Of a stretch of DNA of 64,000 bases, positions 1 to 64,000 are shown one piece after another. The position numbers were made by a program, and so were the translations under genes. Positions within the stretch are counted from its first letter, which is position 1. Every line of letters begins with the position of its first letter. A model generated the notes under the pieces. The model saw only the letters and a list, made by a program, of their open reading frames with translations, searched no databases and was not told where the DNA came from. Source of the DNA: a virus (lineage: Duplodnaviria; Heunggongvirae; Uroviricota; Caudoviricetes); IMG/VR virus record IMGVR_UViG_3300042890_002891, positions 66,831 through 130,830 of that record. One strand, written 5' to 3'.

Positions 1-99
1 GCCCGGAGGACCCCACAAGAATAAGGGACGTTTGACTTCAAATGCCTTGAGCAGGCTTTTACGAGCCTGGATGGCTGTGACTGTGCGTGAATCTGACAT
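1..99 (-). CDS. AAA+/MoxR-like ATPase, N-terminus (runs off window)
   Basis: Manual translation MSDSRTVTAIQARKSLLKAFEVKRPLFLWGPPG, ending in the start of a Walker A motif. Confidence 0.7.
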   Translation of the reverse strand, partial: MSDSRTVTAIQARKSLLKAFEVKRPLFLWGPPG

Positions 100-147
100 G
101 GAGTGGGTCCTTCTAGTTACTAAGTTTATATTATAACACTAACACGA

Positions 148-315
148 TTAAAGGTCAACTGTGGCCGGCTCAAGCAGTTCACGAAGTTCATGCATGTGAA
201 TGCTGTCGTAGACCAAGTTGACAGGAACATCTAGCAAGGCACTGATTGAGGCCGGAGTCTCATCTTGTGCCAGTAAATCCTGGATCTCAATATCAAGTTC
301 TTTAAATTGTCCCAT
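148..315 (-). CDS. hypothetical protein (MGQFKELD...)
   Basis: ORF; start overlaps the stop of the upstream gene, GGAAG SD-like sequence. Confidence 0.55.
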   Translation of the reverse strand: MGQFKELDIEIQDLLAQDETPASISALLDVPVNLVYDSIHMHELRELLEPATVDL

Positions 316-764
316 TATGCTACTTCCTTTTGAGTTGTCAATGCTTCTGTCAATGCTGTCAATGTCCGGCTCAGCGGGTGTGTGTTTTCGTATGTGGTGC
401 CACAGTACCACATACCGTCCCGCATGATGTAGTAATACTCAGCAGCACAGTCATCGCACTGTTCCAGGAACTGTTCAAAGGTCAATGCTACTCGGAACTC
501 TGTGTTCTTTTCACCGCGATCGCGTCCGTAAAATACAGTGATGTCTCCAGCAGGAGCGTCAAACGAATGTTCAACATCTGGTGGAATTTCAATATTCTTG
601 CACAACACACTCATATCGCCCAGTGCTACCAAATAGTTGGCCTTGGCACTGTCATAATGTGCTTGCAAGACAGCACCCGTGTGTTCCACGCTGCCATTCC
701 AGTGGCAATAAACGCTTTTGACTTTGTTGCCATGCATGACGCCAATTCTGCTTCGTGTACCCAT
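315..764 (-). CDS. conserved phage hypothetical protein (MGTRSRIG...YCHW)
   Basis: ORF with GGAG SD, downstream of a sigma70 promoter at 796-824. Confidence 0.7.
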   Translation of the reverse strand: MGTRSRIGVMHGNKVKSVYCHWNGSVEHTGAVLQAHYDSAKANYLVALGDMSVLCKNIEIPPDVEHSFDAPAGDITVFYGRDRGEKNTEFRVALTFEQFLEQCDDCAAEYYYIMRDGMWYCGTTYENTHPLSRTLTALTEALTTQKEVA

Positions 765-795
765 TTTTGACTCCGGTTTGTTGCTGTATGTGTGT

Positions 796-824
796 ATTAT
801 AGCATTTCGGTGAATATTAGTCAA
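796..824 (-). promoter_or_regulatory. sigma70-type early promoter TTGACT-N17-TATAAT
   Basis: Near-consensus -35/-10 with extended TG; member of a repeated promoter family. Confidence 0.8.
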
Positions 825-828
825 CCAA

Positions 829-1122
829 TTAGTCTTTGGGTGAAAGATATTCAAACAGGATCCACTTGGCACGATTCAGCAGTTGGCGCTGATCTTCCTG
901 AAGATTGGCCAAGGTGTCTGAGTCATAAGGACCATGTGCCATCATCTCTTGGCAATCGCTCAACATGCTGGCCACAACCATTGCAGGGCCAGTGAACCGG
1001 AATGTGATGCTGGACTCTACACTTTCTCGAAGTTCAGCTTCGGTGCAACCGTACATGGCACGTTCACGTTCAAGTTTGATATTTTTGCCAACTGCGGCGC
1101 GGATTTCTGGTGCTGCTGTCAT
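829..1122 (-). CDS. hypothetical protein
   Basis: ORF with AAGGAG SD behind the promoter at 1149-1177. Confidence 0.65.
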   Translation of the reverse strand: MTAAPEIRAAVGKNIKLERERAMYGCTEAELRESVESSITFRFTGPAMVVASMLSDCQEMMAHGPYDSDTLANLQEDQRQLLNRAKWILFEYLSPKD

Positions 1123-1148
1123 CTACTACTCCTTGTTGCTATGTGTGT

Positions 1149-1177
1149 ATTATAGCATTTCGAGTAATAATGGTCAA
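1149..1177 (-). promoter_or_regulatory. sigma70-type early promoter TTGACC-N17-TATAAT
   Basis: Consensus elements, same family as 796-824. Confidence 0.8.
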
Positions 1178-1182
1178 CCGTT

Positions 1183-1386
1183 TTATTTCTTTTTGGCAGT
1201 GGCTTCTTCTTCGGGGGTCATGAAGCGCGGTGGGTACGGATGATCCAGGAACTTGAAAAATCTCACTGGTTTCCAGTAGGTGTGCAAGAGATAGTTGATC
1301 ACCACAACACCTGCGGTGATAACCACAAACCCCAGCATTATCAAAATGCTGCCTGTGAAAAAGAATGCGGCTTGATCTAGATTCAT
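1183..1386 (-). CDS. small membrane protein
   Basis: Single hydrophobic segment, basic C-terminus. Confidence 0.6.
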   Translation of the reverse strand: MNLDQAAFFFTGSILIMLGFVVITAGVVVINYLLHTYWKPVRFFKFLDHPYPPRFMTPEEEATAKKK

Positions 1387-1387
1387 G

Positions 1388-1561
1388 TTAGTAGATTTCT
1401 TTTACTAGAGTGAATTCTTCAGTGGGCCATAGTGCTTTGAATTCATCTGTTTTGACATAGTCGTTGTAGGACTTGGCATCAAAGAACACTTTGTGGAATG
1501 CTGTTTTAAGAGTACCTTTTGGGTTTATTGTTAAGTAAACCGATTTTGCTTTGCCTGCCAT
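1388..1561 (-). CDS. hypothetical protein, 57 aa (MAGKAKSVYLTINPKG...)
   Basis: Manual translation; AGGAG SD; fills the gap; below ORF-track cutoff. Confidence 0.65.
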   Translation of the reverse strand: MAGKAKSVYLTINPKGTLKTAFHKVFFDAKSYNDYVKTDEFKALWPTEEFTLVKEIY

Positions 1562-1628
1562 TTCGTGCTCCTGGTGTTAAGTATTGATTATAACACTAGA
1601 AGGAATACAAGTCAATGGCATGTGGCAA

Positions 1629-3563
1629 TCAACGATCTAAGCCGGCAGCAGCTAACTTTTTTATTCTGGTGTTTATGGCCGCAAGTCTTTGCTGCATTTC
1701 TGGCGGCAGCTTGGCTGCATCTTCAGGAGTCTTGAGATATTTTTCAAGTACCGCAGCATGTTGTCCTAGTTCTGCTTTTTCCTGGTCTGTCAGATAGTTG
1801 CCGGCATCGTTGGTTGCTGCTGGACCAATTTGGCCAAATTGGCCAAGAGAATTTGCATTACGTGCCAACTGAGTCATAGTGCTGATCAACTCTGTTGTCA
1901 TGTCGTACAATTGATATGTACCGTAGAGTGCTGTACCACCCAGTCCTAATTTTGCTGCGGTCCAGGCTTTTTTGCCAAACGTGCCAGCAGTGGTTGCAGC
2001 GGTGGTTGCAGCGGCTGTTCCTGCCTTTGCCATAGCAGGTGCTGCTTTGGCTGCTATAGACTTTCCATATTTGTAGGCTAGTGCTGCCGCCGCAGCAGTA
2101 CCAAGAATCTCATTGATCATGTCACGGCGCACAGCCATTTGTTCTGACTCGGACAGCAGGTACATGTTTTTGAATACATAACTGCGCAGTTCATGTTCTG
2201 TCATGACGTCAACATTGTTGGCCAACTCAACGTCTTCAAATTTATATTTGGTCAGAATTTTTTCAATGCCATCCACACTCTTGACCAGGTCATCTGGTGC
2301 TGCCACTGGTGTTGCAGATTGCCCACCATCAGCAGGAGTATCAGCCACAATCACTGTGGCCGCTGCTTTGATCACACGTTCTAGTCTAGTTCGGATCTCA
2401 GGAGTTATGGCCGCAGCAACAGCAGGATCCTTGCTCAGGTCTTGAATAGCCTTGAGATTTTGATCCAGCACAGCAGCATCTTCGGGAGAGATATTTATTT
2501 TTGGATCGTTGACAGCATCTTTGGCCAGGTTCACTGCATTTATTCCCAGACTTGCGGCCCATCCCCAACCAGGTATAAGACTCGCCAGTCCTGCTGCACC
2601 AGCAATACCGGCTCCAGCATAGTCACCTTTCTGGTAGCGGTCATATGCATCTTGCGCACTTAGCACAGCACCAACACCAGGCAGTGCCCGACCTACTGCG
2701 CCTTTGAGTAGACCTTTGCCAGCAATCTTTCCTGCTGCCTGCGTATTTGGCATTGCCTGAGCCGGAGCAGTCGCAGCAGTGCTGGCTGTTTGTGCTGCCC
2801 TTTGCGCCTGATATGCCTGAGCTTCTCTGCTGCCACCCGGTCTAGACACATAAGGATTGGCCGGTGCCGAAGGTGCAGGAGGTACATAACCGCCTTTTTG
2901 TATTTTTGATTGTGCAAAGCCCGGAGTCGCAGCAGATGTTGTAGGATCCGCAGGTATTGTGCGTTGGATAGCATCCTGATACGATCGACGTTGTTGAGCG
3001 GTTGGAACAGCTTCCATCAAGTTGCGCCAGGTTGCCATTTGATCGGGCATGGCAGCTGATCGACTTTCAGACATCTTGACCTTGTACTTGGTCAGAATTT
3101 GTTCAATGGTATCAAGTGCTGTGGTCAATTGAGATATAGTGGCCTGGCCAGCAGGAGTAGATGTCTCTGTGCCCAGCACATCCGAATATTTGGCTGCAAT
3201 TATTGGATTTTTTGCAGCGGCAGCACGAGTAAGTGGTCCCAGAGCGCCGTCGATACCATCACGACCTGCACCAGTGGCACCAAGAGGTGCACCAGCGGCC
3301 TTGAGCTCTTGCTGTAGTTGTTTTATTCTGGCTATACCACCACCGCTACCACCTGGTTCAGCAGCAAAAGCATGCTTTAGGCCGGTGTGCTGGGCTCGAG
3401 GAGTTCCGCATTTGACACAGCGATTTTCCTGAGCCGAAGCCGCTGCTATGGCCTGATCATTGGTGAATGTGCCCAGGCTGGGCAAGGCCACATTGGTGTT
3501 GGGCGGCACTGGATCTGCCTCGTTCAGGAGGTCAAGATATCTGCGAAAATTGTGTGTGCTCAT
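1629..3563 (-). CDS. Ala/Gly-rich putative virion protein with a peptidoglycan-binding-like segment
   Basis: IKQLQQEL..G....DGIDGALGPLTRAA matches the PG_binding_1 pattern; TAAATA late-promoter-like box 5 nt before the ATG; internal repeat D.IE.ILTKYK. Confidence 0.6.
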   Translation of the reverse strand: MSTHNFRRYLDLLNEADPVPPNTNVALPSLGTFTNDQAIAAASAQENRCVKCGTPRAQHTGLKHAFAAEPGGSGGGIARIKQLQQELKAAGAPLGATGAGRDGIDGALGPLTRAAAAKNPIIAAKYSDVLGTETSTPAGQATISQLTTALDTIEQILTKYKVKMSESRSAAMPDQMATWRNLMEAVPTAQQRRSYQDAIQRTIPADPTTSAATPGFAQSKIQKGGYVPPAPSAPANPYVSRPGGSREAQAYQAQRAAQTASTAATAPAQAMPNTQAAGKIAGKGLLKGAVGRALPGVGAVLSAQDAYDRYQKGDYAGAGIAGAAGLASLIPGWGWAASLGINAVNLAKDAVNDPKINISPEDAAVLDQNLKAIQDLSKDPAVAAAITPEIRTRLERVIKAAATVIVADTPADGGQSATPVAAPDDLVKSVDGIEKILTKYKFEDVELANNVDVMTEHELRSYVFKNMYLLSESEQMAVRRDMINEILGTAAAAALAYKYGKSIAAKAAPAMAKAGTAAATTAATTAGTFGKKAWTAAKLGLGGTALYGTYQLYDMTTELISTMTQLARNANSLGQFGQIGPAATNDAGNYLTDQEKAELGQHAAVLEKYLKTPEDAAKLPPEMQQRLAAINTRIKKLAAAGLDR

Positions 3564-3602
3564 GAAGATATTTATCTTCTTTTGACAGCACACACAGAGA
3601 GA

Positions 3603-3836
3603 TCAATACTTGCGATGGTGGCTTTTGCTCACAATATCCTGTGGTTTGTACAGCCAGCTACGATCCACAAAACCCTGTTCAATTTCACGCAGGGCAGTGA
3701 CCACATGACTGCTTACCTTGGTAACTCGGGGCATGTCGCCGCGGCTGAGTTCTCTAGCACGCCGTGCAGCTACCAGGATCATTTCGTATCTGTTGCCAAT
3801 TGCAGCCACAGCCACATCACTTGTAATTCTTGCCAT
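3603..3836 (-). CDS. rpoZ: RNA polymerase omega subunit homologue
   Basis: MARIT...GNRYEMILVAARRAREL...VVTALREIEQG, the RpoZ signature. Confidence 0.9.
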   Translation of the reverse strand: MARITSDVAVAAIGNRYEMILVAARRARELSRGDMPRVTKVSSHVVTALREIEQGFVDRSWLYKPQDIVSKSHHRKY

Positions 3837-3915
3837 TTTGTAGTCCTTGAGTTTGAGTTAAACAACTGTTGCGTGTTGTGCTAGCAGTATAACAGATTGC
3901 TGTCACAAAGTCAAC

Positions 3916-3941
3916 AAAAAGCCCACCGAAGTGGGCTGATT
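3916..3941 (-). terminator. rho-independent terminator (AGCCCAC-TTCG-GTGGGCT-TTTT)
   Basis: GC stem, UUCG loop, U-tract; identical copy at 4628-4653. Confidence 0.85.
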
Positions 3942-3945
3942 TGAA

Positions 3946-4074
3946 TTACATTTCTACATAATCTTCTTTGAAGCCACCGCATTCAGGGCAGGGAAAATCC
4001 TCTGGTAAATCATCCCAGACTCCTTCAAGTTCTTGATCATGCACATGACCGCAAATAACGCACACATGATCCAT
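3946..4074 (-). CDS. rubredoxin, 42 aa
   Basis: Manual translation MDHVCVICGHVHD...WDDLPEDFPCPECG, two CxxCG motifs. Confidence 0.9.
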   Translation of the reverse strand: MDHVCVICGHVHDQELEGVWDDLPEDFPCPECGGFKEDYVEM

Positions 4075-4523
4075 TATAGTGTCTCCAGAACTTGAGTATA
4101 TGCTGCCGCATGACGCTGTTCAACTTTGGCCAGGGCAGTGAAACGCCGTTGAGCCTGGGCTAGAACTGCGGCAAATTCTTCAGCATGTTGTTTTGATTCT
4201 GCTGTTTGATCTGCGGCTTCTGTGGCAGCAGCGGTGTTGCCTTCTGCAATGGCTTCTGCTTGCATTGTGGGGTACATTGTGGTGAACTCATGAGTCTCTC
4301 CTGCAATGGCCATTTCTAGACACTGCTTGACATCTGGTTTACCAACCAGCAATTCTAAATGACCCCAGGCGTGCAGCAGTTCTTGATCTGCTGTGTGTTC
4401 AAAGTGCAGTGCAACATCTTCGTGGCCTTGTGCTCGGGCCATCTTGGCAAAGTAGCGATACTTGACATGAGCCTGTGACTCACCAGCAAATGCTGCCTCC
4501 AAGTTTTTGATTGTGATCGACAT
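4074..4523 (-). CDS. rubrerythrin (di-iron domain only)
   Basis: NLEAAFAGESQA..KY..FA...E..H...AIAGE.HE..MYP...E..H diiron motifs. Confidence 0.9.
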   Translation of the reverse strand: MSITIKNLEAAFAGESQAHVKYRYFAKMARAQGHEDVALHFEHTADQELLHAWGHLELLVGKPDVKQCLEMAIAGETHEFTTMYPTMQAEAIAEGNTAAATEAADQTAESKQHAEEFAAVLAQAQRRFTALAKVEQRHAAAYTQVLETL

Positions 4524-4627
4524 AGATACCTTTCTGTTAAAATACTATTGTACAACTATTTACTATAGGAGTCAACTATAAAATGATATTTTTCAATTGT
4601 AAATTCCTATTACATCAATAGGTCAAG

Positions 4628-4653
4628 AAAAAGCCCACCGAAGTGGGCTGATT
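4628..4653 (-). terminator. rho-independent terminator after the tmRNA
   Basis: Identical to 3916-3941. Confidence 0.85.
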
Positions 4654-4654
4654 G

Positions 4655-4970
4655 CTATTTTTGATTACAAGGTATAACTACCTCGTTTGGCGTCAAGCGT
4701 TAGCTGCTACCAAATATTGTGAGTCATTTGCATTTCTCTTTTTTGTGTCTACGGCCGAGCTTCCCCAACCCTAACGGCTTCTACATTGCCGGACTGTCCA
4801 TTTCTGTACTCTTAACCCTGTCGAAACTATGCAGGCCCATTATAAAGAATACTACTGAATTGTGTTGGATGTTGCCATCCGCAAAAACCTGTGCAATATT
4901 CTTTATGGTGGACCTGGGGGGATTCGCACCCCCGTCCAGAATCCTTTTCTGTCTACTTCATACAGTCTTA
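4655..4970 (-). ncRNA. ssrA: circularly permuted (two-piece) tmRNA
   Basis: T-arm and CAGGUCC-A-CCA acceptor piece (ends 4906) precede a hairpin spacer and the GGGCCUG...UUCGAC coding piece (starts 4838); G3.U70 pair; tag ANDSQYLVAANA* at 4731-4693; outer ends approximate. Confidence 0.9.
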
Positions 4971-4978
4971 ACTGTTAT

Positions 4979-5863
4979 TTATTTTAATGAGTTAACTGAG
5001 TCTTCCCAGTCTTGATTGAATGTTGACATTTTTGTATCCCACTCAAACTTCATTCCACTACCTTCCCAAATTTTAGCAGTGTTTGAATTGGGATTCTGAT
5101 GTACAGCCTTCATAGCAGCCTGAATCTTGTTGCGTTGTGCATCAGTTGCGTTCTTCAAGATAAAAAGCACATAGTAGCCGACCTTGAGATTTTTGTTGGC
5201 AAGATCTTTTGCAGCCAATGGAATCAAGGCATCAGCTGACGATGGGCTCATACGATACATGCATGTGCCGTTGCCTGACTGTGCAAATTTTCTTGCCAGC
5301 TTGCTTTCAATGATACCGTAGTCAACTTCACCGTTTAGCAAAGCAGTGATAGTGCTTGGACTGCCAGCAGCAAAATGCACAGGTTTGTGAGTGGTCTTGA
5401 ATGACGCATTGATTCCGTTGTTGATGCTATTGACCATCACACTAGCAGGAATGGCATGTCCAATCCTGTACGATGATCCAGCTGTGACCATACGGGCAGC
5501 ATTCATTTCTGGTTTGGCTGAACAGATATAGTAAGAGTCATAGTGTACACGAATCAATTCTTTTTCGGTAAATGTCATTATATTGCAAGAGCCTTGTTTG
5601 CGGATACCGGCGTCTATGTCGCCTGCCCAGGGAAATAGCACAGGCATATTTTTATCTATTTTGTCAATAACAGCCGTTGCCAGGCACCCAGATCCTGGGT
5701 TGATGTAGTCAATTTTGAATTGGTTCTGCAGATCCTGGGTCAATGCACTGGTCTCCAGATAGAACCCACCTGTTTTTGAGCCAGTGTTCACAATGGTGAT
5801 GTCCTGTGCCGCAGCAGCCAAGGTCATGGTTGCAAACGCAACCAACGCTAGTAATTTCTTCAT
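4979..5863 (-). CDS. periplasmic solute-binding protein (TctC/Bug- or TAXI-like)
   Basis: Signal peptide, GSKTGG and ALLNGEVD motifs, adjacent to TctA. Confidence 0.6.
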   Translation of the reverse strand: MKKLLALVAFATMTLAAAAQDITIVNTGSKTGGFYLETSALTQDLQNQFKIDYINPGSGCLATAVIDKIDKNMPVLFPWAGDIDAGIRKQGSCNIMTFTEKELIRVHYDSYYICSAKPEMNAARMVTAGSSYRIGHAIPASVMVNSINNGINASFKTTHKPVHFAAGSPSTITALLNGEVDYGIIESKLARKFAQSGNGTCMYRMSPSSADALIPLAAKDLANKNLKVGYYVLFILKNATDAQRNKIQAAMKAVHQNPNSNTAKIWEGSGMKFEWDTKMSTFNQDWEDSVNSLK

Positions 5864-5878
5864 TTTTTTTCAGTCCTT

Positions 5879-7159
5879 TTAAAAATACAATGAATGGAGT
5901 CTAAGTCCATAATCCAACAACTTGTCACCGATAAAGTATCCAAATATCAGTCCAGTTGTGTCTCTAAGTCGTAGTGCCCATCCGAGTATGAGCAGACACA
6001 CCATGCATTGTAACACAAATACCATGTTGTAGTCAAGCCAGGCCTGATACAATATTGCCAAAACCAAGATGGCCAAAATGCCTGCACGCAACAGTTTCAA
6101 ATTGGTTCTTAGTATGGTGAGTACCTGTGTGACCAAGGGCCAGGCCATGATCAAACCAATTGCTGCCACAGTCATCTGCAGCAGTGCAGTTGCGCCAAAA
6201 ATTATCGACGCTGATGCAATTGATGCTGTGAATCCTTTCAACTCCATCAGCGACAACGCTATGGCTTCGCTGGGCACCAGAGGTAGCCCAAATATTATCA
6301 AGGGTATCAGCTGCGACACCGCTCCTGCATTGTTTGCTGTTTCTGCAGATATGATTCTTTCTCTAGGATCTGTGGTGGTTCTACAGGTTATGTTATAGCT
6401 CAGCATTGAACTAAAAATCATTGCCAGGCCAGGCATGAGTCCACCCACAAAACCCACGGCACTGTATTGCGTGATGCGCAGATAATTCAATCTGGGCCAC
6501 TTGACTGATGTTGGTATGTGGTTCACCGTCACAGCAGAATTAGACAGTCGATACAGCTGAGGAAATGTAAACAAACACAGCAGCACAATGTCCCAGGGAA
6601 CTCCTGCTGTGAGTGAGCTATTTCCAAAGGTAAGAATACCTGTCTCTAGATTAGAGTTATACCCAACCAGGCCCAACAAGATTCCTGACAGGCATAGCCC
6701 AATACTGGTTTTCAAATCGTCACTAGAATATTTTATTACACCTATCAAGGCAAACACAAACAACATTGATATCAGTTCAGTACGCAAGAAGTAACTCATT
6801 GCTGACAAGTGTGCTGCAAGAATCCAACATGCTGTTATAGATAAGATTGCTGCCACAAAACTACCGACCGCGGCAGCAGCAATTGTGTCTCCGTACTGCG
6901 ATGCTGGCAGTCTTGGTAGCTCTGCTACTGTGGGTATGCCACTGGGTTCTCCTGCAATCCCTGTGTACATGGTGGTAACACTACCGGTGAATTGACTAAT
7001 TTGAGTTAGTGCAGCATAGAACAAAAATATATCTACAGGCGCCCAGGTTATTAAAAACGGAGCAGATATTATCATGGCTATCAAGATGCCCATGCCAGGT
7101 AAAATTCCAATGGCCATACCCAGCAATGATCCAGCCAGGATGGCCAGCAGATGTTCCAT
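5879..7159 (-). CDS. tctA: tripartite tricarboxylate transporter permease TctA
   Basis: GILPGMG, ETANNAG..SQLIPLIIFGLP motifs; polytopic membrane protein. Confidence 0.85.
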   Translation of the reverse strand: MEHLLAILAGSLLGMAIGILPGMGILIAMIISAPFLITWAPVDIFLFYAALTQISQFTGSVTTMYTGIAGEPSGIPTVAELPRLPASQYGDTIAAAAVGSFVAAILSITACWILAAHLSAMSYFLRTELISMLFVFALIGVIKYSSDDLKTSIGLCLSGILLGLVGYNSNLETGILTFGNSSLTAGVPWDIVLLCLFTFPQLYRLSNSAVTVNHIPTSVKWPRLNYLRITQYSAVGFVGGLMPGLAMIFSSMLSYNITCRTTTDPRERIISAETANNAGAVSQLIPLIIFGLPLVPSEAIALSLMELKGFTASIASASIIFGATALLQMTVAAIGLIMAWPLVTQVLTILRTNLKLLRAGILAILVLAILYQAWLDYNMVFVLQCMVCLLILGWALRLRDTTGLIFGYFIGDKLLDYGLRLHSLYF

Positions 7160-8391
7160 CAGAATCCCACCTGGTCTGACGAATATGTCTTGCCGTCTGT
7201 TAATGAATAAAACTTTGACATTAATCCTTTTGTGCCAGCGGCTGTCACAGGGTTTCCGTAACGGTCGGTGTTCCAGATATTTTTATACTTGTCACTGTGC
7301 ATAACTTCCTGAATCGCAAGAAATTTTTTGTACCAACGTTTGCCTTCGTCAGTCCCAATAACATTGTTATAAAACATATTGCTATTGTAGCCTGATATTT
7401 TTTTGTCTTCCCATAATTTAGCTGAATAGTCAACGTCAGTAAAAAATCGTTTTATTTGAGTTATATGGTGTGTTGGCACTCGACCCAATGCACGATTATA
7501 CTCTATTCCCAGCGTGGAATAAAATCTATTAACAACTGTATCAGTTGATTGTTTAGCGGTGTGATAGTGTTTGAGAGCATATGCTGTTTTTAACAATAAG
7601 GACGGTATATTTCTACTAACAAAAAAATCCTCGTACCGATCAGAGATTGATGGCAACCATTCTGAACTGTCAACACTGAAAGTATACCAGTTGTTGTTTT
7701 TTTTAAACAATCTAGCTTTGGTGCCACCAAATAAATCACACCAATCATTGTGGTCGGTAGTTTTTACAGCATTGTGCCATGCCCAACTGGTGTCCATCCA
7801 AAATATACCGTGACTTCCATCCAGCCCAATGGGTATATCTGTATCATCGGCAATTGAAAACCAGTCATCGGCATCCTTGACTGTGGCCTGTGACATGGTA
7901 ATTTTTGTTTTGAGTAGTCTGTGAGCTATGGTTTTTAAATAAGGAATAGTAGCAATTGCTATCTCTCGATTGGTGGTGTTTACGGCTGTGTTGGCATCTT
8001 TGTCTAGTTTAACATCAACCACAATTTCGTCTAGATGTATATTGTTGTCAACAAAACTGACCAAGGCTGTGTGGCTGTCAGCGCCGCCGCTGTAAAATAA
8101 TCTAATATAGGAATAGGTGTCACGAAGCTCTTGAGCTCGTTGACGGCATAGCTCAGCCAGAGTCTCAACAGGCTCAACTGATGGATTTAGTCTGGCAAAG
8201 GCATCTTCGTACCAGTGAAAATGTGCCGTTGCATGTGGCAACGTATCGCGGTACAACACCGCATCAATTTTGTAATCAAACCGAGTCTCGGTATTGGTTT
8301 CATAGTTTTTTACAGTCCAATACATTGCCCTGTCTTGATAATGACTATTCTGAATAGATAGCAATTGTTTGGTTGAAAAATTGAATGCCAT
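7159..8391 (-). CDS. PP-loop (adenine nucleotide alpha-hydrolase) family protein
   Basis: LFYSGGADS PP-loop motif. Confidence 0.6.
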   Translation of the reverse strand: MAFNFSTKQLLSIQNSHYQDRAMYWTVKNYETNTETRFDYKIDAVLYRDTLPHATAHFHWYEDAFARLNPSVEPVETLAELCRQRAQELRDTYSYIRLFYSGGADSHTALVSFVDNNIHLDEIVVDVKLDKDANTAVNTTNREIAIATIPYLKTIAHRLLKTKITMSQATVKDADDWFSIADDTDIPIGLDGSHGIFWMDTSWAWHNAVKTTDHNDWCDLFGGTKARLFKKNNNWYTFSVDSSEWLPSISDRYEDFFVSRNIPSLLLKTAYALKHYHTAKQSTDTVVNRFYSTLGIEYNRALGRVPTHHITQIKRFFTDVDYSAKLWEDKKISGYNSNMFYNNVIGTDEGKRWYKKFLAIQEVMHSDKYKNIWNTDRYGNPVTAAGTKGLMSKFYSLTDGKTYSSDQVGF

Positions 8392-8448
8392 GCATTAATT
8401 ATACACTATGTTATGCTGATCAACTATTATTACGAACAAGTTCATAAT

Positions 8449-8522
8449 TGGTGCTCTCAACAAGGATCGAACTTGTGTCTATACATTACCAATGTATTGT
8501 ACTACCACTGTACTATGGGAGC
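8449..8522 (-). tRNA. tRNA-Thr(GGT)
   Basis: Cloverleaf, TTCGA T-loop, encoded CCA. Confidence 0.9.
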
Positions 8523-8881
8523 GTGGATTTCACGATAACAGGCCAGTGCAAGGTGTCTTGCCTGTGCCAGTCTATCAAGCACATACTTGGTCAATTCCGG
8601 ATCATCTCGACGACAACACGGACCACTGCGCCGTTCATCACAATTGGATTGTCTCCAATCATAACTGGTGGGAAAGAGTGGTTCCGATTCGGCGGGTTCA
8701 GAACGTTTCGGTTGTTTGGAATCTGTACAGTCTGATTGATTATTGTGTTGCATACATATACAACGCAGTAACCTGTTGTTGAGTTGACACAGATTGGCAA
8801 ACCTGCTAGAAGAACCCGACCGTAACACACAAGTATCTCGGAGTGACCATGTGCCAGAGGATCGGGCCGTGTTTCATTATC

Positions 8882-8955
8882 TGGAGCGGGTGAAGAGAAT
8901 CGAACTCTCGTCGTAACGTTGGCAACGTTCTGCTCTACCATTGAGCTACACCCGC
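8882..8955 (-). tRNA. tRNA-Gly(GCC)
   Basis: Cloverleaf, GCG start, U73, CCA. Confidence 0.92.
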
Positions 8956-8964
8956 TTATAAAAA

Positions 8965-9360
8965 TTAATTGTTGTCTGCTTGGCTGGCACAGTTTGGGCA
9001 CAGCAGTTGCAAGTTGTTTGCGGCATTGTTGTTGATGTTGCCATCTAGATGTTGCAGTACAAATTGCAAGGGTCGACCCAGATAGCTGTCAATGTTGCAG
9101 CATTCACAACGTTGTGGTCGAATCACCGCTGAATCAGCAAGACGTTGTTTGCGTTGTTCTACCACATCACTAGCCTTGACAGCAACAGGCACAGATTCAA
9201 TGGCCTTTGCCAACTGTTGCAGTTTGAATGGCGTCAGACTCTTGCGAGTAGCATCATCTGCTTGACATTTTATACTGCAAAAGCCCGGCGTAGATCGTTC
9301 CTGTGTCCAGGAATATCGATCTCTGCAATGTTCGCAATAATAAGTTTGATACACAGTCAT
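8965..9360 (-). CDS. HNH endonuclease-like zinc-binding protein
   Basis: CECC...QHLDGNINNNAANNLQLLCPNC; TAAATA box upstream; last HNH His is absent. Confidence 0.75.
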   Translation of the reverse strand: MTVYQTYYCEHCRDRYSWTQERSTPGFCSIKCQADDATRKSLTPFKLQQLAKAIESVPVAVKASDVVEQRKQRLADSAVIRPQRCECCNIDSYLGRPLQFVLQHLDGNINNNAANNLQLLCPNCASQADNN

Positions 9361-9388
9361 CCAGTATTTATCGCAAACATCACAGGCG

Positions 9389-9859
9389 TCAAGCTACCTT
9401 GAGGCTACGGAATCGATCAGCAGCATAACTGGCAGCAAAGGCTTCGGGCTTGACAAAAGGAATCACATTGCATGTGCCCTTAATATAGCCCACGGCCTGA
9501 CTGATAACACAGCTGGAACCGTGCATTTCGTTGGGGTTGATGTCAAGGTGTACTTCAACATCACGTCCATCTAGTACTTCAGCCAGTTGGAGATACAGTT
9601 CAGAAACCTTGTAGACTTCGGTCATGAGTCGCATGGCAGGTTTGCCGGGCTTGCTGTCATAGTCACGCTCACGCTGTACTTCACCAAACAACTTGCAGCC
9701 ATTGTTGCCGTTAATATGCACCACAATAGCCAACACATAGTCAGCATGCCATGCACCGTTGATTTTCACACGTTCACTGTCACAGCCCAGGTAAATTTTT
9801 GTTTCTGGTGTCTGTGTTCGAATAAACGCTGCCACCTGGGCAAAATCGATTTTTCTCAT
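9389..9859 (-). CDS. RNase H-like YkuK (DUF458) family protein
   Basis: IYLGCDS, EVHLDIN, KPEAFAASYAADR motifs; real start is MRKID (the longer ORF runs through a tRNA). Confidence 0.8.
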   Translation of the reverse strand: MRKIDFAQVAAFIRTQTPETKIYLGCDSERVKINGAWHADYVLAIVVHINGNNGCKLFGEVQRERDYDSKPGKPAMRLMTEVYKVSELYLQLAEVLDGRDVEVHLDINPNEMHGSSCVISQAVGYIKGTCNVIPFVKPEAFAASYAADRFRSLKVA

Positions 9860-9873
9860 TTGTTTCTTTCTTT

Positions 9874-9952
9874 TGGTACCCCGCCTCGGAGTCGAACCGA
9901 GAGAACTCTTCCTTTTGAGAGAAGCGACTTTGCCAGATTTGTCCAGCGGGGC
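9874..9952 (-). tRNA. tRNA-Leu(CAA), short variable region
   Basis: Cloverleaf, A73, CCA. Confidence 0.85.
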
Positions 9953-9953
9953 T

Positions 9954-10502
9954 TTAGTAGTTATATCGCTGACCAAATCCTACTGGATCAGCTTCATGTG
10001 CTTGAACAGCTTGAGTTATGGCTCGTACCACAAACTCATTGAACGAGATATCCAGTTCATGTGCGGCCTTCATGTATGTTAACAGTTCTTCATCTGTGAA
10101 GTCCACCGGCACTTGCACACGAGTATCATACTCTTGACCGGCCACAATGGCCTGAAACTTTTGAACAAAGTCATCGTCTGTCTCAAGATCAACATAGTTG
10201 ACATCATCCCAGGCTTCATTCATGTTAACACCGCGATTCTTTGCTTCCTTGTCATGCTTTTTCACATAGTCAGGATGCATCATTCTGTAGGCACGATCGT
10301 TTGTGTAGTCGCATACTTCCACACAATAGACCTTTTGGCTCCGGGTGCTGAACACAATATTGGCACTCCAGCCACCTGTGCCATGAACGCCATTCCAGGA
10401 GCTCAACTGATAGCTGTTGGATCCAAAGCACTGCCAGCCATATGTGTCGCCTTCGGTGATCCGGTAATCCACCAGTTCCATAAATTCTTTCATACTCAAC
10501 AT
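9954..10502 (-). CDS. conserved phage hypothetical protein
   Basis: ORF from MLSMKEF with AGGAG SD. Confidence 0.7.
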   Translation of the reverse strand: MLSMKEFMELVDYRITEGDTYGWQCFGSNSYQLSSWNGVHGTGGWSANIVFSTRSQKVYCVEVCDYTNDRAYRMMHPDYVKKHDKEAKNRGVNMNEAWDDVNYVDLETDDDFVQKFQAIVAGQEYDTRVQVPVDFTDEELLTYMKAAHELDISFNEFVVRAITQAVQAHEADPVGFGQRYNY

Positions 10503-10503
10503 G

Positions 10504-10920
10504 TTATACTCCTGATTGTTTGCGTGATTCACGCAGGTTGTGATGTGTGTCGCACAAGGTCTTGAGCCAGCCACCATGGCGCAGTACGCCCTGTGAGCCA
10601 CACTCTTCGCAGGCATGGCTTGCCCAGGCTGCTGCCATGGTCACCATACCGCTGATCTCATTGTCGCCGCCATCATAGTAGAAACGCAGTCCGCCAAATT
10701 TTTCTTTGATCTGTGCCACTGTCACTTGGGGCACCACTGGTGACTGCCGGTTCTGCCAGTCAATATGATGTTGGATACTGGCGCACAGGCTGGCAATAAT
10801 GGGCCACCATCCAGCAGCACATTCAATGCCACCGTATTGGCCCGCAAACATTTTGGGGTAAGTGGTTTCAAGATGCTTGACGAAAGCATCGTATTCTTGA
10901 AATTCCGGGTCCTGATCCAT
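10504..10920 (-). CDS. conserved phage hypothetical protein (QIKEKFGGLRFY, C-terminal Zn ligands)
   Basis: ORF with AAGGA SD; CxxC...CxxH. Confidence 0.7.
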   Translation of the reverse strand: MDQDPEFQEYDAFVKHLETTYPKMFAGQYGGIECAAGWWPIIASLCASIQHHIDWQNRQSPVVPQVTVAQIKEKFGGLRFYYDGGDNEISGMVTMAAAWASHACEECGSQGVLRHGGWLKTLCDTHHNLRESRKQSGV

Positions 10921-10994
10921 GAGTGATTCCTTTGTTGTGATAGAGATTGCGGCCTGATCAAGAGCACTGATCATGGCAGGATTGTTCCATTCCA

Positions 10995-11219
10995 TCATCG
11001 TCGTGTGGCGCCAATTCTGCTGGCCTTGTTCCAGTCGTATGCAACGCCATCGGGGCACACTCCATCTTGAACACTATCCACACCAAATATGCCACACGCT
11101 TCAAAGTCCGGACCCCGAATGGTCACAAACATGCCAACAATTCGAGCAAAGCTGATTGCTTCGCTCAATGTAGGACATGAGTTGAGTGGTAGTCCTGATT
11201 TGCTGATTACTTTGTACAT
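10995..11219 (-). CDS. hypothetical protein (MYKVISK...)
   Basis: ORF directly after a TTGACA-N17-TATAAT promoter. Confidence 0.6.
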   Translation of the reverse strand: MYKVISKSGLPLNSCPTLSEAISFARIVGMFVTIRGPDFEACGIFGVDSVQDGVCPDGVAYDWNKASRIGATRR

Positions 11220-11260
11220 GATTTCATTATACAGTATTTGTGACTTGTTGTCAAATGATT

Positions 11261-11345
11261 TGGTGCCCCAGGTCGGACTCGAACCGACACGCCACAAGGA
11301 CATGAGTTTCTAAGACTCACACGGCTACCATTACGTCACCGGGGC
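11261..11345 (-). tRNA. tRNA-Leu(TAG)
   Basis: Cloverleaf with variable arm, CCA. Confidence 0.92.
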
Positions 11346-11351
11346 ATTATT

Positions 11352-11427
11352 TGGTGCAACCTGTAGGAATCGAACCTACTTCAATGCCTCTTCAGGGCAC
11401 CGCTATAACCATATCAGCTAAAGTTGC
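11352..11427 (-). tRNA. tRNA-Phe(GAA)
   Basis: Cloverleaf, CCA. Confidence 0.88.
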
Positions 11428-11434
11428 ATGTTGT

Positions 11435-11525
11435 TGGCGGAAGGCTAGAGAGTTGAACTCTAAAGGCGCTATTAACGCTCGGCTGTTTTCAAGACAGATC
11501 CCATCGCCAATTGGGTTGGCCTTCC
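11435..11525 (-). tRNA. tRNA-Ser(TGA)
   Basis: Long variable arm, G73, CCA. Confidence 0.9.
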
Positions 11526-11531
11526 GTTGAG

Positions 11532-11609
11532 TGGAGCACAGGGTGAGATTTGAACTCACGATTTTTCAGATTTGCAATCTGGTGCGTTGGACCGCTCCGC
11601 CACCTGTGC
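11532..11609 (-). tRNA. tRNA-Cys(GCA)
   Basis: Cloverleaf, U73, CCA. Confidence 0.9.
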
Positions 11610-11616
11610 TTGATGT

Positions 11617-11690
11617 TGGTCTCTCGAGAGTGAATCGAACACTCGTCATATGGTCCCAAACCATAAATTCTACCATTAAACTACCGAGAG
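11617..11690 (-). tRNA. tRNA-Pro(TGG)
   Basis: Cloverleaf, C1-G72, CCA. Confidence 0.9.
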
Positions 11691-11694
11691 AATC

Positions 11695-11768
11695 TGGTAC
11701 CTCGTGACAGAATCGAACTGCCGTCTGCGCCGTGTAAAAGCGCGGCCCTACCATTAGACGAACGAGGC
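11695..11768 (-). tRNA. tRNA-Val(TAC)
   Basis: Cloverleaf, CCA. Confidence 0.9.
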
Positions 11769-11853
11769 ATAAATTAGTCGCACACAACTTGTCCTATTAT
11801 ACTCCGTGTGCTATGGAGAGTTTGGCTGCGAGTGTTAGTCGCTTAAATACTTG

Positions 11854-12018
11854 ATGTACACATATGACAACATTACCACAACTGGACTGCATATCCACTT
11901 GAGCATGAGCAAGCACGATACCTGTTATATTTTTGTCAATGATATTTTTAGTAACCGATTGACTCTGCGTTTCTTCAACAACACAGAATCGGCACTGGAG
12001 TTTATCCGCAGCTTTTGA
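11854..12018 (+). CDS. hypothetical protein, 54 aa (MYTYDNITTTGLHIHLS...)
   Basis: Manual translation; TAAATA late-type box 4 nt upstream of the ATG. Confidence 0.5.
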   Translation: MYTYDNITTTGLHIHLSMSKHDTCYIFVNDIFSNRLTLRFFNNTESALEFIRSF

Positions 12019-12046
12019 TCAACTGCGGATATTTTTGGATGGGATG

Positions 12047-12313
12047 TTACGCAGGATCAGAGATTGCTATACTAACAATATCTAGTCCGTATGTGTTTGC
12101 AAATGTGCCAACATAGGCCACGTCTTCCTCGGCTGCTGCTTGGTCCAACCAATCTCTGATCACAGTGTGATCAGAGATTATACCTGCAACATCCGTTGTT
12201 AGTCCAGCTAGAAATTTTGTTTGAAGATAAGCTAGACGTATTTCTCGAGCAGCTAAATAGCTTTCATCCAACGGGGAATTGGTCCCCCACACAATTGTAA
12301 CATTTTTTGTCAT
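12047..12313 (-). CDS. hypothetical protein
   Basis: ORF with AAGGA SD and upstream TAAATA. Confidence 0.65.
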   Translation of the reverse strand: MTKNVTIVWGTNSPLDESYLAAREIRLAYLQTKFLAGLTTDVAGIISDHTVIRDWLDQAAAEEDVAYVGTFANTYGLDIVSIAISDPA

Positions 12314-12359
12314 AAATTTTCCTTTATAGGATGAACACCAGGATCATCTTTGCTAATAT

Positions 12360-13196
12360 TTAGCAAATATTATTTTTTATATACTGCGAATACAGTAAAT
12401 CAGCAAAGTAAACATTCCAGTCATGTCCAAAATGCAACCGGTCTCGGGCTCTAGAAAATCCAAATTCGTGTCCCAACGAGTTTGACAAATTGTCAGATCT
12501 GCGAGGATCAAAATCTCGTTCGTAAGTGTAAACGTCAAAAGAATCTAGATCTTCGTCCTTGCACAATGTAATTTCTTGTAGCGGTATTTTTCTATTTTTG
12601 CAAATTTCTTGCAGCATGGCACGATTCTTGTCAAATTGATATTTTATATAGCTATTGTCATTGAATATATCAGCTGCCTTTTCCAGGCGCTCAATGATGT
12701 TAGCATAACCGTCGTGATTTCCTAGTATTATTTTGTACGGCAAGAATCGACGTCTAACAGAAATTTCTCTGGACGAAAACGCTGGCCACTGAACAAACAC
12801 TGCCCGTGGTTGCAACACATCAATGGTTTTGGCAATTGCTCGTACCACATAATCGCTGCTGGCAGCAGCAAGACCTAAATTATACAACTTGGTATCAGGA
12901 AACTTTGTTCTCAATATGCCAGGCCAGGTGTGTTCAACTGGACACCCAAGGCCAATGGTGCAACTGTCACCAATTGTTATTATAGAATCTCGGCCATCAT
13001 CAACAAATTCATCAGATCTAAATCCGTGTGTGTTCCACTGGTATGTGATATCAGTGTCTGAGTAGATACTGTCAGGATTAACTCCCGGCGCATCTCTGCG
13101 ATACCAGTAACTGGTTTCAGTGTGATCGGGCCCACCAGGAACATTTACAACACTAAAAATTCCTTTGTCCCAGTTGTTGAAATTGGAAGTCAGCAT
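12360..13196 (-). CDS. SGNH/GDSL-like hydrolase fold protein
   Basis: GDS-C-T-G, NLG, D..H motifs. Confidence 0.6.
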   Translation of the reverse strand: MLTSNFNNWDKGIFSVVNVPGGPDHTETSYWYRRDAPGVNPDSIYSDTDITYQWNTHGFRSDEFVDDGRDSIITIGDSCTIGLGCPVEHTWPGILRTKFPDTKLYNLGLAAASSDYVVRAIAKTIDVLQPRAVFVQWPAFSSREISVRRRFLPYKIILGNHDGYANIIERLEKAADIFNDNSYIKYQFDKNRAMLQEICKNRKIPLQEITLCKDEDLDSFDVYTYERDFDPRRSDNLSNSLGHEFGFSRARDRLHFGHDWNVYFADLLYSQYIKNNIC

Positions 13197-13855
13197 AGAC
13201 TATCCAGATCCAGTTTGCGTCTAAGTCTGATACTGAGAGTGGTTCTTGGCAAGCTACCTAGATTAATTGCACGGTGCGGAATAGTTACATTTAAATATAT
13301 CGGTTGAGTCAAGCTGGCGCGAGCAACTTCAACGGCCGAAGATTCGTCATATGTTGACCAATTCATTACAATTTTTTTCATTAACTCTGCAGGTGAATCA
13401 AAAAATTCTGGTGATGCAGGTGCGCTACCTAATTTTGTTGCTGCGTACCAAGCAGTATAAGAGTTATCAAAATTCAACAAAGGCAAATTGATAGCCTCAC
13501 CTGTTAAATCCAACGGAAAGGCATCCCCAACGTCGGAGTCTATGTGTATGGGCATGCTTTCTATGTGGGCTCCGTTGCTGGCAATAACAATCCAGGAAAT
13601 TAAATAAATGTCACGAGGTGTTATTTCTTTGCTGTCCAGCCAATCTGCAAATACAGGACATGCATTTTTAAGATTTCTGATATCGCGTAAAAATCGGTGA
13701 TCAACTATTTCATTGTTGTTAATCAACCCAGTTGAAGTAGTGTCTGTATCATACATTGACACATACAACGGACAAGTGGCTCGGAGATAAGTGTCAATCT
13801 CAGCAGACATCTGTGGCAGGTTTGGAGCAGCAAGTGTTTTGTAATAAGGTAGCAT
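13190..13855 (-). CDS. putative 2OG-Fe(II) oxygenase / cupin
   Basis: HxD...H...R arrangement (IHID, IPH, RTTLSIR). Confidence 0.55.
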   Translation of the reverse strand: MLPYYKTLAAPNLPQMSAEIDTYLRATCPLYVSMYDTDTTSTGLINNNEIVDHRFLRDIRNLKNACPVFADWLDSKEITPRDIYLISWIVIASNGAHIESMPIHIDSDVGDAFPLDLTGEAINLPLLNFDNSYTAWYAATKLGSAPASPEFFDSPAELMKKIVMNWSTYDESSAVEVARASLTQPIYLNVTIPHRAINLGSLPRTTLSIRLRRKLDLDSLC

Positions 13856-13861
13856 AGTAGA

Positions 13862-14533
13862 TTAAATCAAGTTAATGGCCAACATGTATTCATGTATCTG
13901 ATTCCAATTCTCAATTGTGACATCAGTTGTGTTTTGTTTCTGAGCTGGAGGATTACTGCTGACCAGTTTGTTTTCCAACATTAGATCTTCATAGTACGCT
14001 GTTTGAATTTTGTGTTTTAGTTTGTTTTTGTTTGATTCAACATTTGGATCAATCACTCGATTGTAGAGATTAACAACCATGTCCATGTCAACAGTTACAG
14101 AAGATGCAGTTATGGGTATCATCCAGGCATTCAGAGTGTATGCAATGGCCAATGATTTGAATGCTTTTAATTTGTCTCGACGTTCCAGAAACACAACTGT
14201 GGCATTTTGTGCGTTGACCCAGTCAACTATGTCTGGTCTGTTCAGATAGAATGAATGAATTTTTACTGATTTTGGCTTGCTGACTTTGGATAACCCAACT
14301 ATTCTGTCAGACATCATGGCAACAAATTCAGATTCAGAATACTGCGTAGGTTCCGGATCTTGATCAAAGGTAACATCGTTGCCGTGAAAATCAACTGTAA
14401 CAAACTTGCTGAACGGTTCTGAACAATTCACATGAGGCAAACAACTTTGTAGCCATGTGCTGCCTGATCTAGGATGCGAAATAATTATCACGTCTTGATC
14501 GGGATTTATGTCTAATAGATCAGAATTTGCCAT
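13862..14533 (-). CDS. sulfotransferase-like protein
   Basis: SHPRSGSTWL 5'-PSB motif, LERRD. Confidence 0.7.
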   Translation of the reverse strand: MANSDLLDINPDQDVIIISHPRSGSTWLQSCLPHVNCSEPFSKFVTVDFHGNDVTFDQDPEPTQYSESEFVAMMSDRIVGLSKVSKPKSVKIHSFYLNRPDIVDWVNAQNATVVFLERRDKLKAFKSLAIAYTLNAWMIPITASSVTVDMDMVVNLYNRVIDPNVESNKNKLKHKIQTAYYEDLMLENKLVSSNPPAQKQNTTDVTIENWNQIHEYMLAINLI

Positions 14534-14594
14534 GTTAAAAATTGCACTCTTTAATATAACCTATTTAGCCTGGCATACAAGCAATCTGAATAAT

Positions 14595-14668
14595 TGGTAG
14601 CCTGTCCGGGTAACGATCCTGGGTCGCTCGATTATCAGTCGAGTGCTCTGCCATTGAGCTAACGGGCT
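14595..14668 (-). tRNA. tRNA-Ile(GAT)
   Basis: Cloverleaf, CCA; atypical ATCG T-loop. Confidence 0.88.
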
Positions 14669-14678
14669 ATTCTAAAAC

Positions 14679-14752
14679 TGGTACGGGTGGAAGGAATCGA
14701 ACCTTCACTAACAGAGTCAAAGTCTGTTGTGCTACCACTACACAACACCCGA
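14679..14752 (-). tRNA. tRNA-Gln(TTG)
   Basis: Cloverleaf, CCA. Confidence 0.9.
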
Positions 14753-14760
14753 ATAAAACT

Positions 14761-14835
14761 TGGTGGTTGTGGTTGGTATCGATCCAACCTCCTCGCCTTA
14801 TGAGGGCGGTACGCATCCATCTACGTCACACAACC
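14761..14835 (-). tRNA. tRNA-CAT (elongator Met or Ile2)
   Basis: Cloverleaf, CTCATAA loop, CCA. Confidence 0.8.
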
Positions 14836-14840
14836 AAATT

Positions 14841-14916
14841 TGGGGTATCCTACCGGTATCGATCCGGTACTACCGCTTTCACAGAGCAGGGTGCAGGCCA
14901 CTACACTAAGGATACC
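14841..14916 (-). tRNA. tRNA-His(GTG)
   Basis: G-1:C73 pair, cloverleaf, CCA. Confidence 0.9.
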
Positions 14917-14920
14917 ATAT

Positions 14921-15033
14921 AGGTGCTCTCTGTGGCGCTTGAATCCACGGTAGCCCTGCTCTTCCTGGCACTTGTTCACACGCCGCGGGCTAGTGAAGTT
15001 CAGTGTTGTTCCAGTGTAGCTACTACAGAAAGC
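14921..15033 (-). ncRNA. tRNA-like RNA of unknown type
   Basis: 7-bp acceptor-like stem GCTTTCT/AGAGAGC plus ACC, T-like arm GTGG/CCAC, enlarged interior with a TAGCCC/GGGCTA stem. Confidence 0.5.
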
Positions 15034-15117
15034 ATTTATATAATACCATAGAAAAACACACTTGGCTCCCCTTGGTTGTTTGTATCTGTCAATTCAGATT
15101 GAAAGTGCGTTTATCTA

Positions 15118-15193
15118 TGGTAGGACCACTCGGACTCGAACCGAGGATTTACAGGTTAAAAGCCTGATGTTATAACCGCTTAACTATGATCCC
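15118..15193 (-). tRNA. tRNA-Lys(TTT)
   Basis: Cloverleaf, CCA. Confidence 0.92.
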
Positions 15194-15196
15194 ATG

Positions 15197-15271
15197 TGGT
15201 CCCTCCACCGAGATTTGAACTCGGACGTCACGGATTAAGAGTCCGGCATGCTGCCTTAACATCTTGAAGGG
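15197..15271 (-). tRNA. tRNA-Lys(CTT)
   Basis: Cloverleaf, CTCTTAA loop, CCA. Confidence 0.88.
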
Positions 15272-15332
15272 TTGGTATGTAAAATTGTCTTTCACGTGCC
15301 AACCCGGACCTACACAGGATCTGGAGTTGACA

Positions 15333-15359
15333 CTATAGTTTAGGAGATTTTCGTTTCAT
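15333..15359 (-). CDS. putative Lys-rich leader peptide MKRKSPKL
   Basis: 3 of 8 codons are AAA; the stop codon overlaps one arm of alternative hairpins that reach into tRNA-Lys(CTT). Confidence 0.5.
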   Translation of the reverse strand: MKRKSPKL

Positions 15360-15625
15360 ATAGTTCTTTCTTTGGTGTGACTGTTGTTATTTTCTGCGTG
15401 TGAATTTGCGCAGAAATTTTAAAAAATAATATTTCAACCCGCGTAGTGGGGCCAACTCAAATGCGAATTGTCCCGGCAGCTCACGCGGGACACTGCGTAG
15501 GCTCGATCAATGACTTCTTTGCTGCTTATGCTGCACTTCAGTTGTTTAATAACACTCTGCGACAGAGTTTAGCCGGATTACATCAAATATTCTTGTAACC
15601 TATCAGCTGCTCAGGATCATTTTAA

Positions 15626-17110
15626 TTACCTAAATGTTGGCAAATACTTCTCATCCGTAACTAGTTCAAGTAATCTTCTTTTGTATTCTGATAGAAACTT
15701 ATGGGGAGGAGTAGGTTCTTTTTCATAAAAGAGACTACCTGTGTTACTTTGCAGATCATTATATTTTTCAATGAGTCGTTGAGCTTGGAAAAAATTCATT
15801 TGGTCATTTTCCCATATTACAAAATTATGATGTGGTGCGTTGGGCATTTCGCGGTATCCAAATTTTGCATAATCTTTGGTGATACTGCTTTCAAATACTG
15901 CGCCGTTTGCTTTTTTACCAATTATTAATGGTCTAAAGGCGAACGAGTCTAATTTTATTTCACGTGTACTCAACGCCTTCAGAGTGCGCTCAGCTGATTT
16001 AATTGTTTCGTAAGGAGTTCCAATTATAAAACTGCCATGCAGATTCATGTCATGGTATGTTTCTTTAATGGTTGATATCATTGCAATTTGTTTTTCTCTA
16101 TTATAGCCTTTACCAACAGCTTGTCCACTTTTTCTATCCAACGTTTCTATACCAAAAAACATTGATCTTACTCCAATATCGTATAACATATGAATAGTTT
16201 CGGGATGAGTGCAAATCAAATCTAATCTTGCATAACACCAGAACTCAGGTTTAAATGGCAACGATACTATCATGTCTCTTAACTGCACAAGTTTTTCAAC
16301 TGAATCGTTGAAAGTGTCATCTACTATCATGTAAATACAAATTCCATGATTGTTATAATTATGCAATAGTTCTTGTTTCAGTGTGGCAGCATCTTTAATA
16401 AAATCTAGTTTGGTCTTACCGTTCATAGGGTACGAACAAAATGCACAGCTGAATATGCATCCTCTGCCAATTTCGATAGGTAATCTGGTATGATTCACAA
16501 CGTCTTCAGCACACCATGTCATGGTATCCTTTGAAAATTCGTATCCTTCTGCAAGCACATTGTTGATGATAATCTTGTTGTTGTTGATATTTTTATAGCT
16601 ATTTTTTAATACAACACCGTGTTTTATGTGATCAACCAAATTTACTATGTTTGCTTCAGCGTATCCCAGCACCAGGAAATCAGCATACTTGCATCGTAAT
16701 TCTGGTCGTACTATCGTACCTCCTGCGACAATTTTTATTGCAGCATTCAACTTGTTGATGTGTGCAAACACTTGATCATCAAAATCTGCTCCTTGCGGAA
16801 ATAAATTAAAATTTTGTCCATGAATATTAGAATTAGATCCAGCCGTCGGCCCAGTTGCAACACTTGTAATCAAATCATAGAATGTGGTGCTAAACCCTAT
16901 CATGCATGTGTCTGACCCTACGGCACGATTTAATAATGTATAAATTTCATCAATAGTAAACTCGGACACATGATTCACTACTAAACAAGAATACCCACTG
17001 GCACGCAGAGTATTTGCTAACTTGTATGCGCCAATAGCAGGAATAAATACTGAGTCATTAGGATTTCTGCGAACTATATCAGTAAAAAGAATAACATTAA
17101 AATTTGGCAT
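15626..17110 (-). CDS. B12-binding radical SAM protein
   Basis: GRGCIFSCAFC CxxxCxxC, DDTF, GIET motifs, N-terminal cobalamin-binding-like domain. Confidence 0.85.
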   Translation of the reverse strand: MPNFNVILFTDIVRRNPNDSVFIPAIGAYKLANTLRASGYSCLVVNHVSEFTIDEIYTLLNRAVGSDTCMIGFSTTFYDLITSVATGPTAGSNSNIHGQNFNLFPQGADFDDQVFAHINKLNAAIKIVAGGTIVRPELRCKYADFLVLGYAEANIVNLVDHIKHGVVLKNSYKNINNNKIIINNVLAEGYEFSKDTMTWCAEDVVNHTRLPIEIGRGCIFSCAFCSYPMNGKTKLDFIKDAATLKQELLHNYNNHGICIYMIVDDTFNDSVEKLVQLRDMIVSLPFKPEFWCYARLDLICTHPETIHMLYDIGVRSMFFGIETLDRKSGQAVGKGYNREKQIAMISTIKETYHDMNLHGSFIIGTPYETIKSAERTLKALSTREIKLDSFAFRPLIIGKKANGAVFESSITKDYAKFGYREMPNAPHHNFVIWENDQMNFFQAQRLIEKYNDLQSNTGSLFYEKEPTPPHKFLSEYKRRLLELVTDEKYLPTFR

Positions 17111-17177
17111 AATTGATCAATGCTGTATCAGGTGACAGCATAATTTTCATAATTGTTCCTTTAAACTATTTATATAG

Positions 17178-17251
17178 TGGTGCCCCACGACAGAATCGAA
17201 CTGCCATCACAGGATTACAAAACCAGTGTACTGCCATTGTACTAGTAGGGC
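17178..17251 (-). tRNA. tRNA-Thr(TGT)
   Basis: Cloverleaf, CCA; two mismatches in the anticodon stem. Confidence 0.85.
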
Positions 17252-17306
17252 GAAAAAGAACAGTTCAGGGACCTAACTTCTTAAGATGAAGAGTATGAAC
17301 TATATT

Positions 17307-17385
17307 TGGCTCCGCATCTGGGGTTCGAACCCAGCTAATCATTGATTAACAGTCAAGTCCGTGCACCTAGCTCGGATTCTGCGGA
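17307..17385 (-). tRNA. tRNA-Asn(GTT)
   Basis: TCC start, G73, CCA. Confidence 0.88.
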
Positions 17386-17394
17386 ATAAATTGT

Positions 17395-17484
17395 TGGCGG
17401 AACGAAAGAGACTCGAACTCTTAAAGCGGCTTTCACCACTCGACGGATTAGCAATCCGCTCCAATACCATTATGGGACCGTTCC
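17395..17484 (-). tRNA. tRNA-Ser(GCT)
   Basis: Long variable arm, G73, CCA. Confidence 0.92.
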
Positions 17485-17600
17485 AGGAAAATACTTAGCA
17501 GCATTGTGCTCTGCTAGAAAAATTTAACGTGGAGCCTTTCACTTGCCACGATTGGTACATCAAAGTACTTGAAGGTTACACCCAACCTCTAAGAGTGACT

Positions 17601-17689
17601 TGGTGGAAGTGGTAGGATTCGAACCTACAACGTTTCTTATGTGGCGGATTTACAGTCCGTTGCCTTCAACCAATTCGGCACACACTTCC
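17601..17689 (-). tRNA. tRNA-Tyr(GTA)
   Basis: Variable arm, A73, CCA. Confidence 0.92.
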
Positions 17690-17695
17690 TAATAA

Positions 17696-17770
17696 TGGTG
17701 GAGGATAGGAGAATCGAACTCCTGACTGAAGCTTGCAAAGCTACTGCGTTCCCAATTACGCCAATCCCCC
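17696..17770 (-). tRNA. tRNA-Ala(TGC)
   Basis: G3.U70 pair, CCA. Confidence 0.92.
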
Positions 17771-17777
17771 GTTATCT

Positions 17778-17854
17778 TGGTCGGTCCTGACGGATTTGAA
17801 CCGCCAACTTCTAGTTTCGAAGACTAGCACTCTATCCAGTTGAGTTAAGGACCG
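17778..17854 (-). tRNA. tRNA-Arg(TCG)
   Basis: Cloverleaf, A20, CCA. Confidence 0.9.
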
Positions 17855-17859
17855 ATATC

Positions 17860-17934
17860 TGGCGTACCCCCAAGGACTCGAACCCTGACTTAACGGTGTT
17901 GGAGACCGTTGTGCTGCCATTACACTAGAGATAC
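17860..17934 (-). tRNA. tRNA-Trp(CCA)
   Basis: Cloverleaf, G73, CCA. Confidence 0.9.
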
Positions 17935-18159
17935 AAAATTTCTACACACTGTCTGCGGCATCACAGCCCTGATCAGCTCAATGTGTGTATCGAAGCACTC
18001 TTCATGGATGGACCCACGTGTCTCCCGACGGATAGAGAGTGCTTCGATACGCTGTAATTTTTCATCTCACAAAAGAGACTCTATCCTACAGGCCGCCCAT
18101 TTGCCCATGTTTTGAGTGCGGGTCAGGATCTCGTTTCCTATACACACTATCTAACGCTG

Positions 18160-18195
18160 AAAAGAAAAAACCCTGGAGTTTTTAGTTCCAGGGTC
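18160..18195 (-). terminator. attenuator terminator GACCCTGGA-loop-TCCAGGGTT-TTTTCTTTT
   Basis: 9-bp stem plus U-tract; its 5' arm can alternatively pair with 18238-18253. Confidence 0.85.
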
Positions 18196-18221
18196 TTTTG
18201 AATTTGCGGATGTTAACTTAG

Positions 18222-18350
18222 TTACTCATCACACCTCTCAAGAGATCCCGGAACGCCTGGAATACTATTCATGCGACCATACGCATGTGACCAGGCGGAT
18301 ACCTGGGTAAACATGGGTTTCGTCAACAGTGAACAGAGAGTTGTTTTCAT
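18222..18350 (-). CDS. leader peptide, 42 aa (MKTTLCSLLTKPMFTQVSAWSHAYGRMNSIPGVPGSLERCDE)
   Basis: Manual translation; lies between a perfect promoter and a terminator; all 20 amino acids, 36 distinct codons. Confidence 0.7.
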   Translation of the reverse strand: MKTTLCSLLTKPMFTQVSAWSHAYGRMNSIPGVPGSLERCDE

Positions 18351-18360
18351 CTTAAATCCT

Positions 18361-18389
18361 ATTATACTTTATTTATCATTTGATGTCAA
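18361..18389 (-). promoter_or_regulatory. perfect sigma70 promoter TTGACA-N17-TATAAT with an embedded TAAATA box
   Basis: Exact consensus 10 nt upstream of the leader ATG. Confidence 0.85.
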
Positions 18390-18436
18390 CCACCAAAGAT
18401 AACTTCGTGTGAAGTATTTATACTTCACGGCCAAAA

Positions 18437-18510
18437 TGGTTGCGGGTGACAGATTTGAACTGCCGATGCTCCTGGCTTATGAGACCGGAGTGGTGACCAC
18501 CCTACCCGCT
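18437..18510 (-). tRNA. tRNA-fMet-like (CAT), reduced D-arm
   Basis: 1:72 mismatch, GCGGG/CCCGC acceptor, CTCATAA loop, ACCA; own TTGACA-N17-TATAAT promoter at 18533-18561. Confidence 0.8.
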
Positions 18511-18568
18511 AAATTATTTATCCTATGCGTGTATTATACAACACATTTGATTTGTTGTCAACCAGGTT

Positions 18569-18743
18569 TGGATAAGCTGATCATGTGACTGCCATACGTT
18601 TAAAAGTGTTGCCACCTTCCTGAGCATGAGTTGACTGTGACTATCAGTCTCGTACCTTTAAACGTCAGAGGTTCAGGATTTAATCGTTGTCCCTGGCAGT
18701 TGGGCCCATCGTCAATGAGTTTTTCCGCCACATGATCTGCTTA
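18569..18743 (-). ncRNA. structured RNA of unknown class
   Basis: Nested stems TAAGC.GATCATGTG/CACATGATC.GCTTA, ACTGCCA/TGGCAGT, ACGTTTAAA/TTTAAACGT; no ORF; strand inferred. Confidence 0.5.
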
Positions 18744-18803
18744 AACTGTAATTATCTGTTTGCTGTAGTGCAACCATATAAATAATTCACAACGGAGTCA
18801 TAC

Positions 18804-19511
18804 ATGGAATACAAAACAATTTATCGTGGCAAAGAACTTCCTTTTGCGGATTATTTTGAAAGCAAAAAAGCCGGTCTGGTAGCAGAATTTCTAGCACAGT
18901 ATCCTGACTTCTCTAGCACAGAAGTGCTGAACAATTCAGAGATCATGCAAAACAAGATCACTGCCAAAATTTCTACCACCCAGGGCAGAGGCACTGCTTG
19001 GAAATTGCTACAGGTCAAAGGCAACTACTACGGTGAGCCTCCTTACTATGGTTCACAACCCTTTGAAGAATCAAAGTCGAAATTTCCAACCATGATAAGC
19101 ATCATTGATTATTTTGGATTTGATAATCTTGGCAGCGTGACCTATTCTGTACTGGAAGCCAACGGCATCATTGCCAGACACACAGGACCTGAAAATCGTG
19201 CAGGTAAATTTATTCGTTGCCACATACCTTTGATTGTACCCGAAGGTGATCTGGGTATGGAGATCAACGGAGAAGTAGTTGACTGGAGTGAATCCTTTGG
19301 ATTCAACAATCAAATCATACACAGTGTCTGGAACAACACTGATTATCGTAGACTGGTATTGATGATTGATATAAAACGCTCGTACATTGGGTTGCCTGAT
19401 GCGCCTCCGTGGACAGAAGAAACAAATGCTGATGCAGTTCCTTTTGAAAAGACTCACAACAAAGTGACATATGGCCCTCAAGAGATTATACCAGCAGTGA
19501 ACTTGAGATAA
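18804..19511 (+). CDS. aspartyl/asparaginyl beta-hydroxylase-like 2OG-Fe(II) oxygenase
   Basis: YSVL..IARHTG...RCHIPLIVP...HSVWN.T.YRRLVLMID. Confidence 0.85.
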   Translation: MEYKTIYRGKELPFADYFESKKAGLVAEFLAQYPDFSSTEVLNNSEIMQNKITAKISTTQGRGTAWKLLQVKGNYYGEPPYYGSQPFEESKSKFPTMISIIDYFGFDNLGSVTYSVLEANGIIARHTGPENRAGKFIRCHIPLIVPEGDLGMEINGEVVDWSESFGFNNQIIHSVWNNTDYRRLVLMIDIKRSYIGLPDAPPWTEETNADAVPFEKTHNKVTYGPQEIIPAVNLR

Positions 19512-19520
19512 CTCTGTAGT

Positions 19521-20198
19521 ATGAAACTCCAAACAATTTATCGTGGCAAAGAACTTCCTTTCGTGGATTTTTTTGAAAGCAAAAAAGAAGATCTCATAAA
19601 AGAATTTCTAGTACAATATCCTGAATTCCACAGTATCGAGCCGTTGCATAATTTAGACCTCTTGCAAAACAAGATCACAGGGGCATTGGGCAATAGAACC
19701 CACCCTGGATCTCCTTGGGAAATATTGCAAATCAAAGGTACTTATTTTGGCGAACCTCCATATTATGGCTCACAACCCTTTGAAGAATCAAAGGCAAAAT
19801 TTCCAACAGCAACAAGTATTATTGATTATTTTGGATTTAGTGTCGTTCGGTCAATTTCGTATTCGGTTCTGGAACCGCACAGTACCATAGCCAGACACTG
19901 GGACCATGAAAATCATGAAGGCAAATTCATACGTGTTCATGTACCCTTGATTGTGCCCCATGGTGATCTGGGCTTAGAGGTCAATGGGGAAGTGGTTGAT
20001 TGGAGTGAATCCTTTGGCTTCAACAACCTAAGATTACACAGCGCCTGGAACTTCACGGACCATCGTAGACTGATATTATTACTTGATCTAGAACGCTTGC
20101 ATCTGGGGTTGCCTGATGAGCCATCCTGGTCCGAAACAACCAATGCTGATACCGTACCCTTTCCCAAGACACCTGTTTTTTTATCAAAGCGCAATTGA
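19521..20198 (+). CDS. aspartyl/asparaginyl beta-hydroxylase-like oxygenase (tandem paralogue)
   Basis: Same motifs; highly similar to 18804-19511. Confidence 0.85.
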   Translation: MKLQTIYRGKELPFVDFFESKKEDLIKEFLVQYPEFHSIEPLHNLDLLQNKITGALGNRTHPGSPWEILQIKGTYFGEPPYYGSQPFEESKAKFPTATSIIDYFGFSVVRSISYSVLEPHSTIARHWDHENHEGKFIRVHVPLIVPHGDLGLEVNGEVVDWSESFGFNNLRLHSAWNFTDHRRLILLLDLERLHLGLPDEPSWSETTNADTVPFPKTPVFLSKRN

Positions 20199-20205
20199 TC
20201 TAAAC

Positions 20206-20297
20206 TGGTACCAGCGGAGAGGATCGAACTCTCTCAAGAACGCTAATCTGGCGCTAAAAGGTGTATAAGACCTCTCTGACTACCAAGTCTCGCTGGC
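20206..20297 (-). tRNA. atypical tRNA with TAT anticodon, long variable arm and tiny D-arm
   Basis: GCCAGCG/CGCTGGT acceptor, canonical T-arm, CTTATAC loop, ACCA. Confidence 0.7.
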
Positions 20298-20302
20298 ATG
20301 CA

Positions 20303-20376
20303 TGGAGCGGGATAAGAGAATCGAACTCTTGACTGGAGATTGGAAATCTCTAATTTTGCCATTAAACTAATCCCGC
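20303..20376 (-). tRNA. tRNA-Gly(TCC)
   Basis: Cloverleaf, U73, CCA. Confidence 0.92.
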
Positions 20377-20389
20377 ATGAATTGAATTT

Positions 20390-20605
20390 GAGAGCCTACG
20401 CCGCGTTTATCGTAGATTTATTCAGGACTTACCGGCCGCCTAGCCTGACCTCGAGCACGATGGATATCACTTGGGCTCCGTCCAGTACAGTCCCCATTAC
20501 GGACCTCCGCAGTTGCCCGCGGGTGGGAGTTGAACCCATTAACCTTTTACTGCTTTGGTCCTTCGAAGAAACCTAGACAGCGTGACTTCACTTGCTGACA
20601 CTCTC
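20390..20605 (-). ncRNA. structured RNA of unknown class
   Basis: GAGAG/CTCTC closure, internal GGGTTCAACTCCC T-loop-like hairpin, AGTGTCAGCAAGT motif shared with 21156-21326. Confidence 0.5.
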
Positions 20606-20807
20606 AAAACTAAAAATGTAGTAGGCTGAGACATAACTCAATTGGTTTGCGCTTCGATGTTTAACGCCATTAAAGGATCCGCAACGCCATTTACTCCGGC
20701 ACCAGGCCGGAACTACAAAAAAGGTTGAGCAGCAGAGGACTTGCACCTCACAGTAACTAGTATAGGAGACTTCCGTCTCTACTGCATCTATGCTCTACTC
20801 ATAAAAT

Positions 20808-20888
20808 TGGTGGACCCCGTCGGTACTTCGCCGCACTCCTAGTTCAGTAACGTTACTTCTGAACCAACGCATCTCACGTTGAGAGCCC
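20808..20888 (-). ncRNA. tRNA-like RNA with an Ala-type acceptor and no normal anticodon loop
   Basis: GGGCTCT/GGGGTCC-ACCA with G3.U70; 11-nt anticodon-position loop. Confidence 0.6.
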
Positions 20889-20953
20889 ATAAACTAATCA
20901 AGGGCTTGTAGACCAAACTACAATTTACCGGTTTCTAGACGAACCCCTAAACT

Positions 20954-21029
20954 TGGTGGGCTATCGAGGACTCAAACCTCGCAACATCTCTATGTCAAAG
21001 AGACAGGATTTCCAATCACTCTAAAGCCT
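20954..21029 (-). tRNA. divergent tRNA-Val(GAC)
   Basis: TCTCT-TTGACAT-AGAGA arm, T-arm, ACCA; weak acceptor and D stems. Confidence 0.65.
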
Positions 21030-21035
21030 ATTATT

Positions 21036-21149
21036 TGGTGGAGACAGCCTACACACATGCACTACACACCTGTGCCGTCCACTTTATCCGCTGGTCTCAG
21101 CAGTCGCGCCGTTCTAGCAGCGCCTTGCACAAGATCAGTTTCAGTCTCC
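21036..21149 (-). ncRNA. CCA-terminated structured RNA
   Basis: GGAGAC/GTCTCC terminal stem followed by ACCA; no cloverleaf. Confidence 0.55.
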
Positions 21150-21155
21150 GAAAAT

Positions 21156-21326
21156 TGGTGATTAGTGCTGCTGCGACACAGCGACATCCCCGGAGCGAGA
21201 GCGTAGGAACTGAATCTACGGGTTTAGCACCTCCGGGGTCGAACAGTCAGGACAACTACTGGTACCGTACTTGCTGACACTTGTTCAAGGTGTGTCGCGT
21301 TTTTGTACTTTCATTTCCAACTAACC
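21156..21326 (-). ncRNA. CCA-terminated structured RNA (about 170 nt)
   Basis: GGTTAGT/ACTAATC-ACCA terminal stem; internal GCGACAC/GTGTCGC and CCCCGGAG/CTCCGGGG stems. Confidence 0.6.
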
Positions 21327-21798
21327 ATATAGAAACACACTCAAAACTGCTGTTAAACCCTTGCAGGGGCATGCCTAGTTAAAAAATGTGTTCTTATATG
21401 GCTGGCAATGTTATGAGGGCTCTTACCCCATCGTTGTTTGTATAGGCTGCGCGACCTATACATCCCGGACACACTCCCTGACCCGGCAATGCTTACTTTG
21501 TGGCTCTTGCTTTCCACTTGATTCTGATCATATAGAAACACACTAGAGTTTTACGATAAACTACGCTCCTGAGTTTCTGCTCAGGACCCCATAGGTCTGC
21601 CTATGTTTCTAATGTGTTTTTATATAACAAAATAGTGAACAGGATTTGCACCTGTGCCCACAGCCTGTTGACAAGACTGCACTCTCCTACTAATCTACCA
21701 CCATATAGGAACACACTGGCACTCAATTGTCAATTGCAGAGCATAATAATTCTACGCCCTATGAGTTACGCATACTCTTCCAATGTGTTTTTATATGG
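21325..21798. repeat. three tandem hairpin elements with the conserved closing stem CATATAGRAACACACT...AATGTGTTYTTATAT
   Basis: Copies at 21325-21401, 21529-21626 and 21701-21798; further copies at 15044-15122 and 22015-22255. Confidence 0.75.
21632..21704 (-). ncRNA. degenerate tRNA-like element (TCA at the centre of the anticodon loop, no encoded CCA)
   Basis: ACAGG-TGCAAAT-CCTGT T-arm, CAGTCT/AGGCTG stem, ATGGTGG/TCACTAT acceptor. Confidence 0.45.
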
Positions 21799-21858
21799 TA
21801 TAGTAAAAACGTAATGGTTACGATTCCATTGCTACTTGATCATGTAGCCGATTTTGTT

Positions 21859-21933
21859 TGGCGCCACGGACGGGAATCGAACCCGTCTTGGTCGGATAGA
21901 CAATCCGTTGCCCTCCCAGAGAGCTACCGTGGC
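21859..21933 (-). tRNA. tRNA-Asp(GTC)
   Basis: Cloverleaf, G73, CCA. Confidence 0.9.
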
Positions 21934-21939
21934 AAAACT

Positions 21940-22014
21940 TGGTAGAGCATAGCGGAGTCGAACCGCTCTTAGTGGACTGAAAACCCACTGTCCTAACCGA
22001 TAGACGAATGCTCC
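21940..22014 (-). tRNA. tRNA-Glu(TTC)
   Basis: Cloverleaf, CCA. Confidence 0.92.
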
Positions 22015-22255
22015 ACTATATGAAAACACACTTATTCAGGAACGTGCTGATCAAACACAAGAGAGCTACTCTTGTGCCCATCCGCTGTCATTACTGTCCA
22101 CATGTTCCGCCGCTTGTCCAGATCAACTGATTTCTCAGTGAGAGCCTATTTCATGCCAGCGAGGGAGTAGCCTGCTAAGGCGGGGTTCAAACCCATAATC
22201 CTGATTCACTTGCCTAACGGTGTGGATAACCTGTATAACTGTGCTTACATATAGT
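22015..22255 (-). ncRNA. about 240-nt structured RNA closed by the conserved stem
   Basis: ACTATATG..AGCACA / TGTGTT..CATATAGT closure, internal hairpins (CACAAGAG/CTCTTGTG). Confidence 0.5.
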
Positions 22256-22351
22256 GCCCAGAACCAAATCTGGGTACACTATACAAAATCAAATTTTTAA
22301 CGAACTCTTCACACTGTGTCAATGCACTGTGCTGCTTTCTAACTAGTCTCT

Positions 22352-22480
22352 AGTATAACATGTTATGCAATACTGGTCAACCTGTTTTGCAAATGCCCCG
22401 CTGTAGTGTAGGGTCTTTGCAAAATCTGCTGTTCTCCTGTCTCTTGTGTGTATTATAGCACTAGACTGAATAAGAGTCAA
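22352..22480 (-). promoter_or_regulatory. two tandem sigma70 promoters (22452-22480 and 22352-22380)
   Basis: TTGACT-N17-TATAAT and TTGACC-N17-TATACT. Confidence 0.75.
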
Positions 22481-22487
22481 CCGCCAT

Positions 22488-22511
22488 AAAAAAACCCGCT
22501 TGCTGCGGGTC
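22488..22511 (-). terminator. attenuator terminator GACCCGC-AGCAA-GCGGGTT-TTTTT
   Basis: GC stem plus U-tract; its 5' arm overlaps the antiterminator arm CAAAGACCC. Confidence 0.85.
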
Positions 22512-22536
22512 TTTGAAGGATGCGTTTTTGATCACA

Positions 22537-22626
22537 TCAACAAAGACCCAGGCTCCCGTCACGCTCATAGGCCATCCCCGAATCAATTGTCGGTATGACT
22601 GCTGAGAGGATAGTGAGCCGGTTCAT
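22537..22626 (-). CDS. leader peptide, 29 aa (MNRLTILSAVIPTIDSGMAYERDGSLGLC)
   Basis: Leaderless ATG 6 nt after TAGACT-N17-TATACT; 26 distinct codons of 29; last codons form an antiterminator arm. Confidence 0.65.
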   Translation of the reverse strand: MNRLTILSAVIPTIDSGMAYERDGSLGLC

Positions 22627-22686
22627 AAGTGTAGTATATATGCCTTTGCGACAAAAGTCTATTATTTTGGCAAAATTTGTGGTGGT

Positions 22687-23250
22687 TTAGTCTGAGACCA
22701 CTGACCATCCTAGACGAGCAAGGTCTTCACGTATCTCATCAGTGACCATGCCCTCGCCCACATGTGCTTGGCTTTCCCGGTGGAACGTCTGCTGCTCTTG
22801 TGTGAGCATGTTCCATTCAGCCTGTTCTAGTGTGGCAGTATCCCTGATGCCTGAACAGTACCAGTCAATGTAGTCACCTTCGCCCCGCATGTTGGCCACA
22901 ATGCCACCAGCCGATCGCCATGTACAGGCCCAGGTTTGATCTTTCAGTATGGTCCACACATCTTGTTTCTGGAACGTGTTGTTGCACAGGGCAGCATAGA
23001 GATTTTGAGCATACACTCTGCTTTCGCAAACCTTGGCCACCATCCAGTCGGTGGTACGCATGTCAAATTCCATGTTGTTCTTTTGCCATTCAGCATTGAC
23101 TAGATTTTCTTCATCTCGAAGTGCCCAGCTTTCGTACATTTCAAGCATGGCCTGCACCTCAGGATCGTCGAGACTCTGGCCCGCTTCTAAACAACCTTCA
23201 ATGTACTTTTGCTTTTGAAAAGTGTGACGATCAGGACTGGCGGAAATCAT
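22687..23250 (-). CDS. conserved phage hypothetical protein
   Basis: ORF; YAQNLYAALCNN, WR.AGG..A..R..GDYIDWYCSG blocks. Confidence 0.7.
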   Translation of the reverse strand: MISASPDRHTFQKQKYIEGCLEAGQSLDDPEVQAMLEMYESWALRDEENLVNAEWQKNNMEFDMRTTDWMVAKVCESRVYAQNLYAALCNNTFQKQDVWTILKDQTWACTWRSAGGIVANMRGEGDYIDWYCSGIRDTATLEQAEWNMLTQEQQTFHRESQAHVGEGMVTDEIREDLARLGWSVVSD

Positions 23251-23501
23251 TGCAGGATTCTTGTGTGGGAACCAGATTCAATACTGTCTAGGGATTCTGC
23301 CAGTCGTTGTGCCAGTTCGGGATCAGATTCAGTCAGCTGTTCAAAATCTACTGCATGACTCGTGGCCGCAAGGTCTTCGGCTGTCATGTTCTCAAACATG
23401 CTGTGAATTTCAGCCATCAAGAGATCCAGTTCCTCTTGAGTTCCTTCAAAATCGTCAAAGCAGCCTGGGGCAAATTGCACTTTTAGTGGTTGATCAGTCA
23501 T
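23247..23501 (-). CDS. acidic hypothetical protein
   Basis: ORF, translationally coupled to the next gene. Confidence 0.6.
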   Translation of the reverse strand: MTDQPLKVQFAPGCFDDFEGTQEELDLLMAEIHSMFENMTAEDLAATSHAVDFEQLTESDPELAQRLAESLDSIESGSHTRILQ

Positions 23502-23512
23502 ATGTTCTTTCA

Positions 23513-23590
23513 TGGTGCGGTGGGCGGGATTCGAACCCGCACTGTACAGATTTTAAGTCTGTTGTCTCCTACCTATTGCACTACCACCGC
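23513..23590 (-). tRNA. tRNA-Leu(TAA), short variable region
   Basis: Cloverleaf, A73, CCA. Confidence 0.88.
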
Positions 23591-23597
23591 ATTGCTC

Positions 23598-23672
23598 TGG
23601 TCCGGCGTGACGGAATCGAACCGCCATGTACAGGGTAGAAACCTGCTATATTATCCATTATATGAACGCCAG
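23598..23672 (-). tRNA. tRNA-Arg(TCT)
   Basis: Cloverleaf, CCA. Confidence 0.88.
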
Positions 23673-23677
23673 ATACT

Positions 23678-23752
23678 TGGTGCGACTCCTTGGTTTCGAT
23701 CCAAGTACCAAGACCTTATGAGGGTCCTGCTCTCCCATTGAGCTAGAGTCGC
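23678..23752 (-). tRNA. tRNA-CAT (Met or Ile2)
   Basis: Cloverleaf, CCA, ATCG T-loop; TTGACA-N17-TACAAT promoter upstream. Confidence 0.85.
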
Positions 23753-23794
23753 TATTTTTACATTGTAACAGGAAAGTTATTTAGTGTCAACAGA

Positions 23795-23989
23795 TTATTT
23801 CACAGACAGCAACGCCTGTAGATCCTGAATTTGTTTTTGCAAACGCTCAATTTCTGCGGCTGCTTCATCCAAGAGATCAGCAATACGGTCAGTCTCACCT
23901 TGTTCCACACTTCTGCGTCCAGGAATCTGTCTGCGTATCTCGGCTCGCTTGCGTAATCGGTACACCAGACCTTGTTCTTGCAAGGTCAT
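23795..23989 (-). CDS. hypothetical coiled-coil protein
   Basis: ORF coupled to the upstream gene by an ATGA overlap. Confidence 0.6.
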   Translation of the reverse strand: MTLQEQGLVYRLRKRAEIRRQIPGRRSVEQGETDRIADLLDEAAAEIERLQKQIQDLQALLSVK

Positions 23990-24195
23990 GATTCGACTCC
24001 AAAATGTTTTTTAATTCTTTGTCCAGTTGTTTGTGTGACATATCCACACCCAGCCGAAGTATTTCTTTCAATATCTGCAACTTGGGCACATTCCTGAATC
24101 AGTAGTTCAGCAAACTTTTCTAGTGTTCGACCGCCCACGTCAGGATAGTGGCTACCGCCAGCCGCCAGGGCCAGTTGTTTAATTTGTTCGTTCAT
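23986..24195 (-). CDS. MNER...HFGVE family mini-protein
   Basis: MNEQIKQLA..EKFAELLIQECA..KHFGVE. Confidence 0.75.
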   Translation of the reverse strand: MNEQIKQLALAAGGSHYPDVGGRTLEKFAELLIQECAQVADIERNTSAGCGYVTQTTGQRIKKHFGVES

Positions 24196-24410
24196 GATTC
24201 GACTCCAAAATGTTCCAACACAATTTTTCTTGCCCGTGGATGACCATCTATATCTTCGGCAAGTTGGGCACATTCCCGAACAATTGACTCTGCAAACTTT
24301 GCCAATTCATCTGCCCAACATTCAGCAAACGCTCTCACAGGAGTTTCTGTTGGGTCGTAGGTAAATTCTATTCCAGCCTGTTCGGCAAGTAGTCGAATTC
24401 GTTCGTTCAT
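24192..24410 (-). CDS. MNER...HFGVE family mini-protein
   Basis: Family motifs. Confidence 0.75.
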   Translation of the reverse strand: MNERIRLLAEQAGIEFTYDPTETPVRAFAECWADELAKFAESIVRECAQLAEDIDGHPRARKIVLEHFGVES

Positions 24411-24643
24411 GATTTCTCCAGAGTCCGTAATAGCGTTTTTTCCCGAAATGTGGCCAGGCGTTGGTCAAGTTCGGCCCTGACATCCCAGTGTTGTTTGCTG
24501 AGTCTTAAAACCCAGGCACTCAACAGGCCCAGCTGATATGCAATTTCATCTGCGTCCGTGTATTGGCCGCCACTGCTGACTGCGTTTAGCACATCAGTTA
24601 TTTCTTTGTGATTTTTTACGTGAACTTTTAGGTTGCTATACAT
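24407..24643 (-). CDS. hypothetical protein
   Basis: Coupled ORF. Confidence 0.55.
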   Translation of the reverse strand: MYSNLKVHVKNHKEITDVLNAVSSGGQYTDADEIAYQLGLLSAWVLRLSKQHWDVRAELDQRLATFREKTLLRTLEKS

Positions 24644-25097
24644 GCCATATCTCCTGGAACCCCTCTTCCAGTGTGGGTTCTTTCAAATTTTGTAACATAC
24701 TTAGCATCACATGATCCGGAATGCTTTTGCCTGGACGGCCAGCCAGTCTACGAGCAAGTTCCACAGGTTCGGGTGTGCCAAACACCACAGCAATATGTTC
24801 ATAGTCGGGCAGCATGTGAAACTTCTTTCGTCGGCTGGCCACAGTGGTTGAGGTTTGATCCCAGATCACACTGTGACCATGTTCCCGTGCAAACACCACC
24901 TGTTGAGCCATTAGATCCACTGCTCGAGGCATGTAGTCTCGAAACACTTGATTGTAGGTTTGGCCTTGTGCTCTAGCATAGTCTTCCACAAACGTGTCTG
25001 TACTAACCACAGTCAAGCCCAGGGCCCATATTTGGTTCCGGATCCAGGTGCTTTTACCCGAACCTGGCACTCCAATCATTTGATAACATTTTGGCAT
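24636..25097 (-). CDS. P-loop polynucleotide kinase-like protein (AAA_33)
   Basis: GVPGSGKSTW, STD, WDQT, R...R lid. Confidence 0.8.
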   Translation of the reverse strand: MPKCYQMIGVPGSGKSTWIRNQIWALGLTVVSTDTFVEDYARAQGQTYNQVFRDYMPRAVDLMAQQVVFAREHGHSVIWDQTSTTVASRRKKFHMLPDYEHIAVVFGTPEPVELARRLAGRPGKSIPDHVMLSMLQNLKEPTLEEGFQEIWHV

Positions 25098-25984
25098 CCT
25101 GCCTCCAGATAGTTTCTAACCCAGGCCAAGCGAGCCTGTTCGTCCATCACAGTATAAGTGTCGATGTTGTTGCGTATGTGATCCAACAGCGGGTAGTATT
25201 CCTCGTCAATCTGTTCTCGAAACTGTTGAGTCAACAACTTGTCAGTTCTTGGGTTACGTGCCACCCACTTGGCAGTCAGGTAGTAGGGTGACTTCAACTT
25301 GGAACTCACATTACCTTCATCGGTATAGAAAACAAAACCTTCGTGCTTGACAGTCTTGACTTCTTGCAATAGTTGACCCATTGAAGTGTAAAACGACTGC
25401 ACAATGCGTGTGCGAAACGCATTTTGCAACAGCATCATGATTGCAGCATTGGCCTCAATTGGACTGCACCATTCGTTCTTGCGCATGCCCAACAAGTACA
25501 TGCCTGGCTGCTCAGGAACAATGTGTGGATCACTTTCATGAACACATTCAAACATAAATGTGTGGCCTTCATACTGCTTGCAAGTGGCACGATAACGATC
25601 TATGTTGTCACCAATCATTTCACGTGCCATGTCAACATAAGGACTGTCAGTGCTACCAGTTGTGCTGATCAGTACATCATCCCGATACCATGTGCAAGCC
25701 ACCATGAAACCGTTGACCTTGCGATAAGCAGTCACATGAACATTGTCAGCCAGCACAGGTGCAGACTTTTCAATGCCGTAGTTGTAGATCTTGGTGAATG
25801 GATAAGCAACCAAGTTGAAGTCACGATCCACAATGCTTCCACGACATTCGGCAATGTATTCGTCCCAGAGGCTGTCGTAGAACACTTTCTTCTTGTACTT
25901 GAGCACGTAGATACCATCGCCACATTCTCGGCGGTTCACCAGATTGGATGATTCCACATACTGTTTTAGTTTTTCTCTAAACAT
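25076..25984 (-). CDS. T4 Rnl1-like RNA ligase
   Basis: ECRG, F.KI.N, motif I KVNG, FE, EGFV, KLKS..Y. Confidence 0.85.
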   Translation of the reverse strand: MFREKLKQYVESSNLVNRRECGDGIYVLKYKKKVFYDSLWDEYIAECRGSIVDRDFNLVAYPFTKIYNYGIEKSAPVLADNVHVTAYRKVNGFMVACTWYRDDVLISTTGSTDSPYVDMAREMIGDNIDRYRATCKQYEGHTFMFECVHESDPHIVPEQPGMYLLGMRKNEWCSPIEANAAIMMLLQNAFRTRIVQSFYTSMGQLLQEVKTVKHEGFVFYTDEGNVSSKLKSPYYLTAKWVARNPRTDKLLTQQFREQIDEEYYPLLDHIRNNIDTYTVMDEQARLAWVRNYLEAGCQNVIK

Positions 25985-26525
25985 GATGACCCTTGATCTT
26001 GCCTTTTAGGGCTTGTGCAATAGCACGTTCCATGGTGATAGCAATTGCGCCAGTGGCATCCATGCCCACGTCCAACGCACGATAATTTTCCAGGCTGCTG
26101 GTGCCACCGTGCAAGTGTCCGTGAAAATGAACAGCACCGCGATGCATCTGATCCCACTCTGCTATGGGATAATGAAACATCACTACCTTGGTTTCGTTGA
26201 ACTGTGCATCCAGGTACTTGTGTATCTGTGCAAAGCAGTCACGGAAATCCTGATCTTGCAACAGCTTGCGGTCGTGGTTGCCTTCAACCAGAATCTTGAC
26301 TCCATTCAGTCGACGCACAGTTGCCACGGCTTTTTCCGCAGGCAAGAATGCCACGTCACCCAGAATGTACACAGTGTCGTCTGCGCCAATCAAGTCGTTC
26401 CATTCTCGAATCATGGCCTCGTTCATGTAGGCCACATCGTTACGAAACCGTGCCCGTGACTCAGGGCAAAATTTCATTATGTTCTTGTGTCCCCAGTGGA
26501 GATCACTTGTGATCCAGGTTGTCAT
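25977..26525 (-). CDS. calcineurin-like metallophosphoesterase
   Basis: SDLH, LGD, GNHD, HYP, HGHLH motifs. Confidence 0.9.
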   Translation of the reverse strand: MTTWITSDLHWGHKNIMKFCPESRARFRNDVAYMNEAMIREWNDLIGADDTVYILGDVAFLPAEKAVATVRRLNGVKILVEGNHDRKLLQDQDFRDCFAQIHKYLDAQFNETKVVMFHYPIAEWDQMHRGAVHFHGHLHGGTSSLENYRALDVGMDATGAIAITMERAIAQALKGKIKGHHV

Positions 26526-26537
26526 TCTTGTAGTCTC

Positions 26538-26762
26538 TTAATGTTTAGGTTGTTCTTTTTTTGCAGGTTTCTTTTCTCGTCGGGCTTTTTCTTCTTCAAC
26601 TGCTTTTTTCTGTGCCTCTGTCATGACCAATACTGTTTTGCATGTTTTTTTGGCAGGTGCTTTTGAAGAAGCCTCGCTGGTTTCACACACCCGTTGAGTT
26701 TTGTAAGCCGGGCTGGGCGAAACCGCAATCAGTATCAATATACAACAGATGTATTTCTTCAC
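26538..26762 (-). CDS. small secreted hypothetical protein
   Basis: Signal-like N-terminus, basic tail. Confidence 0.55.
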   Translation of the reverse strand: MKKYICCILILIAVSPSPAYKTQRVCETSEASSKAPAKKTCKTVLVMTEAQKKAVEEEKARREKKPAKKEQPKH

Positions 26763-26787
26763 TTGTCAACTTCTCAAATTTGTTCGT

Positions 26788-27093
26788 TCATTGTTCAACT
26801 CCGAATACTTGATTAATCCATTGTCTTGCTGTAATGTTTTGATATTTAACATCACTACCGTGCTTGCCGCCAGGATACACAACAAATACTTCGTTCATTA
26901 CATCATCAATAATCAACTCGGCAAACTTTTTCAGTAAATCGCCTTCTAGCAATTTTACAGCGACTTCATAGTTGTTCGAAACAAAGTCGTTATCGCTTTC
27001 TAAATAGCCATCAGGCTCCTCGTCAATATACGGTCTCCGAGGAATGACATTGATACCAGCCTCTACAGCAAGTTGAGTAATTCTTTCATTCAT
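26788..27093 (-). CDS. MNER...FGVE family mini-protein
   Basis: Family motifs. Confidence 0.75.
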   Translation of the reverse strand: MNERITQLAVEAGINVIPRRPYIDEEPDGYLESDNDFVSNNYEVAVKLLEGDLLKKFAELIIDDVMNEVFVVYPGGKHGSDVKYQNITARQWINQVFGVEQ

Positions 27094-27205
27094 TCTTCAT
27101 TTGCCTTAATAAGAGCCATTAGAAATTTCAATTCCGATAATTGCACTGGAATCTCTGATTCTATTTCCATCCCTGTAATAAGAGATTGTAGATATTCAAT
27201 TGGGG

Positions 27206-27433
27206 TCATTCTCCAACTCCGAAATGTTTTAAAATATCAGATTCATACCATTCACCATGATAATCACCGCATCGACCTCTTGACTGTATATGGATTTGTT
27301 CCAAACATTCCTGCACAATCAACTCAGCGAACTTTTTTGTAAAGTTGTTGAATTCTTCCGCTGTAAATGGTCCATTAGGATCGACAGTGCCGTCAGCAGC
27401 CTGAAGTTCAAGTTCTCTAATTCGTTCGTTCAT
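27206..27433 (-). CDS. MNER...HFGV family mini-protein
   Basis: Family motifs. Confidence 0.75.
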   Translation of the reverse strand: MNERIRELELQAADGTVDPNGPFTAEEFNNFTKKFAELIVQECLEQIHIQSRGRCGDYHGEWYESDILKHFGVGE

Positions 27434-27663
27434 CCTTCGACTCCAAAATGTTTTGCAATTGCATAGCCGACCCAAGATATACCTAGTTTTTCTGCATCAT
27501 CCTCGCACACTTCATCTACTTTATCAACCTGTGCTAGACATTCTTGCACAATCAACTTGGCGAACTTTTCTTTATCAAACACTTCAAAGGTAAGTGGATT
27601 GTAAGGAGTGGGGCCTTGAATAGATGTAGCCTGTTCAGCAAGTTTTTGAATTCGTTCGTTCAT
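27430..27663 (-). CDS. MNER...HFGVE family mini-protein
   Basis: Family motifs. Confidence 0.75.
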   Translation of the reverse strand: MNERIQKLAEQATSIQGPTPYNPLTFEVFDKEKFAKLIVQECLAQVDKVDEVCEDDAEKLGISWVGYAIAKHFGVEG

Positions 27664-27775
27664 AGAATCTCCCAAGTGATAGCAGTTGAATTTGTTGCCT
27701 TGCGTGCCTTCCAGTAAGGCAGTGCCCATGTCACATTCGATTCAACCACAATAAGTCGTTTGTTAAAATATACTT

Positions 27776-27982
27776 TCATTCTTCAACTCCGAAATGTTCA
27801 TACAAATCTTGAGGGGTAGCATGACCTGAACGGGAATAAACAACTTCAGCACATTCCCGCACAATCATGTCAGCGAACACCTGTTTGATTTTGAGCACCT
27901 GGCTGTGACTCAGCCGGGTGTATGTTTCAGGCACTGCTGCATCCAGGGCCTGTGCCCACAGTTGATCAATTCGTTGGTTTAT
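27776..27982 (-). pseudogene. MNER-family member whose start codon reads ATA
   Basis: ATA-NQRIDQLWAQA...FADMIVRECAE...EHFGVEE*; frame otherwise intact. Confidence 0.55.
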
Positions 27983-27985
27983 ACA

Positions 27986-28171
27986 TCAACTCCGAAATGT
28001 TTGCTTGACCAGTTGGCCAGTTTTTCGATCCACTGACTCAACCACAATCCCTTGCTTCAACATGTTCTCGTTCTGTGTGCCTGTTGTTTCACATTGCCGA
28101 CAGAGTTTGAACACGCCCAGCAACATGATGAAATGTCCGTTGTGGGGTTTACCACAGTTAATACAGTTCAT
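27986..28171 (-). CDS. small zinc-ribbon protein
   Basis: CxxC...CxxC. Confidence 0.55.
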   Translation of the reverse strand: MNCINCGKPHNGHFIMLLGVFKLCRQCETTGTQNENMLKQGIVVESVDRKTGQLVKQTFRS

Positions 28172-28398
28172 CGTTCAACTCCGAAATGTTTCAACAAATC
28201 TGTAATAGCAAATTCACAACCCATCTTTTCACTATCAGTATCACAATTAGTTTCAATTGTTTTCTCAATGGATCGAGCACATTCTCTCACAATCAACTCG
28301 GCGAACTTTTCAGTAAACTCTTTAGGCAAATCAAAGTCTACATGGTCGGGAATTGCCTTAATAGCCTCAGAGATAAGTTTTCCAATTTGTTCGTTCAT
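28168..28398 (-). CDS. MNER...HFGVE family mini-protein
   Basis: Family motifs. Confidence 0.75.
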   Translation of the reverse strand: MNEQIGKLISEAIKAIPDHVDFDLPKEFTEKFAELIVRECARSIEKTIETNCDTDSEKMGCEFAITDLLKHFGVER

Positions 28399-28628
28399 TC
28401 TGCTTCTCCTACAAATTCACGTACCCATTCAAATCTGGTGCTGGCAGGCACCCATCTGAACTGGCTCTTTCTGCGTTCAGATTGTTGCCAGTCCATGCAT
28501 ATCATCACCCAGTCGGGCTCAGTACTGAAGGCCACAGTTTCAGCAACCCGCACGACTTCTACAAATCGTCCGTCTGTTGTTTTTGCTACCATAACCATCA
28601 TGTAGTGCTCCTTACTCTTTCTTGCCAA
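28395..28628 (-). CDS. hypothetical protein
   Basis: Coupled ORF. Confidence 0.55.
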   Translation of the reverse strand: MARKSKEHYMMVMVAKTTDGRFVEVVRVAETVAFSTEPDWVMICMDWQQSERRKSQFRWVPASTRFEWVREFVGEAE

Positions 28629-28794
28629 TACGCTCGGCCAGTTTCATTTTAACAATGTGCAGTTCGTTGATGGCAGTGTTGCTGCCATGTTTGGCAATAG
28701 ACTCTTCCCAGAACTTAATCAACTGCTCCAGTTCTTTTGTTGACTTGGAAGCATAGTGTGCGTCTTTGTCAAATTTGGGTGAATTGTACGCCAT
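28612..28794 (-). CDS. hypothetical protein
   Basis: AAGGAG SD behind an early promoter. Confidence 0.6.
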   Translation of the reverse strand: MAYNSPKFDKDAHYASKSTKELEQLIKFWEESIAKHGSNTAINELHIVKMKLAERIGKKE

Positions 28795-28820
28795 GTTGTG
28801 CTCCTTGCTGCTATGTATGT

Positions 28821-28849
28821 ATTATAGCATTTCGGGCAATAAAGGTCAA
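28821..28849 (-). promoter_or_regulatory. early promoter repeat TTGACC-N17-TATAAT
   Basis: Near-identical to 30002-30030, 30378-30406 and 30640-30668. Confidence 0.8.
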
Positions 28850-29023
28850 CCTAGGATTTTCTCGTGGCTTCAAACGAGCAATAGCCCACAGTAGCTGGTC
28901 GCCGCTGGGCCTGGATTTTGGCCCGTTCACAAGCGGCCTGACCAGCGTAGATGGCACTGCTAAATTGGGCAGGCTGTTCCCCTTGTGCCATGATGGTTAT
29001 GACCAACAGCACCCACATGATTA

Positions 29024-29359
29024 TCAATGCCACTGGCCTTGTAGGCAATGCAAGAACTCATGGCCCACTGTTCGCATGTCTACTTTTTCCGGCAGGATTA
29101 TGTAGCAGCGATCGGGCCAGTTCCAGGAGCAGGCCAGGGCACCACCCGGAAAACCGTTGAACCCAAACTCACGACTTTGTGCATTGCATGCCTCCAGTAG
29201 TTTGGCTGCAGGAACGTATCGCACAGTGACCACGGTCTTTTCTGTTTGATTCTTGCTCATGTCAAATATTCTGCTGCCGGAATTGTTAAAATCCCAGGTC
29301 TGGGCCGGTACACCCACACACAGTAAACCACACATCAATAACGCAAGGGCTTTTTTCAT
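29024..29359 (-). CDS. secreted HExxH protein (mini-metallopeptidase-like)
   Basis: Signal peptide, GHEFLHC. Confidence 0.55.
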   Translation of the reverse strand: MKKALALLMCGLLCVGVPAQTWDFNNSGSRIFDMSKNQTEKTVVTVRYVPAAKLLEACNAQSREFGFNGFPGGALACSWNWPDRCYIILPEKVDMRTVGHEFLHCLQGQWH

Positions 29360-29574
29360 TGTTCAACTCCAAAATGTTCTAGAATACGATCCATGTCATC
29401 ATTGTGATTGCATTGCAACGCACATTCCCGCACAATCAGTTCGGCAAACTTTTCCAAACCAATCAAGGGGTCAACCATCATGCCAGTTTCTTTGTCCAAC
29501 ACACATAACCATTTTTGGTTTTCGATACGGGCAATACCAGCATCCAGTCTGAGTTCATTTAATTTGTTTTTCAT
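29356..29574 (-). CDS. HFGVE family mini-protein
   Basis: EKFAELIVRECA..EHFGVE. Confidence 0.75.
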   Translation of the reverse strand: MKNKLNELRLDAGIARIENQKWLCVLDKETGMMVDPLIGLEKFAELIVRECALQCNHNDDMDRILEHFGVEQ

Positions 29575-29789
29575 TCTTCGGGCTCCTGCATACCAAAGTA
29601 TTCCACAATGCTGTTATAAACTTCATAATTGCCGTCAGCCTTGAGCGCACCTATGTCAGCACATTTCTGCACAATCAGTTCGGCGAACTTTTCTTGAACA
29701 ATCTCAGCGTAATCTGAGCCGTCATAATCAAACACTTCATCGGCTAATTCACGAGCCTGGTCCAATAGTTTCATAAATTGTTCGTTCAT
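29571..29789 (-). CDS. MNER-family mini-protein
   Basis: MNEQ..EKFAELIVQKCA..YFG. Confidence 0.7.
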   Translation of the reverse strand: MNEQFMKLLDQARELADEVFDYDGSDYAEIVQEKFAELIVQKCADIGALKADGNYEVYNSIVEYFGMQEPEE

Positions 29790-29971
29790 AGTGATTTCCA
29801 ATACATTCCCCAAGAAGAATACCCAGGAGGCAAAGGACCATATTCCTCGTTACGCATCTGTTCACGGGCTTGATAAAAACTTTCGTTGTTTGTTTCTTTC
29901 ATACGTTTTTTAACCTTTTTAATTGAAGGTTCTTTGCCCTGCTTTTTAAGTTCTTTAATTCGTTCGTTCAT
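29786..29971 (-). CDS. hypothetical protein with the MNERIKEL N-terminus only
   Basis: SD behind an early promoter. Confidence 0.55.
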   Translation of the reverse strand: MNERIKELKKQGKEPSIKKVKKRMKETNNESFYQAREQMRNEEYGPLPPGYSSWGMYWKSL

Positions 29972-30035
29972 TCATGGCTCCTTGTTGCTGTGTATGTGTG
30001 TATTATAGCATTTCGGGCAATAATGGTCAACCCGA

Positions 30036-30371
30036 TCAGCACCCACGAACATCGCTGTTCAAGTTGGGTCGATGCTCACGTATGAGTTCGCGCTCTAGAG
30101 CGTGAGCAGCACTCTTGCCGCGCACCACGTCCACAATCACCACTGTGAAACTGTCTGCACCGCGCTCGCGCATGCACTCATACAGTGCCCAACTCTTGTC
30201 TTCAGTTCTGCTGCGATAAACGTGCTTGTTGAAACGAGTCTGCACACTTCGGTTCACTGTGCTGGCAGTCTTGGCAGTGACGCCAATGTAGAAATCAGCA
30301 CCAGATTGCAGCATGTATATTGCATGCATACGATCTGTTCGCTTTTTACGGGTGATGTTTTTTGCTTCCAT
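30036..30371 (-). CDS. GIY-YIG-like nuclease domain protein
   Basis: AIY...FYIG.T...R...H...E..LI....P.LN; leaderless start behind the 30378-30406 promoter. Confidence 0.65.
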
Positions 30372-30411
30372 GCGTGTATTATAGCATTTCGGGCAATAAT
30401 GGTCAACCGAA

Positions 30412-30612
30412 TTATTTCACCCCAAAATGCCTTGAAATCTTGTTGAAAAGCTCAAAGTTGCCAGTGGCTTGTCCATCAACTAGTGCAATTTCGGCACATT
30501 CAGCCACAATCAGGTTAGCGAACTTTTCTGGATCCAATTCACCACACACATAATCTCCACCATTTTCAATTATGATAGCCTGGTCGTAAAGTTCTGCGAT
30601 TCGTTCGTTCAT
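30412..30612 (-). CDS. MNER...HFGV family mini-protein
   Basis: Family motifs; own promoter at 30640-30668. Confidence 0.75.
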
Positions 30613-30671
30613 CTCCGGCTCCTTTTTGCGTATGCCCATATTATAGCATTTTGGGCAATAAAGGTCAACCG

Positions 30672-31037
30672 CTAGGTGCGTTCCAGATACCGCATGAATC
30701 TGTTCAAATCCCCATACATGGTCAGCATTAACGCCTGCTCGCTGCCAAACAAGGTGATCTGCGGTTTCTTTCCTGTCCTGAGATAATAAGGGCAATCTAG
30801 CTTTCGATCCATCAGCAGCAGATGTCGTGGCAGCAGAGCCATGCTCACTGGAATATCAAACACATACGCCGCAATATCAATTGTGGCAATGGCCTGATAA
30901 CCTGCTGTGGTTAATCGCATACCGCCCCTGTCGCGAGAATCCATCCACCAGGCGGCAAATGCTTCGTCAAACGCAGGGCAATCGTCTGTCGGCAAGCCTT
31001 GTAAGATTTGTTGGGTGAGTTGGGATTTATCGAGCAT
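30672..31037 (-). CDS. hypothetical protein
   Basis: ORF in a coupled run. Confidence 0.65.
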   Translation of the reverse strand: MLDKSQLTQQILQGLPTDDCPAFDEAFAAWWMDSRDRGGMRLTTAGYQAIATIDIAAYVFDIPVSMALLPRHLLLMDRKLDCPYYLRTGKKPQITLFGSEQALMLTMYGDLNRFMRYLERT

Positions 31038-31323
31038 CGGGGTATATCTTGTCCCCTTGCTTGAGTAGCACTACTGAAAACTTGTCAGTGCGAAATTGCA
31101 CATTCAATTTTCGTGCAAGATTGATTGCGTGTCCCGGGTTCGAAAACGAGACCTTTTTGTACTTGGGTCCAGGATACTGAGTCAGCAGATTAGAAGTCTT
31201 TAGGTTGATGGGCAAGTTGTCAAAAAACACCGCCCAGATACCTTCGCTGGCCAACACTTGCTCAGATTTGTAAGTTTGTTTGTTGGTGTTTTCTATCAAC
31301 ACCTTTGGCTTTGGGCGACTCAT
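31027..31323 (-). CDS. conserved hypothetical protein (MSRPKP...)
   Basis: ORF with SD and TAAATA box. Confidence 0.7.
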   Translation of the reverse strand: MSRPKPKVLIENTNKQTYKSEQVLASEGIWAVFFDNLPINLKTSNLLTQYPGPKYKKVSFSNPGHAINLARKLNVQFRTDKFSVVLLKQGDKIYPDAR

Positions 31324-31365
31324 GCAGTAATACTCCTACATTTATTTATCAGAAATGTATGTAGT

Positions 31366-31575
31366 TTAAAAGTCTTTGCCCGAGAGTTCCACGTTGACGA
31401 TCTGTGAATTGTTTGTGTCCAGCAGTCGGCGTTGCAGTTCAGTGACTGCCAACAACATTTTGGTTATGTCACTGTGCAGATCCTTGGCATCTCGCAGGCT
31501 CATGACAAAGTCCTTTTGCCCGCGAGATTCGTGTGCTTTTACTGAATCAACAAATCGATTTATATGTATGCTCAT
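31366..31575 (-). CDS. hypothetical protein
   Basis: Coupled ORF. Confidence 0.6.
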   Translation of the reverse strand: MSIHINRFVDSVKAHESRGQKDFVMSLRDAKDLHSDITKMLLAVTELQRRLLDTNNSQIVNVELSGKDF

Positions 31576-31964
31576 TAAGAGAACTTGTTGAATGCGCCTT
31601 TTCGCTCTAGGAATGATTTCAAGTTAGGTGCGACCCAGCCCACTGGCTTCAACACCTTGCCATCTTCACGCTTGCGCACCTTGCCATCTTCACCAATCTT
31701 GGCAAAGTTTGTGGCCATGACTTCTTTCCAGGCACCTTCACCGTCTGCACCCATGGAGTGAATGGCACCAATGGTCACAACCAAGATATCAATCAAGGCG
31801 TCCAGTGTTTCCACTGCATCATCTGTGTCGCATGCCTGCGCTAGTTCCTTGCATTCTTCTTCGATCAAATTTCTATACAACATGAACTGTGCCATGTTGT
31901 GTTGTGCGACCGTTTGGTCGCAGGCCTTCATGAATTTTTCCTGATCACGGAAGAGGTTTGACAT
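31575..31964 (-). CDS. MazG-like/PRA-PH nucleotide pyrophosphohydrolase
   Basis: LIEEE..EL, DALIDILVV, N..K...R.DGKVLKP.GW. Confidence 0.85.
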   Translation of the reverse strand: MSNLFRDQEKFMKACDQTVAQHNMAQFMLYRNLIEEECKELAQACDTDDAVETLDALIDILVVTIGAIHSMGADGEGAWKEVMATNFAKIGEDGKVRKREDGKVLKPVGWVAPNLKSFLERKGAFNKFS

Positions 31965-32403
31965 TGGCTTCTTCTTTGGTGTAAAATGGACCTTGGTATT
32001 GATAACGCTGCAAGGTAATAAGTTTGGGACTCTGCTCAATAGTCCATGTTCTGCGTTGTTTGACCTGATACCAGCCAGCAGCATACCAGGATCTGGATTT
32101 TTTATTCTTGGTGTACAGGGGCAACTTGTGCTGCACATCCCAGATGGGATTGTACACTCGTGAACCGGATGGATAACCCTGCACCTGATAACTGGCAGGT
32201 TCCTTTGACGGTCGATTTCCTACCGCAGCAAATTCAATATCGCCTTGTTTACGGATCATGGCCATGGTCTTGAATGGCGTAATCTTGTTGTTGATCTTGA
32301 CTGCAAAGCCATCATCAGTGGCTTCAATGTTGCCGACCTTGCGATCGTCCTGTTTCAAAATCCAGAACTGATCTTTGACTATGGGTTTAGCTACTATGTT
32401 CAT
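31945..32403 (-). CDS. hypothetical protein
   Basis: Coupled ORF. Confidence 0.65.
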   Translation of the reverse strand: MNIVAKPIVKDQFWILKQDDRKVGNIEATDDGFAVKINNKITPFKTMAMIRKQGDIEFAAVGNRPSKEPASYQVQGYPSGSRVYNPIWDVQHKLPLYTKNKKSRSWYAAGWYQVKQRRTWTIEQSPKLITLQRYQYQGPFYTKEEANVKPLP

Positions 32404-33397
32404 TCAATACTCCTTTGTAGGTTTCATTCAACCAGCGTCCAAAGCTGTCTGCTGAGTCGCTGCACTTGACCAATTCATACTTGCCACAGAATCTCAAAAA
32501 GTGACTGCCCACTTGTCCCACATCCTTGTGACTCACTTGAGCACGTATGGCAGCATCCACCAGATCCTTGATCTCTTGTGGCTGTGCTGTGAGATCAATT
32601 AGGGCACGGTTGCGTTCATAATCATCCAAGACTCTGTGTTCCTCACCATTGTGGTCAATCCAACGTTGCAACATGAGATTGTTCCAGGCATAGCCTTTTT
32701 TGCCCATGTCGCCAAATGCTTCTTCCAGTCCAACCTTGTTCTTGGTGCCCTTGGTCCGCACACCAGGATATGCTGAGAACACATTGTCACTGGTATCGCC
32801 ACGCATGCACTTTTCAAACAACAACCAGGCAGGATCAGGCACAGTCTTGGGCAGCTTGGTCTTTTTGTCCTTGATCAGTTGACCCTTGACATCAAAGATT
32901 CCATCTAGTGTGATCAGCTCATCAGTGATACCGTTATACTGTTTGACATTGGGTGCGATCAGCTGCACAAAATCTGTGTCTGAGCTGACAACTATGTGTT
33001 CGTCTTGGGGGTGTAGGGCTATCCATCGTGCAATGATGTCATCCGCTTCGGCCTGGGGCTCACGAATCACACTGCAATTGGTCTTGTTGCTGAGATATTT
33101 AGTCAGCTCATCATAGGTTTCCCAGAACAGCTTGTCTTCTTCGGCCTGTTCATCATTCATGGCCGCACGAGCCACAGCACGATTGGCCTTGTAGGGCTTG
33201 TAGTGATCTTTGCGCCAGCTGCGACCTTCGAGACAGAAAATCACATGATCTGCTTGGAATCGCCGCACAACCTTGTTGGCACTCATCAAGGTTAGATATA
33301 GTGCAAAGCCTAGTTTGGTCCAGGAGTCCGCAGCACGGTGTGCCTGATGCCGTGCTCGAAAGAACATGTTGCTTGTGTCAATAAGAAGGTATTTCAT
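32387..33397 (-). CDS. 5'-3' exonuclease / T4 RNase H-like (FEN family)
   Basis: LLID, WRK..Y..YKANR, EADD, SSDTDF.QL, GD.SDN..PG. Confidence 0.9.
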   Translation of the reverse strand: MKYLLIDTSNMFFRARHQAHRAADSWTKLGFALYLTLMSANKVVRRFQADHVIFCLEGRSWRKDHYKPYKANRAVARAAMNDEQAEEDKLFWETYDELTKYLSNKTNCSVIREPQAEADDIIARWIALHPQDEHIVVSSDTDFVQLIAPNVKQYNGITDELITLDGIFDVKGQLIKDKKTKLPKTVPDPAWLLFEKCMRGDTSDNVFSAYPGVRTKGTKNKVGLEEAFGDMGKKGYAWNNLMLQRWIDHNGEEHRVLDDYERNRALIDLTAQPQEIKDLVDAAIRAQVSHKDVGQVGSHFLRFCGKYELVKCSDSADSFGRWLNETYKGVLNEHSS

Positions 33398-34106
33398 TAG
33401 GACTCAGTAGTTGGTTATCTTTAATGTATTGTAACACATGTTCCGCCCAAAAGCAATGGGCATCTTGCCCAAAATGCCAACTATCTGCACTTACTGTGCA
33501 AAATCCTCGACGTCTGAGTACCGAGTCATAGGTTTGATCAGCACTGTACGGACTCATGTAAGTGGCTTTCCAGTCCTGTTGCTGTGTGATATTGCCAAAA
33601 TGACTGTTACCGTTGAACATCAAATGCCGTACACCTTGCTGTTCAAGTTCACAATGAAATTGCCAAATGTCTTCGTGTGCCTGTTTACTGCACTTGGCCC
33701 AGTCTATGTCAGTCACAAATTGTCGATATTGATCTTGTAATTGTTCAGGCACTTGATCTATACCGCTGGCGTTGACCTGCCACCAGGTGTGGTCATGCCA
33801 CCATTCTTCGCGTTCCCAGGTGCTCCATTGAATCAGCACAAACAGGTCTGATACGTCTTGTTTGTTTTGTTTGATCCAGTCTCGGGTGGTTCGCATGATG
33901 CGTGAGTTGGATCCACCTGCTTGTGCATCAAGATACAGTATTGCCCGTAACCAATTGGCCAATTCGCAGCCAAAGCTCGCACGTTCGTTGTCAGGATGCG
34001 GCTGTTGCCCTAGACCCCAGTACATGCTGTCATCCTGTGCCCAGGCATGTGGGACTGCTGCTTCAGCGGCAGCAGCATGGCTGTCACCGTTGACGTAGAG
34101 AATCAT
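33378..34106 (-). CDS. SGNH-like hypothetical protein
   Basis: NGDSH, GGSN.RI.R, IQWS..R.E, H..AH. Confidence 0.6.
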   Translation of the reverse strand: MILYVNGDSHAAAAEAAVPHAWAQDDSMYWGLGQQPHPDNERASFGCELANWLRAILYLDAQAGGSNSRIMRTTRDWIKQNKQDVSDLFVLIQWSTWEREEWWHDHTWWQVNASGIDQVPEQLQDQYRQFVTDIDWAKCSKQAHEDIWQFHCELEQQGVRHLMFNGNSHFGNITQQQDWKATYMSPYSADQTYDSVLRRRGFCTVSADSWHFGQDAHCFWAEHVLQYIKDNQLLSPNEIPSY

Positions 34107-34773
34107 TGATTACATTTTTTAATAGATAATCAGCAAACATTTTATGACCATCTTCATAGAGATGATATGTTGGTGTAGTGTTGAGATGGTTGTCCTTTGC
34201 CCATTTACCTATGTTAAATTCGTGTAGATTTACAATGTTTGAATCTTGACTAAGTCTTTGAAACATCTGCAAATTTTTTAAACTATTCCAATTTAAATTT
34301 CTATAATCTGTATTGTTGGCTGCTGAAAAAATATAGTATGGAAGATCCATAGACTTCAAAGTCTGAACAAACATAAACAACTTGGTATAAAAATGTGTTA
34401 CCTGTTTGTTGATATTCTGATCAATAATTGCATGCATAGTCGATTCATCAACCTTATCCATCCAGTTTGATGTAATCAATTGAGATCCAGGATAATCTTT
34501 TATTCTGACTGAATACTTTGCTATGTCCTCAACCCAAATTTCTTCTCTAGTTATAAAACTAAATCCAATAATTATCAACGGGCGTTGATTTTGTTTTAAA
34601 TTTGCACAGTATTCAAGGGCTGTTCGAAATATGCGATCGTTGCAAGATCCTGCCACTGCGTGATTTATTACAGGAATATCTATTATGTTAGCAATAAAAC
34701 TGCTGTACGAAATTTGTCCTATAGGTTCTGCAGAATAACTATCACCATTGATATAGACTTCTGTGATCATCAC
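34084..34773 (-). CDS. SGNH-like hypothetical protein
   Basis: NGDSY, GSCNDRIFR, H...GH. Confidence 0.6.
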   Translation of the reverse strand: MMITEVYINGDSYSAEPIGQISYSSFIANIIDIPVINHAVAGSCNDRIFRTALEYCANLKQNQRPLIIIGFSFITREEIWVEDIAKYSVRIKDYPGSQLITSNWMDKVDESTMHAIIDQNINKQVTHFYTKLFMFVQTLKSMDLPYYIFSAANNTDYRNLNWNSLKNLQMFQRLSQDSNIVNLHEFNIGKWAKDNHLNTTPTYHLYEDGHKMFADYLLKNVINDSLRQR

Positions 34774-35172
34774 TCAACTCACTTCTGAGCGACCGTCACC
34801 AATACTGGTACTGCGTACCCACACGCCTGATTTGTTTATGGCTTCTTCCTGTTCCCAGGTTTCCATCACAACATGTCTACACACATTCTGGAACCAACGA
34901 TCCACAATCTCAGCGTCGGTATCGTCCTTCTTGATCATGTAGCCGGCTTTGACCAGTCGTGCCACAAAGATTTCATTCCAGTCCAGTTCAAACGCACCCT
35001 GATGCAGATTGTCAAGATCCACGTCTAGACTCAAGATGTTCACATATGGCTCATTGCTTTCGGTTGCCAGTTGTTTAGCACTCTTGACCGGTGCCTTGGG
35101 TTTGGGTGGAGCGGGTGCCACCGGTGCCTCAGCTGCCTTTTTTGGCTTGAAAAATTTATCAAACAGTCCCAT
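34774..35172 (-). CDS. conserved hypothetical protein
   Basis: FELDWN..F...L...GY block. Confidence 0.65.
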   Translation of the reverse strand: MGLFDKFFKPKKAAEAPVAPAPPKPKAPVKSAKQLATESNEPYVNILSLDVDLDNLHQGAFELDWNEIFVARLVKAGYMIKKDDTDAEIVDRWFQNVCRHVVMETWEQEEAINKSGVWVRSTSIGDGRSEVS

Positions 35173-35173
35173 A

Positions 35174-35647
35174 TCAATCCTCTTTTATTTCCATCCAAGT
35201 ATGATCGCCCATGTATTTTACCTGTGCCACATACTCGTAATCTTCCGGAGCACCACTGCTCCAATTTGTTGGACCATTGGGTACCAACAACATTTTCTCT
35301 AATCTCTTTTCCCACACCAACCAGTAACTCTTACCCATGACCAATTTGAACTGAAACTCTGCGCCATGCACTGCATCTGTTATTTCCAGTCTGCGTTTGA
35401 TCTGCTGTGCCTGTTCTTCCAGCACACGAACCAGGGTCATTATACGATCATATTCTTGCTGGGCATACATCCTGGCATGATTGATCATTAGATCTTTTTG
35501 TTCAGTAACTGGAACAAGATCAAATTTAGGACCTCCAGCTTCGGTAGCATAAGGAGTAACATTCCTGTTAAGGAATGGAATGATTGCTCCTGTACTAGTA
35601 CTATCGTAGCTTTCGCGTCCTTTTAGTATATTTGGTTTGTCAGTCAC
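35174..35647 (-). CDS. DUF2452-like protein
   Basis: Coiled coil, then A...F....G..Y.L and D.TW motifs. Confidence 0.55.
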   Translation of the reverse strand: MTDKPNILKGRESYDSTSTGAIIPFLNRNVTPYATEAGGPKFDLVPVTEQKDLMINHARMYAQQEYDRIMTLVRVLEEQAQQIKRRLEITDAVHGAEFQFKLVMGKSYWLVWEKRLEKMLLVPNGPTNWSSGAPEDYEYVAQVKYMGDHTWMEIKED

Positions 35648-35651
35648 TCTC

Positions 35652-35849
35652 TCAAGTGCCCCACTTTATTTTTAACCAAATTCTTTCGTGTATGTAATAA
35701 TCAACACTTAACAGAATATGTAATACTGTAGCAAATCCGGTAGCACTACCAAGGTCTCCAGTAAACAAGTATGTCCATAAGATAGTGAATATCCAGGCTG
35801 TCAGCCGATAGGTAATCATCCTAACCACTGTTCGTTTTTTAGTTTCCAA
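35652..35849 (-). CDS. DUF2061-like small membrane protein
   Basis: ET.KRT....TYR...YY.HERIW..I.WG. Confidence 0.7.
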   Translation of the reverse strand: METKKRTVVRMITYRLTAWIFTILWTYLFTGDLGSATGFATVLHILLSVDYYIHERIWLKIKWGT

Positions 35850-36707
35850 TCAAGTGCCCCATTCGTTCTTGAACAAAGGTACCTGCAGCCGATCACTATA
35901 ACGCAAACCATTCTTCATGGCAAAGTTTGCCACAGCACGGTTGTTCAAAGCATACACACTTTCTACACCACCAATGGGCATTAGATAAACATGTCCGGTA
36001 AATCCGGCTGCACGATAGATGTCAACGGTTTCCAGGGCTTCTTCAGCATCTTGCTCTGTGGCAATTACCAGTTTGAGATATGTGTTGCCAACGTCTTGGT
36101 ACTCGCACACAATCTCTGGCTGAATAGCTTCATGTCTTGATTCACCAGAGCAACTGAGTTTGGCACTGACACTAAATGTAATTTCTCTACAAAAATCTTT
36201 ATCATGATGATGTGCCCAAGTATGTAGATACGCAGCAAATTCTGGAGTTAGCTTTTGAGTGCCATTGGTCTCAAATGTGATCTCTTTGAGTTTATTCATG
36301 CTAGCATGTGACAGCAAGTCAGGATAAGCACGTTGCCACCCCAACAAGGGCTCACCGCCTGTGATAACCAGATGCTCATCTTCCCAACGCTTTTGCGGAA
36401 GTATTTCCATAATGCGATTTACAATAGCATTGCTTTCAAGCATTGGACTTAGATCTTTGAATCGCGGATCCCAGCTGGCGTAGCTGTCACAGCCTGTGCT
36501 GACAAGTGGAAGCTCAGTGTAATCTTTGAATTCTGTGATACGTGCAGCAATTGCTTCAACCTCTTGACTTGCTTTGCCTGTCGGCATTCCAAAGCCGGAA
36601 CACTTAAAGTTGCATCCAAATGTTCTCAAGAACACACTGGGCACCCCCATGTAGCGTCCTTCACCTTGTATGCTGTAAAACAGCTCTGCTATTTTTAATT
36701 TGCTCAT
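35850..36707 (-). CDS. queE: 7-carboxy-7-deazaguanine synthase (radical SAM)
   Basis: ELFYSIQGEG..G.P.VFLR..GCN..C...CD, ITGGEP, ETNGT. Confidence 0.9.
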   Translation of the reverse strand: MSKLKIAELFYSIQGEGRYMGVPSVFLRTFGCNFKCSGFGMPTGKASQEVEAIAARITEFKDYTELPLVSTGCDSYASWDPRFKDLSPMLESNAIVNRIMEILPQKRWEDEHLVITGGEPLLGWQRAYPDLLSHASMNKLKEITFETNGTQKLTPEFAAYLHTWAHHHDKDFCREITFSVSAKLSCSGESRHEAIQPEIVCEYQDVGNTYLKLVIATEQDAEEALETVDIYRAAGFTGHVYLMPIGGVESVYALNNRAVANFAMKNGLRYSDRLQVPLFKNEWGT

Positions 36708-37483
36708 ATTTTCCGTGCTTTAATCAACAAATGCCATCCCAGGTATTCTTTGACTGCTGCTCGCATGTCTTCGGGCATGGCAGCAAACCAGGGTTCTAGT
36801 TCGTACTCGCCTTGGCGGTAATTGGGTACATTATACATGAAACAATGATCTTGTCTAATCCTTAGGACCTCAAATTGTCCTTGTAGTAGATCGTAAATTT
36901 CTTCTCGGCTGTAGGCCTTGGCATACGGACAATCGGATTGTGCTTCAAATTGGTCCAGACCCTTCTGGATCATGGCATACTTCCAGGAATTCTTTGCATA
37001 CACCAGCATACGGAATTCACCCATGGGCCTCAATGCATTATGAATGTTGTCTAGACACGCAGTCATGTCTGGATAGTGATGCAATACACCACATGAGTAC
37101 ACCAGATCAAACTGTCCTAGACTGGACACTGCTGCACCATCGGCAGCATCCATCACATGGAACTCTCCAGCTAGCCCGAACAGGTCGAATCGTTGGCGGC
37201 TCATGGCCACAGATTCTGCAGAAAGATCAATGCCCACATAGTCAGCACCGTGCCGTGCAAATTCCACAGCGTCAGATCCAATACCAGATCCTATTTCCAA
37301 CACACGTTTGCCACGCCATGAGTGAAAACCCGCAAAGTCACGCAGATGTGGTTCTACAAAAAATCTACGCTCAGTAACTTCATTCCAGTACTGTTCTGTG
37401 CCAGGCACACCCAAACTGTGCTTGATGTTGCAGGGCTGTGCATTCCAGTACTGTTTGATTTTGTCTATTAGTTCAGTGGTCAA
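36704..37483 (-). CDS. class I SAM-dependent methyltransferase
   Basis: VLEIGSGIG, GIDLS, FDLVYSCGVLHH. Confidence 0.85.
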   Translation of the reverse strand: MTTELIDKIKQYWNAQPCNIKHSLGVPGTEQYWNEVTERRFFVEPHLRDFAGFHSWRGKRVLEIGSGIGSDAVEFARHGADYVGIDLSAESVAMSRQRFDLFGLAGEFHVMDAADGAAVSSLGQFDLVYSCGVLHHYPDMTACLDNIHNALRPMGEFRMLVYAKNSWKYAMIQKGLDQFEAQSDCPYAKAYSREEIYDLLQGQFEVLRIRQDHCFMYNVPNYRQGEYELEPWFAAMPEDMRAAVKEYLGWHLLIKARKI

Positions 37484-38315
37484 GTTCGTGTATCTTCCAT
37501 TGTTTCATTAGGCCTTTTTTGTCCAGGGCTGCCATTTTTTCCCAGATATCTATTTTGTTCTCTAGGCCTAACTTAAAGTGGGTTAGATCGTAGCCGAGTG
37601 GTGCTAGATAGTTGCCAATCATCATGGCTTCTTGCATACGACGTTTACGCCAGGTAACATGATTGAAGTCTCTGGGGTTGTTGGGATTGCCCTCCAGCAT
37701 GGGACGATTCTTAAAAACGTCATCACCATTCTTGCCAGTTAGATCATAGCGTTGATGCTCAATCATTACAGGTATAGTGACCACAATATCCAACATCCAT
37801 CCAATCTGACTGGTCCATGCATCATTGATTTGATGCGGAGAAAGGTGTCCAGTAATTTCTACCCACTTGCGCGGCAGGATGGGAAATATAGCATATGGAT
37901 GCTCATGATTGGTTTCTGCTCTGAGCAATGCAAACTGATCATTGTGAGAGCGTATGACGTCATCCCAACCAGTTGTGGTCATTACAGCATCATCGTTCCA
38001 GAAGAACATCCAGGCACCTTGACTATTTTCAGCCAGCTTGTTGAGATATTCGTTGAGTCTGATATAGCCCAGGCGTTTGAATTGCATGGCAGTATATGTG
38101 ACTTTTTTGCTGTCCAGATACGGAGCAATCACATCAACAAAATATTCAATGGTGTCTGTGTCGTCATTGTCAAACGCAATCAATACTTCAATTCGTTCTG
38201 GTGCCGATGCTGTGTCAATTAGAGTGCGTAGACAATCCTCCATGGGGCCCGGCCGTTCGCGGACCGGCAACAGTACACTGATATCTATGTTGGGGTTTTG
38301 TTCAAGTAAACTCAT
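37473..38315 (-). CDS. GT-A (family 2-like) glycosyltransferase
   Basis: ISVLLP.R.R, D.DD, WNDD; paralogue of 40234-41091. Confidence 0.75.
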   Translation of the reverse strand: MSLLEQNPNIDISVLLPVRERPGPMEDCLRTLIDTASAPERIEVLIAFDNDDTDTIEYFVDVIAPYLDSKKVTYTAMQFKRLGYIRLNEYLNKLAENSQGAWMFFWNDDAVMTTTGWDDVIRSHNDQFALLRAETNHEHPYAIFPILPRKWVEITGHLSPHQINDAWTSQIGWMLDIVVTIPVMIEHQRYDLTGKNGDDVFKNRPMLEGNPNNPRDFNHVTWRKRRMQEAMMIGNYLAPLGYDLTHFKLGLENKIDIWEKMAALDKKGLMKQWKIHELDH

Positions 38316-40237
38316 GTTGTTACATATGTGATAGTGGTTTTTCCAAAGTTGCGTTTTCGACCAAAGTACATGTTCTCTAAAAATCGATCCTCGCTCATGG
38401 CAGGTGATTCTGTGGTGGCAAATTGATAAACAGTGGCATTTGTTAGTTCGGTATTGTCCAAAATATATCCCAGGAAGTCATAGTCAAATGCCTGTGTGAT
38501 TGGCAGAGATTTTAGATCTCTGTAGTCAATCACATAGTTTCTTTGAAACTGCAACAGTTGACGTTTCACTTGTGAGTCTATATTATAGTGGTTGTCCAGG
38601 AATTTGTCAAGCGATTCAAACACATAGTTGATCATTTTGTCTTTGACCATGTACAAGGTAGTGCGGTGCATGAGGTTCCAGCCAAACACTTCGATGTTGC
38701 CAATTCTGGGATGATCAATACGACCCTTGGTCATCCAGTTCTCAAAGTAACTGCGTGTCTCAATAAATTGCAACTGGAACCAAGGATCTTTTTGTACCCA
38801 TGCATACAGGTCTTCGTAGAATTTACTGTAATCAATATTTTGATGCTTGGCCAGATATCTAGCAATGTAGGTCGAAAGTCCATTGATGTGAAAAGTTTGT
38901 ATAAAACTTGACCATACTAGAGTATCCAACATGGTTTCTCGCGGTATGGTCTTGGTGCTTACTACCACATCAATGCTTTCATTAAGATCAACATCACCGT
39001 AGCTGCCACTCATGTAATCATACACCGGCACCGATTCCAACTTGTATAATTTCTTCTGCAACAGGTTCATCTCAGCATTTTCCAACAGCTGACATTGCAG
39101 GATGTTGATACCACCGTGATTGCCTGCTCGGAAGATCTTCCAGAAAGCTTCTTTCCAGGATTCCACAGTCTCGCCAGGCAAGCCCAGAATCAGTTCTGTG
39201 TACACAGGAATATTGTTTTTGTCACACAAGGCAAAGATCTCGTCAATCTTGTGTTGATCAAGATTTCTACGTTTGATATTCTCTAGTACGTCATTGTCCA
39301 TGCTCTGTACACTGACTGTGAGACCTTGGCCGAAGTTAGGCGATTCATCAATTAGTTTTTTCACAATGTCCACAACTTCGTTCTTTTGATTCTTGGCCCA
39401 GGTCATGGAGAAACTTTCCAGTTTGCCCCAACGCTTCTGAACTTCAATCAGTTTGTCCACAATCATGTTGTCACGTTCTACAAACATGCCAAAGTTGGCA
39501 TCAGTGATTGTGACAAATCCGCAGTGTTCGCCAATCCAGTCCAGTTCGTCATACACACGTTCGAGTTCAAACTTCTTGACCTTGTTGTAGGTAAGACTGC
39601 CCCAGTCGCAGAATGTGCATTGATACGGGCAGCCGCGATTTGTTTCCAGAGTGGCATTCCAGATAACATCAGGATTGTCGGCCATCATGCGATCAAATAT
39701 GCCGGTTAGATATGGACTAGGAACTTCGTCTAGATCGTTGATACGTTTTGGATCTCCAGTGTCGACCAAGCCAGCAGGAGAGTTGATCAAGAGCCCAGGA
39801 ATATGTGTGTAATCAGAGCCGTGATCTTCTAGAATGTGACGAAAGGTCATCTCGCCTTCCATCTTGATCACCAGATCCATGAACGGCTCTTTTGCAAACA
39901 AGTCAGGATCTTCAATAGCAGGCTCGGGTCCGCCGAACACAATCAAACACGTGGGATTAAGGGCTTTGACTCTTTGTGCCAACCGATAGTTGTATCTGTG
40001 ATTCCATACATAGGTTGAAAAAGCAACCACATCACTGGTGCTGAGTTTTGCTGCCAGAGCCTCAATTGGCTCTCTGCGCCATACCAAGTGATCTAACTCC
40101 CAGGCTGCACTGACTTTTTCGCTGCCCAGTGCATAACTCAGGATTACACCAGCTGAATAAGGCAAGTAGTAGGCATTGAACTCCTTGGGGCCTTGCTGGA
40201 AGTTGGGTTGAACAAAGCTGATTTTCTTTTTTGTCAT
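38312..40237 (-). CDS. B12-binding radical SAM protein
   Basis: FSTYVWN, GGP, ETNRGCPYQCTFC, GLPGET. Confidence 0.88.
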   Translation of the reverse strand: MTKKKISFVQPNFQQGPKEFNAYYLPYSAGVILSYALGSEKVSAAWELDHLVWRREPIEALAAKLSTSDVVAFSTYVWNHRYNYRLAQRVKALNPTCLIVFGGPEPAIEDPDLFAKEPFMDLVIKMEGEMTFRHILEDHGSDYTHIPGLLINSPAGLVDTGDPKRINDLDEVPSPYLTGIFDRMMADNPDVIWNATLETNRGCPYQCTFCDWGSLTYNKVKKFELERVYDELDWIGEHCGFVTITDANFGMFVERDNMIVDKLIEVQKRWGKLESFSMTWAKNQKNEVVDIVKKLIDESPNFGQGLTVSVQSMDNDVLENIKRRNLDQHKIDEIFALCDKNNIPVYTELILGLPGETVESWKEAFWKIFRAGNHGGINILQCQLLENAEMNLLQKKLYKLESVPVYDYMSGSYGDVDLNESIDVVVSTKTIPRETMLDTLVWSSFIQTFHINGLSTYIARYLAKHQNIDYSKFYEDLYAWVQKDPWFQLQFIETRSYFENWMTKGRIDHPRIGNIEVFGWNLMHRTTLYMVKDKMINYVFESLDKFLDNHYNIDSQVKRQLLQFQRNYVIDYRDLKSLPITQAFDYDFLGYILDNTELTNATVYQFATTESPAMSEDRFLENMYFGRKRNFGKTTITYVTT

Positions 40238-41091
40238 GTGGTATTTACTCTTCGTGCTGTGGCATCAACTTGATTGTTGATGTCGTTGGCTCGCATTTTG
40301 ACCCAGGGATCCTGCCGGCCTTCCCAGGCATCAACAAAAAATGTCAGGTCCAGACCGTGATCTTGCATCCAGGTGGCCAGAGCAGCAGTGTCATGCCCAC
40401 GCAATTTGATCATGTCAGGATGATTTAGATCCCCAGCCTGGCCAGGATCACCTTCCATCACACGACGTTGTTGATAGGTTGCATCATTGTTGATTCCAGT
40501 TATATCGTAACGATTGTGATCACAATACACTTCAATGCGTTCAAATATGTCTAGATAATAAGCAATCTGACTCACATACGCATCATTGCTGCTGTGTTGA
40601 CTGATGTGTCCTAGAATTTCAAACCACTTTCTTGGCAGGATAGGAAAAATGCTGTAAGGATGTTCATTGTGAGTGTGTACACTCAACAGTCGAAACTCAC
40701 CAGTACGCTCGCGTATGCGTGAGTCCCATCCAGTGGAGATCATTACAGCATCGTCGTTCCAGAAAAACAACCAGGCACCTTGACTATTTTCCGCCAGGCC
40801 ATTTACATATCGATGTAGATTGTTGTAGCCGTAGGGTTCAAAAACAACTATCTTGTGATTGATTTTGTGAGCTTCAATCCAGGGAAGTACATTGTGCAGC
40901 ATGTTCTCCATGCCCACGACATCGTCGTTGTCAACACCAAACAAGATTTCGATAGTGTCAAAATCTTCCGCAAGACTGCGTAGGCTTTCAATGCTGCTCA
41001 TGAGAGCATCCGACCGCCCTCTAGTGGGCAGCAGGATACTGATATCAACTGGTTGAGTCAATGCAATCTCAGTTGCCGGAGTTTGCAGCAT
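40234..41091 (-). CDS. GT-A (family 2-like) glycosyltransferase
   Basis: ISILLPTRGR, DNDD, WNDD. Confidence 0.75.
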   Translation of the reverse strand: MLQTPATEIALTQPVDISILLPTRGRSDALMSSIESLRSLAEDFDTIEILFGVDNDDVVGMENMLHNVLPWIEAHKINHKIVVFEPYGYNNLHRYVNGLAENSQGAWLFFWNDDAVMISTGWDSRIRERTGEFRLLSVHTHNEHPYSIFPILPRKWFEILGHISQHSSNDAYVSQIAYYLDIFERIEVYCDHNRYDITGINNDATYQQRRVMEGDPGQAGDLNHPDMIKLRGHDTAALATWMQDHGLDLTFFVDAWEGRQDPWVKMRANDINNQVDATARRVNTT

Positions 41092-41701
41092 CCAAGTGCA
41101 GTACTCGTTTTTGCAAGAAACTCAACAACACGCCGTATGCTGGCAAGATAACTGCAAGACTCACTGCGATCTTGGTAATAATATGATTGGTAGCAACAAT
41201 GTGCCAGTTAGCAGCCATGAACTCATTGGCACCACCAGCAAACGCCACACCAAAGAATGTGTAAGTATCAATGATGGTTGACACAATCGAACTCAACAAC
41301 GGAGCAATGTACCACTGGGTATAGCGTTCACGAAAATACTGAAACACATACACATCCAACATTGTGGCAATAAAGTATGCACAACCTGATCCCAGACCAA
41401 TACGGACTGCAACTGAATCAGGTGCGCCTCCTAGAGATACCACAGCCATGCTAACCAGGATAGCAGGAATAAATGCCAGGGCAATTACTGCTCGACCCAT
41501 CTCTTTGCCCAGCATGCGAACAGTCAAATCCGTTGCCACTACCACTAAGGGGAATGTAAACGCTGCCCAGGCCAGAGGATGACCAAAAACGTTGAATGTG
41601 AACTGAACGATATAATTGCTAAAAGCAATAATAAAAATATGGAAGGCCATAATTTTATACGCCAGCTTGCGATCTAAATTTCCAAATAATTTGTCTAACA
41701 T
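41069..41701 (-). CDS. yhhQ: queuosine precursor (preQ0/preQ1) transporter, VUT family
   Basis: SNY.VQ, W.AFTFP....TDLTVR..G, LD..VF..R, DT..FF.VAF. Confidence 0.88.
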   Translation of the reverse strand: MLDKLFGNLDRKLAYKIMAFHIFIIAFSNYIVQFTFNVFGHPLAWAAFTFPLVVVATDLTVRMLGKEMGRAVIALAFIPAILVSMAVVSLGGAPDSVAVRIGLGSGCAYFIATMLDVYVFQYFRERYTQWYIAPLLSSIVSTIIDTYTFFGVAFAGGANEFMAANWHIVATNHIITKIAVSLAVILPAYGVLLSFLQKRVLHLDAANSGN

Positions 41702-41711
41702 AGTGTTTCCT

Positions 41712-42194
41712 TTAAAATAAGTCTTCATTGTCTTCACGACGGCCTTGACGCCCCGCCATGTTTGAATCGGTTTCACGTACCTCTACTTTGGTACACCAAA
41801 CACGAGCCGCCTCTTCAGTGCCACAGTTGGGCAAGAAAATACCATTTACATACTTGTACAAAAAGTCAGCAATGCCTTCGCAGCCAGTGCGTTCAACTTC
41901 AGTAATCTTGGCCAATTTGAGTCTGCCCAGTTCCAACAAGTGTTCACGCATGGGATCATCTTGTGCCACCAGCAAGGTGTGGTCAAACCATTCTTCGAGA
42001 CTGGCCTTGAGAGGCTTTAGACCGCCAAAGTCTGTGACCCAATTACGGGCATCTAATGTGTCTGCTTCGAATTCAAAGTGAAAGCTCATGGCATAACCAT
42101 GAATCAAATTGCAGTGGCTATCTGCACGCCACTGACGATAAGCAACAGGTCCAATTTGCTTGTATGTTTTTGTACTAAAGAATTTTTGTGCCAT
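41712..42194 (-). CDS. queD: 6-carboxy-tetrahydropterin synthase (QueD/PTPS)
   Basis: SHC..IHGY, DFGGLK, FDHT, E, VEVRET..N. Confidence 0.88.
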   Translation of the reverse strand: MAQKFFSTKTYKQIGPVAYRQWRADSHCNLIHGYAMSFHFEFEADTLDARNWVTDFGGLKPLKASLEEWFDHTLLVAQDDPMREHLLELGRLKLAKITEVERTGCEGIADFLYKYVNGIFLPNCGTEEAARVWCTKVEVRETDSNMAGRQGRREDNEDLF

Positions 42195-42278
42195 GATTTC
42201 TCCTATGTGTATTATAGCATAGGCAGCAGAGTTTGTATAGCGGGAATGATGCCAGAAAGGCCGCTGTTAGATCAGTAC

Positions 42279-42683
42279 TTATGCTGGCAATTGATAGCCG
42301 CCAGAATGATAGTTGGCTTGGCCATGGATCACTGCCCGCACTCCGCCCACAGGATCAGCACAGTCGCCGGTGCGTCTAGGAATCAAATGCACATGTGGAT
42401 ACATTACTGTTTGTCCAGCAGCAGCACCAGAGTTCATGCCCACGTTGAATGCATCGCATTCTCCGGCTGCAACCATTCGGTTGCCTTCGGCCAGTGCAGA
42501 TTCAAAACAGTCTCGGATCACTGCTGGTGTATTGATTCTAGGCACAAACAACAAGTGACCGTGGGTGACTGGAAAGAGATCACGAAACACCGCCACGCGA
42601 ACGCTACTCAGTTCCGCTGCCACTTGACTCCAGGGTGCAGAACCCATTCGGGCAGCATGCCCTAGTGTGTCATACTGAGTCAT
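42279..42683 (-). CDS. HIT family hydrolase
   Basis: D.FPVT.GHLL.VP, AGQTV..PHVHLIPR; first His of the triad is replaced. Confidence 0.85.
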   Translation of the reverse strand: MTQYDTLGHAARMGSAPWSQVAAELSSVRVAVFRDLFPVTHGHLLFVPRINTPAVIRDCFESALAEGNRMVAAGECDAFNVGMNSGAAAGQTVMYPHVHLIPRRTGDCADPVGGVRAVIHGQANYHSGGYQLPA

Positions 42684-42799
42684 GCCACCTCCACCACGTG
42701 ATATCGACTGTAGGGATAGTTGGCCTGCAACCACTCAATCATGCCCGGTTCCCAGGGCAAAAACACAGTGCGAGCTTGGTTGGAAATGTACTGTTTCAT
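42680..42799 (-). CDS. hypothetical protein, 39 aa (MKQYISNQARTVFLPWEPG...)
   Basis: Manual translation; ATGA-coupled at both ends. Confidence 0.6.
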   Translation of the reverse strand: MKQYISNQARTVFLPWEPGMIEWLQANYPYSRYHVVEVA

Positions 42800-43494
42800 C
42801 GTGGTGCAAATTCCTGTTGCAGTTTGATGTTGTCAAAGAACTCTTTCTTGGTGCTTTGGTCAGTGTTGAATGCACCTTTGAGTACTGTGGTCTGTGTAAG
42901 ACTGCTATGTGCCATGATGCCGCGATTCTCACAGCAGCCATGAATGGCCTGTATGTACACAGCTACATCGTCGGTGTCAGTAGCCTTCATTATTTCTCTG
43001 GCGATGTCGTTGCAAAGTTCTTCCTGGAGAGTCCCGCGACGAGCACACCACTGAGCAATACGAGTGTACTTGCTAAGACCAATAAGTTTTTGTGCGGCGA
43101 TGATGCCAATGTAAGCGACCCCACTAACGGGCTGATGATGATGACTGCACATAGAGCGCAACTCGCTACGTACCACCAACATACCTTCGTAACGGTCTGC
43201 TGAATCATTTGGAAATGCTGTTGCGTCGGGAGCTTGTTCATATCTTCCTGCCATAATTTCGTTGTAGTACATCTTGGCCAAGCGTCTTGCTGTGCCTTGG
43301 CTATTGGGATCGTTTTCTCGATCAATTAGTAGACTGTCTAGCACACCTTCGAATGCCACAGTGGCTTCGTTGACCAAGATTTCTTTGTCGTCTTCTTCAA
43401 GATAATCTGCAATATTATCGCCGGCCCAGAATCTTTTGCCGTCGTTGTTCATTCGATCGCGAATCACTTGCGATAAATTTTTACTTGTGTCCAT
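42796..43494 (-). CDS. folE: GTP cyclohydrolase I
   Basis: SMCSHH, GLSKY.RI, LQE, HGC...RG. Confidence 0.95.
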   Translation of the reverse strand: MDTSKNLSQVIRDRMNNDGKRFWAGDNIADYLEEDDKEILVNEATVAFEGVLDSLLIDRENDPNSQGTARRLAKMYYNEIMAGRYEQAPDATAFPNDSADRYEGMLVVRSELRSMCSHHHQPVSGVAYIGIIAAQKLIGLSKYTRIAQWCARRGTLQEELCNDIAREIMKATDTDDVAVYIQAIHGCCENRGIMAHSSLTQTTVLKGAFNTDQSTKKEFFDNIKLQQEFAPR

Positions 43495-43560
43495 TTTTTA
43501 TTCTCCGATGATAGCGCAGTGGATTGCGTTTGTTAAGTATACACTATTTAGGTCGTAGTG

Positions 43561-44157
43561 TCAAGATGTAATAGTAATTTCTCTGCAATCAGGATAAACT
43601 ACCAGAGGCATGTTGGGTGGTGTCTGCTCAAATCCTTGTAGTACAGTCAGAGCCTGTACAGCTTCTTCTATGGTGGGTTTATAGTGATAACCAACTCGAA
43701 ATGTTCTTTGTGCAGGCCAGGGTGCGATAGAGAGATCGCGACCGTCGTAGCGTTGCTGAATCATGGTCTGATATGCATCACGATCGTCCAACAAGATAGC
43801 GCCACCACGACCCACGCTCAAGGGCTTGCCGTGCCCAAAGCTCACACACTGCATCTGTCCTTTGCGATACATGTTGCGTTCCATGTGTCTAGCACTGTCC
43901 CAGATCCTGGTGTTGTGAAACTGATACTCAGTGGTCCAACGCTGCCATTCATGATCTAGGTAAGAGTATTCAATGCCCAGCTTGTGCATCAGCATGGGAA
44001 TACTTAGATAGGTGTAGGGCGTGAACGTGACCGTCTTTGTTTGGTCATGCCTCAAGCAAAGCTCAATGGCATGTGTGCAACAATCAGTCATGATCGCATA
44101 AGGAGCACCGGTGTATTCAGCCAGTGCAGTTTCAAACTCAAGTATCTTGCAGAACAT
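43561..44157 (-). CDS. DegT/DnrJ/EryC1/StrS-like PLP aminotransferase (short form)
   Basis: FE..LA.Y.GA, CT.A, DSA, SF...KPL..G.GG. Confidence 0.8.
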   Translation of the reverse strand: MFCKILEFETALAEYTGAPYAIMTDCCTHAIELCLRHDQTKTVTFTPYTYLSIPMLMHKLGIEYSYLDHEWQRWTTEYQFHNTRIWDSARHMERNMYRKGQMQCVSFGHGKPLSVGRGGAILLDDRDAYQTMIQQRYDGRDLSIAPWPAQRTFRVGYHYKPTIEEAVQALTVLQGFEQTPPNMPLVVYPDCREITITS

Positions 44158-44158
44158 G

Positions 44159-45109
44159 TTATCGATTGTACCATGCCCATGCATGCGATATCATGTCATG
44201 TAGATCATGCCGTCGCCATGCACCACCAGAGATCTCATCAATCTTGGCTGCACTAGCAGTCAGTACAGGAGGATCGCCTGGTCTAGCTGGACCAATGGTC
44301 ATGACCACAGCATGTCCAGTGACTTGTTGTGCTTGTGTGATAATTTCTTGATTGCTAACACCTGTGCTGGTGCCTAGATTGTACACACCTGGTTCCAGTT
44401 GAGGGTCCAGAGCCAGTCTGTGCGCCCGTGCAATGTCTTCCACATGCACATAGTCCCGAACGCAGGTGCCATCTGGTGTGGCATAGTCAATGCCATTGAG
44501 TGTGAACTCTTGCCCCTGCATGATACTTTCTAGCACTCGAGCAATGATGTGTGTGGCTCCGGGTTCTTGTCCGTGGCGACCTTGACTGTCTGCGCCGCAG
44601 GCATTGAAGTAACGAAATGCCACATAGTCCAGTCCATACGCACGATGATAACTCGCCAAGATCTGCTCTACCATCAGCTTGCTTTCACCATAGGGACTGA
44701 TGGGTTCTTTGGGATCAACTTCGTGACACGGAGTCATAACAGGTTCACCATACACTGCTGCACTTGAACTAAAGATAAATCTGGCTCGGGGTATAGCAGC
44801 CATAACAATGTTCAACAGATTAAGAGTCTTGACCACATTGTTGTGGTAGTATTCAGACGGGCGCAGAATACTGGGACCAACCAAGCTGGTGCCTGCACAG
44901 TGTATGACGGCTGTGGGTTGTACAGAAATCAATTTACGATAAGATTCATCGCTGTCAAAGTCTGCTTGCACAAAGTCCATGACATCTTGAAGATGATGCG
45001 GCAGAGGTCTGCGATCAATGCCAACCACTGTGTGTCCTGCGTCTTTCAACAGCAGTGCAATTTCGCCGCCAATGTAACCTGCGGCACCTGTAACTACAAT
45101 GGTGCTCAT
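44159..45109 (-). CDS. galE: UDP-glucose 4-epimerase
   Basis: GAAGYIG, FSSSAAVYG, YGESK, RYFN..GA, DGTCVRDYVHV.D. Confidence 0.9.
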   Translation of the reverse strand: MSTIVVTGAAGYIGGEIALLLKDAGHTVVGIDRRPLPHHLQDVMDFVQADFDSDESYRKLISVQPTAVIHCAGTSLVGPSILRPSEYYHNNVVKTLNLLNIVMAAIPRARFIFSSSAAVYGEPVMTPCHEVDPKEPISPYGESKLMVEQILASYHRAYGLDYVAFRYFNACGADSQGRHGQEPGATHIIARVLESIMQGQEFTLNGIDYATPDGTCVRDYVHVEDIARAHRLALDPQLEPGVYNLGTSTGVSNQEIITQAQQVTGHAVVMTIGPARPGDPPVLTASAAKIDEISGGAWRRHDLHDMISHAWAWYNR

Positions 45110-46311
45110 GATTGAGCCTGTTGTAGTCGATATTTGGCTGTGGCAGCATGATCGCGATATCGATTGCCATCTCTGGCCCAGATGTCGCCTTTGCCTTCGA
45201 TGATATCAATCACACGATCCACTGTGCCATCTGTCCAGTCACTGATCCGGCCCATGTTCTTGTGTGGCACTAACAATAACTTTTCCAGTTTGTTTAGAGC
45301 ATCTTCTATGCTCCAGGGCACATACAGTCTTTCGTGATCGTTGGCAAACGTTTCAGGAAAACTTCTATACGCGGGATACAGCACATTGGCGCCTAGTGCG
45401 TCTGCTTCACTCACTGTGTTTGATACCCAGTCTTGCAGCGCACAGTTGAACACCACACGGCTGTCATTGACAATGTTGTAGTATTCATTCTTGCCTAGAT
45501 CTTGGTGAATAGTCAGTTTACCTGCTGCTTCTAGTTCATGGGTTCTGGCCATGTAGGAGTCATTGTTGGACTTTAACACACCGCCTGAGCAGATGCAAAA
45601 CTCCACAGCAGTCAAGGGATGACGGCGATGATATGCTTCAATTAGATCCATGTAGAAATCCGGTTGCTTCTCCTGATCCCATCTTGCAGAAAATACCACA
45701 CGATGACGGCGTTGGGCAAACGGAAGAATACCGGCTGCTCCGCCCACACGTTCTTGTACTTCTTCTTTGCCAAACGCCAGACCTGAGATGTTGTAGATAG
45801 GAGCCGTCCAGCCTGCAACACGCATGTGGGCAACCATCTCTTCGTTGGTGGCAAGTACTCCGGTTACAAACTCATTAACCATTTGCTCATAAAGTCCCAT
45901 CCATTTAGCCATACCCCACACGTGAACAAAATCATCAGGGTCGATAGACTGAGCGAGACAACGCACGTAAATGCGAGGCCGCAGCTCAGCAGGTACCTGG
46001 TCCAGTATGTACGGAAGTGATTCGATACCTGGCTGAAACATGTCTTCAAAATAGATAACGTCTTCATGTGTGACCTCACCATTCTTCATGAGTTGCACCA
46101 AGTTCATCATCTGGCTCATACCAAAGTAACTGCGCCCGTGTGCGTCCAGAACTTGGCCAACACTGATGGCTTGTGTGTTATCTATAGTTATGCCAGGCAC
46201 ATAAACAACATCTAGTCCACGACGATCAAACACACGCCGATTCCATTCTGTTAGTTGTAGAGTGTAACGGGCTTTGTAACTTTCAAGTCCCATGTAGTAT
46301 AGTTTTCTCAT
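45106..46311 (-). CDS. GT-B glycosyltransferase
   Basis: F..R...EKQP, A.QD.....EA...G.....P. Confidence 0.7.
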   Translation of the reverse strand: MRKLYYMGLESYKARYTLQLTEWNRRVFDRRGLDVVYVPGITIDNTQAISVGQVLDAHGRSYFGMSQMMNLVQLMKNGEVTHEDVIYFEDMFQPGIESLPYILDQVPAELRPRIYVRCLAQSIDPDDFVHVWGMAKWMGLYEQMVNEFVTGVLATNEEMVAHMRVAGWTAPIYNISGLAFGKEEVQERVGGAAGILPFAQRRHRVVFSARWDQEKQPDFYMDLIEAYHRRHPLTAVEFCICSGGVLKSNNDSYMARTHELEAAGKLTIHQDLGKNEYYNIVNDSRVVFNCALQDWVSNTVSEADALGANVLYPAYRSFPETFANDHERLYVPWSIEDALNKLEKLLLVPHKNMGRISDWTDGTVDRVIDIIEGKGDIWARDGNRYRDHAATAKYRLQQAQS

Positions 46312-46326
46312 AAAATATGCCTTTGT

Positions 46327-46911
46327 TTATTTAAAATTTGGACCGTTCACCCAACCTACCAAACTGTATCGTATGCCTTGAGTCACCGGAGTAACATCGT
46401 GAACCATCCAGGTTGGGAAGAAAATTATTTTTCCTCTAGTTCTTGGTGCAATCTCTGGTTGAGTTTTGATGTAGTGGAATCTTAGATCCCCACCAGTGTA
46501 CTCGTTGTCGTCTGATAATTGAATACTAAAACTCAACTTCCTGTTAGGAAACGGTCGTCCAAGATCCATGTGTTTTTGATAATTGCTGTTATTTTTTCCA
46601 TCGTACACTGTGAATTGTAACGCAGTCAGGTGGGTCAAGTCAAATTGAAAATACTCGTTATTGACTTTTTTAATAGCATCGGTTAAAGTAGCGTACACCC
46701 AGTCAAAATCTGATTCTGTCTCGTCAGACTTTAACCATGCAATATCACAAACACGATAATCCGAAATTGAACCGCTCACAGTACCGGATGTTTTTTTTAC
46801 CCTGTTTCCTTGAATAACAATTTCATCCAGCTCTTGGTCAGTAAAAATATTTTCCAAAGCAACCCAACTGGTGTTATCCTTGGAAATACTAACCAATGGC
46901 CATTTGGTCAT
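46327..46911 (-). CDS. 2OG-Fe(II) oxygenase
   Basis: HMD, RKLS, Y.GGDL, FPT..H.VTPVT.G.RYSLV.W. Confidence 0.9.
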   Translation of the reverse strand: MTKWPLVSISKDNTSWVALENIFTDQELDEIVIQGNRVKKTSGTVSGSISDYRVCDIAWLKSDETESDFDWVYATLTDAIKKVNNEYFQFDLTHLTALQFTVYDGKNNSNYQKHMDLGRPFPNRKLSFSIQLSDDNEYTGGDLRFHYIKTQPEIAPRTRGKIIFFPTWMVHDVTPVTQGIRYSLVGWVNGPNFK

Positions 46912-47318
46912 TTGTTTACTAGTCCTTTTATATACTGATCTTTTATATACTGATCTCTCAAACTCTGTACCTGTTGATCTTGTGCCCAGGTCTCGTTGGG
47001 ATAAAGTCTACTTTCAACTTGCCCAAATGTTGTGCCGTTGTACTTGGCTGTTGCGATAGCTCGGTCTCTTTCGGCCAACACACGATTTTCAACAACACCT
47101 AGTCTTCTATTTAGGTTGGTGACATCATTCACTAATCTTCTCAGCGGACCACGCTCAACAGAAGTCTTGGCTTCAGGTCTTGTTAGTGCAACAATCATCA
47201 ACAAGCCCCGCAAGGCGTCAATCACTCGCGGGTCTTGACTGGTCAGTGCTTCATCAAACATGTTGATAAAACGATCTAGATCAAAGTCTGCAGAATCTTT
47301 TTCTCTTGATCCACTCAT
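46908..47318 (-). CDS. hypothetical protein
   Basis: Coupled ORF. Confidence 0.6.
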   Translation of the reverse strand: MSGSREKDSADFDLDRFINMFDEALTSQDPRVIDALRGLLMIVALTRPEAKTSVERGPLRRLVNDVTNLNRRLGVVENRVLAERDRAIATAKYNGTTFGQVESRLYPNETWAQDQQVQSLRDQYIKDQYIKGLVNK

Positions 47319-47542
47319 GCAGGACGAAATCCAGCCAGTCTACGAGCATCTTCCCACCACATGTTCTTGGCATTCTTGCCCTGGTGCCACTTGTTGAACT
47401 GCTGCCATGCATAGCTCTTGAAGTTGTAGAGATCGCTTTCATTGTAGCGATATCCGTATTCCTGACAAAAATCCATATACGCTTCGAGGTCCTCGAAGAT
47501 CTCAGTTACACGGGGATTGGATTTGAAAGACAATTTGGCCAT
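47315..47542 (-). CDS. hypothetical protein
   Basis: ORF with AAGGAG SD. Confidence 0.65.
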   Translation of the reverse strand: MAKLSFKSNPRVTEIFEDLEAYMDFCQEYGYRYNESDLYNFKSYAWQQFNKWHQGKNAKNMWWEDARRLAGFRPA

Positions 47543-47553
47543 GATGGCTCCTT

Positions 47554-48006
47554 TTAGATATTGATAGATTGAACAGGGCGGTGAGTTTCATACTTGACCA
47601 GTGCGCCGTTTTCACCATCTTCGGACACTTCGATCCAGATTGCACGATCTGGATATCGGGAGGCAATCTGAGCATAAAGATCATCTGCCATCATTTCGCA
47701 ACTTTTGTAATCTAGACTCAGAGTGGAATCACGATACAGATTCTCAAGCCACCGTTTGAACTGGATGAACTCGATGTCCCGATCATTATGGAACACATCG
47801 ACCCACACCCTGAAATGAAAGATGTGGCGGTGAGGACTAGCAAGAAACGATACATCATATTCATCTCCAGTGGCCAAGGCAGGATCTGTGGCAGCAGCTG
47901 GATATTTATGGATTCCTTCTTTTTGGAATGTGACCCAAATTTGTCGACGGGCATGCTGCATGATTCTGCTGCGGGTGTCTGCTAGTGATTGTTCTCGTTG
48001 ATTCAT
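47554..48006 (-). CDS. QueD-like T-fold protein, probable DpdL (CDG decarboxylase)
   Basis: LASPHRHIF fits the LxxxHRHxF signature; SCEM, V.EDGENG. Confidence 0.65.
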   Translation of the reverse strand: MNQREQSLADTRSRIMQHARRQIWVTFQKEGIHKYPAAATDPALATGDEYDVSFLASPHRHIFHFRVWVDVFHNDRDIEFIQFKRWLENLYRDSTLSLDYKSCEMMADDLYAQIASRYPDRAIWIEVSEDGENGALVKYETHRPVQSINI

Positions 48007-48512
48007 AATGTTTTGTCCTTGGTATATTTAGACCAGTCAGTGAAGTGATCTCGATTTTGTAATTCATGCACACTATGACACCATACTCCGGGATTGGTTG
48101 CGTCAAAGTCTCGGTCATCCAGTTTGAGTGTGGCATTGTAGCCCAGTTGCTGAATGTACGGCAACTTGACCGATATCATGGGAATAAAGTTGTGGTGTTC
48201 GCACAATCCTGATTCCAGCAGGCCTTCTACACATCGAACATCTATGTCCAGGGTGCATAGATAGTCGCGATCAAGAAAGCCTTGGATCATGTCTTCCCAA
48301 GGTTTCCACGCAGCAGCATCATTTATATCTGGATTGGGAAAACTTTGATTAGCACCAAAGTAGATATGACGCCGTCCATTCAAGCGATACGCAATCCATT
48401 CCGCCTCTTGAATACCTACCACAAACAATGTGGGCATGCCATATGCTGGTGTGTGTTCTACTTCTGTTCCAGTAAAGAACTTTACTGATTCGTCGTGATC
48501 TGGTCTAATCAT
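48003..48512 (-). CDS. conserved hypothetical protein in the deazaguanine locus
   Basis: Coupled between the DpdA-like and DpdL-like genes. Confidence 0.65.
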   Translation of the reverse strand: MIRPDHDESVKFFTGTEVEHTPAYGMPTLFVVGIQEAEWIAYRLNGRRHIYFGANQSFPNPDINDAAAWKPWEDMIQGFLDRDYLCTLDIDVRCVEGLLESGLCEHHNFIPMISVKLPYIQQLGYNATLKLDDRDFDATNPGVWCHSVHELQNRDHFTDWSKYTKDKTL

Positions 48513-50164
48513 GTTGCCTGCTCGTTTTCAAGTTGATCTAGTGCTGCTGTACTTAATTGTACTACATCATCTGTGATCATGTCAACCTCTTCCACGTCAA
48601 AAAGAGCATTGAACTTTGTGTTAGCATTCACGGTCTTTTTGCCTTTGAAACCACGTGTGCCAATGATGTCCATCCAGTATTTGGAATAGTGTTCAATTAT
48701 GGCTTCTGACTCGTCTCGATCAGTGGTAGCAAAAATTGCATCCACAATGTCTGCAAATCGTGCATGGTCACCACTTTCATTCCACATCATGTATGGCCAT
48801 TCGGCACCTGCGTCGAATGTTTGGTTTGCTCGTTGCACCGATTCTAAATGTGTCCACACATTGTGACCCATGAGCAAGGCATAGCTAAAACTATCCCAAC
48901 TGGTCTTGCCATTCTTACCAATTTTGTTTAGATCTGGTGGCACATGAAAGTGAGTCATGTTGTTGGGATCAAATATTTCACCATTCAATTCTGCATCAGT
49001 TTTGCGAACACCCGGTTTGTAAACACAAATATCCTTCATCTGCAACTGACTACTGATAGGGCTTTCGTCAAAGTGGTCCACAAATTTTTCTGCTACCACA
49101 GTTGGTCCATATGGGCGTGTGTCTGTGGAATATTTTTTGTCATCCACAATGGGGCTCATTCGATAGCTCCATTTTTCATTGTGTGTTAGATCAATTTCGT
49201 GATACACTTGACCGTTTGCAGTGGCCAGGAACGGACTGGCACAATCAAAGCTGATGGTAAAGGTTGGATTCACATATTTCCGTATGGCCCGTTGAATCAC
49301 AGTGAGCAACACTGCCCACTCCAGTTTGCTTGTGCCCAAAAAGTGCATCCAATCGTGAGTGCCTGATTGCAACAAGTTATCATGCCGTAGTGCTACCAGT
49401 CTGCGAAGTATCAGGTGGACGTCACACATGTTCTGCCCGCCCATGGCCCAGCCATCAAAGTGTGTGTCCGGGTATTTCACAGGGTCACAATAGTCCTTCA
49501 TTTCCTGATACCAAGATTCTGCACTGGTGTGATTGTCGCCTTGCAGCACATTTAAAATCTTTGTTCCGCCGTCGTTCTTTCCTCGACGATTCTTCATAAA
49601 GTACTCGTTGTTGTACTTGGTTGCTGCCACAGCTTCAGGCAAGGTCTTGATGCCACATGCGTCGCTGGCTTTCTTGTCATGGATAACCCAGGTGGGAATA
49701 TCCAGGGTCATTGCATAGTCACTGATACCATCCAGCCATTTGAGAATAGCGTCACGCTTCTTTTGTGCTTTGGCACAACCTGAGTTGGCCTTCCAGTCAC
49801 CTTCCCACAAGCCCTTGGCAATCTGGAATCCGCCTGAGTCACCCAGCATGAATGTGCCAGGCTCGCGATTGCGAACCATGTCCTCCGACCAGTCCTGCTT
49901 GGTCAAATCCAGATTGGCATGACCACCGGAATACAGGCTCCACTTGTAGGGAAACAAGGCTTTAGAACTGTTGAGCCAATTCATTTGTTCCATGTCTGGT
50001 ATACCGCTGGGCATACGACTGGGAGCAACATAAGGACCGTTTACAGGATCACGCTGTTTACCTATGTATGTTGCATAGAATCCAGAGATAGCCGGAAGGA
50101 ACACAGCATATTGACTTAGTCCATCAGGACCCAGTTGTTTTTCAGTAAAATTATCTTGAGTCAT
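48509..50164 (-). CDS. TGT-fold transglycosylase (DpdA/queuine tRNA-ribosyltransferase-like)
   Basis: GDSGGFQ, LDIP, VLQG, HFLG, SFD.AS motifs. Confidence 0.8.
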   Translation of the reverse strand: MTQDNFTEKQLGPDGLSQYAVFLPAISGFYATYIGKQRDPVNGPYVAPSRMPSGIPDMEQMNWLNSSKALFPYKWSLYSGGHANLDLTKQDWSEDMVRNREPGTFMLGDSGGFQIAKGLWEGDWKANSGCAKAQKKRDAILKWLDGISDYAMTLDIPTWVIHDKKASDACGIKTLPEAVAATKYNNEYFMKNRRGKNDGGTKILNVLQGDNHTSAESWYQEMKDYCDPVKYPDTHFDGWAMGGQNMCDVHLILRRLVALRHDNLLQSGTHDWMHFLGTSKLEWAVLLTVIQRAIRKYVNPTFTISFDCASPFLATANGQVYHEIDLTHNEKWSYRMSPIVDDKKYSTDTRPYGPTVVAEKFVDHFDESPISSQLQMKDICVYKPGVRKTDAELNGEIFDPNNMTHFHVPPDLNKIGKNGKTSWDSFSYALLMGHNVWTHLESVQRANQTFDAGAEWPYMMWNESGDHARFADIVDAIFATTDRDESEAIIEHYSKYWMDIIGTRGFKGKKTVNANTKFNALFDVEEVDMITDDVVQLSTAALDQLENEQAT

Positions 50165-50832
50165 TGTTTTGTTCTAGCTATTAATTCGTAATCTTTTGCA
50201 TACGCCTTGATCACACGTTGCGCAAGATCGGGTCGTTGCTGTAGTCGATCAACAAAGAATTTTTGCAACAGTCGCATATTGGCATTGTTGCCAGCTGAGT
50301 TTGAGTCTAGATCCGAGTATGGAGCAAATCCAAGATAGTCTGCAATTGCTGCATCAAAGTTGCGATCCAACAAGAAGTATTTTCTCTTGACTGCGGGCAA
50401 CAGGTCCTCAACAAACTCATGCTGTGACCACACATGATCATCAAACCTATTGACAACATCAAATATCAAACGCTCAGTGGTCTGATTGTATCCGTCTATC
50501 CATTGCACTGCATCCATGGGCCAGTTGTGCGGCGAATATGGTTCGTCAGGAAACACAGGACCATTGGGACCTTGCGGCGAAAGTATATAGGTGTTTAGGT
50601 ATTGCACTATTCCACTTACCCAGCGATCCAGTGGATCTCGCAGTATCACAATCATTTCTGTTATGGTGTCACTGTGATCATCTGCCACTGCGGTCATCCA
50701 CTGATGGCGTCTTGCCCAGTCCAACATGTAGCTACTGGCGTTCTTGGGAATGTTCACAATGAATTGTGACAGATCCGGACTCAGTGTTCCGGAACCGTAA
50801 CTAAACCCTCGATCAACCAGTTGTGGGATCAT
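50161..50832 (-). CDS. sulfotransferase-like protein
   Basis: IPKNASS, LRDPLDRWVSG, H..Q. Confidence 0.65.
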   Translation of the reverse strand: MIPQLVDRGFSYGSGTLSPDLSQFIVNIPKNASSYMLDWARRHQWMTAVADDHSDTITEMIVILRDPLDRWVSGIVQYLNTYILSPQGPNGPVFPDEPYSPHNWPMDAVQWIDGYNQTTERLIFDVVNRFDDHVWSQHEFVEDLLPAVKRKYFLLDRNFDAAIADYLGFAPYSDLDSNSAGNNANMRLLQKFFVDRLQQRPDLAQRVIKAYAKDYELIARTKQ

Positions 50833-51551
50833 TTGGTCTGTGCAGGCAAAATGTAGTTGTACACGGCAAGACCAGAATTCACTGTGATTTGCATGCAGCC
50901 ATCATCAGATATCTGCATGGTTTTGTCTCCAGTCAGGCTCAGAATGCTCATGACCTGACTCACTGGCCATGACCAGGCATGCTTTAATGCACCAGTAATG
51001 TCATGCTGGAACACAAAGTTACCACTGTGCGTGGAGTGATCACCAAAGAAGAATTTGAGATCCTTGCCATCAGTCTTGACTTGAAAGTTGAGTTCTTCTG
51101 AATTGGCCTGTGCTTGCATTCGCAAACGTTGGATAGCAGCCACAGTGGGTTCAAAAGTAATATGCCAGTTTACACCTTTGAATTTCAGTGTCTTGAGTTT
51201 GTCATTCACAATATCACTTGCCATGAATCGATAGTTGTTTTTAAAGTCACCTACCTTGTTTTCAAAAGTAATGCCGTCCAGTTCACCATTGGCTTTGCGT
51301 GTGACTGCCAGTTTGGCATCTTCTCTGTATTCTTGCAAATTCAACAGTGTCTTGAGTTTGCCAAGATTGGGCATGCCAAATGTTCCAACAAAGTCAGCCA
51401 TTGGATTGGCAAACTGTGCATCGATAATAACTGATTTGTCTTCGGCTAGTCCACCAACTGTGGTAGCAGAATCAGTGCCAGTAATTTTGATTAAATCAAT
51501 ACAACCCAGGTCAAATGTGTGTTGTACAATATCTAGTAAATAGTCTTTCAT
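50829..51551 (-). CDS. putative DNA polymerase sliding clamp (gp45-like)
   Basis: 240 aa beta-rich protein near DNA pol; C-terminal Y.Y..PA. Confidence 0.6.
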   Translation of the reverse strand: MKDYLLDIVQHTFDLGCIDLIKITGTDSATTVGGLAEDKSVIIDAQFANPMADFVGTFGMPNLGKLKTLLNLQEYREDAKLAVTRKANGELDGITFENKVGDFKNNYRFMASDIVNDKLKTLKFKGVNWHITFEPTVAAIQRLRMQAQANSEELNFQVKTDGKDLKFFFGDHSTHSGNFVFQHDITGALKHAWSWPVSQVMSILSLTGDKTMQISDDGCMQITVNSGLAVYNYILPAQTK

Positions 51552-52759
51552 GTTTCGGTCCTTTTGTTAAAACGTATAATCAATCTTCGGAGTTTTTCAT
51601 CCGACAATCCCATTGCTTCTATCTTGGCAGATATTGCTCTGCGGACTTTTTTAATGTTGAGTTGTCCCTTTGTGGTGGCATCCTTGAGATCCACCGGCAA
51701 TATTGCAGCAATCTCAATCAGTGCCATTAGCTCTAGTTCATTATAGATATCTTTTGTTGATCTGTCAACTGATTCTGGTGGTGTGGCATCAATTATTATG
51801 GGCGGTGCAGCATCAATATCTTCTTTTCTAAAAATTCCTGCCAGGGCTTGTCCGCCTCTAATACTTGCCAGAACACCGGGTTTTTTTAGTTCTATCCAAC
51901 TGGTGCTGCCGTTGTTGTTGTGCTCGTAGATGATCTCGTAGCCCAGTATCTGTGCATGCTCACGCACCAATCTACCAGGAGTATAGCAACAAAAGTGATG
52001 TTCCACAAGACTTACTGCACCTTGCTGATCGCAGTTGTTGTAACTGAATACAAAACTTCCACCGGGTCTCAACAGTCCAAACACTTCGGTCATGTATTGC
52101 TTGACTATTTCCAAAGGCTTGAAGTTGAAGTAGTGAAATGAATACACAAATCCAAATTGTTGTTTTGGCAGGTTCCAAAATATCGGATCAGTGGTGTATT
52201 CCTTGACCACGTAATAGCGAAGTCTACGCTGATACTCTTCAGTAAACTGTGTTCGCATAGGCTCCAACAGTTCTGTGTCGGTGTCCACCAAGTACATGGG
52301 GTCAAGTGCTACCAGATCTTCTACACCGGGACTGTGTGCTGGCCTAATCACCATGCCTGGATAATGCCAATCAGTATACAGTTGCAATCGGCTTTGCAAA
52401 AACACCCAGGTCAAGGGTTCTATAGACAGTTGTCTTGATAGAATATATTCTGGCGTGTCTTTTTTCATACCAGTTTGATATAGGTCTGTGCTGTCAGCAA
52501 AATATGCAGGCTCTTGTTGCACAATTAAATCCTGTACACTATCCCTAAGTTGCTGTAGATTTTGATCAAACTGTCCAAGAAATTTCTCAGCACGACTCTT
52601 TGATTCGTTCAAACTGTCCAGGGCATCGGGCACCTGCACTCGACTGTCTTCAACAATTTTCACAATCTTTTTCAGCTCTCCGATAGTTTCAGTTGCAGTT
52701 GCCTGCACACTCAAGGTGTCCAGAGTATTTAGATATCCAACAAGGTCACTTAATTTCAT
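51548..52759 (-). CDS. methyltransferase-domain protein
   Basis: QFGFVYS, LLRPGG.F.F post-II motifs. Confidence 0.65.
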   Translation of the reverse strand: MKLSDLVGYLNTLDTLSVQATATETIGELKKIVKIVEDSRVQVPDALDSLNESKSRAEKFLGQFDQNLQQLRDSVQDLIVQQEPAYFADSTDLYQTGMKKDTPEYILSRQLSIEPLTWVFLQSRLQLYTDWHYPGMVIRPAHSPGVEDLVALDPMYLVDTDTELLEPMRTQFTEEYQRRLRYYVVKEYTTDPIFWNLPKQQFGFVYSFHYFNFKPLEIVKQYMTEVFGLLRPGGSFVFSYNNCDQQGAVSLVEHHFCCYTPGRLVREHAQILGYEIIYEHNNNGSTSWIELKKPGVLASIRGGQALAGIFRKEDIDAAPPIIIDATPPESVDRSTKDIYNELELMALIEIAAILPVDLKDATTKGQLNIKKVRRAISAKIEAMGLSDEKLRRLIIRFNKRTET

Positions 52760-55419
52760 TCAAACGAAAACAAACTTGTGAATGTATTTTCAGTATTGGT
52801 TGCAGATGCAAGATCCCACTCCAGTACTCCCAGCAAGTTGTCAATCTTTTGATCCACAACCGTGGCCTCCATCAGCCCATCATCGAACGGCAGTTCTGTA
52901 AACCAGACAGGCAAGCGTTGTTCATCTGTGGGATATCCAATTGATGTCCAACCCAGCGCATTTGACTTGAGCTTGCACACAATGGTCTTCATGCCGTCTA
53001 CAATCTGCATGCTGTAGTTGTCGCTGTTCATTCGTCGCAGGTTGTTCCAGTTCATGGCTGCTCTAACATGTCCTGGCATGTTGGCTCGACCCTGGGCAGC
53101 TTCTGCAGCACCATACTTGGTCAAGTTGTTCACACGCTTGGGCGAACCCTTCTCCCAGCCCGGCCGCTCCATGAATTCATACTTGAACTTGCGAATATGT
53201 TCAATCACGTCGTCACGTTGCACACCACTCAGTATCTTGTTTAGAATTTCCAACAAGAACTCTTGAATAACCTTGGGTGTGTCCGAACGTTTTAGATCCA
53301 GGCCAGTGGCCTTGGTCTTGCCAATCTTGCCGTTCACATCCAGTCGATTGCCTTCAAGGTCAATGATGTTCACAGCATAACGCTTCTTGGTAATAAACAG
53401 GCTGCGGTCTGCTACCATCTCACGACCACACTTGATCAGTTCGCCCATATCCCGCGGACAATGGAATGCCTGTTCCATGAAGCCTGGAAACGAATCATTC
53501 ACTTGATCAGCAATCGAATCATACAGTTGAATACAAGTTTCTTTGCTCCACTCCATACGACCTTCTGCAACTTCGTTTTTCAACACAGACCAAGCACTGA
53601 AATAACATGAATCTGTGTCACCATAGATAACTGCTGCACCCACATGATCATATTCACCAGTGATACATTCATTGATGTATGCATCCATGTGTCTAGCAAT
53701 AGCACGACCAGTCAGTGTGGTTGATTGTCCAATGCGCTTGTCAAAGAATCTGCAACCTGGATTCAAAATAGCACCATACAAACTGTTCAAGTTGATCTTC
53801 TTGACCAGTTGTCGCTTGTCCCAGAACGCAATGTCCTTGGGATCTGTTGCTGCTTTTTTCTTGGCCTGCATGTCCTTGCGTTCTGAATACCAACGTTCCA
53901 GCAAGCCGGGAATGATACCTTTTTTCTCATAGGTAAGAATAGTGCCATTGGCAGTGAGTATCCAGGGCTGGTGGCTGTCAAAGATCAGTTTCCAGATCTC
54001 TGCTGCTGAGTGAGTGCTTTCAGAGCCGTCCTGCCAGTCAATGGTGATTTCAGTTCCTACCTCTGTGTTCATCACAGCGGTATATTCAAGACTGCCAAAC
54101 AGGTTCTCCCAGGCATCTGCAAACTTGCCTCCGTTCTTGGCCATCTTTTCTCGAATGTAATGATCAGTCATGGTCTGCCGCAACTGCCCCACAATGGTTT
54201 CCGGACCCATGTTCTGTGCTCTAATGGCCGAAGGATACAGACTGTTGATGTCAACTGACCCTACCCATTCATGCAGACCTTTTTTGGGATATGCAACATA
54301 AGCACCTGCTGCTTGATTGTCTTCCGTGTCGTTGCGTTGCTTGCGGTTGGGCACAACAAATCCACGTTCATGTGCTTCCACAATGATGGCCTGTTCAGTC
54401 ACTGCCACAGCACCCATTGTGGTCTGCAACAGCACAGTGTTGGCATGTGCCAGTTCATTGGCCAGTTCCAGAAAGCGCAGTTTCTTGTCCAGTTTGTCCA
54501 GCAGTGCAGTATCTTGACGATTGTATTCAATAAACTTCTTGAAGTGTTGATTATACAACTGATCCAGAGTGCCTTCGAACTGTGTCTTAGTCTCTCCCAG
54601 TTCGTATTCAGCAATGGCATCCAGACTGTAGCTGTGACGTTCTTCATAGGTGTACTTGCGATACAACTGCATATAGTCCATGTGTACTCGGCCCACTAGG
54701 TCATAGGTTTCTTGTTCAGCACCAAAGCGTTCAAACATACGCTTCTTGGGATGTTGCCCCCAGAGACAGAACTTGCGAGTGTCATCCTTGCTGAGAACTC
54801 GGATGGTTCTATTGATAGTGTAAGGAATATCGTAGCCCTCTGAGTTCCAACCACTCAGCACGTCTGCATCGTCAATCAAGTCCAGGAACATCTTGATCAT
54901 GTCACGCTCGTCTTCAAACAAGAACGTGTTTTCAAAGTCAGCCACCAGTTCTTGTGCAGTAGCCATGCTCATGTGCTTGGGTGGCACAGCCATGGTGACC
55001 ATTTGATCCAGCCAGTTCAGGTAAACAGAAATAGCAGTGATGGGATTGAACGGATCATCCACAGGTGAGAATCCACGATCCTTGTTGAAGTCTACCTCAA
55101 TGTCAAAAAATGCTGTGTGCAGATCCGGAGCATCCTGCCCCTTGTAGTTGTCCTCTAAACAACGAAAGATTGGATTGATGTCACTTTCATACAACTGCTT
55201 GCCTGAATGCATGCTGACTTCTTTGCGAAACTCTTTGTTGTTTCTTGTGCTGAACCTTGACACTGGTGTGTCATAGATGCTGCGATGTTTGCCTCTGGGG
55301 TCATCGTAGTAGAACACAAAGTTTGCGGGGTATTCTCTGTAGACTCGAGTGCCATTGCGGCGTTCCACCACGTGAATGCGATCGTGGGCACGATCAAAAA
55401 GACTGTCAATATAACTCAT
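52756..55419 (-). CDS. family B DNA polymerase
   Basis: FFDIE exo I, GWNS..YD, SVDINSLYPS, KINLNSLYG, YGDTDS, KKRY. Confidence 0.97.
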   Translation of the reverse strand: MSYIDSLFDRAHDRIHVVERRNGTRVYREYPANFVFYYDDPRGKHRSIYDTPVSRFSTRNNKEFRKEVSMHSGKQLYESDINPIFRCLEDNYKGQDAPDLHTAFFDIEVDFNKDRGFSPVDDPFNPITAISVYLNWLDQMVTMAVPPKHMSMATAQELVADFENTFLFEDERDMIKMFLDLIDDADVLSGWNSEGYDIPYTINRTIRVLSKDDTRKFCLWGQHPKKRMFERFGAEQETYDLVGRVHMDYMQLYRKYTYEERHSYSLDAIAEYELGETKTQFEGTLDQLYNQHFKKFIEYNRQDTALLDKLDKKLRFLELANELAHANTVLLQTTMGAVAVTEQAIIVEAHERGFVVPNRKQRNDTEDNQAAGAYVAYPKKGLHEWVGSVDINSLYPSAIRAQNMGPETIVGQLRQTMTDHYIREKMAKNGGKFADAWENLFGSLEYTAVMNTEVGTEITIDWQDGSESTHSAAEIWKLIFDSHQPWILTANGTILTYEKKGIIPGLLERWYSERKDMQAKKKAATDPKDIAFWDKRQLVKKINLNSLYGAILNPGCRFFDKRIGQSTTLTGRAIARHMDAYINECITGEYDHVGAAVIYGDTDSCYFSAWSVLKNEVAEGRMEWSKETCIQLYDSIADQVNDSFPGFMEQAFHCPRDMGELIKCGREMVADRSLFITKKRYAVNIIDLEGNRLDVNGKIGKTKATGLDLKRSDTPKVIQEFLLEILNKILSGVQRDDVIEHIRKFKYEFMERPGWEKGSPKRVNNLTKYGAAEAAQGRANMPGHVRAAMNWNNLRRMNSDNYSMQIVDGMKTIVCKLKSNALGWTSIGYPTDEQRLPVWFTELPFDDGLMEATVVDQKIDNLLGVLEWDLASATNTENTFTSLFSFE

Positions 55420-55489
55420 GTATCTCCGTTTATGGCCGGTAAGCCGTGTTGCTTGCCCGTAACGTGGGCGACTCGTTGTAACGCAATAT

Positions 55490-55750
55490 TTATAATGTCT
55501 TGCCCACTGTGGTGAGAATTGTTTCCAACAGTTCATGATCTTGTTGTTCTTGCCCAAAGCTGGCCTTGTGTGCCATGCGAATTGCTTTTTTCAGCACAGC
55601 TGGCTTGATTTCCAGTTCCTCTGCAATGGCCTTGACTGTGTCGGTGAGCCCGCCTTGCAAGGTATCAATCTCGTGCATGACCTGCATGCCTTCATTGATG
55701 ATCTGGGTGAGTTTGATTTTTTGGTCGCCGTTGAATGTTTTGTTTTCCAT
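55490..55750 (-). CDS. small helical DNA-binding-like protein
   Basis: Coiled coil plus helix-turn-helix-like segment upstream of the polymerase. Confidence 0.55.
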   Translation of the reverse strand: MENKTFNGDQKIKLTQIINEGMQVMHEIDTLQGGLTDTVKAIAEELEIKPAVLKKAIRMAHKASFGQEQQDHELLETILTTVGKTL

Positions 55751-55851
55751 GAGAATCTCCTAAAGTAGTCAGCTAGTATAACTGATACAGTAGGAGATGT
55801 CAAGATGTTGTTGCTCACTTTAGGATTCCCAGTAGACGCGATAAATAAAAT

Positions 55852-56433
55852 ATGACAGAATTTAAACCTACCTTCCTATACGTTAAGCAACATAATGTCA
55901 CCGGAATGAAATATTTTGGAAAAACTGTTGCCAATGACCCTATAAAATATAAAGGATCTGGGAAGCTCTGGCTGCGTCATATTAAGAAGCATGGGAATAA
56001 TGTAACAACAATTTGGTATCAACTATTCACAGATAAGAAATCTATAGTAGAGTATGCTTTAAGTTTTTCTAAAGAACAACAAATAGTAGAATCTAAGGAT
56101 TGGGCAAATCTAATGCCCGAAAATGGGTTGCTGGGCAGTGGCGTAAAGGGTATTAAGATAAATCGCACCCCGGAACATAATAAAAAAATAAGCGATGCAA
56201 TGAGAAAGCGTAGTTTAGAAAAAAATGGATTTATAAAAAAAGATCAGCCTAAGGTTGAAAAAGGAAAATCTAAAGGTGGATGGAAATGGAAATCGGAAGT
56301 CAAGTTAAAACATTCCCAATTACAAGCAAGAATAGTTAAAAGAAGAATGTGCTGCATACATTGTCGAATCGAGAGCGGGATCGGTAACATAGATCAATGG
56401 CACGGTGATAAATGTAAAATGAAACCGGTTTAG
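55852..56433 (+). mobile_element. GIY-YIG (Seg-like) homing endonuclease gene
   Basis: LYVKQH..TG.KYFGKT...YKGSG..W..H; AT-rich, opposite strand, TAAATA box, flanked by an AGTAG direct repeat. Confidence 0.85.
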
Positions 56434-56490
56434 ATCATCTGAGTAGCGAATTCATTTGATCAAGGCCCGGCTTCCCGCCTGCCCTCGCAA

Positions 56491-57645
56491 CTAGTGCGGT
56501 CCTAAGGGTGTTCTCAAAGTCATTTGTTCAAGTACGCTGGTTAATTTTGTTCGTGTTCTGTTTTCATACCAACTGTATATATTCCTAATTGTATCAACAT
56601 TGCTAATAAAGCGTGATCTGCACTGTTTCCATTGTGATTTGGCGTGTTCGGTATCAAGCAACAGTGTTCGATTGAGTTCAATGGCTGCGACTATGCGGTC
56701 AAACGGGTTGGCAATAGTATCATAACTATGATCAACTACATCATCAAACATGTCAAACCCAAGTTCTCTAAGGTGAGATATGATACCACACCCACCGAGG
56801 ATAATTGGAAAATTACAACCATAAAAACTATGTGCAGTTTTTTCAGTGATCATGAATGATGGCGCTGCAAATACAGACTCACTCACTATTTCTACAAAAC
56901 TGTCCTGATACATGGCTCGCAATCTGTTTTCAAAATTCCCAGCATTGTCAGTGGCACCTTGGCCATATTCCTGATAGATATTGTAGCTGTCCAGATTGAT
57001 AGCATTGTTATTTTTTACATGATCAAATCCACGGAGTATAGATTCTCGTATGACATCATGTGTTGGTCCAAACTGCCAGCCCACTGTGTCTAAAAATGAC
57101 TGCGGCATGCCATTGGGGTTGTTCAAATAGGTTATCACACCTGTGCGATTGTACTCCTGACCAAACAAATAACTCAATGCAACCAATCTATGAGCACGTA
57201 CATGTCTGTTTAGACTGATATAGGTGTTGTCACTGTCAAAGTTTTTGTCCAGCACCGGTTCTATCAAACTGTATTCAGCACGTTGATTTGTCCAGTCACC
57301 GCCCCAGGCAATGATATGCAGATTAGGCTCACTGAGTTCGTTCTCTAATTGTTCTACACTGGTAAACAATACTATTTGTGTGTCAGGATGACGACGAGCA
57401 AATCCTTCAATACTGATAACTCCTGATTGTTGACGATCCTGCCACCAGTTGAATTCACTCCATCCATGCAACATATCCTTGATTCCCACAAACACCACTG
57501 GAGACTGGCATTGTGCGCTTTGCAAAAATCTATCCATGGCCAGTGTATCACAACTCCACAGATAGTAACTTTCATTGTTGCCCACTAGTTCTTGAAATAG
57601 TGGTAAACTACAATCATCATACACTGCTTGGCTTATTACATACAT
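56491..57645 (-). CDS. putative glycosyltransferase-like protein
   Basis: SLN...R.HR, EIV.E, ITEKT, LR.LGF..F, D.SYD. Confidence 0.55.
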   Translation of the reverse strand: MYVISQAVYDDCSLPLFQELVGNNESYYLWSCDTLAMDRFLQSAQCQSPVVFVGIKDMLHGWSEFNWWQDRQQSGVISIEGFARRHPDTQIVLFTSVEQLENELSEPNLHIIAWGGDWTNQRAEYSLIEPVLDKNFDSDNTYISLNRHVRAHRLVALSYLFGQEYNRTGVITYLNNPNGMPQSFLDTVGWQFGPTHDVIRESILRGFDHVKNNNAINLDSYNIYQEYGQGATDNAGNFENRLRAMYQDSFVEIVSESVFAAPSFMITEKTAHSFYGCNFPIILGGCGIISHLRELGFDMFDDVVDHSYDTIANPFDRIVAAIELNRTLLLDTEHAKSQWKQCRSRFISNVDTIRNIYSWYENRTRTKLTSVLEQMTLRTPLGPH

Positions 57646-58283
57646 TAGATTTGTCCTGCCACACGAACTGAATACCAGTCTTGCCGTAGCTGCCGCGCCT
57701 GCTCCAACATTGGTTCAATATTCATTTGATTGCACACCAACATGTATTCTTCCACAAAGGCCTGTTCACTTGCCAACATCTTGGTTAAATTTATAGATTT
57801 CATATGGTATTGTTTTTTGTAGTTTTCAAACAGTTGATTTTCGTTGCCACGTGTATCAAATCCTAATTTTTCTTGTTGACCGGATACCCATGCTCCCCAT
57901 TGGTCTAAATCAAGGTCTACATAATAAAATTCAGTTGGATCTATGTTCACAAAATAATTTTCAAATTCTCCCGGATGTACCGGCAACACTATTCTAGAAT
58001 AGTGCAGCCCACAAAATACATTGAGCAGTCTATACTGTGCATTTTCTAAAAAATCAGCATGAGCTCTATGAAACTGTTGCCAACTGTCAAATTCTTGAGT
58101 TACTTGACCAAAGCGATAATTTTCCAATCTGTCAAAATTGTCAGGAACTGGCGTTCCTTGATCCAGGTGATGATCCAGTTGGTCTTTTCGCAGCAGCGGC
58201 ATGGTGTCTTCTCCTAGAGAAAACAATCTGGCTAGAAAGTTGCCTGCATGCCCGGGCAGATACAACAAGATCACAGTCTTCAT
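57645..58283 (-). CDS. hypothetical protein (sulfotransferase-like P-loop)
   Basis: Y.PG.AGNFL. Confidence 0.5.
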   Translation of the reverse strand: MKTVILLYLPGHAGNFLARLFSLGEDTMPLLRKDQLDHHLDQGTPVPDNFDRLENYRFGQVTQEFDSWQQFHRAHADFLENAQYRLLNVFCGLHYSRIVLPVHPGEFENYFVNIDPTEFYYVDLDLDQWGAWVSGQQEKLGFDTRGNENQLFENYKKQYHMKSINLTKMLASEQAFVEEYMLVCNQMNIEPMLEQARQLRQDWYSVRVAGQI

Positions 58284-58290
58284 GCTCTAC

Positions 58291-58914
58291 TTATAGGTGC
58301 ATGAGCCGCAGAGATTTTTTAGATTGTAGCCGAATCCAGTGATCCAGGAATTTGAGTTGATGTGTATTGGGAGGATCTATTATATTTTTTCCGTGGGCAA
58401 ACTCTTTGAGGTTTATAATCTGGTCTGGAGAATACTCTTGAATTATTTTGGGCACCGCCGGATCAACTGGCTGTCCGTTGAATGTGTCTGCATCCTTGAT
58501 AATTTGTCTTAGGTAGACTTGATTGTTATCCGGAGCATGGGTGCATCGTCTAGTCTCATCTGTAAACCACCAGGCCTGTTTTTCCCAAGCCAGTCTCAGT
58601 TGCAGGTGCAGGTCGGCATATAGAAAAATCTTAAAGGTATCATTGGGTATTGACCGATTGTAATCACCCCAGAATGGATTGCACACCAGGAACAGCTTGC
58701 GGCCTGCTAGTTGTTTTAATTCATGATTGTTGGGCCAGATTTCTTGGGTTTTCCATTGGCTACGATCACGCATCAATTCTGGTGAGAACTGATGGTTGAT
58801 CATTTCCCACGTTTCATCGATGCTGTGTTGAAAATTGCCGGACAACAATAGATAGTAATACAACGCAAAACCGCCGGACCCACCTTGATAAAGGATGCAA
58901 ACGTCTTGTGTCAA
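58291..58914 (-). CDS. hypothetical protein
   Basis: Y.GGSGGF N-terminal loop. Confidence 0.5.
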   Translation of the reverse strand: MTQDVCILYQGGSGGFALYYYLLLSGNFQHSIDETWEMINHQFSPELMRDRSQWKTQEIWPNNHELKQLAGRKLFLVCNPFWGDYNRSIPNDTFKIFLYADLHLQLRLAWEKQAWWFTDETRRCTHAPDNNQVYLRQIIKDADTFNGQPVDPAVPKIIQEYSPDQIINLKEFAHGKNIIDPPNTHQLKFLDHWIRLQSKKSLRLMHL

Positions 58915-58917
58915 AGG

Positions 58918-61900
58918 TTACTGTGTTTTGATAATGCTGGCCATGAGTCTGAGTCTACTTTCGTGGACTGCTTGGGCTGACTGTTTGGCATCCTGATCAA
59001 ACTGTTTCTTTGTGGCCTTGACAATTCCGCTGAAGCGACGATCACCAGTTTTGCGATCACCTGCGGAATCAGCAGCAGTGGCAGCAGCACCGGCTTTGGT
59101 TTTGTATCTGGCAAGAGTAGCAGGGCTGAGTTCGTCTAGTTGTTTATTATCGGTTGCTGCGTCTTGCTGACCTGTTAGTGCTTGCAGCAATGCTCTAGCA
59201 ACCACACGATCTTTTTCTTGTTCATCGTCAGGCAACTGATCATAGTCAATGTTCATCAACTTTGCTCGTTGTTGAAGTTTTGCTTCTAGTTTGCCAGCGG
59301 CTCGTAATTTTTCTGTGTCATCAAATTGTTCAGGATTTTGCACAAATGCTTGAGCAGTGGTATTCCAACCTTGGTGAATGGCATCGCTGATGGCTTCGAT
59401 GTCTGTGACGCCTTGATCAATCATTTGTTTGGCATACGCAGCTGATTTCAAGTTTGCTTGCCATCCAAATGTGTTGCCAGGGCTACTACGACCATATCCG
59501 TATGCAGTATCCAGTGCTTCGTCACTGACAGTTGCCAGTTGTTGTACGCTTAACTGCTGGTCATTGCCTTCCGACACACCTCTACCTAGTTGTCTTAGAT
59601 CAGATGTCAGCACTGTTTTTGTAGTGGCACTGGACGGAATTGTGATACGAGCATGCTCTCGGTCCCGGCTCATGTCAACCACTTGTGCTTTTTGGTCAAT
59701 GTACCGTACTGTGTCACCTATCTGTATCTTTTTCATGGACACACCGCCAAGATTGACTGGTCGATCACCTGCATAGTTACCGTGGGCTTCTGAGATATCC
59801 TGTTCGGTCATTGAACTCATTTCAATGTAGCCTTTTTCTTGTGCGTCACTCCATCTGGCCCATTCACGATTATCTATTGACACTGTGGTTCTACCTGTAG
59901 TACCGGAGTACTCTGAGTTGTCATCGTACTTGGAACTGTTGATATCATCTACTGCTTGTGACCACTGTTTCTTATCATCAAAGAATTTTTTAGTTGGTGC
60001 TGATGGCAAATTGATGCCACGAGTTCCACCCATGTGATCCACATCAAACGGGAAGCTGCCTTTGAAGTTGTGGGCTTCTGCTATGCCTTGCTCGGGCAGT
60101 TGACCCGCAGGGCCTGCCATTTTGTTTCTTGCGCCGCGCTTGATTTTGTATTCACGGTTGGGACTAGTCAACTTCATATTACCCATGATCTCTCGGGCTT
60201 GGGCCACACTGTGATATGTTCCTTCTTTTTTGCCATCTCTATAAATGCTATACACATACTCTGCATCAGGAGTGTGTCCCAAGGTGTAGTTGACAGATCC
60301 ATCTGCGGCTGAGCCTTCCGCCACACCTTGCTGTTTAAGTTTAGCAGTAACTACTGGATTCTTACTTGTACCAAATCTTGCTACTGCTTTCTTGATTGCT
60401 TGTTCTTTAGTGCCACTGAAAGTCATAGTGTGTGATGTGCCACCTGTCTTGGTGCCAACTGTAACTACCCACTGTTGATCAGAGCCTTCCGCCACGCCTT
60501 GAGAAGCATTCTTTGAAATTTTGAAATACTTTTGTCCCTTGACAATATCAACTACATCCAACAGCCCTTTTTTATACAGGTAGTAATCAGTACCTTCCAT
60601 TCCAGCGACCCCACCTGGGCTTCGGGGATTTGGATCAATACCTGCTGCTCTTAACATATCTGCACGACTGCGAACTTTTCCATCCTGCATCACTCTCAAT
60701 ACTTTTTTCATTTTATCATTGATTGTGTTTGGAACTTTGGACAACCAAGAATCATAATTTATCTTGAGTTTGCCTTCCGCCATGTCTTGCTCTCCATCAG
60801 AGCTAAGAATAGATTCTAATTCATCTACTATTTTATCATATTGAGGTGTGCCGTCAATTTCCTCGGGATTAGTGATAACTCCAGTTACATAAACCATTGC
60901 TCTATAGAACTCAGGGCTATCATCAACTGCGGCCTTTACTTCAGGAACAGTTTTATAGATTTGAACCATCTTTCTTGCCAAGCCACGGTATTTGTTATTA
61001 ATGTCTATTACTGTGCCTTCCGCCACACCCTGCTCATCCAACTCATCATCTGTTCCCATGCGGTCATCTTCGAGTCCTGCTATGTCTGCTGCACCGCCTG
61101 CGTCTCCGGCTGTTTGTTGTATGGCCGACCATAGGCGCAGTGGAGCAACCAGATCATCACCGCGAAATTCAATGTGGTCACCAAAGCGATCCATCACAGC
61201 ATAGTAAGCAGGTTCAGAGTCAATGAAAAATTTCACTTCATCATCAGATCTGGCACCCTGCAGATTGTCTTGCGATTCAAATTGGTCTGCATCTTTAGCG
61301 ACTCTACGCTCACTGCCTTGAGCAGGGAAACCTTGTTGTGATTGTTGGGTCGGTTGTTGAATTTTTTGTGCTGCTGGATTGGATAATTTTGCTGCTGCTG
61401 CTTTTGTTTGAGCGATGGTCATCCAGGTGTTTCGCTGTCTACTGTCCATGGGTTGACCTCGTTCTGCAACCATTTGGGCGTAAATTTCTTTAGCCAGGGC
61501 ATTTACATCTTGATTTTGTTGTATGCGAGGATCATCTCGACGCATATTAAAAAGGTCAGACGTGGTATCTTTGGCCATGACTTGCTCGTCTAAATTCCTA
61601 AAAAAGCCGTGCCATATTTTGTTGCCATTATTGACATGTATGTCTGTTATCATAAACCCTGTATTACTGATGCCCAGGTCTTCCAACCAAGAATCAAATT
61701 CAAAAATAGCACTATCTTGATCTCGACGAGCCAATTGAGTAAACCGTTTTTGGTCCACATCTGCCAGCCACTTGTTTCCCAGGCCAGATCTTACAGAATT
61801 TAGTAGTTTAATTAATTCTTCATCAGTTAGTTTAAAAACGCCACCGTCTCCACCGCCATTACCATCGTGATTGCTATCACTGCTGGGTGCAAATTCGTTT

Positions 61901-62421
61901 AATCGGCCTTTTGCCATACCTTGCTCTTTGAGAGCACCGTAATTTTTTAGTAGCATGTTAGCGCCCTGAACAAAATCAGCATCAATTTGATACAGCATTT
62001 TTACTAGTTCTTGGTGTTGGCGAGCAGCCAGGGCCGGTTCAGGACTGTAGGATCTGTTACCTGACATTATTCTATTAGATGCAGTGTCACGAGAACGTGC
62101 AATACGATCATATTCTTTTCTAAATTCTGGATTTGAAAAACTGAATTTATCTGCTGTGCTCCGCACTCGTTGATATTCAGCTCTTGCTGCTGGGTTTTGA
62201 AGCTGTGCGGGACCACCTGCTGGTGCTACTGGAGTTGACCCCATTGGCGGTTCTGTTGCGTCATCATCATCATCTGTTGCTGTTGCTGGTGCTGCTGCTG
62301 AAGTGTTTACACCTGGTAAGTTTTGCAAGTTTGGGTAAATTGGATTACCGTTGGCGTCAAAGGTCACACGTTCCGTTAGGTTGTCGGTGGAGTTAGGTTT
62401 GAAAAATTCGTCAAGTATCAT
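58918..62421 (-). CDS. large modular putative virion protein with QGVAEG linker repeats and a RyR-like domain
   Basis: About 9 (Q)G(V/M/I)AE(G/A)-type linkers; H..W...YDQLPDDEQEKDR RyR-domain motif. Confidence 0.7.
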   Translation of the reverse strand: MILDEFFKPNSTDNLTERVTFDANGNPIYPNLQNLPGVNTSAAAPATATDDDDDATEPPMGSTPVAPAGGPAQLQNPAARAEYQRVRSTADKFSFSNPEFRKEYDRIARSRDTASNRIMSGNRSYSPEPALAARQHQELVKMLYQIDADFVQGANMLLKNYGALKEQGMAKGRLNEFAPSSDSNHDGNGGGDGGVFKLTDEELIKLLNSVRSGLGNKWLADVDQKRFTQLARRDQDSAIFEFDSWLEDLGISNTGFMITDIHVNNGNKIWHGFFRNLDEQVMAKDTTSDLFNMRRDDPRIQQNQDVNALAKEIYAQMVAERGQPMDSRQRNTWMTIAQTKAAAAKLSNPAAQKIQQPTQQSQQGFPAQGSERRVAKDADQFESQDNLQGARSDDEVKFFIDSEPAYYAVMDRFGDHIEFRGDDLVAPLRLWSAIQQTAGDAGGAADIAGLEDDRMGTDDELDEQGVAEGTVIDINNKYRGLARKMVQIYKTVPEVKAAVDDSPEFYRAMVYVTGVITNPEEIDGTPQYDKIVDELESILSSDGEQDMAEGKLKINYDSWLSKVPNTINDKMKKVLRVMQDGKVRSRADMLRAAGIDPNPRSPGGVAGMEGTDYYLYKKGLLDVVDIVKGQKYFKISKNASQGVAEGSDQQWVVTVGTKTGGTSHTMTFSGTKEQAIKKAVARFGTSKNPVVTAKLKQQGVAEGSAADGSVNYTLGHTPDAEYVYSIYRDGKKEGTYHSVAQAREIMGNMKLTSPNREYKIKRGARNKMAGPAGQLPEQGIAEAHNFKGSFPFDVDHMGGTRGINLPSAPTKKFFDDKKQWSQAVDDINSSKYDDNSEYSGTTGRTTVSIDNREWARWSDAQEKGYIEMSSMTEQDISEAHGNYAGDRPVNLGGVSMKKIQIGDTVRYIDQKAQVVDMSRDREHARITIPSSATTKTVLTSDLRQLGRGVSEGNDQQLSVQQLATVSDEALDTAYGYGRSSPGNTFGWQANLKSAAYAKQMIDQGVTDIEAISDAIHQGWNTTAQAFVQNPEQFDDTEKLRAAGKLEAKLQQRAKLMNIDYDQLPDDEQEKDRVVARALLQALTGQQDAATDNKQLDELSPATLARYKTKAGAAATAADSAGDRKTGDRRFSGIVKATKKQFDQDAKQSAQAVHESRLRLMASIIKTQ

Positions 62422-62422
62422 G

Positions 62423-63103
62423 TTATGCTTCTTCTATGTAATCTGCTGAGGAATTTCTGGCAGCATTTTTTCTATGTGCCTGAAACATTCTCACGGCCAT
62501 GTCTGCTTCATCCAGACTTCTGAACCGACTGGGCAACACCCGACCCAGATGACGGATTTCAAAACCGCGCACCTGATCGCCATAACATTCCAGGCATGTG
62601 CCATCTTCCAGAGTGATAGTTTTTACAGGACCAGCTTCGGCCATCACAGGGTTGATTGTGGGCGGCGGAACATAGTCTTCACCGCTGGGTTCGTCTTGAG
62701 TGGGGTCTTCCGACACTTCTTGATCGTCGGCCTTGGCTGGATTACGGTCTTGTATTTCTTTGCTGGCCTTGCGTTCTAGTTCTTTTTTCTTGTCTTCCAG
62801 TTGATCCAGATACTGTGTAAGGTCTTTTCTGACCCGGCTCAGCATGTCTTCGTCAATCTCGGCCATGCGTTCGGCCAGTGCAGTCTGAGTGGGTACCACA
62901 TCATCTCCTACCATGTACCGGCCAAAGGGTTTGGATTGCTTGTTGCTGCCCAGCACCGGAGACACCGTTTCAGGCTTGAACAAGGCCGGCAATTGTGGCA
63001 CTGATTTTTGTTGTGCGTTGAGTCCCGATTTTGTTTTGACAGGAGTAATGTCTGACTCTATCACAGCCAGACGTTTTAGTATATTGGCGATGCTGTTGCT
63101 CAT
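62423..63103 (-). CDS. hypothetical (probably virion) protein
   Basis: ORF coupled in a late-type run. Confidence 0.6.
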   Translation of the reverse strand: MSNSIANILKRLAVIESDITPVKTKSGLNAQQKSVPQLPALFKPETVSPVLGSNKQSKPFGRYMVGDDVVPTQTALAERMAEIDEDMLSRVRKDLTQYLDQLEDKKKELERKASKEIQDRNPAKADDQEVSEDPTQDEPSGEDYVPPPTINPVMAEAGPVKTITLEDGTCLECYGDQVRGFEIRHLGRVLPSRFRSLDEADMAVRMFQAHRKNAARNSSADYIEEA

Positions 63104-63540
63104 GCTCTATTGTCTTTCAGATAACTACGCAATTGCCAATGATATTTTCCATGCTGACTTAGACGTCCTGCCACAAAGTCAGCAATACCCTGTTGATTTT
63201 CTTGTTCTGCTTCGGCAAAGCACTGATTCAACAGATCAATCATTTGTTGATTGTTGGCCAACAGTTCTTCAATCATGAGTCGAGCACGTGGTATTTTGGT
63301 CTGACCTGAAATTTGTGTAAGCTCGCCAAAACGTTCAAAACTGGCCGGTGCATACTCGTCAAGATATCTTATGTACTCGGCAACAGGATCTACGGCTGAA
63401 TACGCATCTTGGTAGATGTTCTGGAAAAAATCATGCAGTTCGCCAAAGTCCGGCCCTTCCACATTCCAGTGAAAGCCCTGGGCTTTTAGATAGTAGGCAA
63501 AGTTAGTTGCCAATAGAGTTTTTAAACTGTCCGCGAGCAT
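63100..63540 (-). CDS. dps: Dps / DNA-protecting ferritin-like protein
   Basis: K...FHWNV.GP.F..LH..F..Y....D..AE, H.K..W.L. Confidence 0.92.
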   Translation of the reverse strand: MLADSLKTLLATNFAYYLKAQGFHWNVEGPDFGELHDFFQNIYQDAYSAVDPVAEYIRYLDEYAPASFERFGELTQISGQTKIPRARLMIEELLANNQQMIDLLNQCFAEAEQENQQGIADFVAGRLSQHGKYHWQLRSYLKDNRA

Positions 63541-63721
63541 TCTTGTTCCTTTTGTATTCCTTGGGCGTGTTAGGCGTAGGATCTGTAGAGTATTTACCTG
63601 TCAACAAGGAACCACCTGATCTTGCGACCATGCCCATGGGCTGGCTTACAGTGGCCATGCTGCCCGTCCCACTGGTACCCACCGAGATGTCTTCCATTAT
63701 TTCATATGCTCTCATTTTCAA
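63503..63721 (-). CDS. hypothetical protein
   Basis: Coupled ORF. Confidence 0.5.
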   Translation of the reverse strand: MKMRAYEIMEDISVGTSGTGSMATVSQPMGMVARSGGSLLTGKYSTDPTPNTPKEYKRNKNARGQFKNSIGN

Positions 63722-63989
63722 TCCTTAACAGTGAGTTTTTTACTATGCGTGAGTTTACTGGACCTTCTGCAATTCTCACGTTTTTCACTTCAATTGTGCC
63801 GCATGCTGGCGGAACTAATTCCCAACGCAGTTCGTACTTGCCTGGCGCAGCCCAGATCTGCAGAAATTCTTCCAGATACTGTTCTCTCCAGACCCAGGTT
63901 CGTTCTGCAAACAGTTCATTGTTCACATACACTCTGTAGTTGGGATCAGCTCCAGTCCAGTCCACACTCACGTCTGCTTTGACTATCAC
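63702..63989 (-). CDS. hypothetical protein (may start beyond the window)
   Basis: YRVYVN.ELF.ERTW block. Confidence 0.55.
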   Translation of the reverse strand: MIVKADVSVDWTGADPNYRVYVNNELFAERTWVWREQYLEEFLQIWAAPGKYELRWELVPPACGTIEVKNVRIAEGPVNSRIVKNSLLRIENESI

Positions 63990-64000
63990 AAACTGGCGGG

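Follow-up and report, generated by a model that had tools for sequence, protein, structure and literature searches.

The window analysed here, a stretch of 64,000 nucleotides, belongs to an uncultured jumbo (giant) phage from lake water, with a contig of 262 kb (estimated completeness 75%) and a distant kinship to Sinorhizobium phage Phosso and Agrobacterium phage Atu_ph07. Between 4.6 and 26.5 kb, its minus strand carries about 32 tRNA genes, a two-piece tmRNA, and a trio of genes for a kinase, an Rnl1-type RNA ligase and a metallophosphoesterase. The same 22 kb also hold unrelated cargo, namely a rubrerythrin, a TctA-like transporter, an HNH endonuclease, a B12-radical-SAM enzyme and two Asp/Asn hydroxylases. 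The locus is a translation-support region with mobile cargo genes scattered among its parts, translation being the theme common to the tRNA arrays, the tmRNA and the repair module. The tRNA genes and the promoters near them are arranged as follows.

8449..9952, minus strand: scattered tRNAs Thr(GGU) 8449-8522, Gly(GCC) 8882-8955 and Leu(CAA) 9874-9952; between them an HNH endonuclease (8965-9360) and a PF04308 RNase-H-like ORF (9389-9871)
11261-11768, minus strand: tRNA array Val(UAC), Pro, Cys, Ser(UGA), Phe, Leu(UAG) (ARAGORN; Ser(UGA) at relaxed threshold)
11254-11226, minus strand: perfect sigma70-type promoter, downstream of the Val(UAC)-to-Leu(UAG) array
14595..14915, minus strand: tRNA array His, Met(CAU), Gln, Ile(GAU) (ARAGORN, Rfam)
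15118..15271, minus strand: tandem tRNA-Lys(CUU) 15197-15271 and tRNA-Lys(UUU) 15118-15193 (ARAGORN, Rfam)
17178..17934, minus strand: main tRNA array Trp, Arg(UCG), Ala, Tyr, Ser(GCU), Asn, Thr(UGU) (ARAGORN, Rfam; Asn at relaxed threshold)
18437..18561, minus strand: atypical tRNA(CAU) 18437-18510 with its own perfect promoter 18561-18533 (ARAGORN)
20206..20376, minus strand: tRNA-Gly(UCC) and a 92-nt tRNA(UAU) with a long variable arm (ARAGORN)
21859..22014, minus strand: tRNA-Glu and tRNA-Asp (ARAGORN)
22480-22452, 22380-22352 and 22322-22293, minus strand: tandem promoters upstream of tRNA-Glu/tRNA-Asp
23513..23790, minus strand: tRNA array Met(CAU), Arg(UCU), Leu(UAA) with an 11/12 promoter at 23790-23762 (ARAGORN)

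A preliminary description of this DNA had proposed tRNAs for all 20 amino acids, and the anticodons bear this out. ARAGORN called 29 tRNAs at default settings, a slightly relaxed threshold added Ser(UGA) (11435-11525) and Asn(GUU) (17307-17385), and Rfam contributed a further tRNA-like match at 21631-21704. The minus strand carries all of them, and CCA is encoded in each tRNA that ARAGORN called. The set is complete yet near-minimal, and is split over several arrays with sigma70-type promoters. The atypical tRNA(CAU) scores just 18.9 bits with the Rfam tRNA model, while the 92-nt tRNA(UAU) is conserved in relatives.

Three leader-peptide sensors had also been proposed. Two of these, leader 1 upstream of the main array and a micro-leader in front of the tRNA-Lys pair, are conserved among relatives, whereas the third, leader 2, was found in just three copies. 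Leader 1 consists of these elements:

18389-18160, minus strand: leader 1 as a whole (promoter, ORF, antiterminator candidates, hairpin, terminator)
18389-18361, minus strand: sigma70 promoter, 12/12
18350-18222, minus strand: near-leaderless 42-codon ORF with all 20 amino acids
~18263-18243, minus strand: antiterminator candidates
Over the ORF stop codon, minus strand: hairpin
18195-18160, minus strand: intrinsic terminator, a GC-rich hairpin plus U-run, conserved in all units

We found 27 distinct homologous units of leader 1; the homologues of each leader, here and below, are mutually related, and their counts are not independent events. In 27/27 units the ORF has 42-63 codons and ends 22-31 nt before the terminator. 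The peptide contains all 20 amino acids in 23 of the 27 and 19 in the other four, against a chance expectation of 1.5-4% for all-20 peptides and a frequency of 12/291 in same-length windows of the phage's own proteins. Cys, His and Tyr are each found about once per peptide, yet the family places them at 18-24 different positions. In the 26 units with mapped tRNAs, a tRNA array on the same strand lies 220-1000 nt downstream; for the 27th, L240, the array was inferred from collinearity with the window. Between the leader 1 terminator and tRNA-Trp in the window, no promoter-like site of at least 9/12 was found. In the 90%-identical relative the ORF is intact, and three of five single-base changes fall on third codon positions.

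The putative antiterminator lies inside the ORF, with 17-24 nt between its end and the last base of the stop codon. Homologues differ in the frame in which they read it, three frames being represented, yet the ORF always spans it. Its pairing with the 5' arm of the terminator covaries (T:A 14, C:G 6 and G:C 22 vs A:T 1), with a mean z of -2.2 relative to shuffled sequences, and complementarity extends three ways, linking the antiterminator and both terminator arms. The window's own antiterminator deviates from the family motif (z = -1.4). Before the point at which a ribosome is predicted to mask the antiterminator, 19-20 amino acids are sampled in most units, and only 16 in the window's copy.

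On these comparative grounds, leader 1 fits a ribosome-mediated attenuator, with an ORF, regulatory codons (in a variant form), a terminator and an exclusive antiterminator all recognizable. A strong promoter, a near-leaderless ORF of about 42 codons sampling all 20 amino acids, and a terminator would together gate the main array, the segment inside the ORF end being able to pair with the terminator 5' arm. A ribosome reaching the stop codon would mask this segment, the terminator would form and transcription would end. A ribosome stalled earlier, when any charged tRNA is short, would leave the antiterminator free, and RNA polymerase would continue into the tRNA genes. Leader-peptide transcription attenuators govern amino-acid operons, as in the trpL, hisL, thrL and ilv leaders. 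Leader 1 shares with these a short ORF near the promoter, an intrinsic terminator and an antiterminator dependent on ribosome position, but it controls tRNA genes, its codons cover all 20 amino acids where the known leaders have runs of one or a few, and its mRNA is near-leaderless, with the antiterminator within the ORF's 3' end. In mycobacteria, leaderless polycysteine short ORFs act as attenuators and likewise sense amino-acid supply for downstream genes; they differ in monitoring one amino acid, in serving protein-coding operons and in belonging to a bacterium, not a phage (bioRxiv 10.1101/834739).

The second conserved element precedes the tandem tRNA-Lys genes:

15372-15269, minus strand: Lys micro-leader as a whole (Shine-Dalgarno-like site, micro-ORF, arms A and B, AU-rich hairpin, segment C)
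15359-15333, minus strand: 8-codon micro-ORF, MKRKSPKL, whose stop overlaps hairpin arm A
15333-15324 and 15305-15296, minus strand: hairpin arms A and B, respectively, followed by the AU-rich hairpin
15278-15269, minus strand: segment C, complementary to B and spanning the first 3 nt of tRNA-Lys(CUU)

A search pattern that left out the ORF collected 100 distinct homologous copies, all in uncultured phages. In 100/100 of these copies Lys is encoded at codon 2 and again at the penultimate sense codon, with synonymous AAA/AAG variation, although this placement could simply favour efficient initiation and termination. The ORF varies in length by whole codons, and a Shine-Dalgarno-like site is present in 89/100. 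A tRNA-Lys gene always lies downstream, irrespective of what lies upstream, and such micro-ORFs were not found before any other tRNA type. Between close relatives, a Ser codon has changed from TCT to AGT, a hint that the peptide itself may be under selection.

Pairing in helix A:B reaches 94.7%, with covariation: one position reads UA 33, AU 23 and CG 5 times. For the alternative helix B:C the covariation is moderate: an anchored tally gave A:T 34, T:A 29 and G:C 6, with 26/95 anchored cells unpaired, and matched duplexes averaged -9.5 kcal/mol vs -6.65 for permuted pairs, but in a column-based count pairing was no better than in one slid control (+2). The stability of A:B, -17 to -21 kcal/mol, is far above that of B:C, so any masking would be kinetic and transient. 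In the mechanism we propose, a micro-ORF of the form M-K-...-K-x-stop, 6-8 codons long and directly before the tRNA-Lys pair, would decide which helix forms, arm B alternatively forming a helix with segment C that would cover the RNase P site and the opening bases of tRNA-Lys(CUU). On reaching the stop codon, a ribosome would free B, and the tRNA 5' end would be masked; one stalled on a Lys codon would keep A:B closed and leave tRNA-Lys free to fold and be processed. The putative target would thus be a tRNA 5' end, unlike the ribosome-binding site of erm/cat-like translational attenuation.

In leader 2, the last codons of the ORF are complementary to the terminator foot. A strong promoter follows directly after it.

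22490..22661, minus strand: leader 2, with a weak promoter, a 29-codon ORF (22626-22537) and a terminator

A sensing of ribosome stalling retains support from two of the proposed sensors, whose comparative signatures point strongly to tRNA genes under ribosome-mediated control. Given these two leaders, tRNA expression is probably not constitutive. Our literature search found no paper on such leaders.

Upstream of tRNA-Gly(UCC) and the 92-nt tRNA lies an ORF-free block of non-tRNA or degenerate tRNA-like RNAs:

20377..21704, minus strand: ORF-free block as a whole, including 171-nt and 130-nt RNA candidates
~20467-20611, minus strand: conserved T-arm-containing RNA
20725-20802 and 20808-20888, minus strand: RNA units
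20954-21029, minus strand: degenerate Val(GAC)
21040-21149, minus strand: 110-nt RNA
21631-21704, minus strand: tRNA-like match without CCA (Rfam)

Several non-decoding, CCA-ended RNAs had been suggested here, a proposal that fared poorly. A 7-bp closing stem plus NCCA is frequent by chance: of 68 minus-strand matches in the same 16 kb, about 30 are tRNAs, and the opposite strand gives 24 matches. The sole CCA-ended candidate with homologues is the 110-nt RNA, and these homologues end in a U-run, not CCA. The 90%-identical relative lacks the block entirely from 20806 to 21804.

The tmRNA and the repair genes flank the region at its two ends:

4602..4998, minus strand: two-piece (circularly permuted) tmRNA (ARAGORN tmRNA*; Rfam RF04321)
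23795..23989, minus strand: o64, a 64-aa protein that travels with the repair genes
24636..25097, minus strand: polynucleotide 5'-kinase-like P-loop protein, 153 aa (AAA_33 at 9e-21)
25076..25984, minus strand: Rnl1-type RNA ligase, 302 aa (PF09511, RNA_lig_T4_1; phrog_562 at 1.7e-47)
25977..26525, minus strand: metallophosphoesterase, 182 aa (PF00149, Metallophos; phrog_547 at 1.9e-51; similar to 1xm7)

The tmRNA that had been reported is confirmed by both ARAGORN (tmRNA*) and Rfam, the RF04321 match scoring 93.9 bits against a gathering score of 47. The CCA-ended acceptor piece comes before the coding piece, and the gene shows the permuted order, a tRNA-like domain with G3.U70 in the acceptor stem, and a tag ORF with resume codon and stop that characterize two-piece tmRNAs. 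ARAGORN reads the tag as ANDSQYLVAANA; the canonical (A)LAA end was not found in this tag, which ends AANA, and among the tmRNAs of relatives tag ends range from ALAA through LMVA, with long tags as well. Homologous tmRNAs occur in eight of 11 long ligase-bearing relatives. A search of the 262-kb contig, 75% complete, found no SmpB (PF01668); with no phage SmpB there, the tmRNA would require that of the host. Two-piece tmRNAs of aquatic phages are already known, as in methylophage Melnitz, which likewise has a permuted ssrA gene, apparently dependent on host SmpB (PMC9004378). The window differs from Melnitz in a tag ending ANA, not LAA, in the glutamine riboswitch, which was not seen in the window, and in the position of the tmRNA relative to the tRNAs, which varies among the window's relatives.

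The repair trio of the preliminary description is upheld by family matches and intact catalytic motifs. The kinase has weak PNK/Pnkp-specific matches, with the P-loop and Asp34 present. The ligase retains nucleotidyl-transferase motifs I, IV and V (KxNG, EGFV, KLK); a sequence search for a homologue of solved structure found none. The metallophosphoesterase has the motifs DxH, GD and GNHD, placing it with the Pnkp type and not the T4 DxDxT type, and is a candidate 3'-end healing enzyme that would remove 3'-phosphate or 2',3'-cyclic phosphate. Judged from these motifs, the three proteins form a split, predicted 'heal-and-seal' RNA repair module. Among 80 ligase-bearing relatives, the phosphoesterase is adjacent to the ligase in 79 and the kinase in 65. 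The o64 gene, for which no Pfam or PHROG family was found, adjoins the ligase in 65/80, with gene order permuted.

Two known systems invite comparison. T4 has a tRNA cluster along with Pnk and Rnl1, two enzymes that repair tRNA-Lys cut by PrrC (PMC1484252, PMC2610378). The window likewise combines a phage tRNA cluster with a 5'-kinase, a 3'-end healing activity and an Rnl1-type ligase, and shares the focus on tRNA-Lys. Unlike T4, it places the three activities on three separate proteins, its phosphatase is a metallophosphoesterase as in bacterial Pnkp rather than a DxDxT domain fused to Pnk, the ligase is dispensable in a close relative, and no PrrC-like opponent is known for the phage. Bacterial Pnkp/Hen1, a kinase-metallophosphoesterase-ligase fusion (PDB codes 4gp7 and 4xrp were matched), carries out these three reactions too, with a metallophosphoesterase as its healing domain. 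In contrast to that system, the window has split genes, a ligase of the Rnl1 family and a conserved partner gene of 64 aa, and the Hen1 methyltransferase was not seen in it.

The idea of one integrated, co-inherited island did not hold up, as ligase, tmRNA and RNA block vary independently among relatives. The closest relative (G012:C1, nucleotide identity about 90%) has kinase and phosphoesterase but neither the ligase nor the CCA-RNA block. Among 14 long contigs selected by the Lys leader alone, a ligase homologue occurs in one, and in 0/4 complete genomes, while a permuted tmRNA occurs in six or seven. In ligase-bearing relatives the tmRNA or a tRNA array can be 20-60 kb from the ligase, although many of them have tRNA arrays no more than 10 kb from the repair genes. 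Phosso has a tmRNA without the ligase, and Atu_ph07 lacks both. This distribution indicates that tmRNA, repair module and tRNA arrays are separate modules, gained, lost or moved independently. Of the two observations that would have spoken against an island, independent variation of components was largely seen, and constitutive tRNA expression is improbable in view of the leader signatures.

The best explanation, which we hold to be reasonably probable, is a jumbo-phage translation-support region in which leaders gate tRNA supply and the tmRNA and repair genes are independent modules. Ordinary translational self-sufficiency, with the phage's own tRNAs serving codon usage or host RNA shut-off, leaders tuning output to demand and tmRNA and repair genes as independent accessories, has a chance not far from even. 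The complete, near-minimal tRNA set agrees with it, as do the independently varying accessories and a pan-amino-acid leader that would answer any shortage rather than one nuclease target; moreover, tmRNA and other translation genes are common in huge phages (PMC7162821), and two-piece tmRNAs are known in aquatic ones (PMC9004378). It leaves unexplained, however, why only Lys has a dedicated second switch, and why healing and sealing enzymes stand beside tRNA arrays in many relatives.

That host anticodon nucleases selected for the whole region as one coordinated counter-defence island, to sense, resupply, repair and rescue, appears doubtful. All parts are present within 22 kb, the repair genes are often close to tRNA arrays in ligase-bearing relatives, the Lys-specific leader adjoins tRNA-Lys, the target of PrrC and PARIS (PMC1484252, PMC12409363), and phage tRNAs as counter-defence are a published idea (PMC10264068). 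Against this stand the independent variation just described, down to the ligase missing from the 90%-identical relative and from all but one of the leader-bearing long contigs, the patchy tmRNA, the distances of 20-60 kb possible in relatives and the interspersed unrelated cargo; neither an anticodon nuclease nor a host is known for the phage. Least likely is that the leaders are not sensors at all, leader 1 being a small protein gene or a small RNA with a terminator and the Lys micro-ORF only loading ribosomes, or marking a processing hairpin, in a tRNA precursor, a view to which the common motifs of the leader 1 peptides (such as DRTPE and a conserved Trp) and the Ser codon switch lend some weight, but against which speak the all-20 content kept while rare-residue positions shift, the differing frames across the conserved RNA motif, the three-way complementarity and the invariant position at the head of a tRNA array.

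Within the favoured reading of a leader-gated translation-support region, defence against tRNA-cleaving host nucleases is plausible as a selective driver. Phage tRNA arrays that escape tRNA-targeting defences, in T5 and others, offer a parallel in that a large set could replace destroyed host tRNAs, with the difference that we found no leader-peptide-regulated expression reported for those arrays (PMC10264068, PMC12409363). Tentatively, and as a possibility rather than an expectation, the two leaders might form a closed surveillance loop on host decoding, in which the all-20 leader would gate the main array and the Lys micro-ORF the maturation of tRNA-Lys. The phage would then release tRNAs exactly when host tRNAs are depleted or cleaved, for instance by PrrC- or PARIS-like enzymes, with repair enzymes and tmRNA as a back-up in some lineages.

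The 262-kb IMG/VR viral contig from which the window is taken (bases 66831-130830) is estimated to be 75% complete. It encodes a family-B DNA polymerase that shares 49% identity with its counterpart in Sinorhizobium phage Phosso and 46% with the one in Agrobacterium phage Atu_ph07. Judged from this protein, the phage is an uncultured jumbo phage with only distant kin among isolates; a search for phage records near-identical to the window returned none. The features discussed here are the following.

4602-4998, minus strand: permuted tmRNA
9389-9871, minus strand: PF04308 ORF
9874-9952, minus strand: tRNA with Leu anticodon CAA
15372-15269, minus strand: Lys micro-leader, ORF MKRKSPKL
18389-18160, minus strand: leader 1
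20206-20297, minus strand: tRNA with anticodon UAU
~20467-20611, minus strand: conserved RNA of ~150 nt
21040-21149, minus strand: 110-nt RNA
22661-22490, minus strand: leader 2
23513-23590, minus strand: tRNA with Leu anticodon UAA
23795-23989, minus strand: gene for a 64-aa protein
24636-25097, minus strand: PNK-like P-loop kinase
25076-25984, minus strand: Rnl1-family ligase
25977-26525, minus strand: metallophosphoesterase

ARAGORN identified 29 tRNAs in addition to the permuted tmRNA, every one on the minus strand and all of the tRNAs with an encoded CCA. Rfam recovered 26 tRNAs and confirmed the tmRNA (RF04321, 93.9 bits), the acceptor stem of which contains G3.U70. Slightly relaxing the threshold adds Ser(UGA) and Asn(GUU) tRNAs, so that all 20 amino acids are covered, as assigned by anticodon; the window holds all tRNAs of the whole 262-kb contig. 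The expected catalytic motifs are seen in the kinase, the ligase and the metallophosphoesterase encoded within 24636-26525. The full tRNA set, the tmRNA and the repair trio listed in the preliminary description are therefore real, and such an inventory is ordinary for a jumbo phage. No SmpB gene was found on the 262-kb contig, at its estimated 75% completeness. Unrelated genes also lie in the region (a rubrerythrin, a TctA-like transporter, an HNH endonuclease, a B12-radical-SAM enzyme and two Asp/Asn hydroxylases), and its transcription units are set by several perfect or near-perfect sigma70-type promoters and a few intrinsic terminators. The ORF matching the PF04308 ‘RNase H-like’ family (phrog_11311) directly follows a tRNA, as it does in relatives L001, L020, L030 and L044, and may encode a tRNA-processing or tRNA-linked nuclease.

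The preliminary description had read 4655-26525 as one integrated translation-rescue island. By the criterion set there against this reading, independent variation of the components among relatives, the components do largely vary independently. Among 80 relatives bearing the ligase, the phosphoesterase gene is adjacent in 79 and the kinase gene and the 64-aa ORF in 65 each, in permuted orders, while tRNA arrays lie within 10 kb of many, not all, of these loci. Long ligase-bearing contigs usually contain all of the parts at differing distances, with the tmRNA 20-55 kb from the ligase in several and the main tRNA array ~60 kb from it in two. As an unbiased sample we used 14 long contigs picked by the Lys leader alone. 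A ligase homologue is found in one of the 14 and in none of the four complete genomes, a permuted tmRNA in 6-7, and the phosphoesterase is represented in most only by a distant paralogue. Phosso has a permuted tmRNA without the ligase, and Atu_ph07 has neither.

The closest relative is a 183-kb contig from a ‘Haliscomenobacter sp.’ MAG, collinear with the window at ~90% identity (L240, L342, L343; G012:C1:124000-160000). The ligase is precisely absent from it, and overlapping kinase and phosphoesterase genes are kept. Four blocks of the window have no counterpart there (4979-8391, 12020-14592, 15371-17144 and 18749-20200); they contain the TctA-like transporter set, a sulfotransferase-like set, the B12-radical-SAM enzyme and the two Asp/Asn hydroxylases. 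The relative has in their stead a class-V aminotransferase and a class-II aldolase, which adjoin its kinase gene. With the ligase absent from the closest relative, the ligase in one and the tmRNA in 6-7 of the 14 sampled contigs, and parts 20-60 kb apart in some relatives, an integrated island is not supported as an evolutionary unit. From these comparisons the region is better described as a modular mosaic in a tRNA neighbourhood prone to recombination, and tRNA arrays seem to be hot spots for cargo insertion. The modules (tRNA set, tmRNA and repair enzymes) are independent of one another, so finding them close together in one genome is no reason to treat them as a single system.

The gene for the 64-aa protein stays with the three repair genes in 65 of the 80 relatives even though their order is shuffled. 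The protein has just weak, sub-threshold matches to coiled-coil-type Pfam families, and searches of Pfam, PHROG and NCBIfam with it and with several small ORFs found no family. The tmRNA tags of relatives (L021, L036, L082-L088) include the host-like ANDEQFALAA and ANDSQFALAA, tags ending in LMVA and tags of 23-28 residues; that of the window ends in AANA. This range, from ALAA-type endings to LMVA, AANA and long tags, indicates that the canonical ClpXP-type ending is often lost. A related permuted tmRNA is also present on another contig (C90) of the ‘Haliscomenobacter’ MAG. Either this phage DNA was binned wrongly, or it hints at the host; the tmRNA tags of relatives resemble those of proteobacteria, which speaks against a host in the Bacteroidota.

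Three leader-peptide sensors had been proposed, and two of them proved to be conserved elements with features that would suit control of tRNA supply by the ribosome. Leader 1, as a unit of promoter, ORF and terminator, was found again in relatives, and a terminator-anchored search yielded 27 distinct units, each with an ORF of 42-63 codons that ends 22-31 nt ahead of the terminator. The peptide contains all 20 amino acids in 23 units and 19 in the remaining four. Simulation with background or family composition gives an expectation of 1.5-4% for all-20 content at 42-48 residues, and of 291 segments of matching length taken from the phage’s own proteins only 12 have it. Rare residues occur about once per peptide yet at many different positions (18 of them for Cys, 24 for His and 19 for Tyr), which argues that residues are selected for their presence and not for a protein fold. 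The ORF contains a motif with complementarity to the 5′ arm of the terminator, and the two covary; the motif stops 17-24 nt short of the last base of the stop codon. Homologues differ in the reading frame that crosses this putative antiterminator (three frames are used), which suggests conservation at the RNA level together with maintenance of an ORF through it. Covariation was tallied with the motif as anchor, since the MAFFT alignment of one subgroup was shifted by one column and column-based values were set aside. In the subgroup that includes the copy in the window, the antiterminator is divergent and weaker. A same-strand tRNA array lies 220-1000 nt downstream in all 26 units with mapped tRNAs; for the 27th, in the closest relative (L240), the array rests on collinearity with the window. 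Between terminator and tRNA array no promoter-like site was found in the window. The anatomy is that of a trp-type attenuator, with the difference that the ‘regulatory codons’ of leader 1 comprise the whole amino-acid alphabet. The view that leader 1 is a mere 3′ UTR or sRNA unit was dropped after comparison of the homologous units. A small hairpin between antiterminator and terminator (18245-18200, minus strand; alignment A4) holds the stop codon; it is present in every homologue, its sequence varying and its pairing retained.

A first pass over the intergenic ORFs of the region showed no codon runs of the classical type. The first clue to the Lys leader was a BLAST comparison of intergenic gaps with relatives fetched by the ligase, which revealed conservation just upstream of tRNA-Lys; in the alignment an SD site, a micro-ORF and a hairpin are all conserved. 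A DNA pattern spanning the stop codon and hairpin only retrieved more than 119 IMG/VR stretches, including 100 distinct copies with tRNA-Lys next (87 Lys(CUU), 13 Lys(UUU)). In all 100 the micro-ORF reads M-K-...-K-x-stop, with Lys at codon 2 and at the codon preceding the last sense codon. AAA and AAG vary synonymously, the length differs by whole codons only, and an SD-like site is present in 89. The downstream tRNA-Lys is constant and the upstream neighbour variable (Ile, Phe, Arg, Pro or Leu tRNAs, or an ORF). Comparable micro-ORFs before other tRNA types were rejected, with 0-3 chance matches per type in ~2,000 tRNA upstream regions.

The arms of the hairpin, A and B, are 94.7% paired, with compensatory changes. 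A further segment, C, is complementary to arm B and covers the RNase P site and tRNA nucleotides 1-3. When anchored on the tRNA start, the variable position of B and its partner in C form A:T in 34 copies, T:A in 29 and G:C in 6, and do not pair in 26. Duplexes of matched B and C segments are more stable than permuted combinations by ~3 kcal/mol, and a column-based count of B:C pairs beats all shuffles and is equalled by one slid control. It is plausible that the Lys leader is a ribosome-operated switch on tRNA-Lys maturation, the pairing evidence being moderate. A distant BLAST search of cultured phages gave no match. In 185,579 species genomes the pattern matched 120 stretches, of which just three are real copies, all on MAG contigs resembling phage DNA; none was seen on a bacterial chromosome. 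In the ligase-free closest relative (L342; G012:C1 ~139600-139700) a tRNA-Lys(UUU) is truncated, and the Lys leader and tRNA-Lys(CUU) are retained.

The third proposed sensor, leader 2, has a layout similar to that of leader 1 and is intact in the closest relative, but only three copies were found. A strong promoter directly follows its terminator, and leader 2 may be either a further sensor or a 3′ UTR or sRNA unit.

The proposal of several non-decoding CCA-ended RNAs is weak. A simple scan for an acceptor stem plus NCCA had too high a background to support it, as a closing stem with NCCA often arises by chance. The 110-nt RNA has three homologues (L061:13642-13750, L076:14040-14150, L175:3448-3556), in which a U-run follows; the ACCA end occurs in the window only. 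Its ends are conserved; a stem (GGAGAC/GTCTCC) closes it, and the hairpin inside is exchangeable. No homologues of the 171-nt and 130-nt candidates were found among the fetched loci, and the entire 20806-21804 block is replaced in the 90% relative. These arrays do contain conserved structured RNAs that match no Rfam family, for example at ~20467-20611, where the RNA has two covarying hairpins besides a T-arm-like one (GGGTTCAACTCCC). It recurs in at least seven loci, in relatives directly after a tRNA. Rfam at permissive E-values gave no known family for the non-tRNA RNAs of 17.9-22.7 kb, and its Trp and Thr leader matches there cover terminator hairpins only.

Some of the tRNAs are unusual. 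The 92-nt tRNA(UAU) has a long variable arm, a feature typical of Leu, Ser and Tyr tRNAs and not of Ile, together with discriminator A and a weak tRNA-Sec-like Rfam match (29 bits); many relatives have kept it, with 46 distinct copies in the loci that were fetched. Bacterial tRNA-Leu is expected to have a long variable arm. This arm is present in the Leu(UAG) tRNA (11261-11345) and missing from the two tRNAs with the Leu anticodons CAA and UAA, which measure only 78-79 nt.

Phage tRNA genes have so far been regarded as constitutively expressed helpers, and the reason for their carriage, codon supply or escape from tRNA-cleaving immunity, has been debated for decades. Escape from tRNA-targeting defence by means of phage tRNAs has been published (PMC10264068; PMC12409363), the action of T4 Pnk/Rnl1 against PrrC is classical (PMC1484252, PMC2610378), and tmRNAs have been described in huge phages (PMC7162821) and, as two-piece molecules, in aquatic phages (PMC9004378). 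Full-text literature searches turned up no description of phage tRNA genes controlled by leader peptides. As far as the sequences indicate, the interest of the region lies in the two conserved putative sensors. If leader ORFs are indeed wired to terminators or to tRNA 5′ ends, the phage would gauge decoding capacity by means of the ribosome and respond with tRNA. Attenuation of the trp type would thereby apply to RNA genes as well, and leader 1, by covering every amino acid, would serve naturally as an ‘all-tRNA’ sensor. The debate on tRNA carriage would then become testable, by asking whether the inducer of read-through is amino-acid starvation, codon demand or tRNA cleavage.

Follow-up and report, generated by a model that had tools for sequence, protein, structure and literature searches.

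A two-state RNA leader with a lysine-codon micro-ORF before tandem phage tRNA-Lys genes, a candidate ribosome-read switch

In translational attenuation leaders, such as those of ermC and cat, a ribosome stalled within a micro-ORF remodels the hairpins located downstream of it. The post-transcriptional regulation of individual tRNA genes is, to our knowledge, almost unknown in bacteria and phages. The leader-peptide transcription attenuators are represented by trpL, hisL, pheL, thrL, and leuL (PMC1183508). At the level of tRNA precursors, what has been demonstrated to date for the gating of RNase P by leader structure is a designed device, in which a theophylline aptamer and a sequestor hairpin are placed before supF and the sequestration of the leader blocks RNase P (PMC7897497). 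In E. coli, the stem-loop of the valV leader and the pairing of the leader with the RCCA inhibit RNase P and order the processing (PMC9433436). A leader peptide or an attenuator preceding phage tRNA genes was not found in the literature searched, the coverage of which is incomplete.

The element considered here is located in a 261,673-bp IMG/VR virus record obtained from lake water, which is about 75% complete and therefore belongs to a jumbo phage. The analysed stretch of this record, 64,000 nucleotides long and referred to as the window, contains 29 tRNAs recognized by ARAGORN and a permuted tmRNA, every one on the minus strand. Two neighboring genes, tRNA-Lys(CUU) and tRNA-Lys(UUU) (tRNA1 and tRNA2), are preceded by a leader with a lysine-rich micro-ORF. 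Of the features that characterize the attenuators of the trpL/hisL type, this leader has the ORF with the Shine-Dalgarno (SD) sequence, weak in the window, the cognate codons, and the mutually exclusive helices, but not the G+C-rich terminator followed by a U tract. Since there is no terminator and the targets are tRNAs, the element is not a member of the leader-peptide attenuator family. The hairpin sequestering a downstream ribosome-binding site (RBS), which defines the ermC and cat leaders, is likewise absent, as the tRNA genes lie directly 3′ of the leader, with no ORF or RBS. The covariance models of the T-box and of the lysine (L-box) riboswitch gave no match (Rfam, E up to 10, positions 15100–15480).

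The locus and its relatives

The features of the element are collected in Table 1. The original prediction placed the micro-ORF encoding MKRKSPKL, the three segments (A, B, and C), and the two tRNA-Lys genes correctly; all lie on the minus strand, and the tRNAs are recognized by ARAGORN and Rfam. The start of tRNA-Lys(CUU) at 15271 agrees with the further claim that the CCC at 15271–15269 constitutes nucleotides 1–3 of this tRNA. The A:B helix consists of 10 pairs, two of them G.U, and extends into a 38-nt hairpin (−16.7 kcal/mol, z −2.9). The B:C helix consists of 7 pairs and is joined by the inner 6-bp hairpin.

Table 1. Features of the leader and the two tRNA-Lys genes (positions within the window)
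Feature	Position	Strand	Remarks
A/G-rich stretch AAAGAAAGAAC, SD position	15363..15373	-	weak in this phage
Micro-ORF ATG AAA CGA AAA TCT CCT AAA CTA TAG (MKRKSPKL)	15333..15359	-	ATG 15359-15357, TAG 15335-15333
AAA (Lys) sensor codon (proposed), two codons before the stop	15339..15341	-	invariant in the parsed relatives
Segment A GTGTCAACTC, anti-antisense strand, first base = G of TAG	15324..15333	-	pairs with B
Anti-junction strand GATCCTGTGTAGGTCC, 16 nt between A and B	15306..15321	-	predicted ON fold: top of the A:B hairpin; predicted OFF fold: antisense to the tRNA1-tRNA2 junction
Segment B GGGTTGGCAC	15296..15305	-	partner either A or C
Inner hairpin GTGAAA-GACAA-TTTTAC, brings C beside B	15279..15295	-	in the ON and OFF predictions; covariation
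Segment C ATACCAACCC, core CCAACCC	15269..15278	-	last 4 leader nt and nt 1-3 of tRNA-Lys(CUU); spans the RNase P cleavage site
tRNA-Lys(CUU), CCA encoded, first pair C1-G72	15197..15271	-	ARAGORN; Rfam tRNA 44.5 bits
Junction target GGACCA-CAT-GGGATC	15188..15202	-	3′ end of tRNA1 with CCA, spacer, first six nt of tRNA2 with its RNase P site
tRNA-Lys(UUU)	15118..15193	-	ARAGORN; Rfam 65.9 bits
Trailing clamp hairpin, begins on ACCA of tRNA-Lys(UUU)	15044..15122	-	-28.6 kcal/mol, z -5.6

The region between the micro-ORF and the tRNAs contains no intrinsic terminator; what comes after B:C, TTCAAGATG, already belongs to the tRNA. The transcription terminator was thus rejected as the output of the element, in agreement with the earlier proposal of a processing or folding switch. 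No strong promoter is located directly before the leader in this phage, and a perfect sigma-70 promoter is found farther upstream, at 18389–18361. The Rfam scan of positions 15100–15480 with E up to 10 gave nothing besides the two tRNAs and one reverse-strand match below the threshold, and no family for the leader came up at the gathering thresholds either.

The trailing clamp hairpin adjoins the element on its other side, and the same closing stem is present 3′ of tRNA2 in the relatives; its functional link with the leader is unproven. Clamp hairpins lacking an ORF are also carried by these phages on the CCA ends of tRNAs.

Neither the DNA of the region nor its proteins had a match in the GenBank phage collection. 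In IMG/VR and a metagenome collection, the relatives were searched for with fragments taken solely from tRNA-Lys(CUU), so that the leader was not used for the selection, and it was nevertheless present in every match with enough upstream sequence (51 loci, 40 of them distinct). The second search, with a 17-nt motif of the leader, gave 116 loci, 73 of which carry the leader, before very different tRNA-Lys sequences. The parsed set comprises the 71 distinct instances that remained after the removal of duplicates and in which both tRNAs were called by ARAGORN. The distinct relatives number about 90 in total and come from uncultured phages. A pattern search of the genome collection produced eight matches, three real and five due to chance, and the radical-SAM neighbor, used as an anchor, led to one IMG/VR relative, where the gene order around this neighbor is different and the Lys leader is located elsewhere in the same record.

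The leader occurs before tRNA-Lys genes only, namely before the 71 pairs and, in the locus L132, before tRNA-Lys(UUU) alone. The latter is devoid of tRNA-Lys(CUU), yet its ORF is retained, and its leader still matches the 5′ end of tRNA-Lys(UUU) in antisense. The arrangement is far above chance, as it recurs in every relative with enough upstream sequence, and A, B, and C show compensatory changes.

One strand with alternative partners

Both alternative helices are preserved by the relatives. In the set of 40 sequences, 98.5% of the cells of A:B are paired and compensatory changes are present in two columns, and for B:C together with the inner hairpin the respective values are 96.4% and four columns, the inner hairpin contributing the pairs 87–105 and 89–103. 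None of the shuffles reached the observed covariation, and slid partners were paired in about 40–55%. The presence of the A/B/C motif in the relatives and the covariation of its helices, proposed as a check of the original prediction, were therefore found for A:B as well as for B:C. The wider set contains 26 distinct combinations of A and B, in which position 7 appears as A-U, U-A, and C-G, and the U.G at position 4 of A is nearly invariant (25 of the 26). Changes in B are matched in both A and C, as in the GGGATGG clade (with CATC and CCATCCC), in L010 (GGGTTAG), and in L087 (AAGGTGG). Compensation of this kind, in A and C alike, marks a strand that can pair with either of two partners, and a two-state architecture of this RNA is very probable.

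The B:C duplex covers 4–8 nucleotides of the leader and 2–4 nucleotides of the tRNA 5′ end in 65 of 65 distinct relatives. It thus reaches the −1/+1 position in each of them, as is characteristic of leaders gating RNase P, and a second duplex covers the corresponding site of tRNA2. The strand between A and B supplies this second duplex: it runs antisense to the spacer and to the two tRNA ends that flank it, the 3′ end of tRNA-Lys(CUU) and the 5′ end of tRNA-Lys(UUU). The energy of the duplex in the window is −23.6 kcal/mol, compared with −7.5 ± 2.8 kcal/mol for the shuffles. The 65 distinct relatives average −25.9 kcal/mol and extend from −16 to −31.5, nearly all of the values falling between −22 and −31 kcal/mol, compared with about −6.5 for the shuffles. 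The duplex includes the last 6–8 nucleotides of tRNA1, the whole 2–7-nt spacer, and the first 4–10 nucleotides of tRNA2 in these 65 relatives.

The loop of the leader and the spacer covary in both sequence and length: CATGTA is accompanied by CAT, GTATT by ATAT, and GTATAT by TATAC, the last combination forming a perfect 13-mer in L003. Further covarying pairs are CCCCC with GGGGG and CTTCC with GGAAG. The pairing register of this helix shifts between the clades; for this reason no column-wise counting of pairs was applied to the MAFFT alignment (A2), and the helix was scored by the duplex energies of each sequence, by permutation, and by the counts of pair types. The non-Watson-Crick juxtapositions comprise 94 G.U and 2 A.C. 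This excess indicates that the pairing is selected in the RNA, on the tRNA strand, and not as a DNA repeat. The cognate partners exceeded the permuted ones in 2000 of 2000 trials for the junction duplex and likewise in 2000 of 2000 for B:C (mean −11.5 against −9.0 kcal/mol), although many of the relatives are closely related, so that permutation statistics overstate the independence, and the independent compensatory events number about 6–10.

These results modify the earlier view of the inhibitory fold, which had been identified with B:C. The covariation of B:C speaks for its participation, but this helix makes up only about one third of the fold, and it is the antisense-junction duplex that would gate both tRNAs.

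The micro-ORF and the proposed ribosome-read switch

The conservation of the ORF and of its Lys codons had been named beforehand as one point on which the prediction could fail, and both are conserved. The ORF stays in frame through four length classes of 6, 7, 8, or 9 codons, an internal stop is never seen, and the codon located two positions before the stop is AAA in 71 of 71 parsed relatives and never AAG. The second codon is AAA in 69 of them and AAG in 2. Counted over the distinct ORFs, the Lys codons are AAA in 68 cases and AAG in 3, whereas the long ORFs of the phage have AAA and AAG in the proportion 382:248. The Lys content amounts to 2–3 residues in 6–9 codons, compared with 5.3% in the long ORFs. 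The remaining codons vary freely, with 19 synonymous and 28 non-synonymous changes along the minimum spanning tree and mostly small residues (A, G, S, T), so that the constraint concerns particular codons and not the peptide. With two or three non-tandem codons, the run of Lys codons is unlike that of the classical attenuators, which counts against the reading of the ORF as a sensor.

The stop codon is an invariant TAG in the family and is fused to helix A, the G being the first base of A:B; only 1 of the 33 long ORFs of the window ends with TAG. The distance between the AAA codon and the helix is fixed at 5 nucleotides. Of 65 distinct leaders, 55 have an SD core (AGGA, GGAG, GAGGT, or AGGAG; 4–5 nucleotides) at a distance of 5–9 nucleotides ahead of the ATG. 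The SD of the window, described as weak from the beginning, indeed has no canonical form: its clade is devoid of a 4-nt core and shows just GAAAGAAC, with GAAAGAGGTAC in close relatives of the same clade. Judging from these patterns in the sequences, the ORF is probably translated and matters for the function, and we infer that it is the ribosome that sets the fold of the leader.

In the mechanism that is favored here, with moderate confidence in it as a whole, a ribosome-read sensor of lysine tRNA would decide about the folding and maturation of both phage tRNA-Lys. Its central part would be a 23-nt strand of the leader (15321–15299), which is antisense to the last four nucleotides of the leader together with the first three of tRNA1, to the CCA-bearing 3′ end of tRNA1, to the spacer, and to the 5′ end of tRNA2. 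During transcription, A would be the first to pair with this strand, forming a hairpin lock (the ON state), in which both tRNAs would be free to fold and RNase P would cut them. A ribosome reaching the TAG would unwind the lower half of A:B, since the stop codon already contributes the first base of the helix. The two steps past the AAA (CNN and TAG) would open about six pairs and leave B with its 3′ half unpaired; from this toehold C and then the tRNA junction would zip onto the antisense strand, giving the OFF state. The start of the invasion would fall at the U.G of position 4 of A. In the OFF state, the RNase P site of tRNA1 (from −4 to +3 or +4), that of tRNA2 (from the spacer to +6), and the CCA end of tRNA1 would be buried. 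When Lys-tRNA(UUU) is scarce, the ribosome would wait at the AAA, the still intact hairpin lying just where the mRNA enters, so that ON would persist and new tRNA-Lys would be made; with ample Lys-tRNA(UUU) the ORF would be read through and the RNA turned to OFF, which constitutes a negative feedback. As AAA is read only by tRNA-Lys(UUU), which itself would be gated, the feedback would act on the very species that is sensed.

The predicted energies are consistent with such an order of events. For a transcript ending at B, the A:B hairpin is the predicted minimum. With C present, the B:C fold becomes slightly better (−23.1 against −21.4 kcal/mol), with the junction present the clamped fold is clearly ahead (−59.5 against −47.6 kcal/mol), and for the full precursor of the window the values are −72.5 and −66.3 kcal/mol, with larger gaps in the relatives; all of them describe the secondary structure only and ignore the tertiary folding and modification of the tRNAs. 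By these predictions, the ON state is a co-transcriptional kinetic trap and the OFF state is the energy minimum. All bases of B are paired in the ON fold, leaving no toehold for C, and when pairing was forbidden for the nucleotides under a terminating ribosome, thereby masking A, the clamped fold resulted in every case examined. The initial idea that the ribosome masks A is upheld to the extent that masking gives the OFF fold; with A:B being a kinetic trap, the likely role of the ribosome is rather the opening of the toehold on B. If the OFF state is strongly favored, it might also form regardless of ribosomes.

The position of the hairpin is consistent with a role in decoding. When the AAA occupies the A site, the first A:B pair, with the G of TAG, lies at +12 from the P site's first nucleotide. 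The bacterial mRNA channel holds 11 nucleotides beyond +1, and stem-loops 11–12 nucleotides downstream inhibit the binding of tRNA to the A site (PMC7282821). By analogy, the hairpin would slow the decoding of the sensor AAA and make it sensitive to the level of Lys-tRNA(UUU).

One alternative, which appears unlikely, is that the element senses the general status of translation or serves as a timer and has no specificity for lysine. Any ribosome finishing the ORF would then flip the RNA to OFF, and tRNA-Lys would be made when overall translation is impaired or in the interval before the ribosomes load. The Lys codons would be kept for expression, as an A-rich second codon, or for reasons at the nucleotide level; well-expressed genes often have AAA in second position. 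The otherwise unconstrained peptide agrees with this possibility, as does the replacement of the first Lys codon by ACT in L041. In addition, the base following the sensor codon is C in 71 of 71 parsed relatives, making the last sense codon CNN, with the unparsed L139 as an exception (AAA-ATG-TAG). This invariant C lies outside the proposed model and could reflect a constraint on the nucleotide rather than on decoding. A general sensor does not, however, account for the restriction of the leader to tRNA-Lys genes, nor for the choice of the invariant codon: AAA has the gated tRNA-Lys(UUU) as its sole reader and keeps a fixed distance to the helix. At the remaining tRNA clusters of the window, a simple scan detected no micro-ORF with cognate codons.

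Slightly less probable is a device independent of the ribosome, which would order the cleavage or chaperone the folding of the pre-tRNA in the manner of the rRNA processing stems or of the valV stem-loop, the ORF being untranslated or conserved for another reason. Every helix is supported without reference to the ORF, and both the ORF-less clamp hairpins of these phages and the weak SD of the window point in the same direction. The maintenance of the frame through all the length classes and the SD core of most leaders argue against it, and the constant fusion of the stop codon to the first A:B pair would be a geometry without purpose if there were no ribosome. The OFF duplex also includes mature ends of the tRNAs, so its cutting would produce wrong termini.

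The switch read by the ribosome could also have another output, a proposal that is improbable to a somewhat greater degree. The OFF duplex of about 22–24 stacked base pairs, in which 15–17 bp of the antisense-junction helix are stacked on the 7 bp of B:C along one continuous strand, would then recruit an enzyme of the RNase III type and lead to the destruction of the precursor, or it would be a stable storage form. The duplex is, however, broken by the body of tRNA1 and by bulges, and each of its segments is shorter than the typical substrates of RNase III. The OFF state is taken here as a block of RNase P maturation, because leader sequestration and pairing inhibit RNase P in the designed switch and in the E. 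coli leaders; by this analogy, maturation would be the step controlled by the ribosome-read switch.

Repeats acting at the DNA level, as a recombination or protein-binding site, or the chance complementarity of near-palindromic GGATCC-like words are extremely improbable, since the promiscuity of GATCC, GGTCC, and GGACC, owing to which non-cognate pairs of leader and junction reach about −21 kcal/mol, is opposed by the far weaker shuffles, by the covariation of loop and spacer in length and sequence, and by the strand-specific G.U bias, a sign of RNA-level pairing on which the DNA reading was rejected.

The possible benefit of such a switch for the phage is related to defense. tRNA-Lys is the target of PrrC. 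It is also the target of PARIS AriB, and AriB is neutralized by a phage tRNA-Lys (PMC11464382). In the window, an RNA ligase of the Rnl1 family (T4), a P-loop kinase, and a metallophosphoesterase are grouped at 24636–26525, 9 kb from the element, a context that would fit a phage expecting an attack on tRNA and a counter-defense role of the leader. In its broadest form, the interpretation is that of a strand-displacement device with the ribosome as its reader: the test of a single AAA would cage or release a cis-antisense strand clamping two tRNAs, and tRNA-Lys(UUU) would be resupplied on demand after the action of PrrC/PARIS-type nucleases or lysine starvation. Such a post-transcriptional counter-defense circuit, the first natural case of translation-gated tRNA maturation, is put forward tentatively, as a possibility with less than even chances.

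Relation to known regulatory leaders

If the proposed mechanism is true, the leader is a compact natural sensor-actuator of about 90 nucleotides that links how one codon is decoded to how much of its tRNA is supplied. It would then give direct access to the way in which large tRNA sets are managed by the phages that carry them, connect the tRNA-Lys genes of phages with the arms race against defense systems that cleave tRNA, and offer a ready-made part for the synthetic control of tRNAs. The roughly 90 distinct natural variants make the mutational logic and the covariation easier to use in experiments.

Among the known systems, the dnaX frameshift site shares with the leader the succession of a Lys codon, 5 nucleotides, and a stem, and the dnaX hairpin hinders the binding of tRNA to the A site (PMC7282821); the slippery heptamer of dnaX is absent here. 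The ermC and cat leaders differ in that they unmask a downstream RBS and respond to an antibiotic, neither of which applies to this locus. In the designed RNase P riboswitch, as in the model presented here, pairing by the cleavage site of the pre-tRNA is the off state and an alternative fold releases it. The designed switch is, however, synthetic, takes a small molecule as the input, and masks only the leader, without the tRNA ends or a second tRNA. The valV stem-loop and the leader-to-RCCA pairings are instead fixed structures of few pairs that lack a sensor, an alternative fold, and an ORF.

With the trpL and hisL attenuators, the leader shares a short ORF containing codons cognate to the controlled product and a chain of mutually exclusive helices (1:2, 2:3, and 3:4 in the attenuators), there chosen by the position of the ribosome, as is proposed here. 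The proposed model also has in common with them the stalling at a hungry codon that leads to expression, and hence the negative feedback. In the attenuators, the last helix of the chain is an intrinsic terminator, whereas here its place is taken by the acceptor stems of two tRNAs. The attenuators act on biosynthetic mRNAs through transcription, while the phage-borne leader precedes tRNAs and is likely to act on their maturation or folding, with the codon run of the attenuators replaced by one putative sensor codon that keeps a constant spacing to the helix.

Variants of the Lys leader

The Lys leader (the micro-ORF with segments A, B and C) varies among relatives. In L132 (IMG/VR contig 3300025396_000644), a leader encoding MKRGKR lies immediately 5′ of tRNA-Lys(UUU), and tRNA-Lys(CUU) is missing. 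This leader is still antisense to the 5′ end of tRNA-Lys(UUU), but its B:C pairing is down to about 4 pairs.

In many clades, GUGUC within segment A can also pair with GACAU(G) at the start codon, as examined in L013, L003, L030 and L010; L010 has AGCAU with GUGCU, with two compensated positions. Such pairing would mask the AUG after the release of segment A, which is a possible latch of the OFF state. It is absent from the clade of the window, where the sequence reads CUAUAUG.

The stop codon of the leader ORF is invariantly TAG, even though TAG is rare as a gene stop in the window, where the 33 long ORFs (≥200 aa) end in TGA (20), TAA (12) or TAG (1).

Flanking elements and neighbouring genes

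The long hairpin behind tRNA-Lys(UUU) is formed by the strands ACCAUAGAU.AAACGCACUU and AAGUGUGUUU.UCUAUGGU. Most relatives have the same closing stem 3′ of this tRNA, with one conserved mismatch, and the inserts enclosed by it are unrelated. The promoter type found ahead of the Trp-Arg-Ala-Tyr-Ser-Thr tRNA run, GTTGACAAC...TGTTGTATAAT, also occurs upstream of the Lys leader in many relatives. The tag of the permuted tmRNA was read by ARAGORN as ANDSQYLVAANA; the TctA-family gene adjoins this tmRNA, within the phage genome.

Features of the window outside the Lys leader
Feature	Position	Strand	Remarks
Permuted (two-piece type) tmRNA, phage-encoded	4602-4998	-	Rfam tmRNA_permuted, 93.9 bits
TctA-family tricarboxylate transporter subunit	5879-7159	-	426 aa; E 4e-42
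Long hairpin	15044-15122	-	begins on ACCA of tRNA-Lys(UUU); -28.6 kcal/mol, z -5.6
11-bp hairpin	18170-18194	-	precedes the Trp-Arg-Ala-Tyr-Ser-Thr tRNA run
42-codon ORF	18350-18222	-	between the promoter and the tRNA run
Promoter, perfect TTGACA-17-TATAAT	18389-18361	-	upstream of the tRNA run
tRNA	21631-21704	-	Rfam, 35.1 bits; none reported there by ARAGORN
P-loop kinase (AAA_33), T4 Rnl1-family RNA ligase (PF09511), metallophosphoesterase	24636-26525	-	three adjacent genes

Occurrence in binned contigs and a likeness to T4

The leader was also found on L188, L190 and L193 (genome_contigs). These contigs are assigned to a Haliscomenobacter MAG and to bins of an uncultured Bacteroidetes and of Polynucleobacter; that of the Haliscomenobacter MAG is 183 kb long and falls in the MKRKSRKL clade, shared with the window. 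Probably all are phage contigs that were co-binned; as pointers to the host, the bins give only weak hints.

The adjacent kinase, ligase and phosphoesterase genes form a tRNA-repair-like trio. In T4, a repair set of like kind is used against PrrC, the tRNA-Lys anticodon nuclease.

Follow-up and report, generated by a model that had tools for sequence, protein, structure and literature searches.

What governs the transcription of a large phage tRNA array? To our knowledge, control of phage tRNA gene expression has hardly been addressed. The purpose of the genes themselves has been debated for decades, with codon compensation set against escape from tRNA-targeting defences (PMC10264068, PMC11464382). 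The window considered here, a stretch of 64,000 nucleotides, belongs to a virus record that is a single contig of 261,673 bp from an uncultured freshwater giant phage; its minus strand carries ~30 tRNA genes and a tmRNA gene between 4.6 and 23.8 kb. The family-B DNA polymerase of this phage shares no more than 49% identity with the enzymes of Sinorhizobium phage Phosso, Agrobacterium phage Atu_ph07 and Rak2-like jumbo phages. The region of interest has zero nucleotide matches among 50,697 cultured phage records, and the corresponding cassettes of two relatives are likewise without a DNA match in the cultured-phage database.

The main tRNA transcription unit is headed by a consensus promoter, a short open reading frame (ORF) and an intrinsic terminator, in that order (Table 1). 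These parts, and the long tRNA run that follows the terminator, had been proposed in a preliminary description made from the window alone; promoter, ORF and terminator are present as described, and ARAGORN confirms the tRNA run. Together they probably form a ribosome-operated transcription attenuator of the leader-peptide type. The argument for this reading draws on the parts themselves, on their conservation, covariation and geometry, and on their position ahead of tRNA genes, all of which can be observed in the sequence and its relatives.

Table 1. Features of the leader cassette and of the region it precedes, in window coordinates
Feature	Coordinates	Strand	Description
Sigma-70-type promoter	18361..18389	(-)	-35 TTGACA at 18389-18384; 17-nt spacer holding ATAAATAAA; -10 TATAAT at 18366-18361; 12/12 consensus
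Leader ORF	18222..18350	(-)	ATG at 18350; 42 codons; TAA at 18224-18222
P1, long imperfect hairpin	18265..18336	(-)	Inside codons 5-29; from minimum-energy folds; Trp codon in 3' strand near tip
Antiterminator 5' strand	18238..18254	(-)	Codons 33-38; from folds and family pairing
P2, small hairpin	18206..18234	(-)	Enclosed by the antiterminator helix; holds the stop codon; seen in nascent-RNA folds (window; L008/L012 variants)
Terminator foot and 5' arm (shared strand)	18186..18201	(-)	Pairs with 18254-18238 or with the terminator 3' arm
Intrinsic terminator	18156..18199	(-)	13-bp stem 18199-18187 / 18177-18165; loop ACUAAAAAC; T-tract to ~18156; -17.5 kcal/mol
Structured RNA, conserved	17935..18155	(-)	Between the terminator and the first tRNA; in nearly all relatives
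tRNA arrays, putatively controlled	8449..17934	(-)	Trp, Arg, Ala, Tyr, Ser, Asn, Thr, Lys x2, His, Met, Gln, Ile, Val, Pro, Cys, Ser, Phe, Leu x2, Gly, Thr; protein genes interspersed

The leader promoter is one of three in 16.5 kb that match the consensus at every position. Its distance from the ATG, 10 nt from the -10 box, is the longest such gap in the family of relatives described below. An AGGA in this interval was considered as a Shine-Dalgarno site and rejected: it directly abuts the -10 box, and the pattern in the family is a start codon placed 6-10 nt past that box. With the AGGA so placed and the ATG only 10 nt off, the transcript should be nearly leaderless; we infer a start at the AUG or 2-3 nt before it. 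In E. coli-like systems a 5' UTR of 2-3 nt disfavours leaderless initiation. The leader peptide has no match to a Pfam or PHROG family, and a search with a back-translated pattern of its 42 residues gave no matches.

A strong promoter and a strong terminator ~195 nt apart are the usual signature of a small gene or small RNA, and a peptide that matches no family would suit such a gene. The locus could on that account be a self-contained early gene, whose small protein or ~190-nt RNA acts alone; pairing with the foot of the terminator would then only shape the 3' end, and the tRNAs would be transcribed from elsewhere. There is a precedent for products of this kind in the Sinorhizobium trp attenuator, whose terminated RNA (rnTrpL) and peptide (peTrpL) act in trans (PMC6614838, PMC7298713). 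The relatives of the cassette, taken up below, speak to this reading directly.

Attenuation depends on an alternative structure. The preliminary description held that codons 33-38 serve as an antiterminator by pairing with the terminator's 5' arm. Such a pairing is found: 14 of 16 positions are paired between 18253-18238 and 18201-18186 (one G-U, two mismatches; -15.2 kcal/mol), and the helix belongs to the minimum-energy fold of a nascent RNA that lacks the terminator 3' arm. A duplex of equal strength occurs in ~1% of 149-nt upstream segments, whether random genomic or dinucleotide-shuffled. At E<=1, a search of Rfam over 18389-18160 returned nothing beyond a 16-bit partial match to an unrelated 5' UTR model; cassettes of the relatives also lacked an Rfam match, and none matched the Trp_leader or T-box families.

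Taken singly, the window could be a coincidence: an ORF and a pairing that happen to lie beside an ordinary terminator in a tRNA region. Short ORFs and partial complements are common, and the codon statistic of the preliminary description was picked after the sequence had been seen. The test of such a coincidence is recurrence. IMG/VR was scanned with a 22-nt motif, the terminator loop and 3' arm, which is common to the window and one more distant phage. The 22 matches were all homologous cassettes, and with the window and its close relatives there are 22 distinct sequences, from uncultured large phages. The cassettes were retrieved via the terminator, not via ORF content; therefore, their ORFs are an unbiased sample. 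That ORF, pairing and codon diversity all recur in 22 cassettes found without reference to them leaves coincidence a scarcely credible account.

The family repeats the plan of the window in some detail. Terminators hardly vary in loop or 3' arm. Promoters match 10-12 of the 12 consensus positions in all 22, and their spacers have ATAAATAAA in common. In 15 of 23 rows the ATG follows the -10 box by 6-10 nt; members with a long 5' UTR have an AAGGA Shine-Dalgarno site in it. Every member has an open frame of 36-67 codons, mostly leaderless, although the chance that one 42-codon frame is open is 0.13; each record has a single copy of the cassette. In all members the last codons pair with the terminator foot (duplex energies -15.4 to -24.5 kcal/mol), and 11-17 nt of the foot are paired when the nascent RNA is folded to minimum energy. 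Relative to the antiterminator strand, the stop codon comes -2 to 20 nt later in all 22, and 6-19 nt separate it from a 20-nt foot window downstream. From the established size of the ribosome footprint, this is the geometry expected of an attenuator, in which a terminating ribosome would block the antiterminator and not the terminator. A comparative check proposed in the preliminary description had called for a short ORF of poorly conserved sequence, high codon diversity and covarying pairing; the 22 cassettes ahead of tRNA genes display all three.

These relatives also weigh on the self-contained gene, and make it distinctly improbable. The peptides are almost unalignable between clades, whereas length, geometry and pairing are kept. 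The first tRNA gene on the same strand is 231-1004 nt past the terminator in 21 of 22, and tRNAs on the opposite strand are absent; for 18 of 22 relatives the interval between terminator and first tRNA has no sigma-70-type promoter scoring 10/12 or better, from which the tRNAs might otherwise be transcribed. In ~10 relatives, moreover, a conserved gene of ~54 codons begins 10-25 nt past the T-tract. This leaves no room for a promoter, so that the gene is expressible only by read-through, a classical mark of attenuators. The covariation described next likewise favours a structure that excludes the terminator.

The ~54-aa protein (M..LKQR.REV.FTTEHTL..EQL..LI.DK.ERA) is exemplified by L025:1266-1427 (-), with equivalents in L014, L020, L022, L023, L028, L034 and L035. 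No family matches it convincingly, and the genome from which the window comes has no homologue.

Covariation was assessed in two ways. RNAalifold found no structure in a plain MAFFT alignment of the whole leaders, which align too poorly; hence the use of partner-swap energies and of a model-guided alignment. When each antiterminator strand is paired with the foot of its own cassette, the mean is -18.6 kcal/mol, versus -15.3 kcal/mol for foreign partners (permutation P<5e-5). Matched hexamers of foot and antiterminator illustrate the point: GGACCC/GGGUCC, AGACCC/GGGUCU, GAACCC/GGGUUC and AGCCCC/GGGGCU. For the second approach, a covariance model of the antiterminator state was built and the members were realigned to it. 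Both sides change in 10 of 13 pairs; 77.7% of cells are paired, versus 72.8+-1.1 in shuffles, with 0 of 500 shuffles reaching the observed value; and sliding the partner strand by one column reduces pairing to 53-62%. As the model-guided alignment was fitted to the structure, the partner-swap test offers the greater independence.

Variation at short range can be followed in metagenome contigs. Searched by protein words, the 42-aa product has matches in three clusters of 42-residue peptides, at 100, 88 and 85% identity. The contigs of these close relatives are ~99% identical to the window over ~500 nt, apart from one patch in which 12 substitutions are packed into 40 nt (18222-18260, codons 31-42; window versus L008-L012). 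The patch sites are in the antiterminator strand and in the 5' strand of the stop-codon hairpin, and both helices are strengthened. Six of the final nine residues are altered, and the antiterminator helix is retained and slightly stronger (-15.4 to -17.4 kcal/mol). Five substitutions in the antiterminator 5' strand leave its pairing intact, and a G-to-A change at 18195, in the terminator foot, is matched by C-to-T in the antiterminator strand. Each of these contigs continues from the cassette into tRNA-Trp, Arg, Ala, Tyr and so on. Between close pairs pN/pS is ~0.4 (Nei-Gojobori), a value from few substitutions, in counts too small to decide peptide constraint.

A different reading of the ORF, as the precursor of a RiPP, was prompted by its invariant N-terminal 33 and variable C-terminal 9 residues, together with the presence of radical SAM and hydroxylase-like genes nearby. 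It was rejected: the variable patch is the antiterminator strand, with its pairing kept, and the enzyme neighbours are missing in relatives that bear the cassette. The radical SAM gene (15626-17110, minus strand) lies within the tRNA array and is without a protein match in the cultured-phage database. Two tandem Asp/Asn beta-hydroxylase-like genes (18804-20198, plus strand) split the tRNA region from the opposite strand; a search with the hydroxylase query returned no matches. Both the radical SAM and the hydroxylase-like genes are missing at the corresponding places in the cassette-bearing relatives.

Several further elements surround the cassette. The RNA between the terminator and the first tRNA has a hairpin, with loop AACGAG(R) and a covarying stem (AGGA/UCCU, GCGA/UCGC, GGGA/UCCC, CCAGU/ACUGG); next come GCACU..AAACA..CAAAYGGGCGG and then a long hairpin with a conserved stem and a variable insert. 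It has no Rfam match. A scan for sigma-70-type promoters found no promoter-like site of 9/12 or better in 17935-18155; the best before tRNA-Trp scores 8/12. Phage-specific promoters may exist downstream. A third perfect TTGACA-N17-TATAAT promoter stands at 11226-11254 (minus strand), directly past tRNA-Leu(TAG) and inside the region of the putatively controlled arrays.

On the other side of the leader promoter lies a tRNA-Met(CAT)-like gene (18437-18510, minus strand) with an odd D region, called by ARAGORN and not by the Rfam tRNA model. It is kept in the close relatives, with a small insertion; its own 12/12 promoter in the window (18561-18533) is missing there. Between this gene and the leader promoter is an 8-bp hairpin, GUGAAGUA-UAAA-UACUUCAC (18411-18430, minus strand), in which contig L012 has a compensatory A-to-G / U-to-C change. 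Its loop region spells TATAAATA, at 18423-18416; this was considered as a candidate T4-type late promoter, and the motif is not over-represented in the genome.

A second cassette is found in the same window at 22488-22661 (minus strand), with a promoter, a leaderless 29-codon ORF and GGGUCUUUG, which pairs with the terminator foot CAAAGACCC. Each of the five tRNAs that follow (Glu, Asp, Val-GAC, Gly-TCC and Ile-TAT) has a cognate codon among the first 21 of this ORF (P = 0.014). The design is the same; nhmmer did not link this cassette to the leader family, and homology is not supported. A weak Rfam Trp_leader match at 22486-22545 (E = 0.87) was taken as chance.

How the leader would work follows from its two exclusive structures. 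Host RNA polymerase would initiate at the consensus promoter; in the emerging RNA, codons 33-38 would pair with the terminator foot and 5' arm, enclosing the stop-codon hairpin; with the antiterminator in place, the terminator would be blocked and transcription would run on into the conserved structured RNA and the tRNA genes. Suppose now that the ORF is translated. A ribosome that paces the polymerase, and has come to the last ~ten codons or the stop, would melt or cover the antiterminator strand and would not reach the terminator stem; once the antiterminator is removed the terminator would form, and the transcript would end at ~18160. A ribosome delayed in the first ~29-32 codons, or one never loaded, would leave the antiterminator intact and so permit read-through. 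That is, slow decoding by any of many tRNA species would give more copies of the phage tRNAs, and decoding capacity would be under negative feedback.

The 5' part of the ORF has structure of its own. Across the family it folds better than shuffles (mean z -2.4; 13 of 22 below -2), and P1 may be a hairpin at which the polymerase pauses. It is not a counterpart of the trp-type 1:2 hairpin: its 3' strand ends ~10 nt before the antiterminator strand, and the two have no strand in common. An untranslated phage leader is therefore predicted to read through, in contrast to an untranslated trp leader, which terminates.

What, then, might the ribosome be sensing? The preliminary description noted that the window leader has 36 distinct codons in 42, with every one of the 20 amino acids and the full set of four Thr codons, and a recount gives the same figures. 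So many distinct codons have P = 0.01 under uniform codons and 0.0007 under genome codon usage; 0 of 3050 windows in real genes reach 36. Each leader in the family has 18-20 of the 20 amino acids, where its length would predict 16-17 (Fisher P = 1.8e-6 across 14 clades, the clade of the window excluded). Counts of distinct codons equal or exceed the uniform expectation in nearly all members, and lie far above it in several (37/42, 41/47, 39/43). In the sensing stretch, where a stalled ribosome would spare the antiterminator, the excess of amino-acid types is smaller (P = 1e-4). Residues of Val, Glu and Asp often come from codons of the antiterminator strand, at which stalling would bring no read-through. 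The word 'pan-codon', applied to this leader when it was first described, is not strictly apt. Codons 1-32, the sensing stretch of the window, have single codons for 17 amino acids, no codon runs, and an avoidance of certain codons.

The avoided codons are those read by other tRNAs. The downstream arrays contain every isotype but Asp and Glu, and those two are upstream, behind the second cassette. Twelve codons are served only by the upstream tRNAs; codons 1-32 contain none of them (P ~0.001, with uniform or genome usage), and the last ten codons contain six. Every one of codons 1-32 can be decoded, strictly or through U34 wobble, by a tRNA from the downstream arrays, an enrichment that in the window reaches only P = 0.04 against genome codon usage. 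Two members of the array are unusual as genes: the Ser(TGA) tRNA shows up as a tRNA-Sec-like Rfam match, and a divergent tRNA-Asn(GTT)-like gene (~17306-17385, minus strand), missed by both ARAGORN and Rfam, was found by alignment to the Asn gene of L008.

The comparison of leader with array was carried to the relatives using extended sequence of nine records (Table 2). The close relatives L016 and L031 differ in Val, which is in both leader and array of L031 and in neither of L016. Where arrays are complete or nearly so, leaders have 19-20 amino acids, and the one or two that are missing do not match (L034, L030, L022). The matching of leader to array rests on two subfamilies with reduced arrays and is suggestive, not proven.

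Table 2. Amino acids absent from each leader, and those absent from the tRNA array behind it (one-letter code)
Sequence	Missing from leader	Missing from array	Remark
Window	DE	DE	
L015	EV	DE	
L017	DEY	DEY	
L016	ADGV	ADEGV	
L031	ADEG	ADEGT	
L021	ADGV	AEG	Mismatch for Asp, Val, Glu

An attenuator of this build might also answer to a signal other than aminoacyl-tRNA. One candidate is 70S initiation on a leaderless AUG, which would make the leader a sensor of ribosomes or initiation factors, or an infection timer; another is nascent-peptide arrest, like that of TnaC or SecM. Leaderless or near-leaderless starts in most members are what the former would lead one to expect. As to the latter, peptides of different clades are hardly alignable, yet the motifs HSL, A-Y-W-S/F and D/G-R recur in them; the repeated Trp and D/G-R, with the pN/pS of ~0.4, allow some function at the level of the peptide. 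Either would be free of another difficulty: single codons are weak starvation sensors, as is established from the trp and his leaders, and a lone hungry codon may stall a ribosome too briefly to matter. The recurring motifs are sited, however, in the two strands of P1, in the first two-thirds of the ORF, so that constraint on the RNA can account for them. A signal of these kinds would also leave unexplained both the family-wide excess of amino-acid types and the amino acids absent jointly from leaders and reduced arrays. On this evidence such a signal seems unlikely.

Decoding by tRNA remains the preferred signal for the attenuator, in a narrower form than the one first put forward. In the preliminary description the leader was a general sensor of translation health acting on phage tRNA synthesis. 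The attenuator design in that proposal is backed by the 22 cassettes, with a start that is near-leaderless and has no Shine-Dalgarno drive. Its generality fares less well: from its codons, the leader looks fitted to the array it would control rather than to translation in general. One may go further and suppose that the leader is a roster of its array, with about one codon per downstream tRNA species, which shifts as tRNA genes are gained and lost (Asp/Glu, Tyr, Ala/Gly, Val). It would then be a homeostat of decoding speed, on by default when translation fails and so also a trigger against host immunity that cleaves tRNA. We consider this fuller version evenly poised between right and wrong; its connection to anticodon-nuclease defence is speculation.

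The nearest known systems are the enterobacterial attenuators (trpL, hisL, leuL, thrL, pheL and the multivalent ilvGMEDA leader). Like these, the phage cassette has a promoter-proximal short ORF and a terminator ahead of the genes presumed to be regulated; the antiterminator uses the 5' strand of the terminator; the position of the ribosome would pick the helix; and a ribosome at the stop codon would favour termination. In structure it appears to be a leader-peptide attenuator in every respect save the codon runs and the 1:2 hairpin. It differs in being encoded by a phage and in preceding tRNA genes rather than biosynthetic enzymes. The phage leaders are mostly leaderless and, without runs of a single codon, sample 17-20 amino acids once or a few times each.

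Other systems share one or another of these aspects. In mycobacteria, leaderless polycysteine short ORFs are cysteine-responsive attenuators (bioRxiv 10.1101/834739). These resemble the phage leader as leaderless 5' short ORFs whose translation sets downstream expression, as it would in the phage; they differ in that a codon run senses one amino acid, and the targets are genes of cysteine metabolism. T-box riboswitches are likewise terminator/antiterminator switches that report tRNA status and control genes of the translation apparatus; unlike the phage leader, they bind one uncharged tRNA directly and have no ORF. As with rnTrpL and peTrpL of Sinorhizobium, a terminated leader RNA and a peptide would be released at each attenuation in the phage, and these may have roles of their own. 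Full-text literature, with older subscription literature outside its scope, yielded no published attenuator ahead of phage or cellular tRNA genes.

With its consensus promoter and a length of ~230 nt, the self-contained cassette is a candidate for a compact sensor of translation capacity. It can be synthesised for a laboratory host, so that the idea is directly testable. If the attenuator reading is true, phages measure decoding and adjust their own supply of tRNA, and classical attenuation would reach beyond amino-acid biosynthesis to the tRNA pool, and beyond a single amino acid to many.
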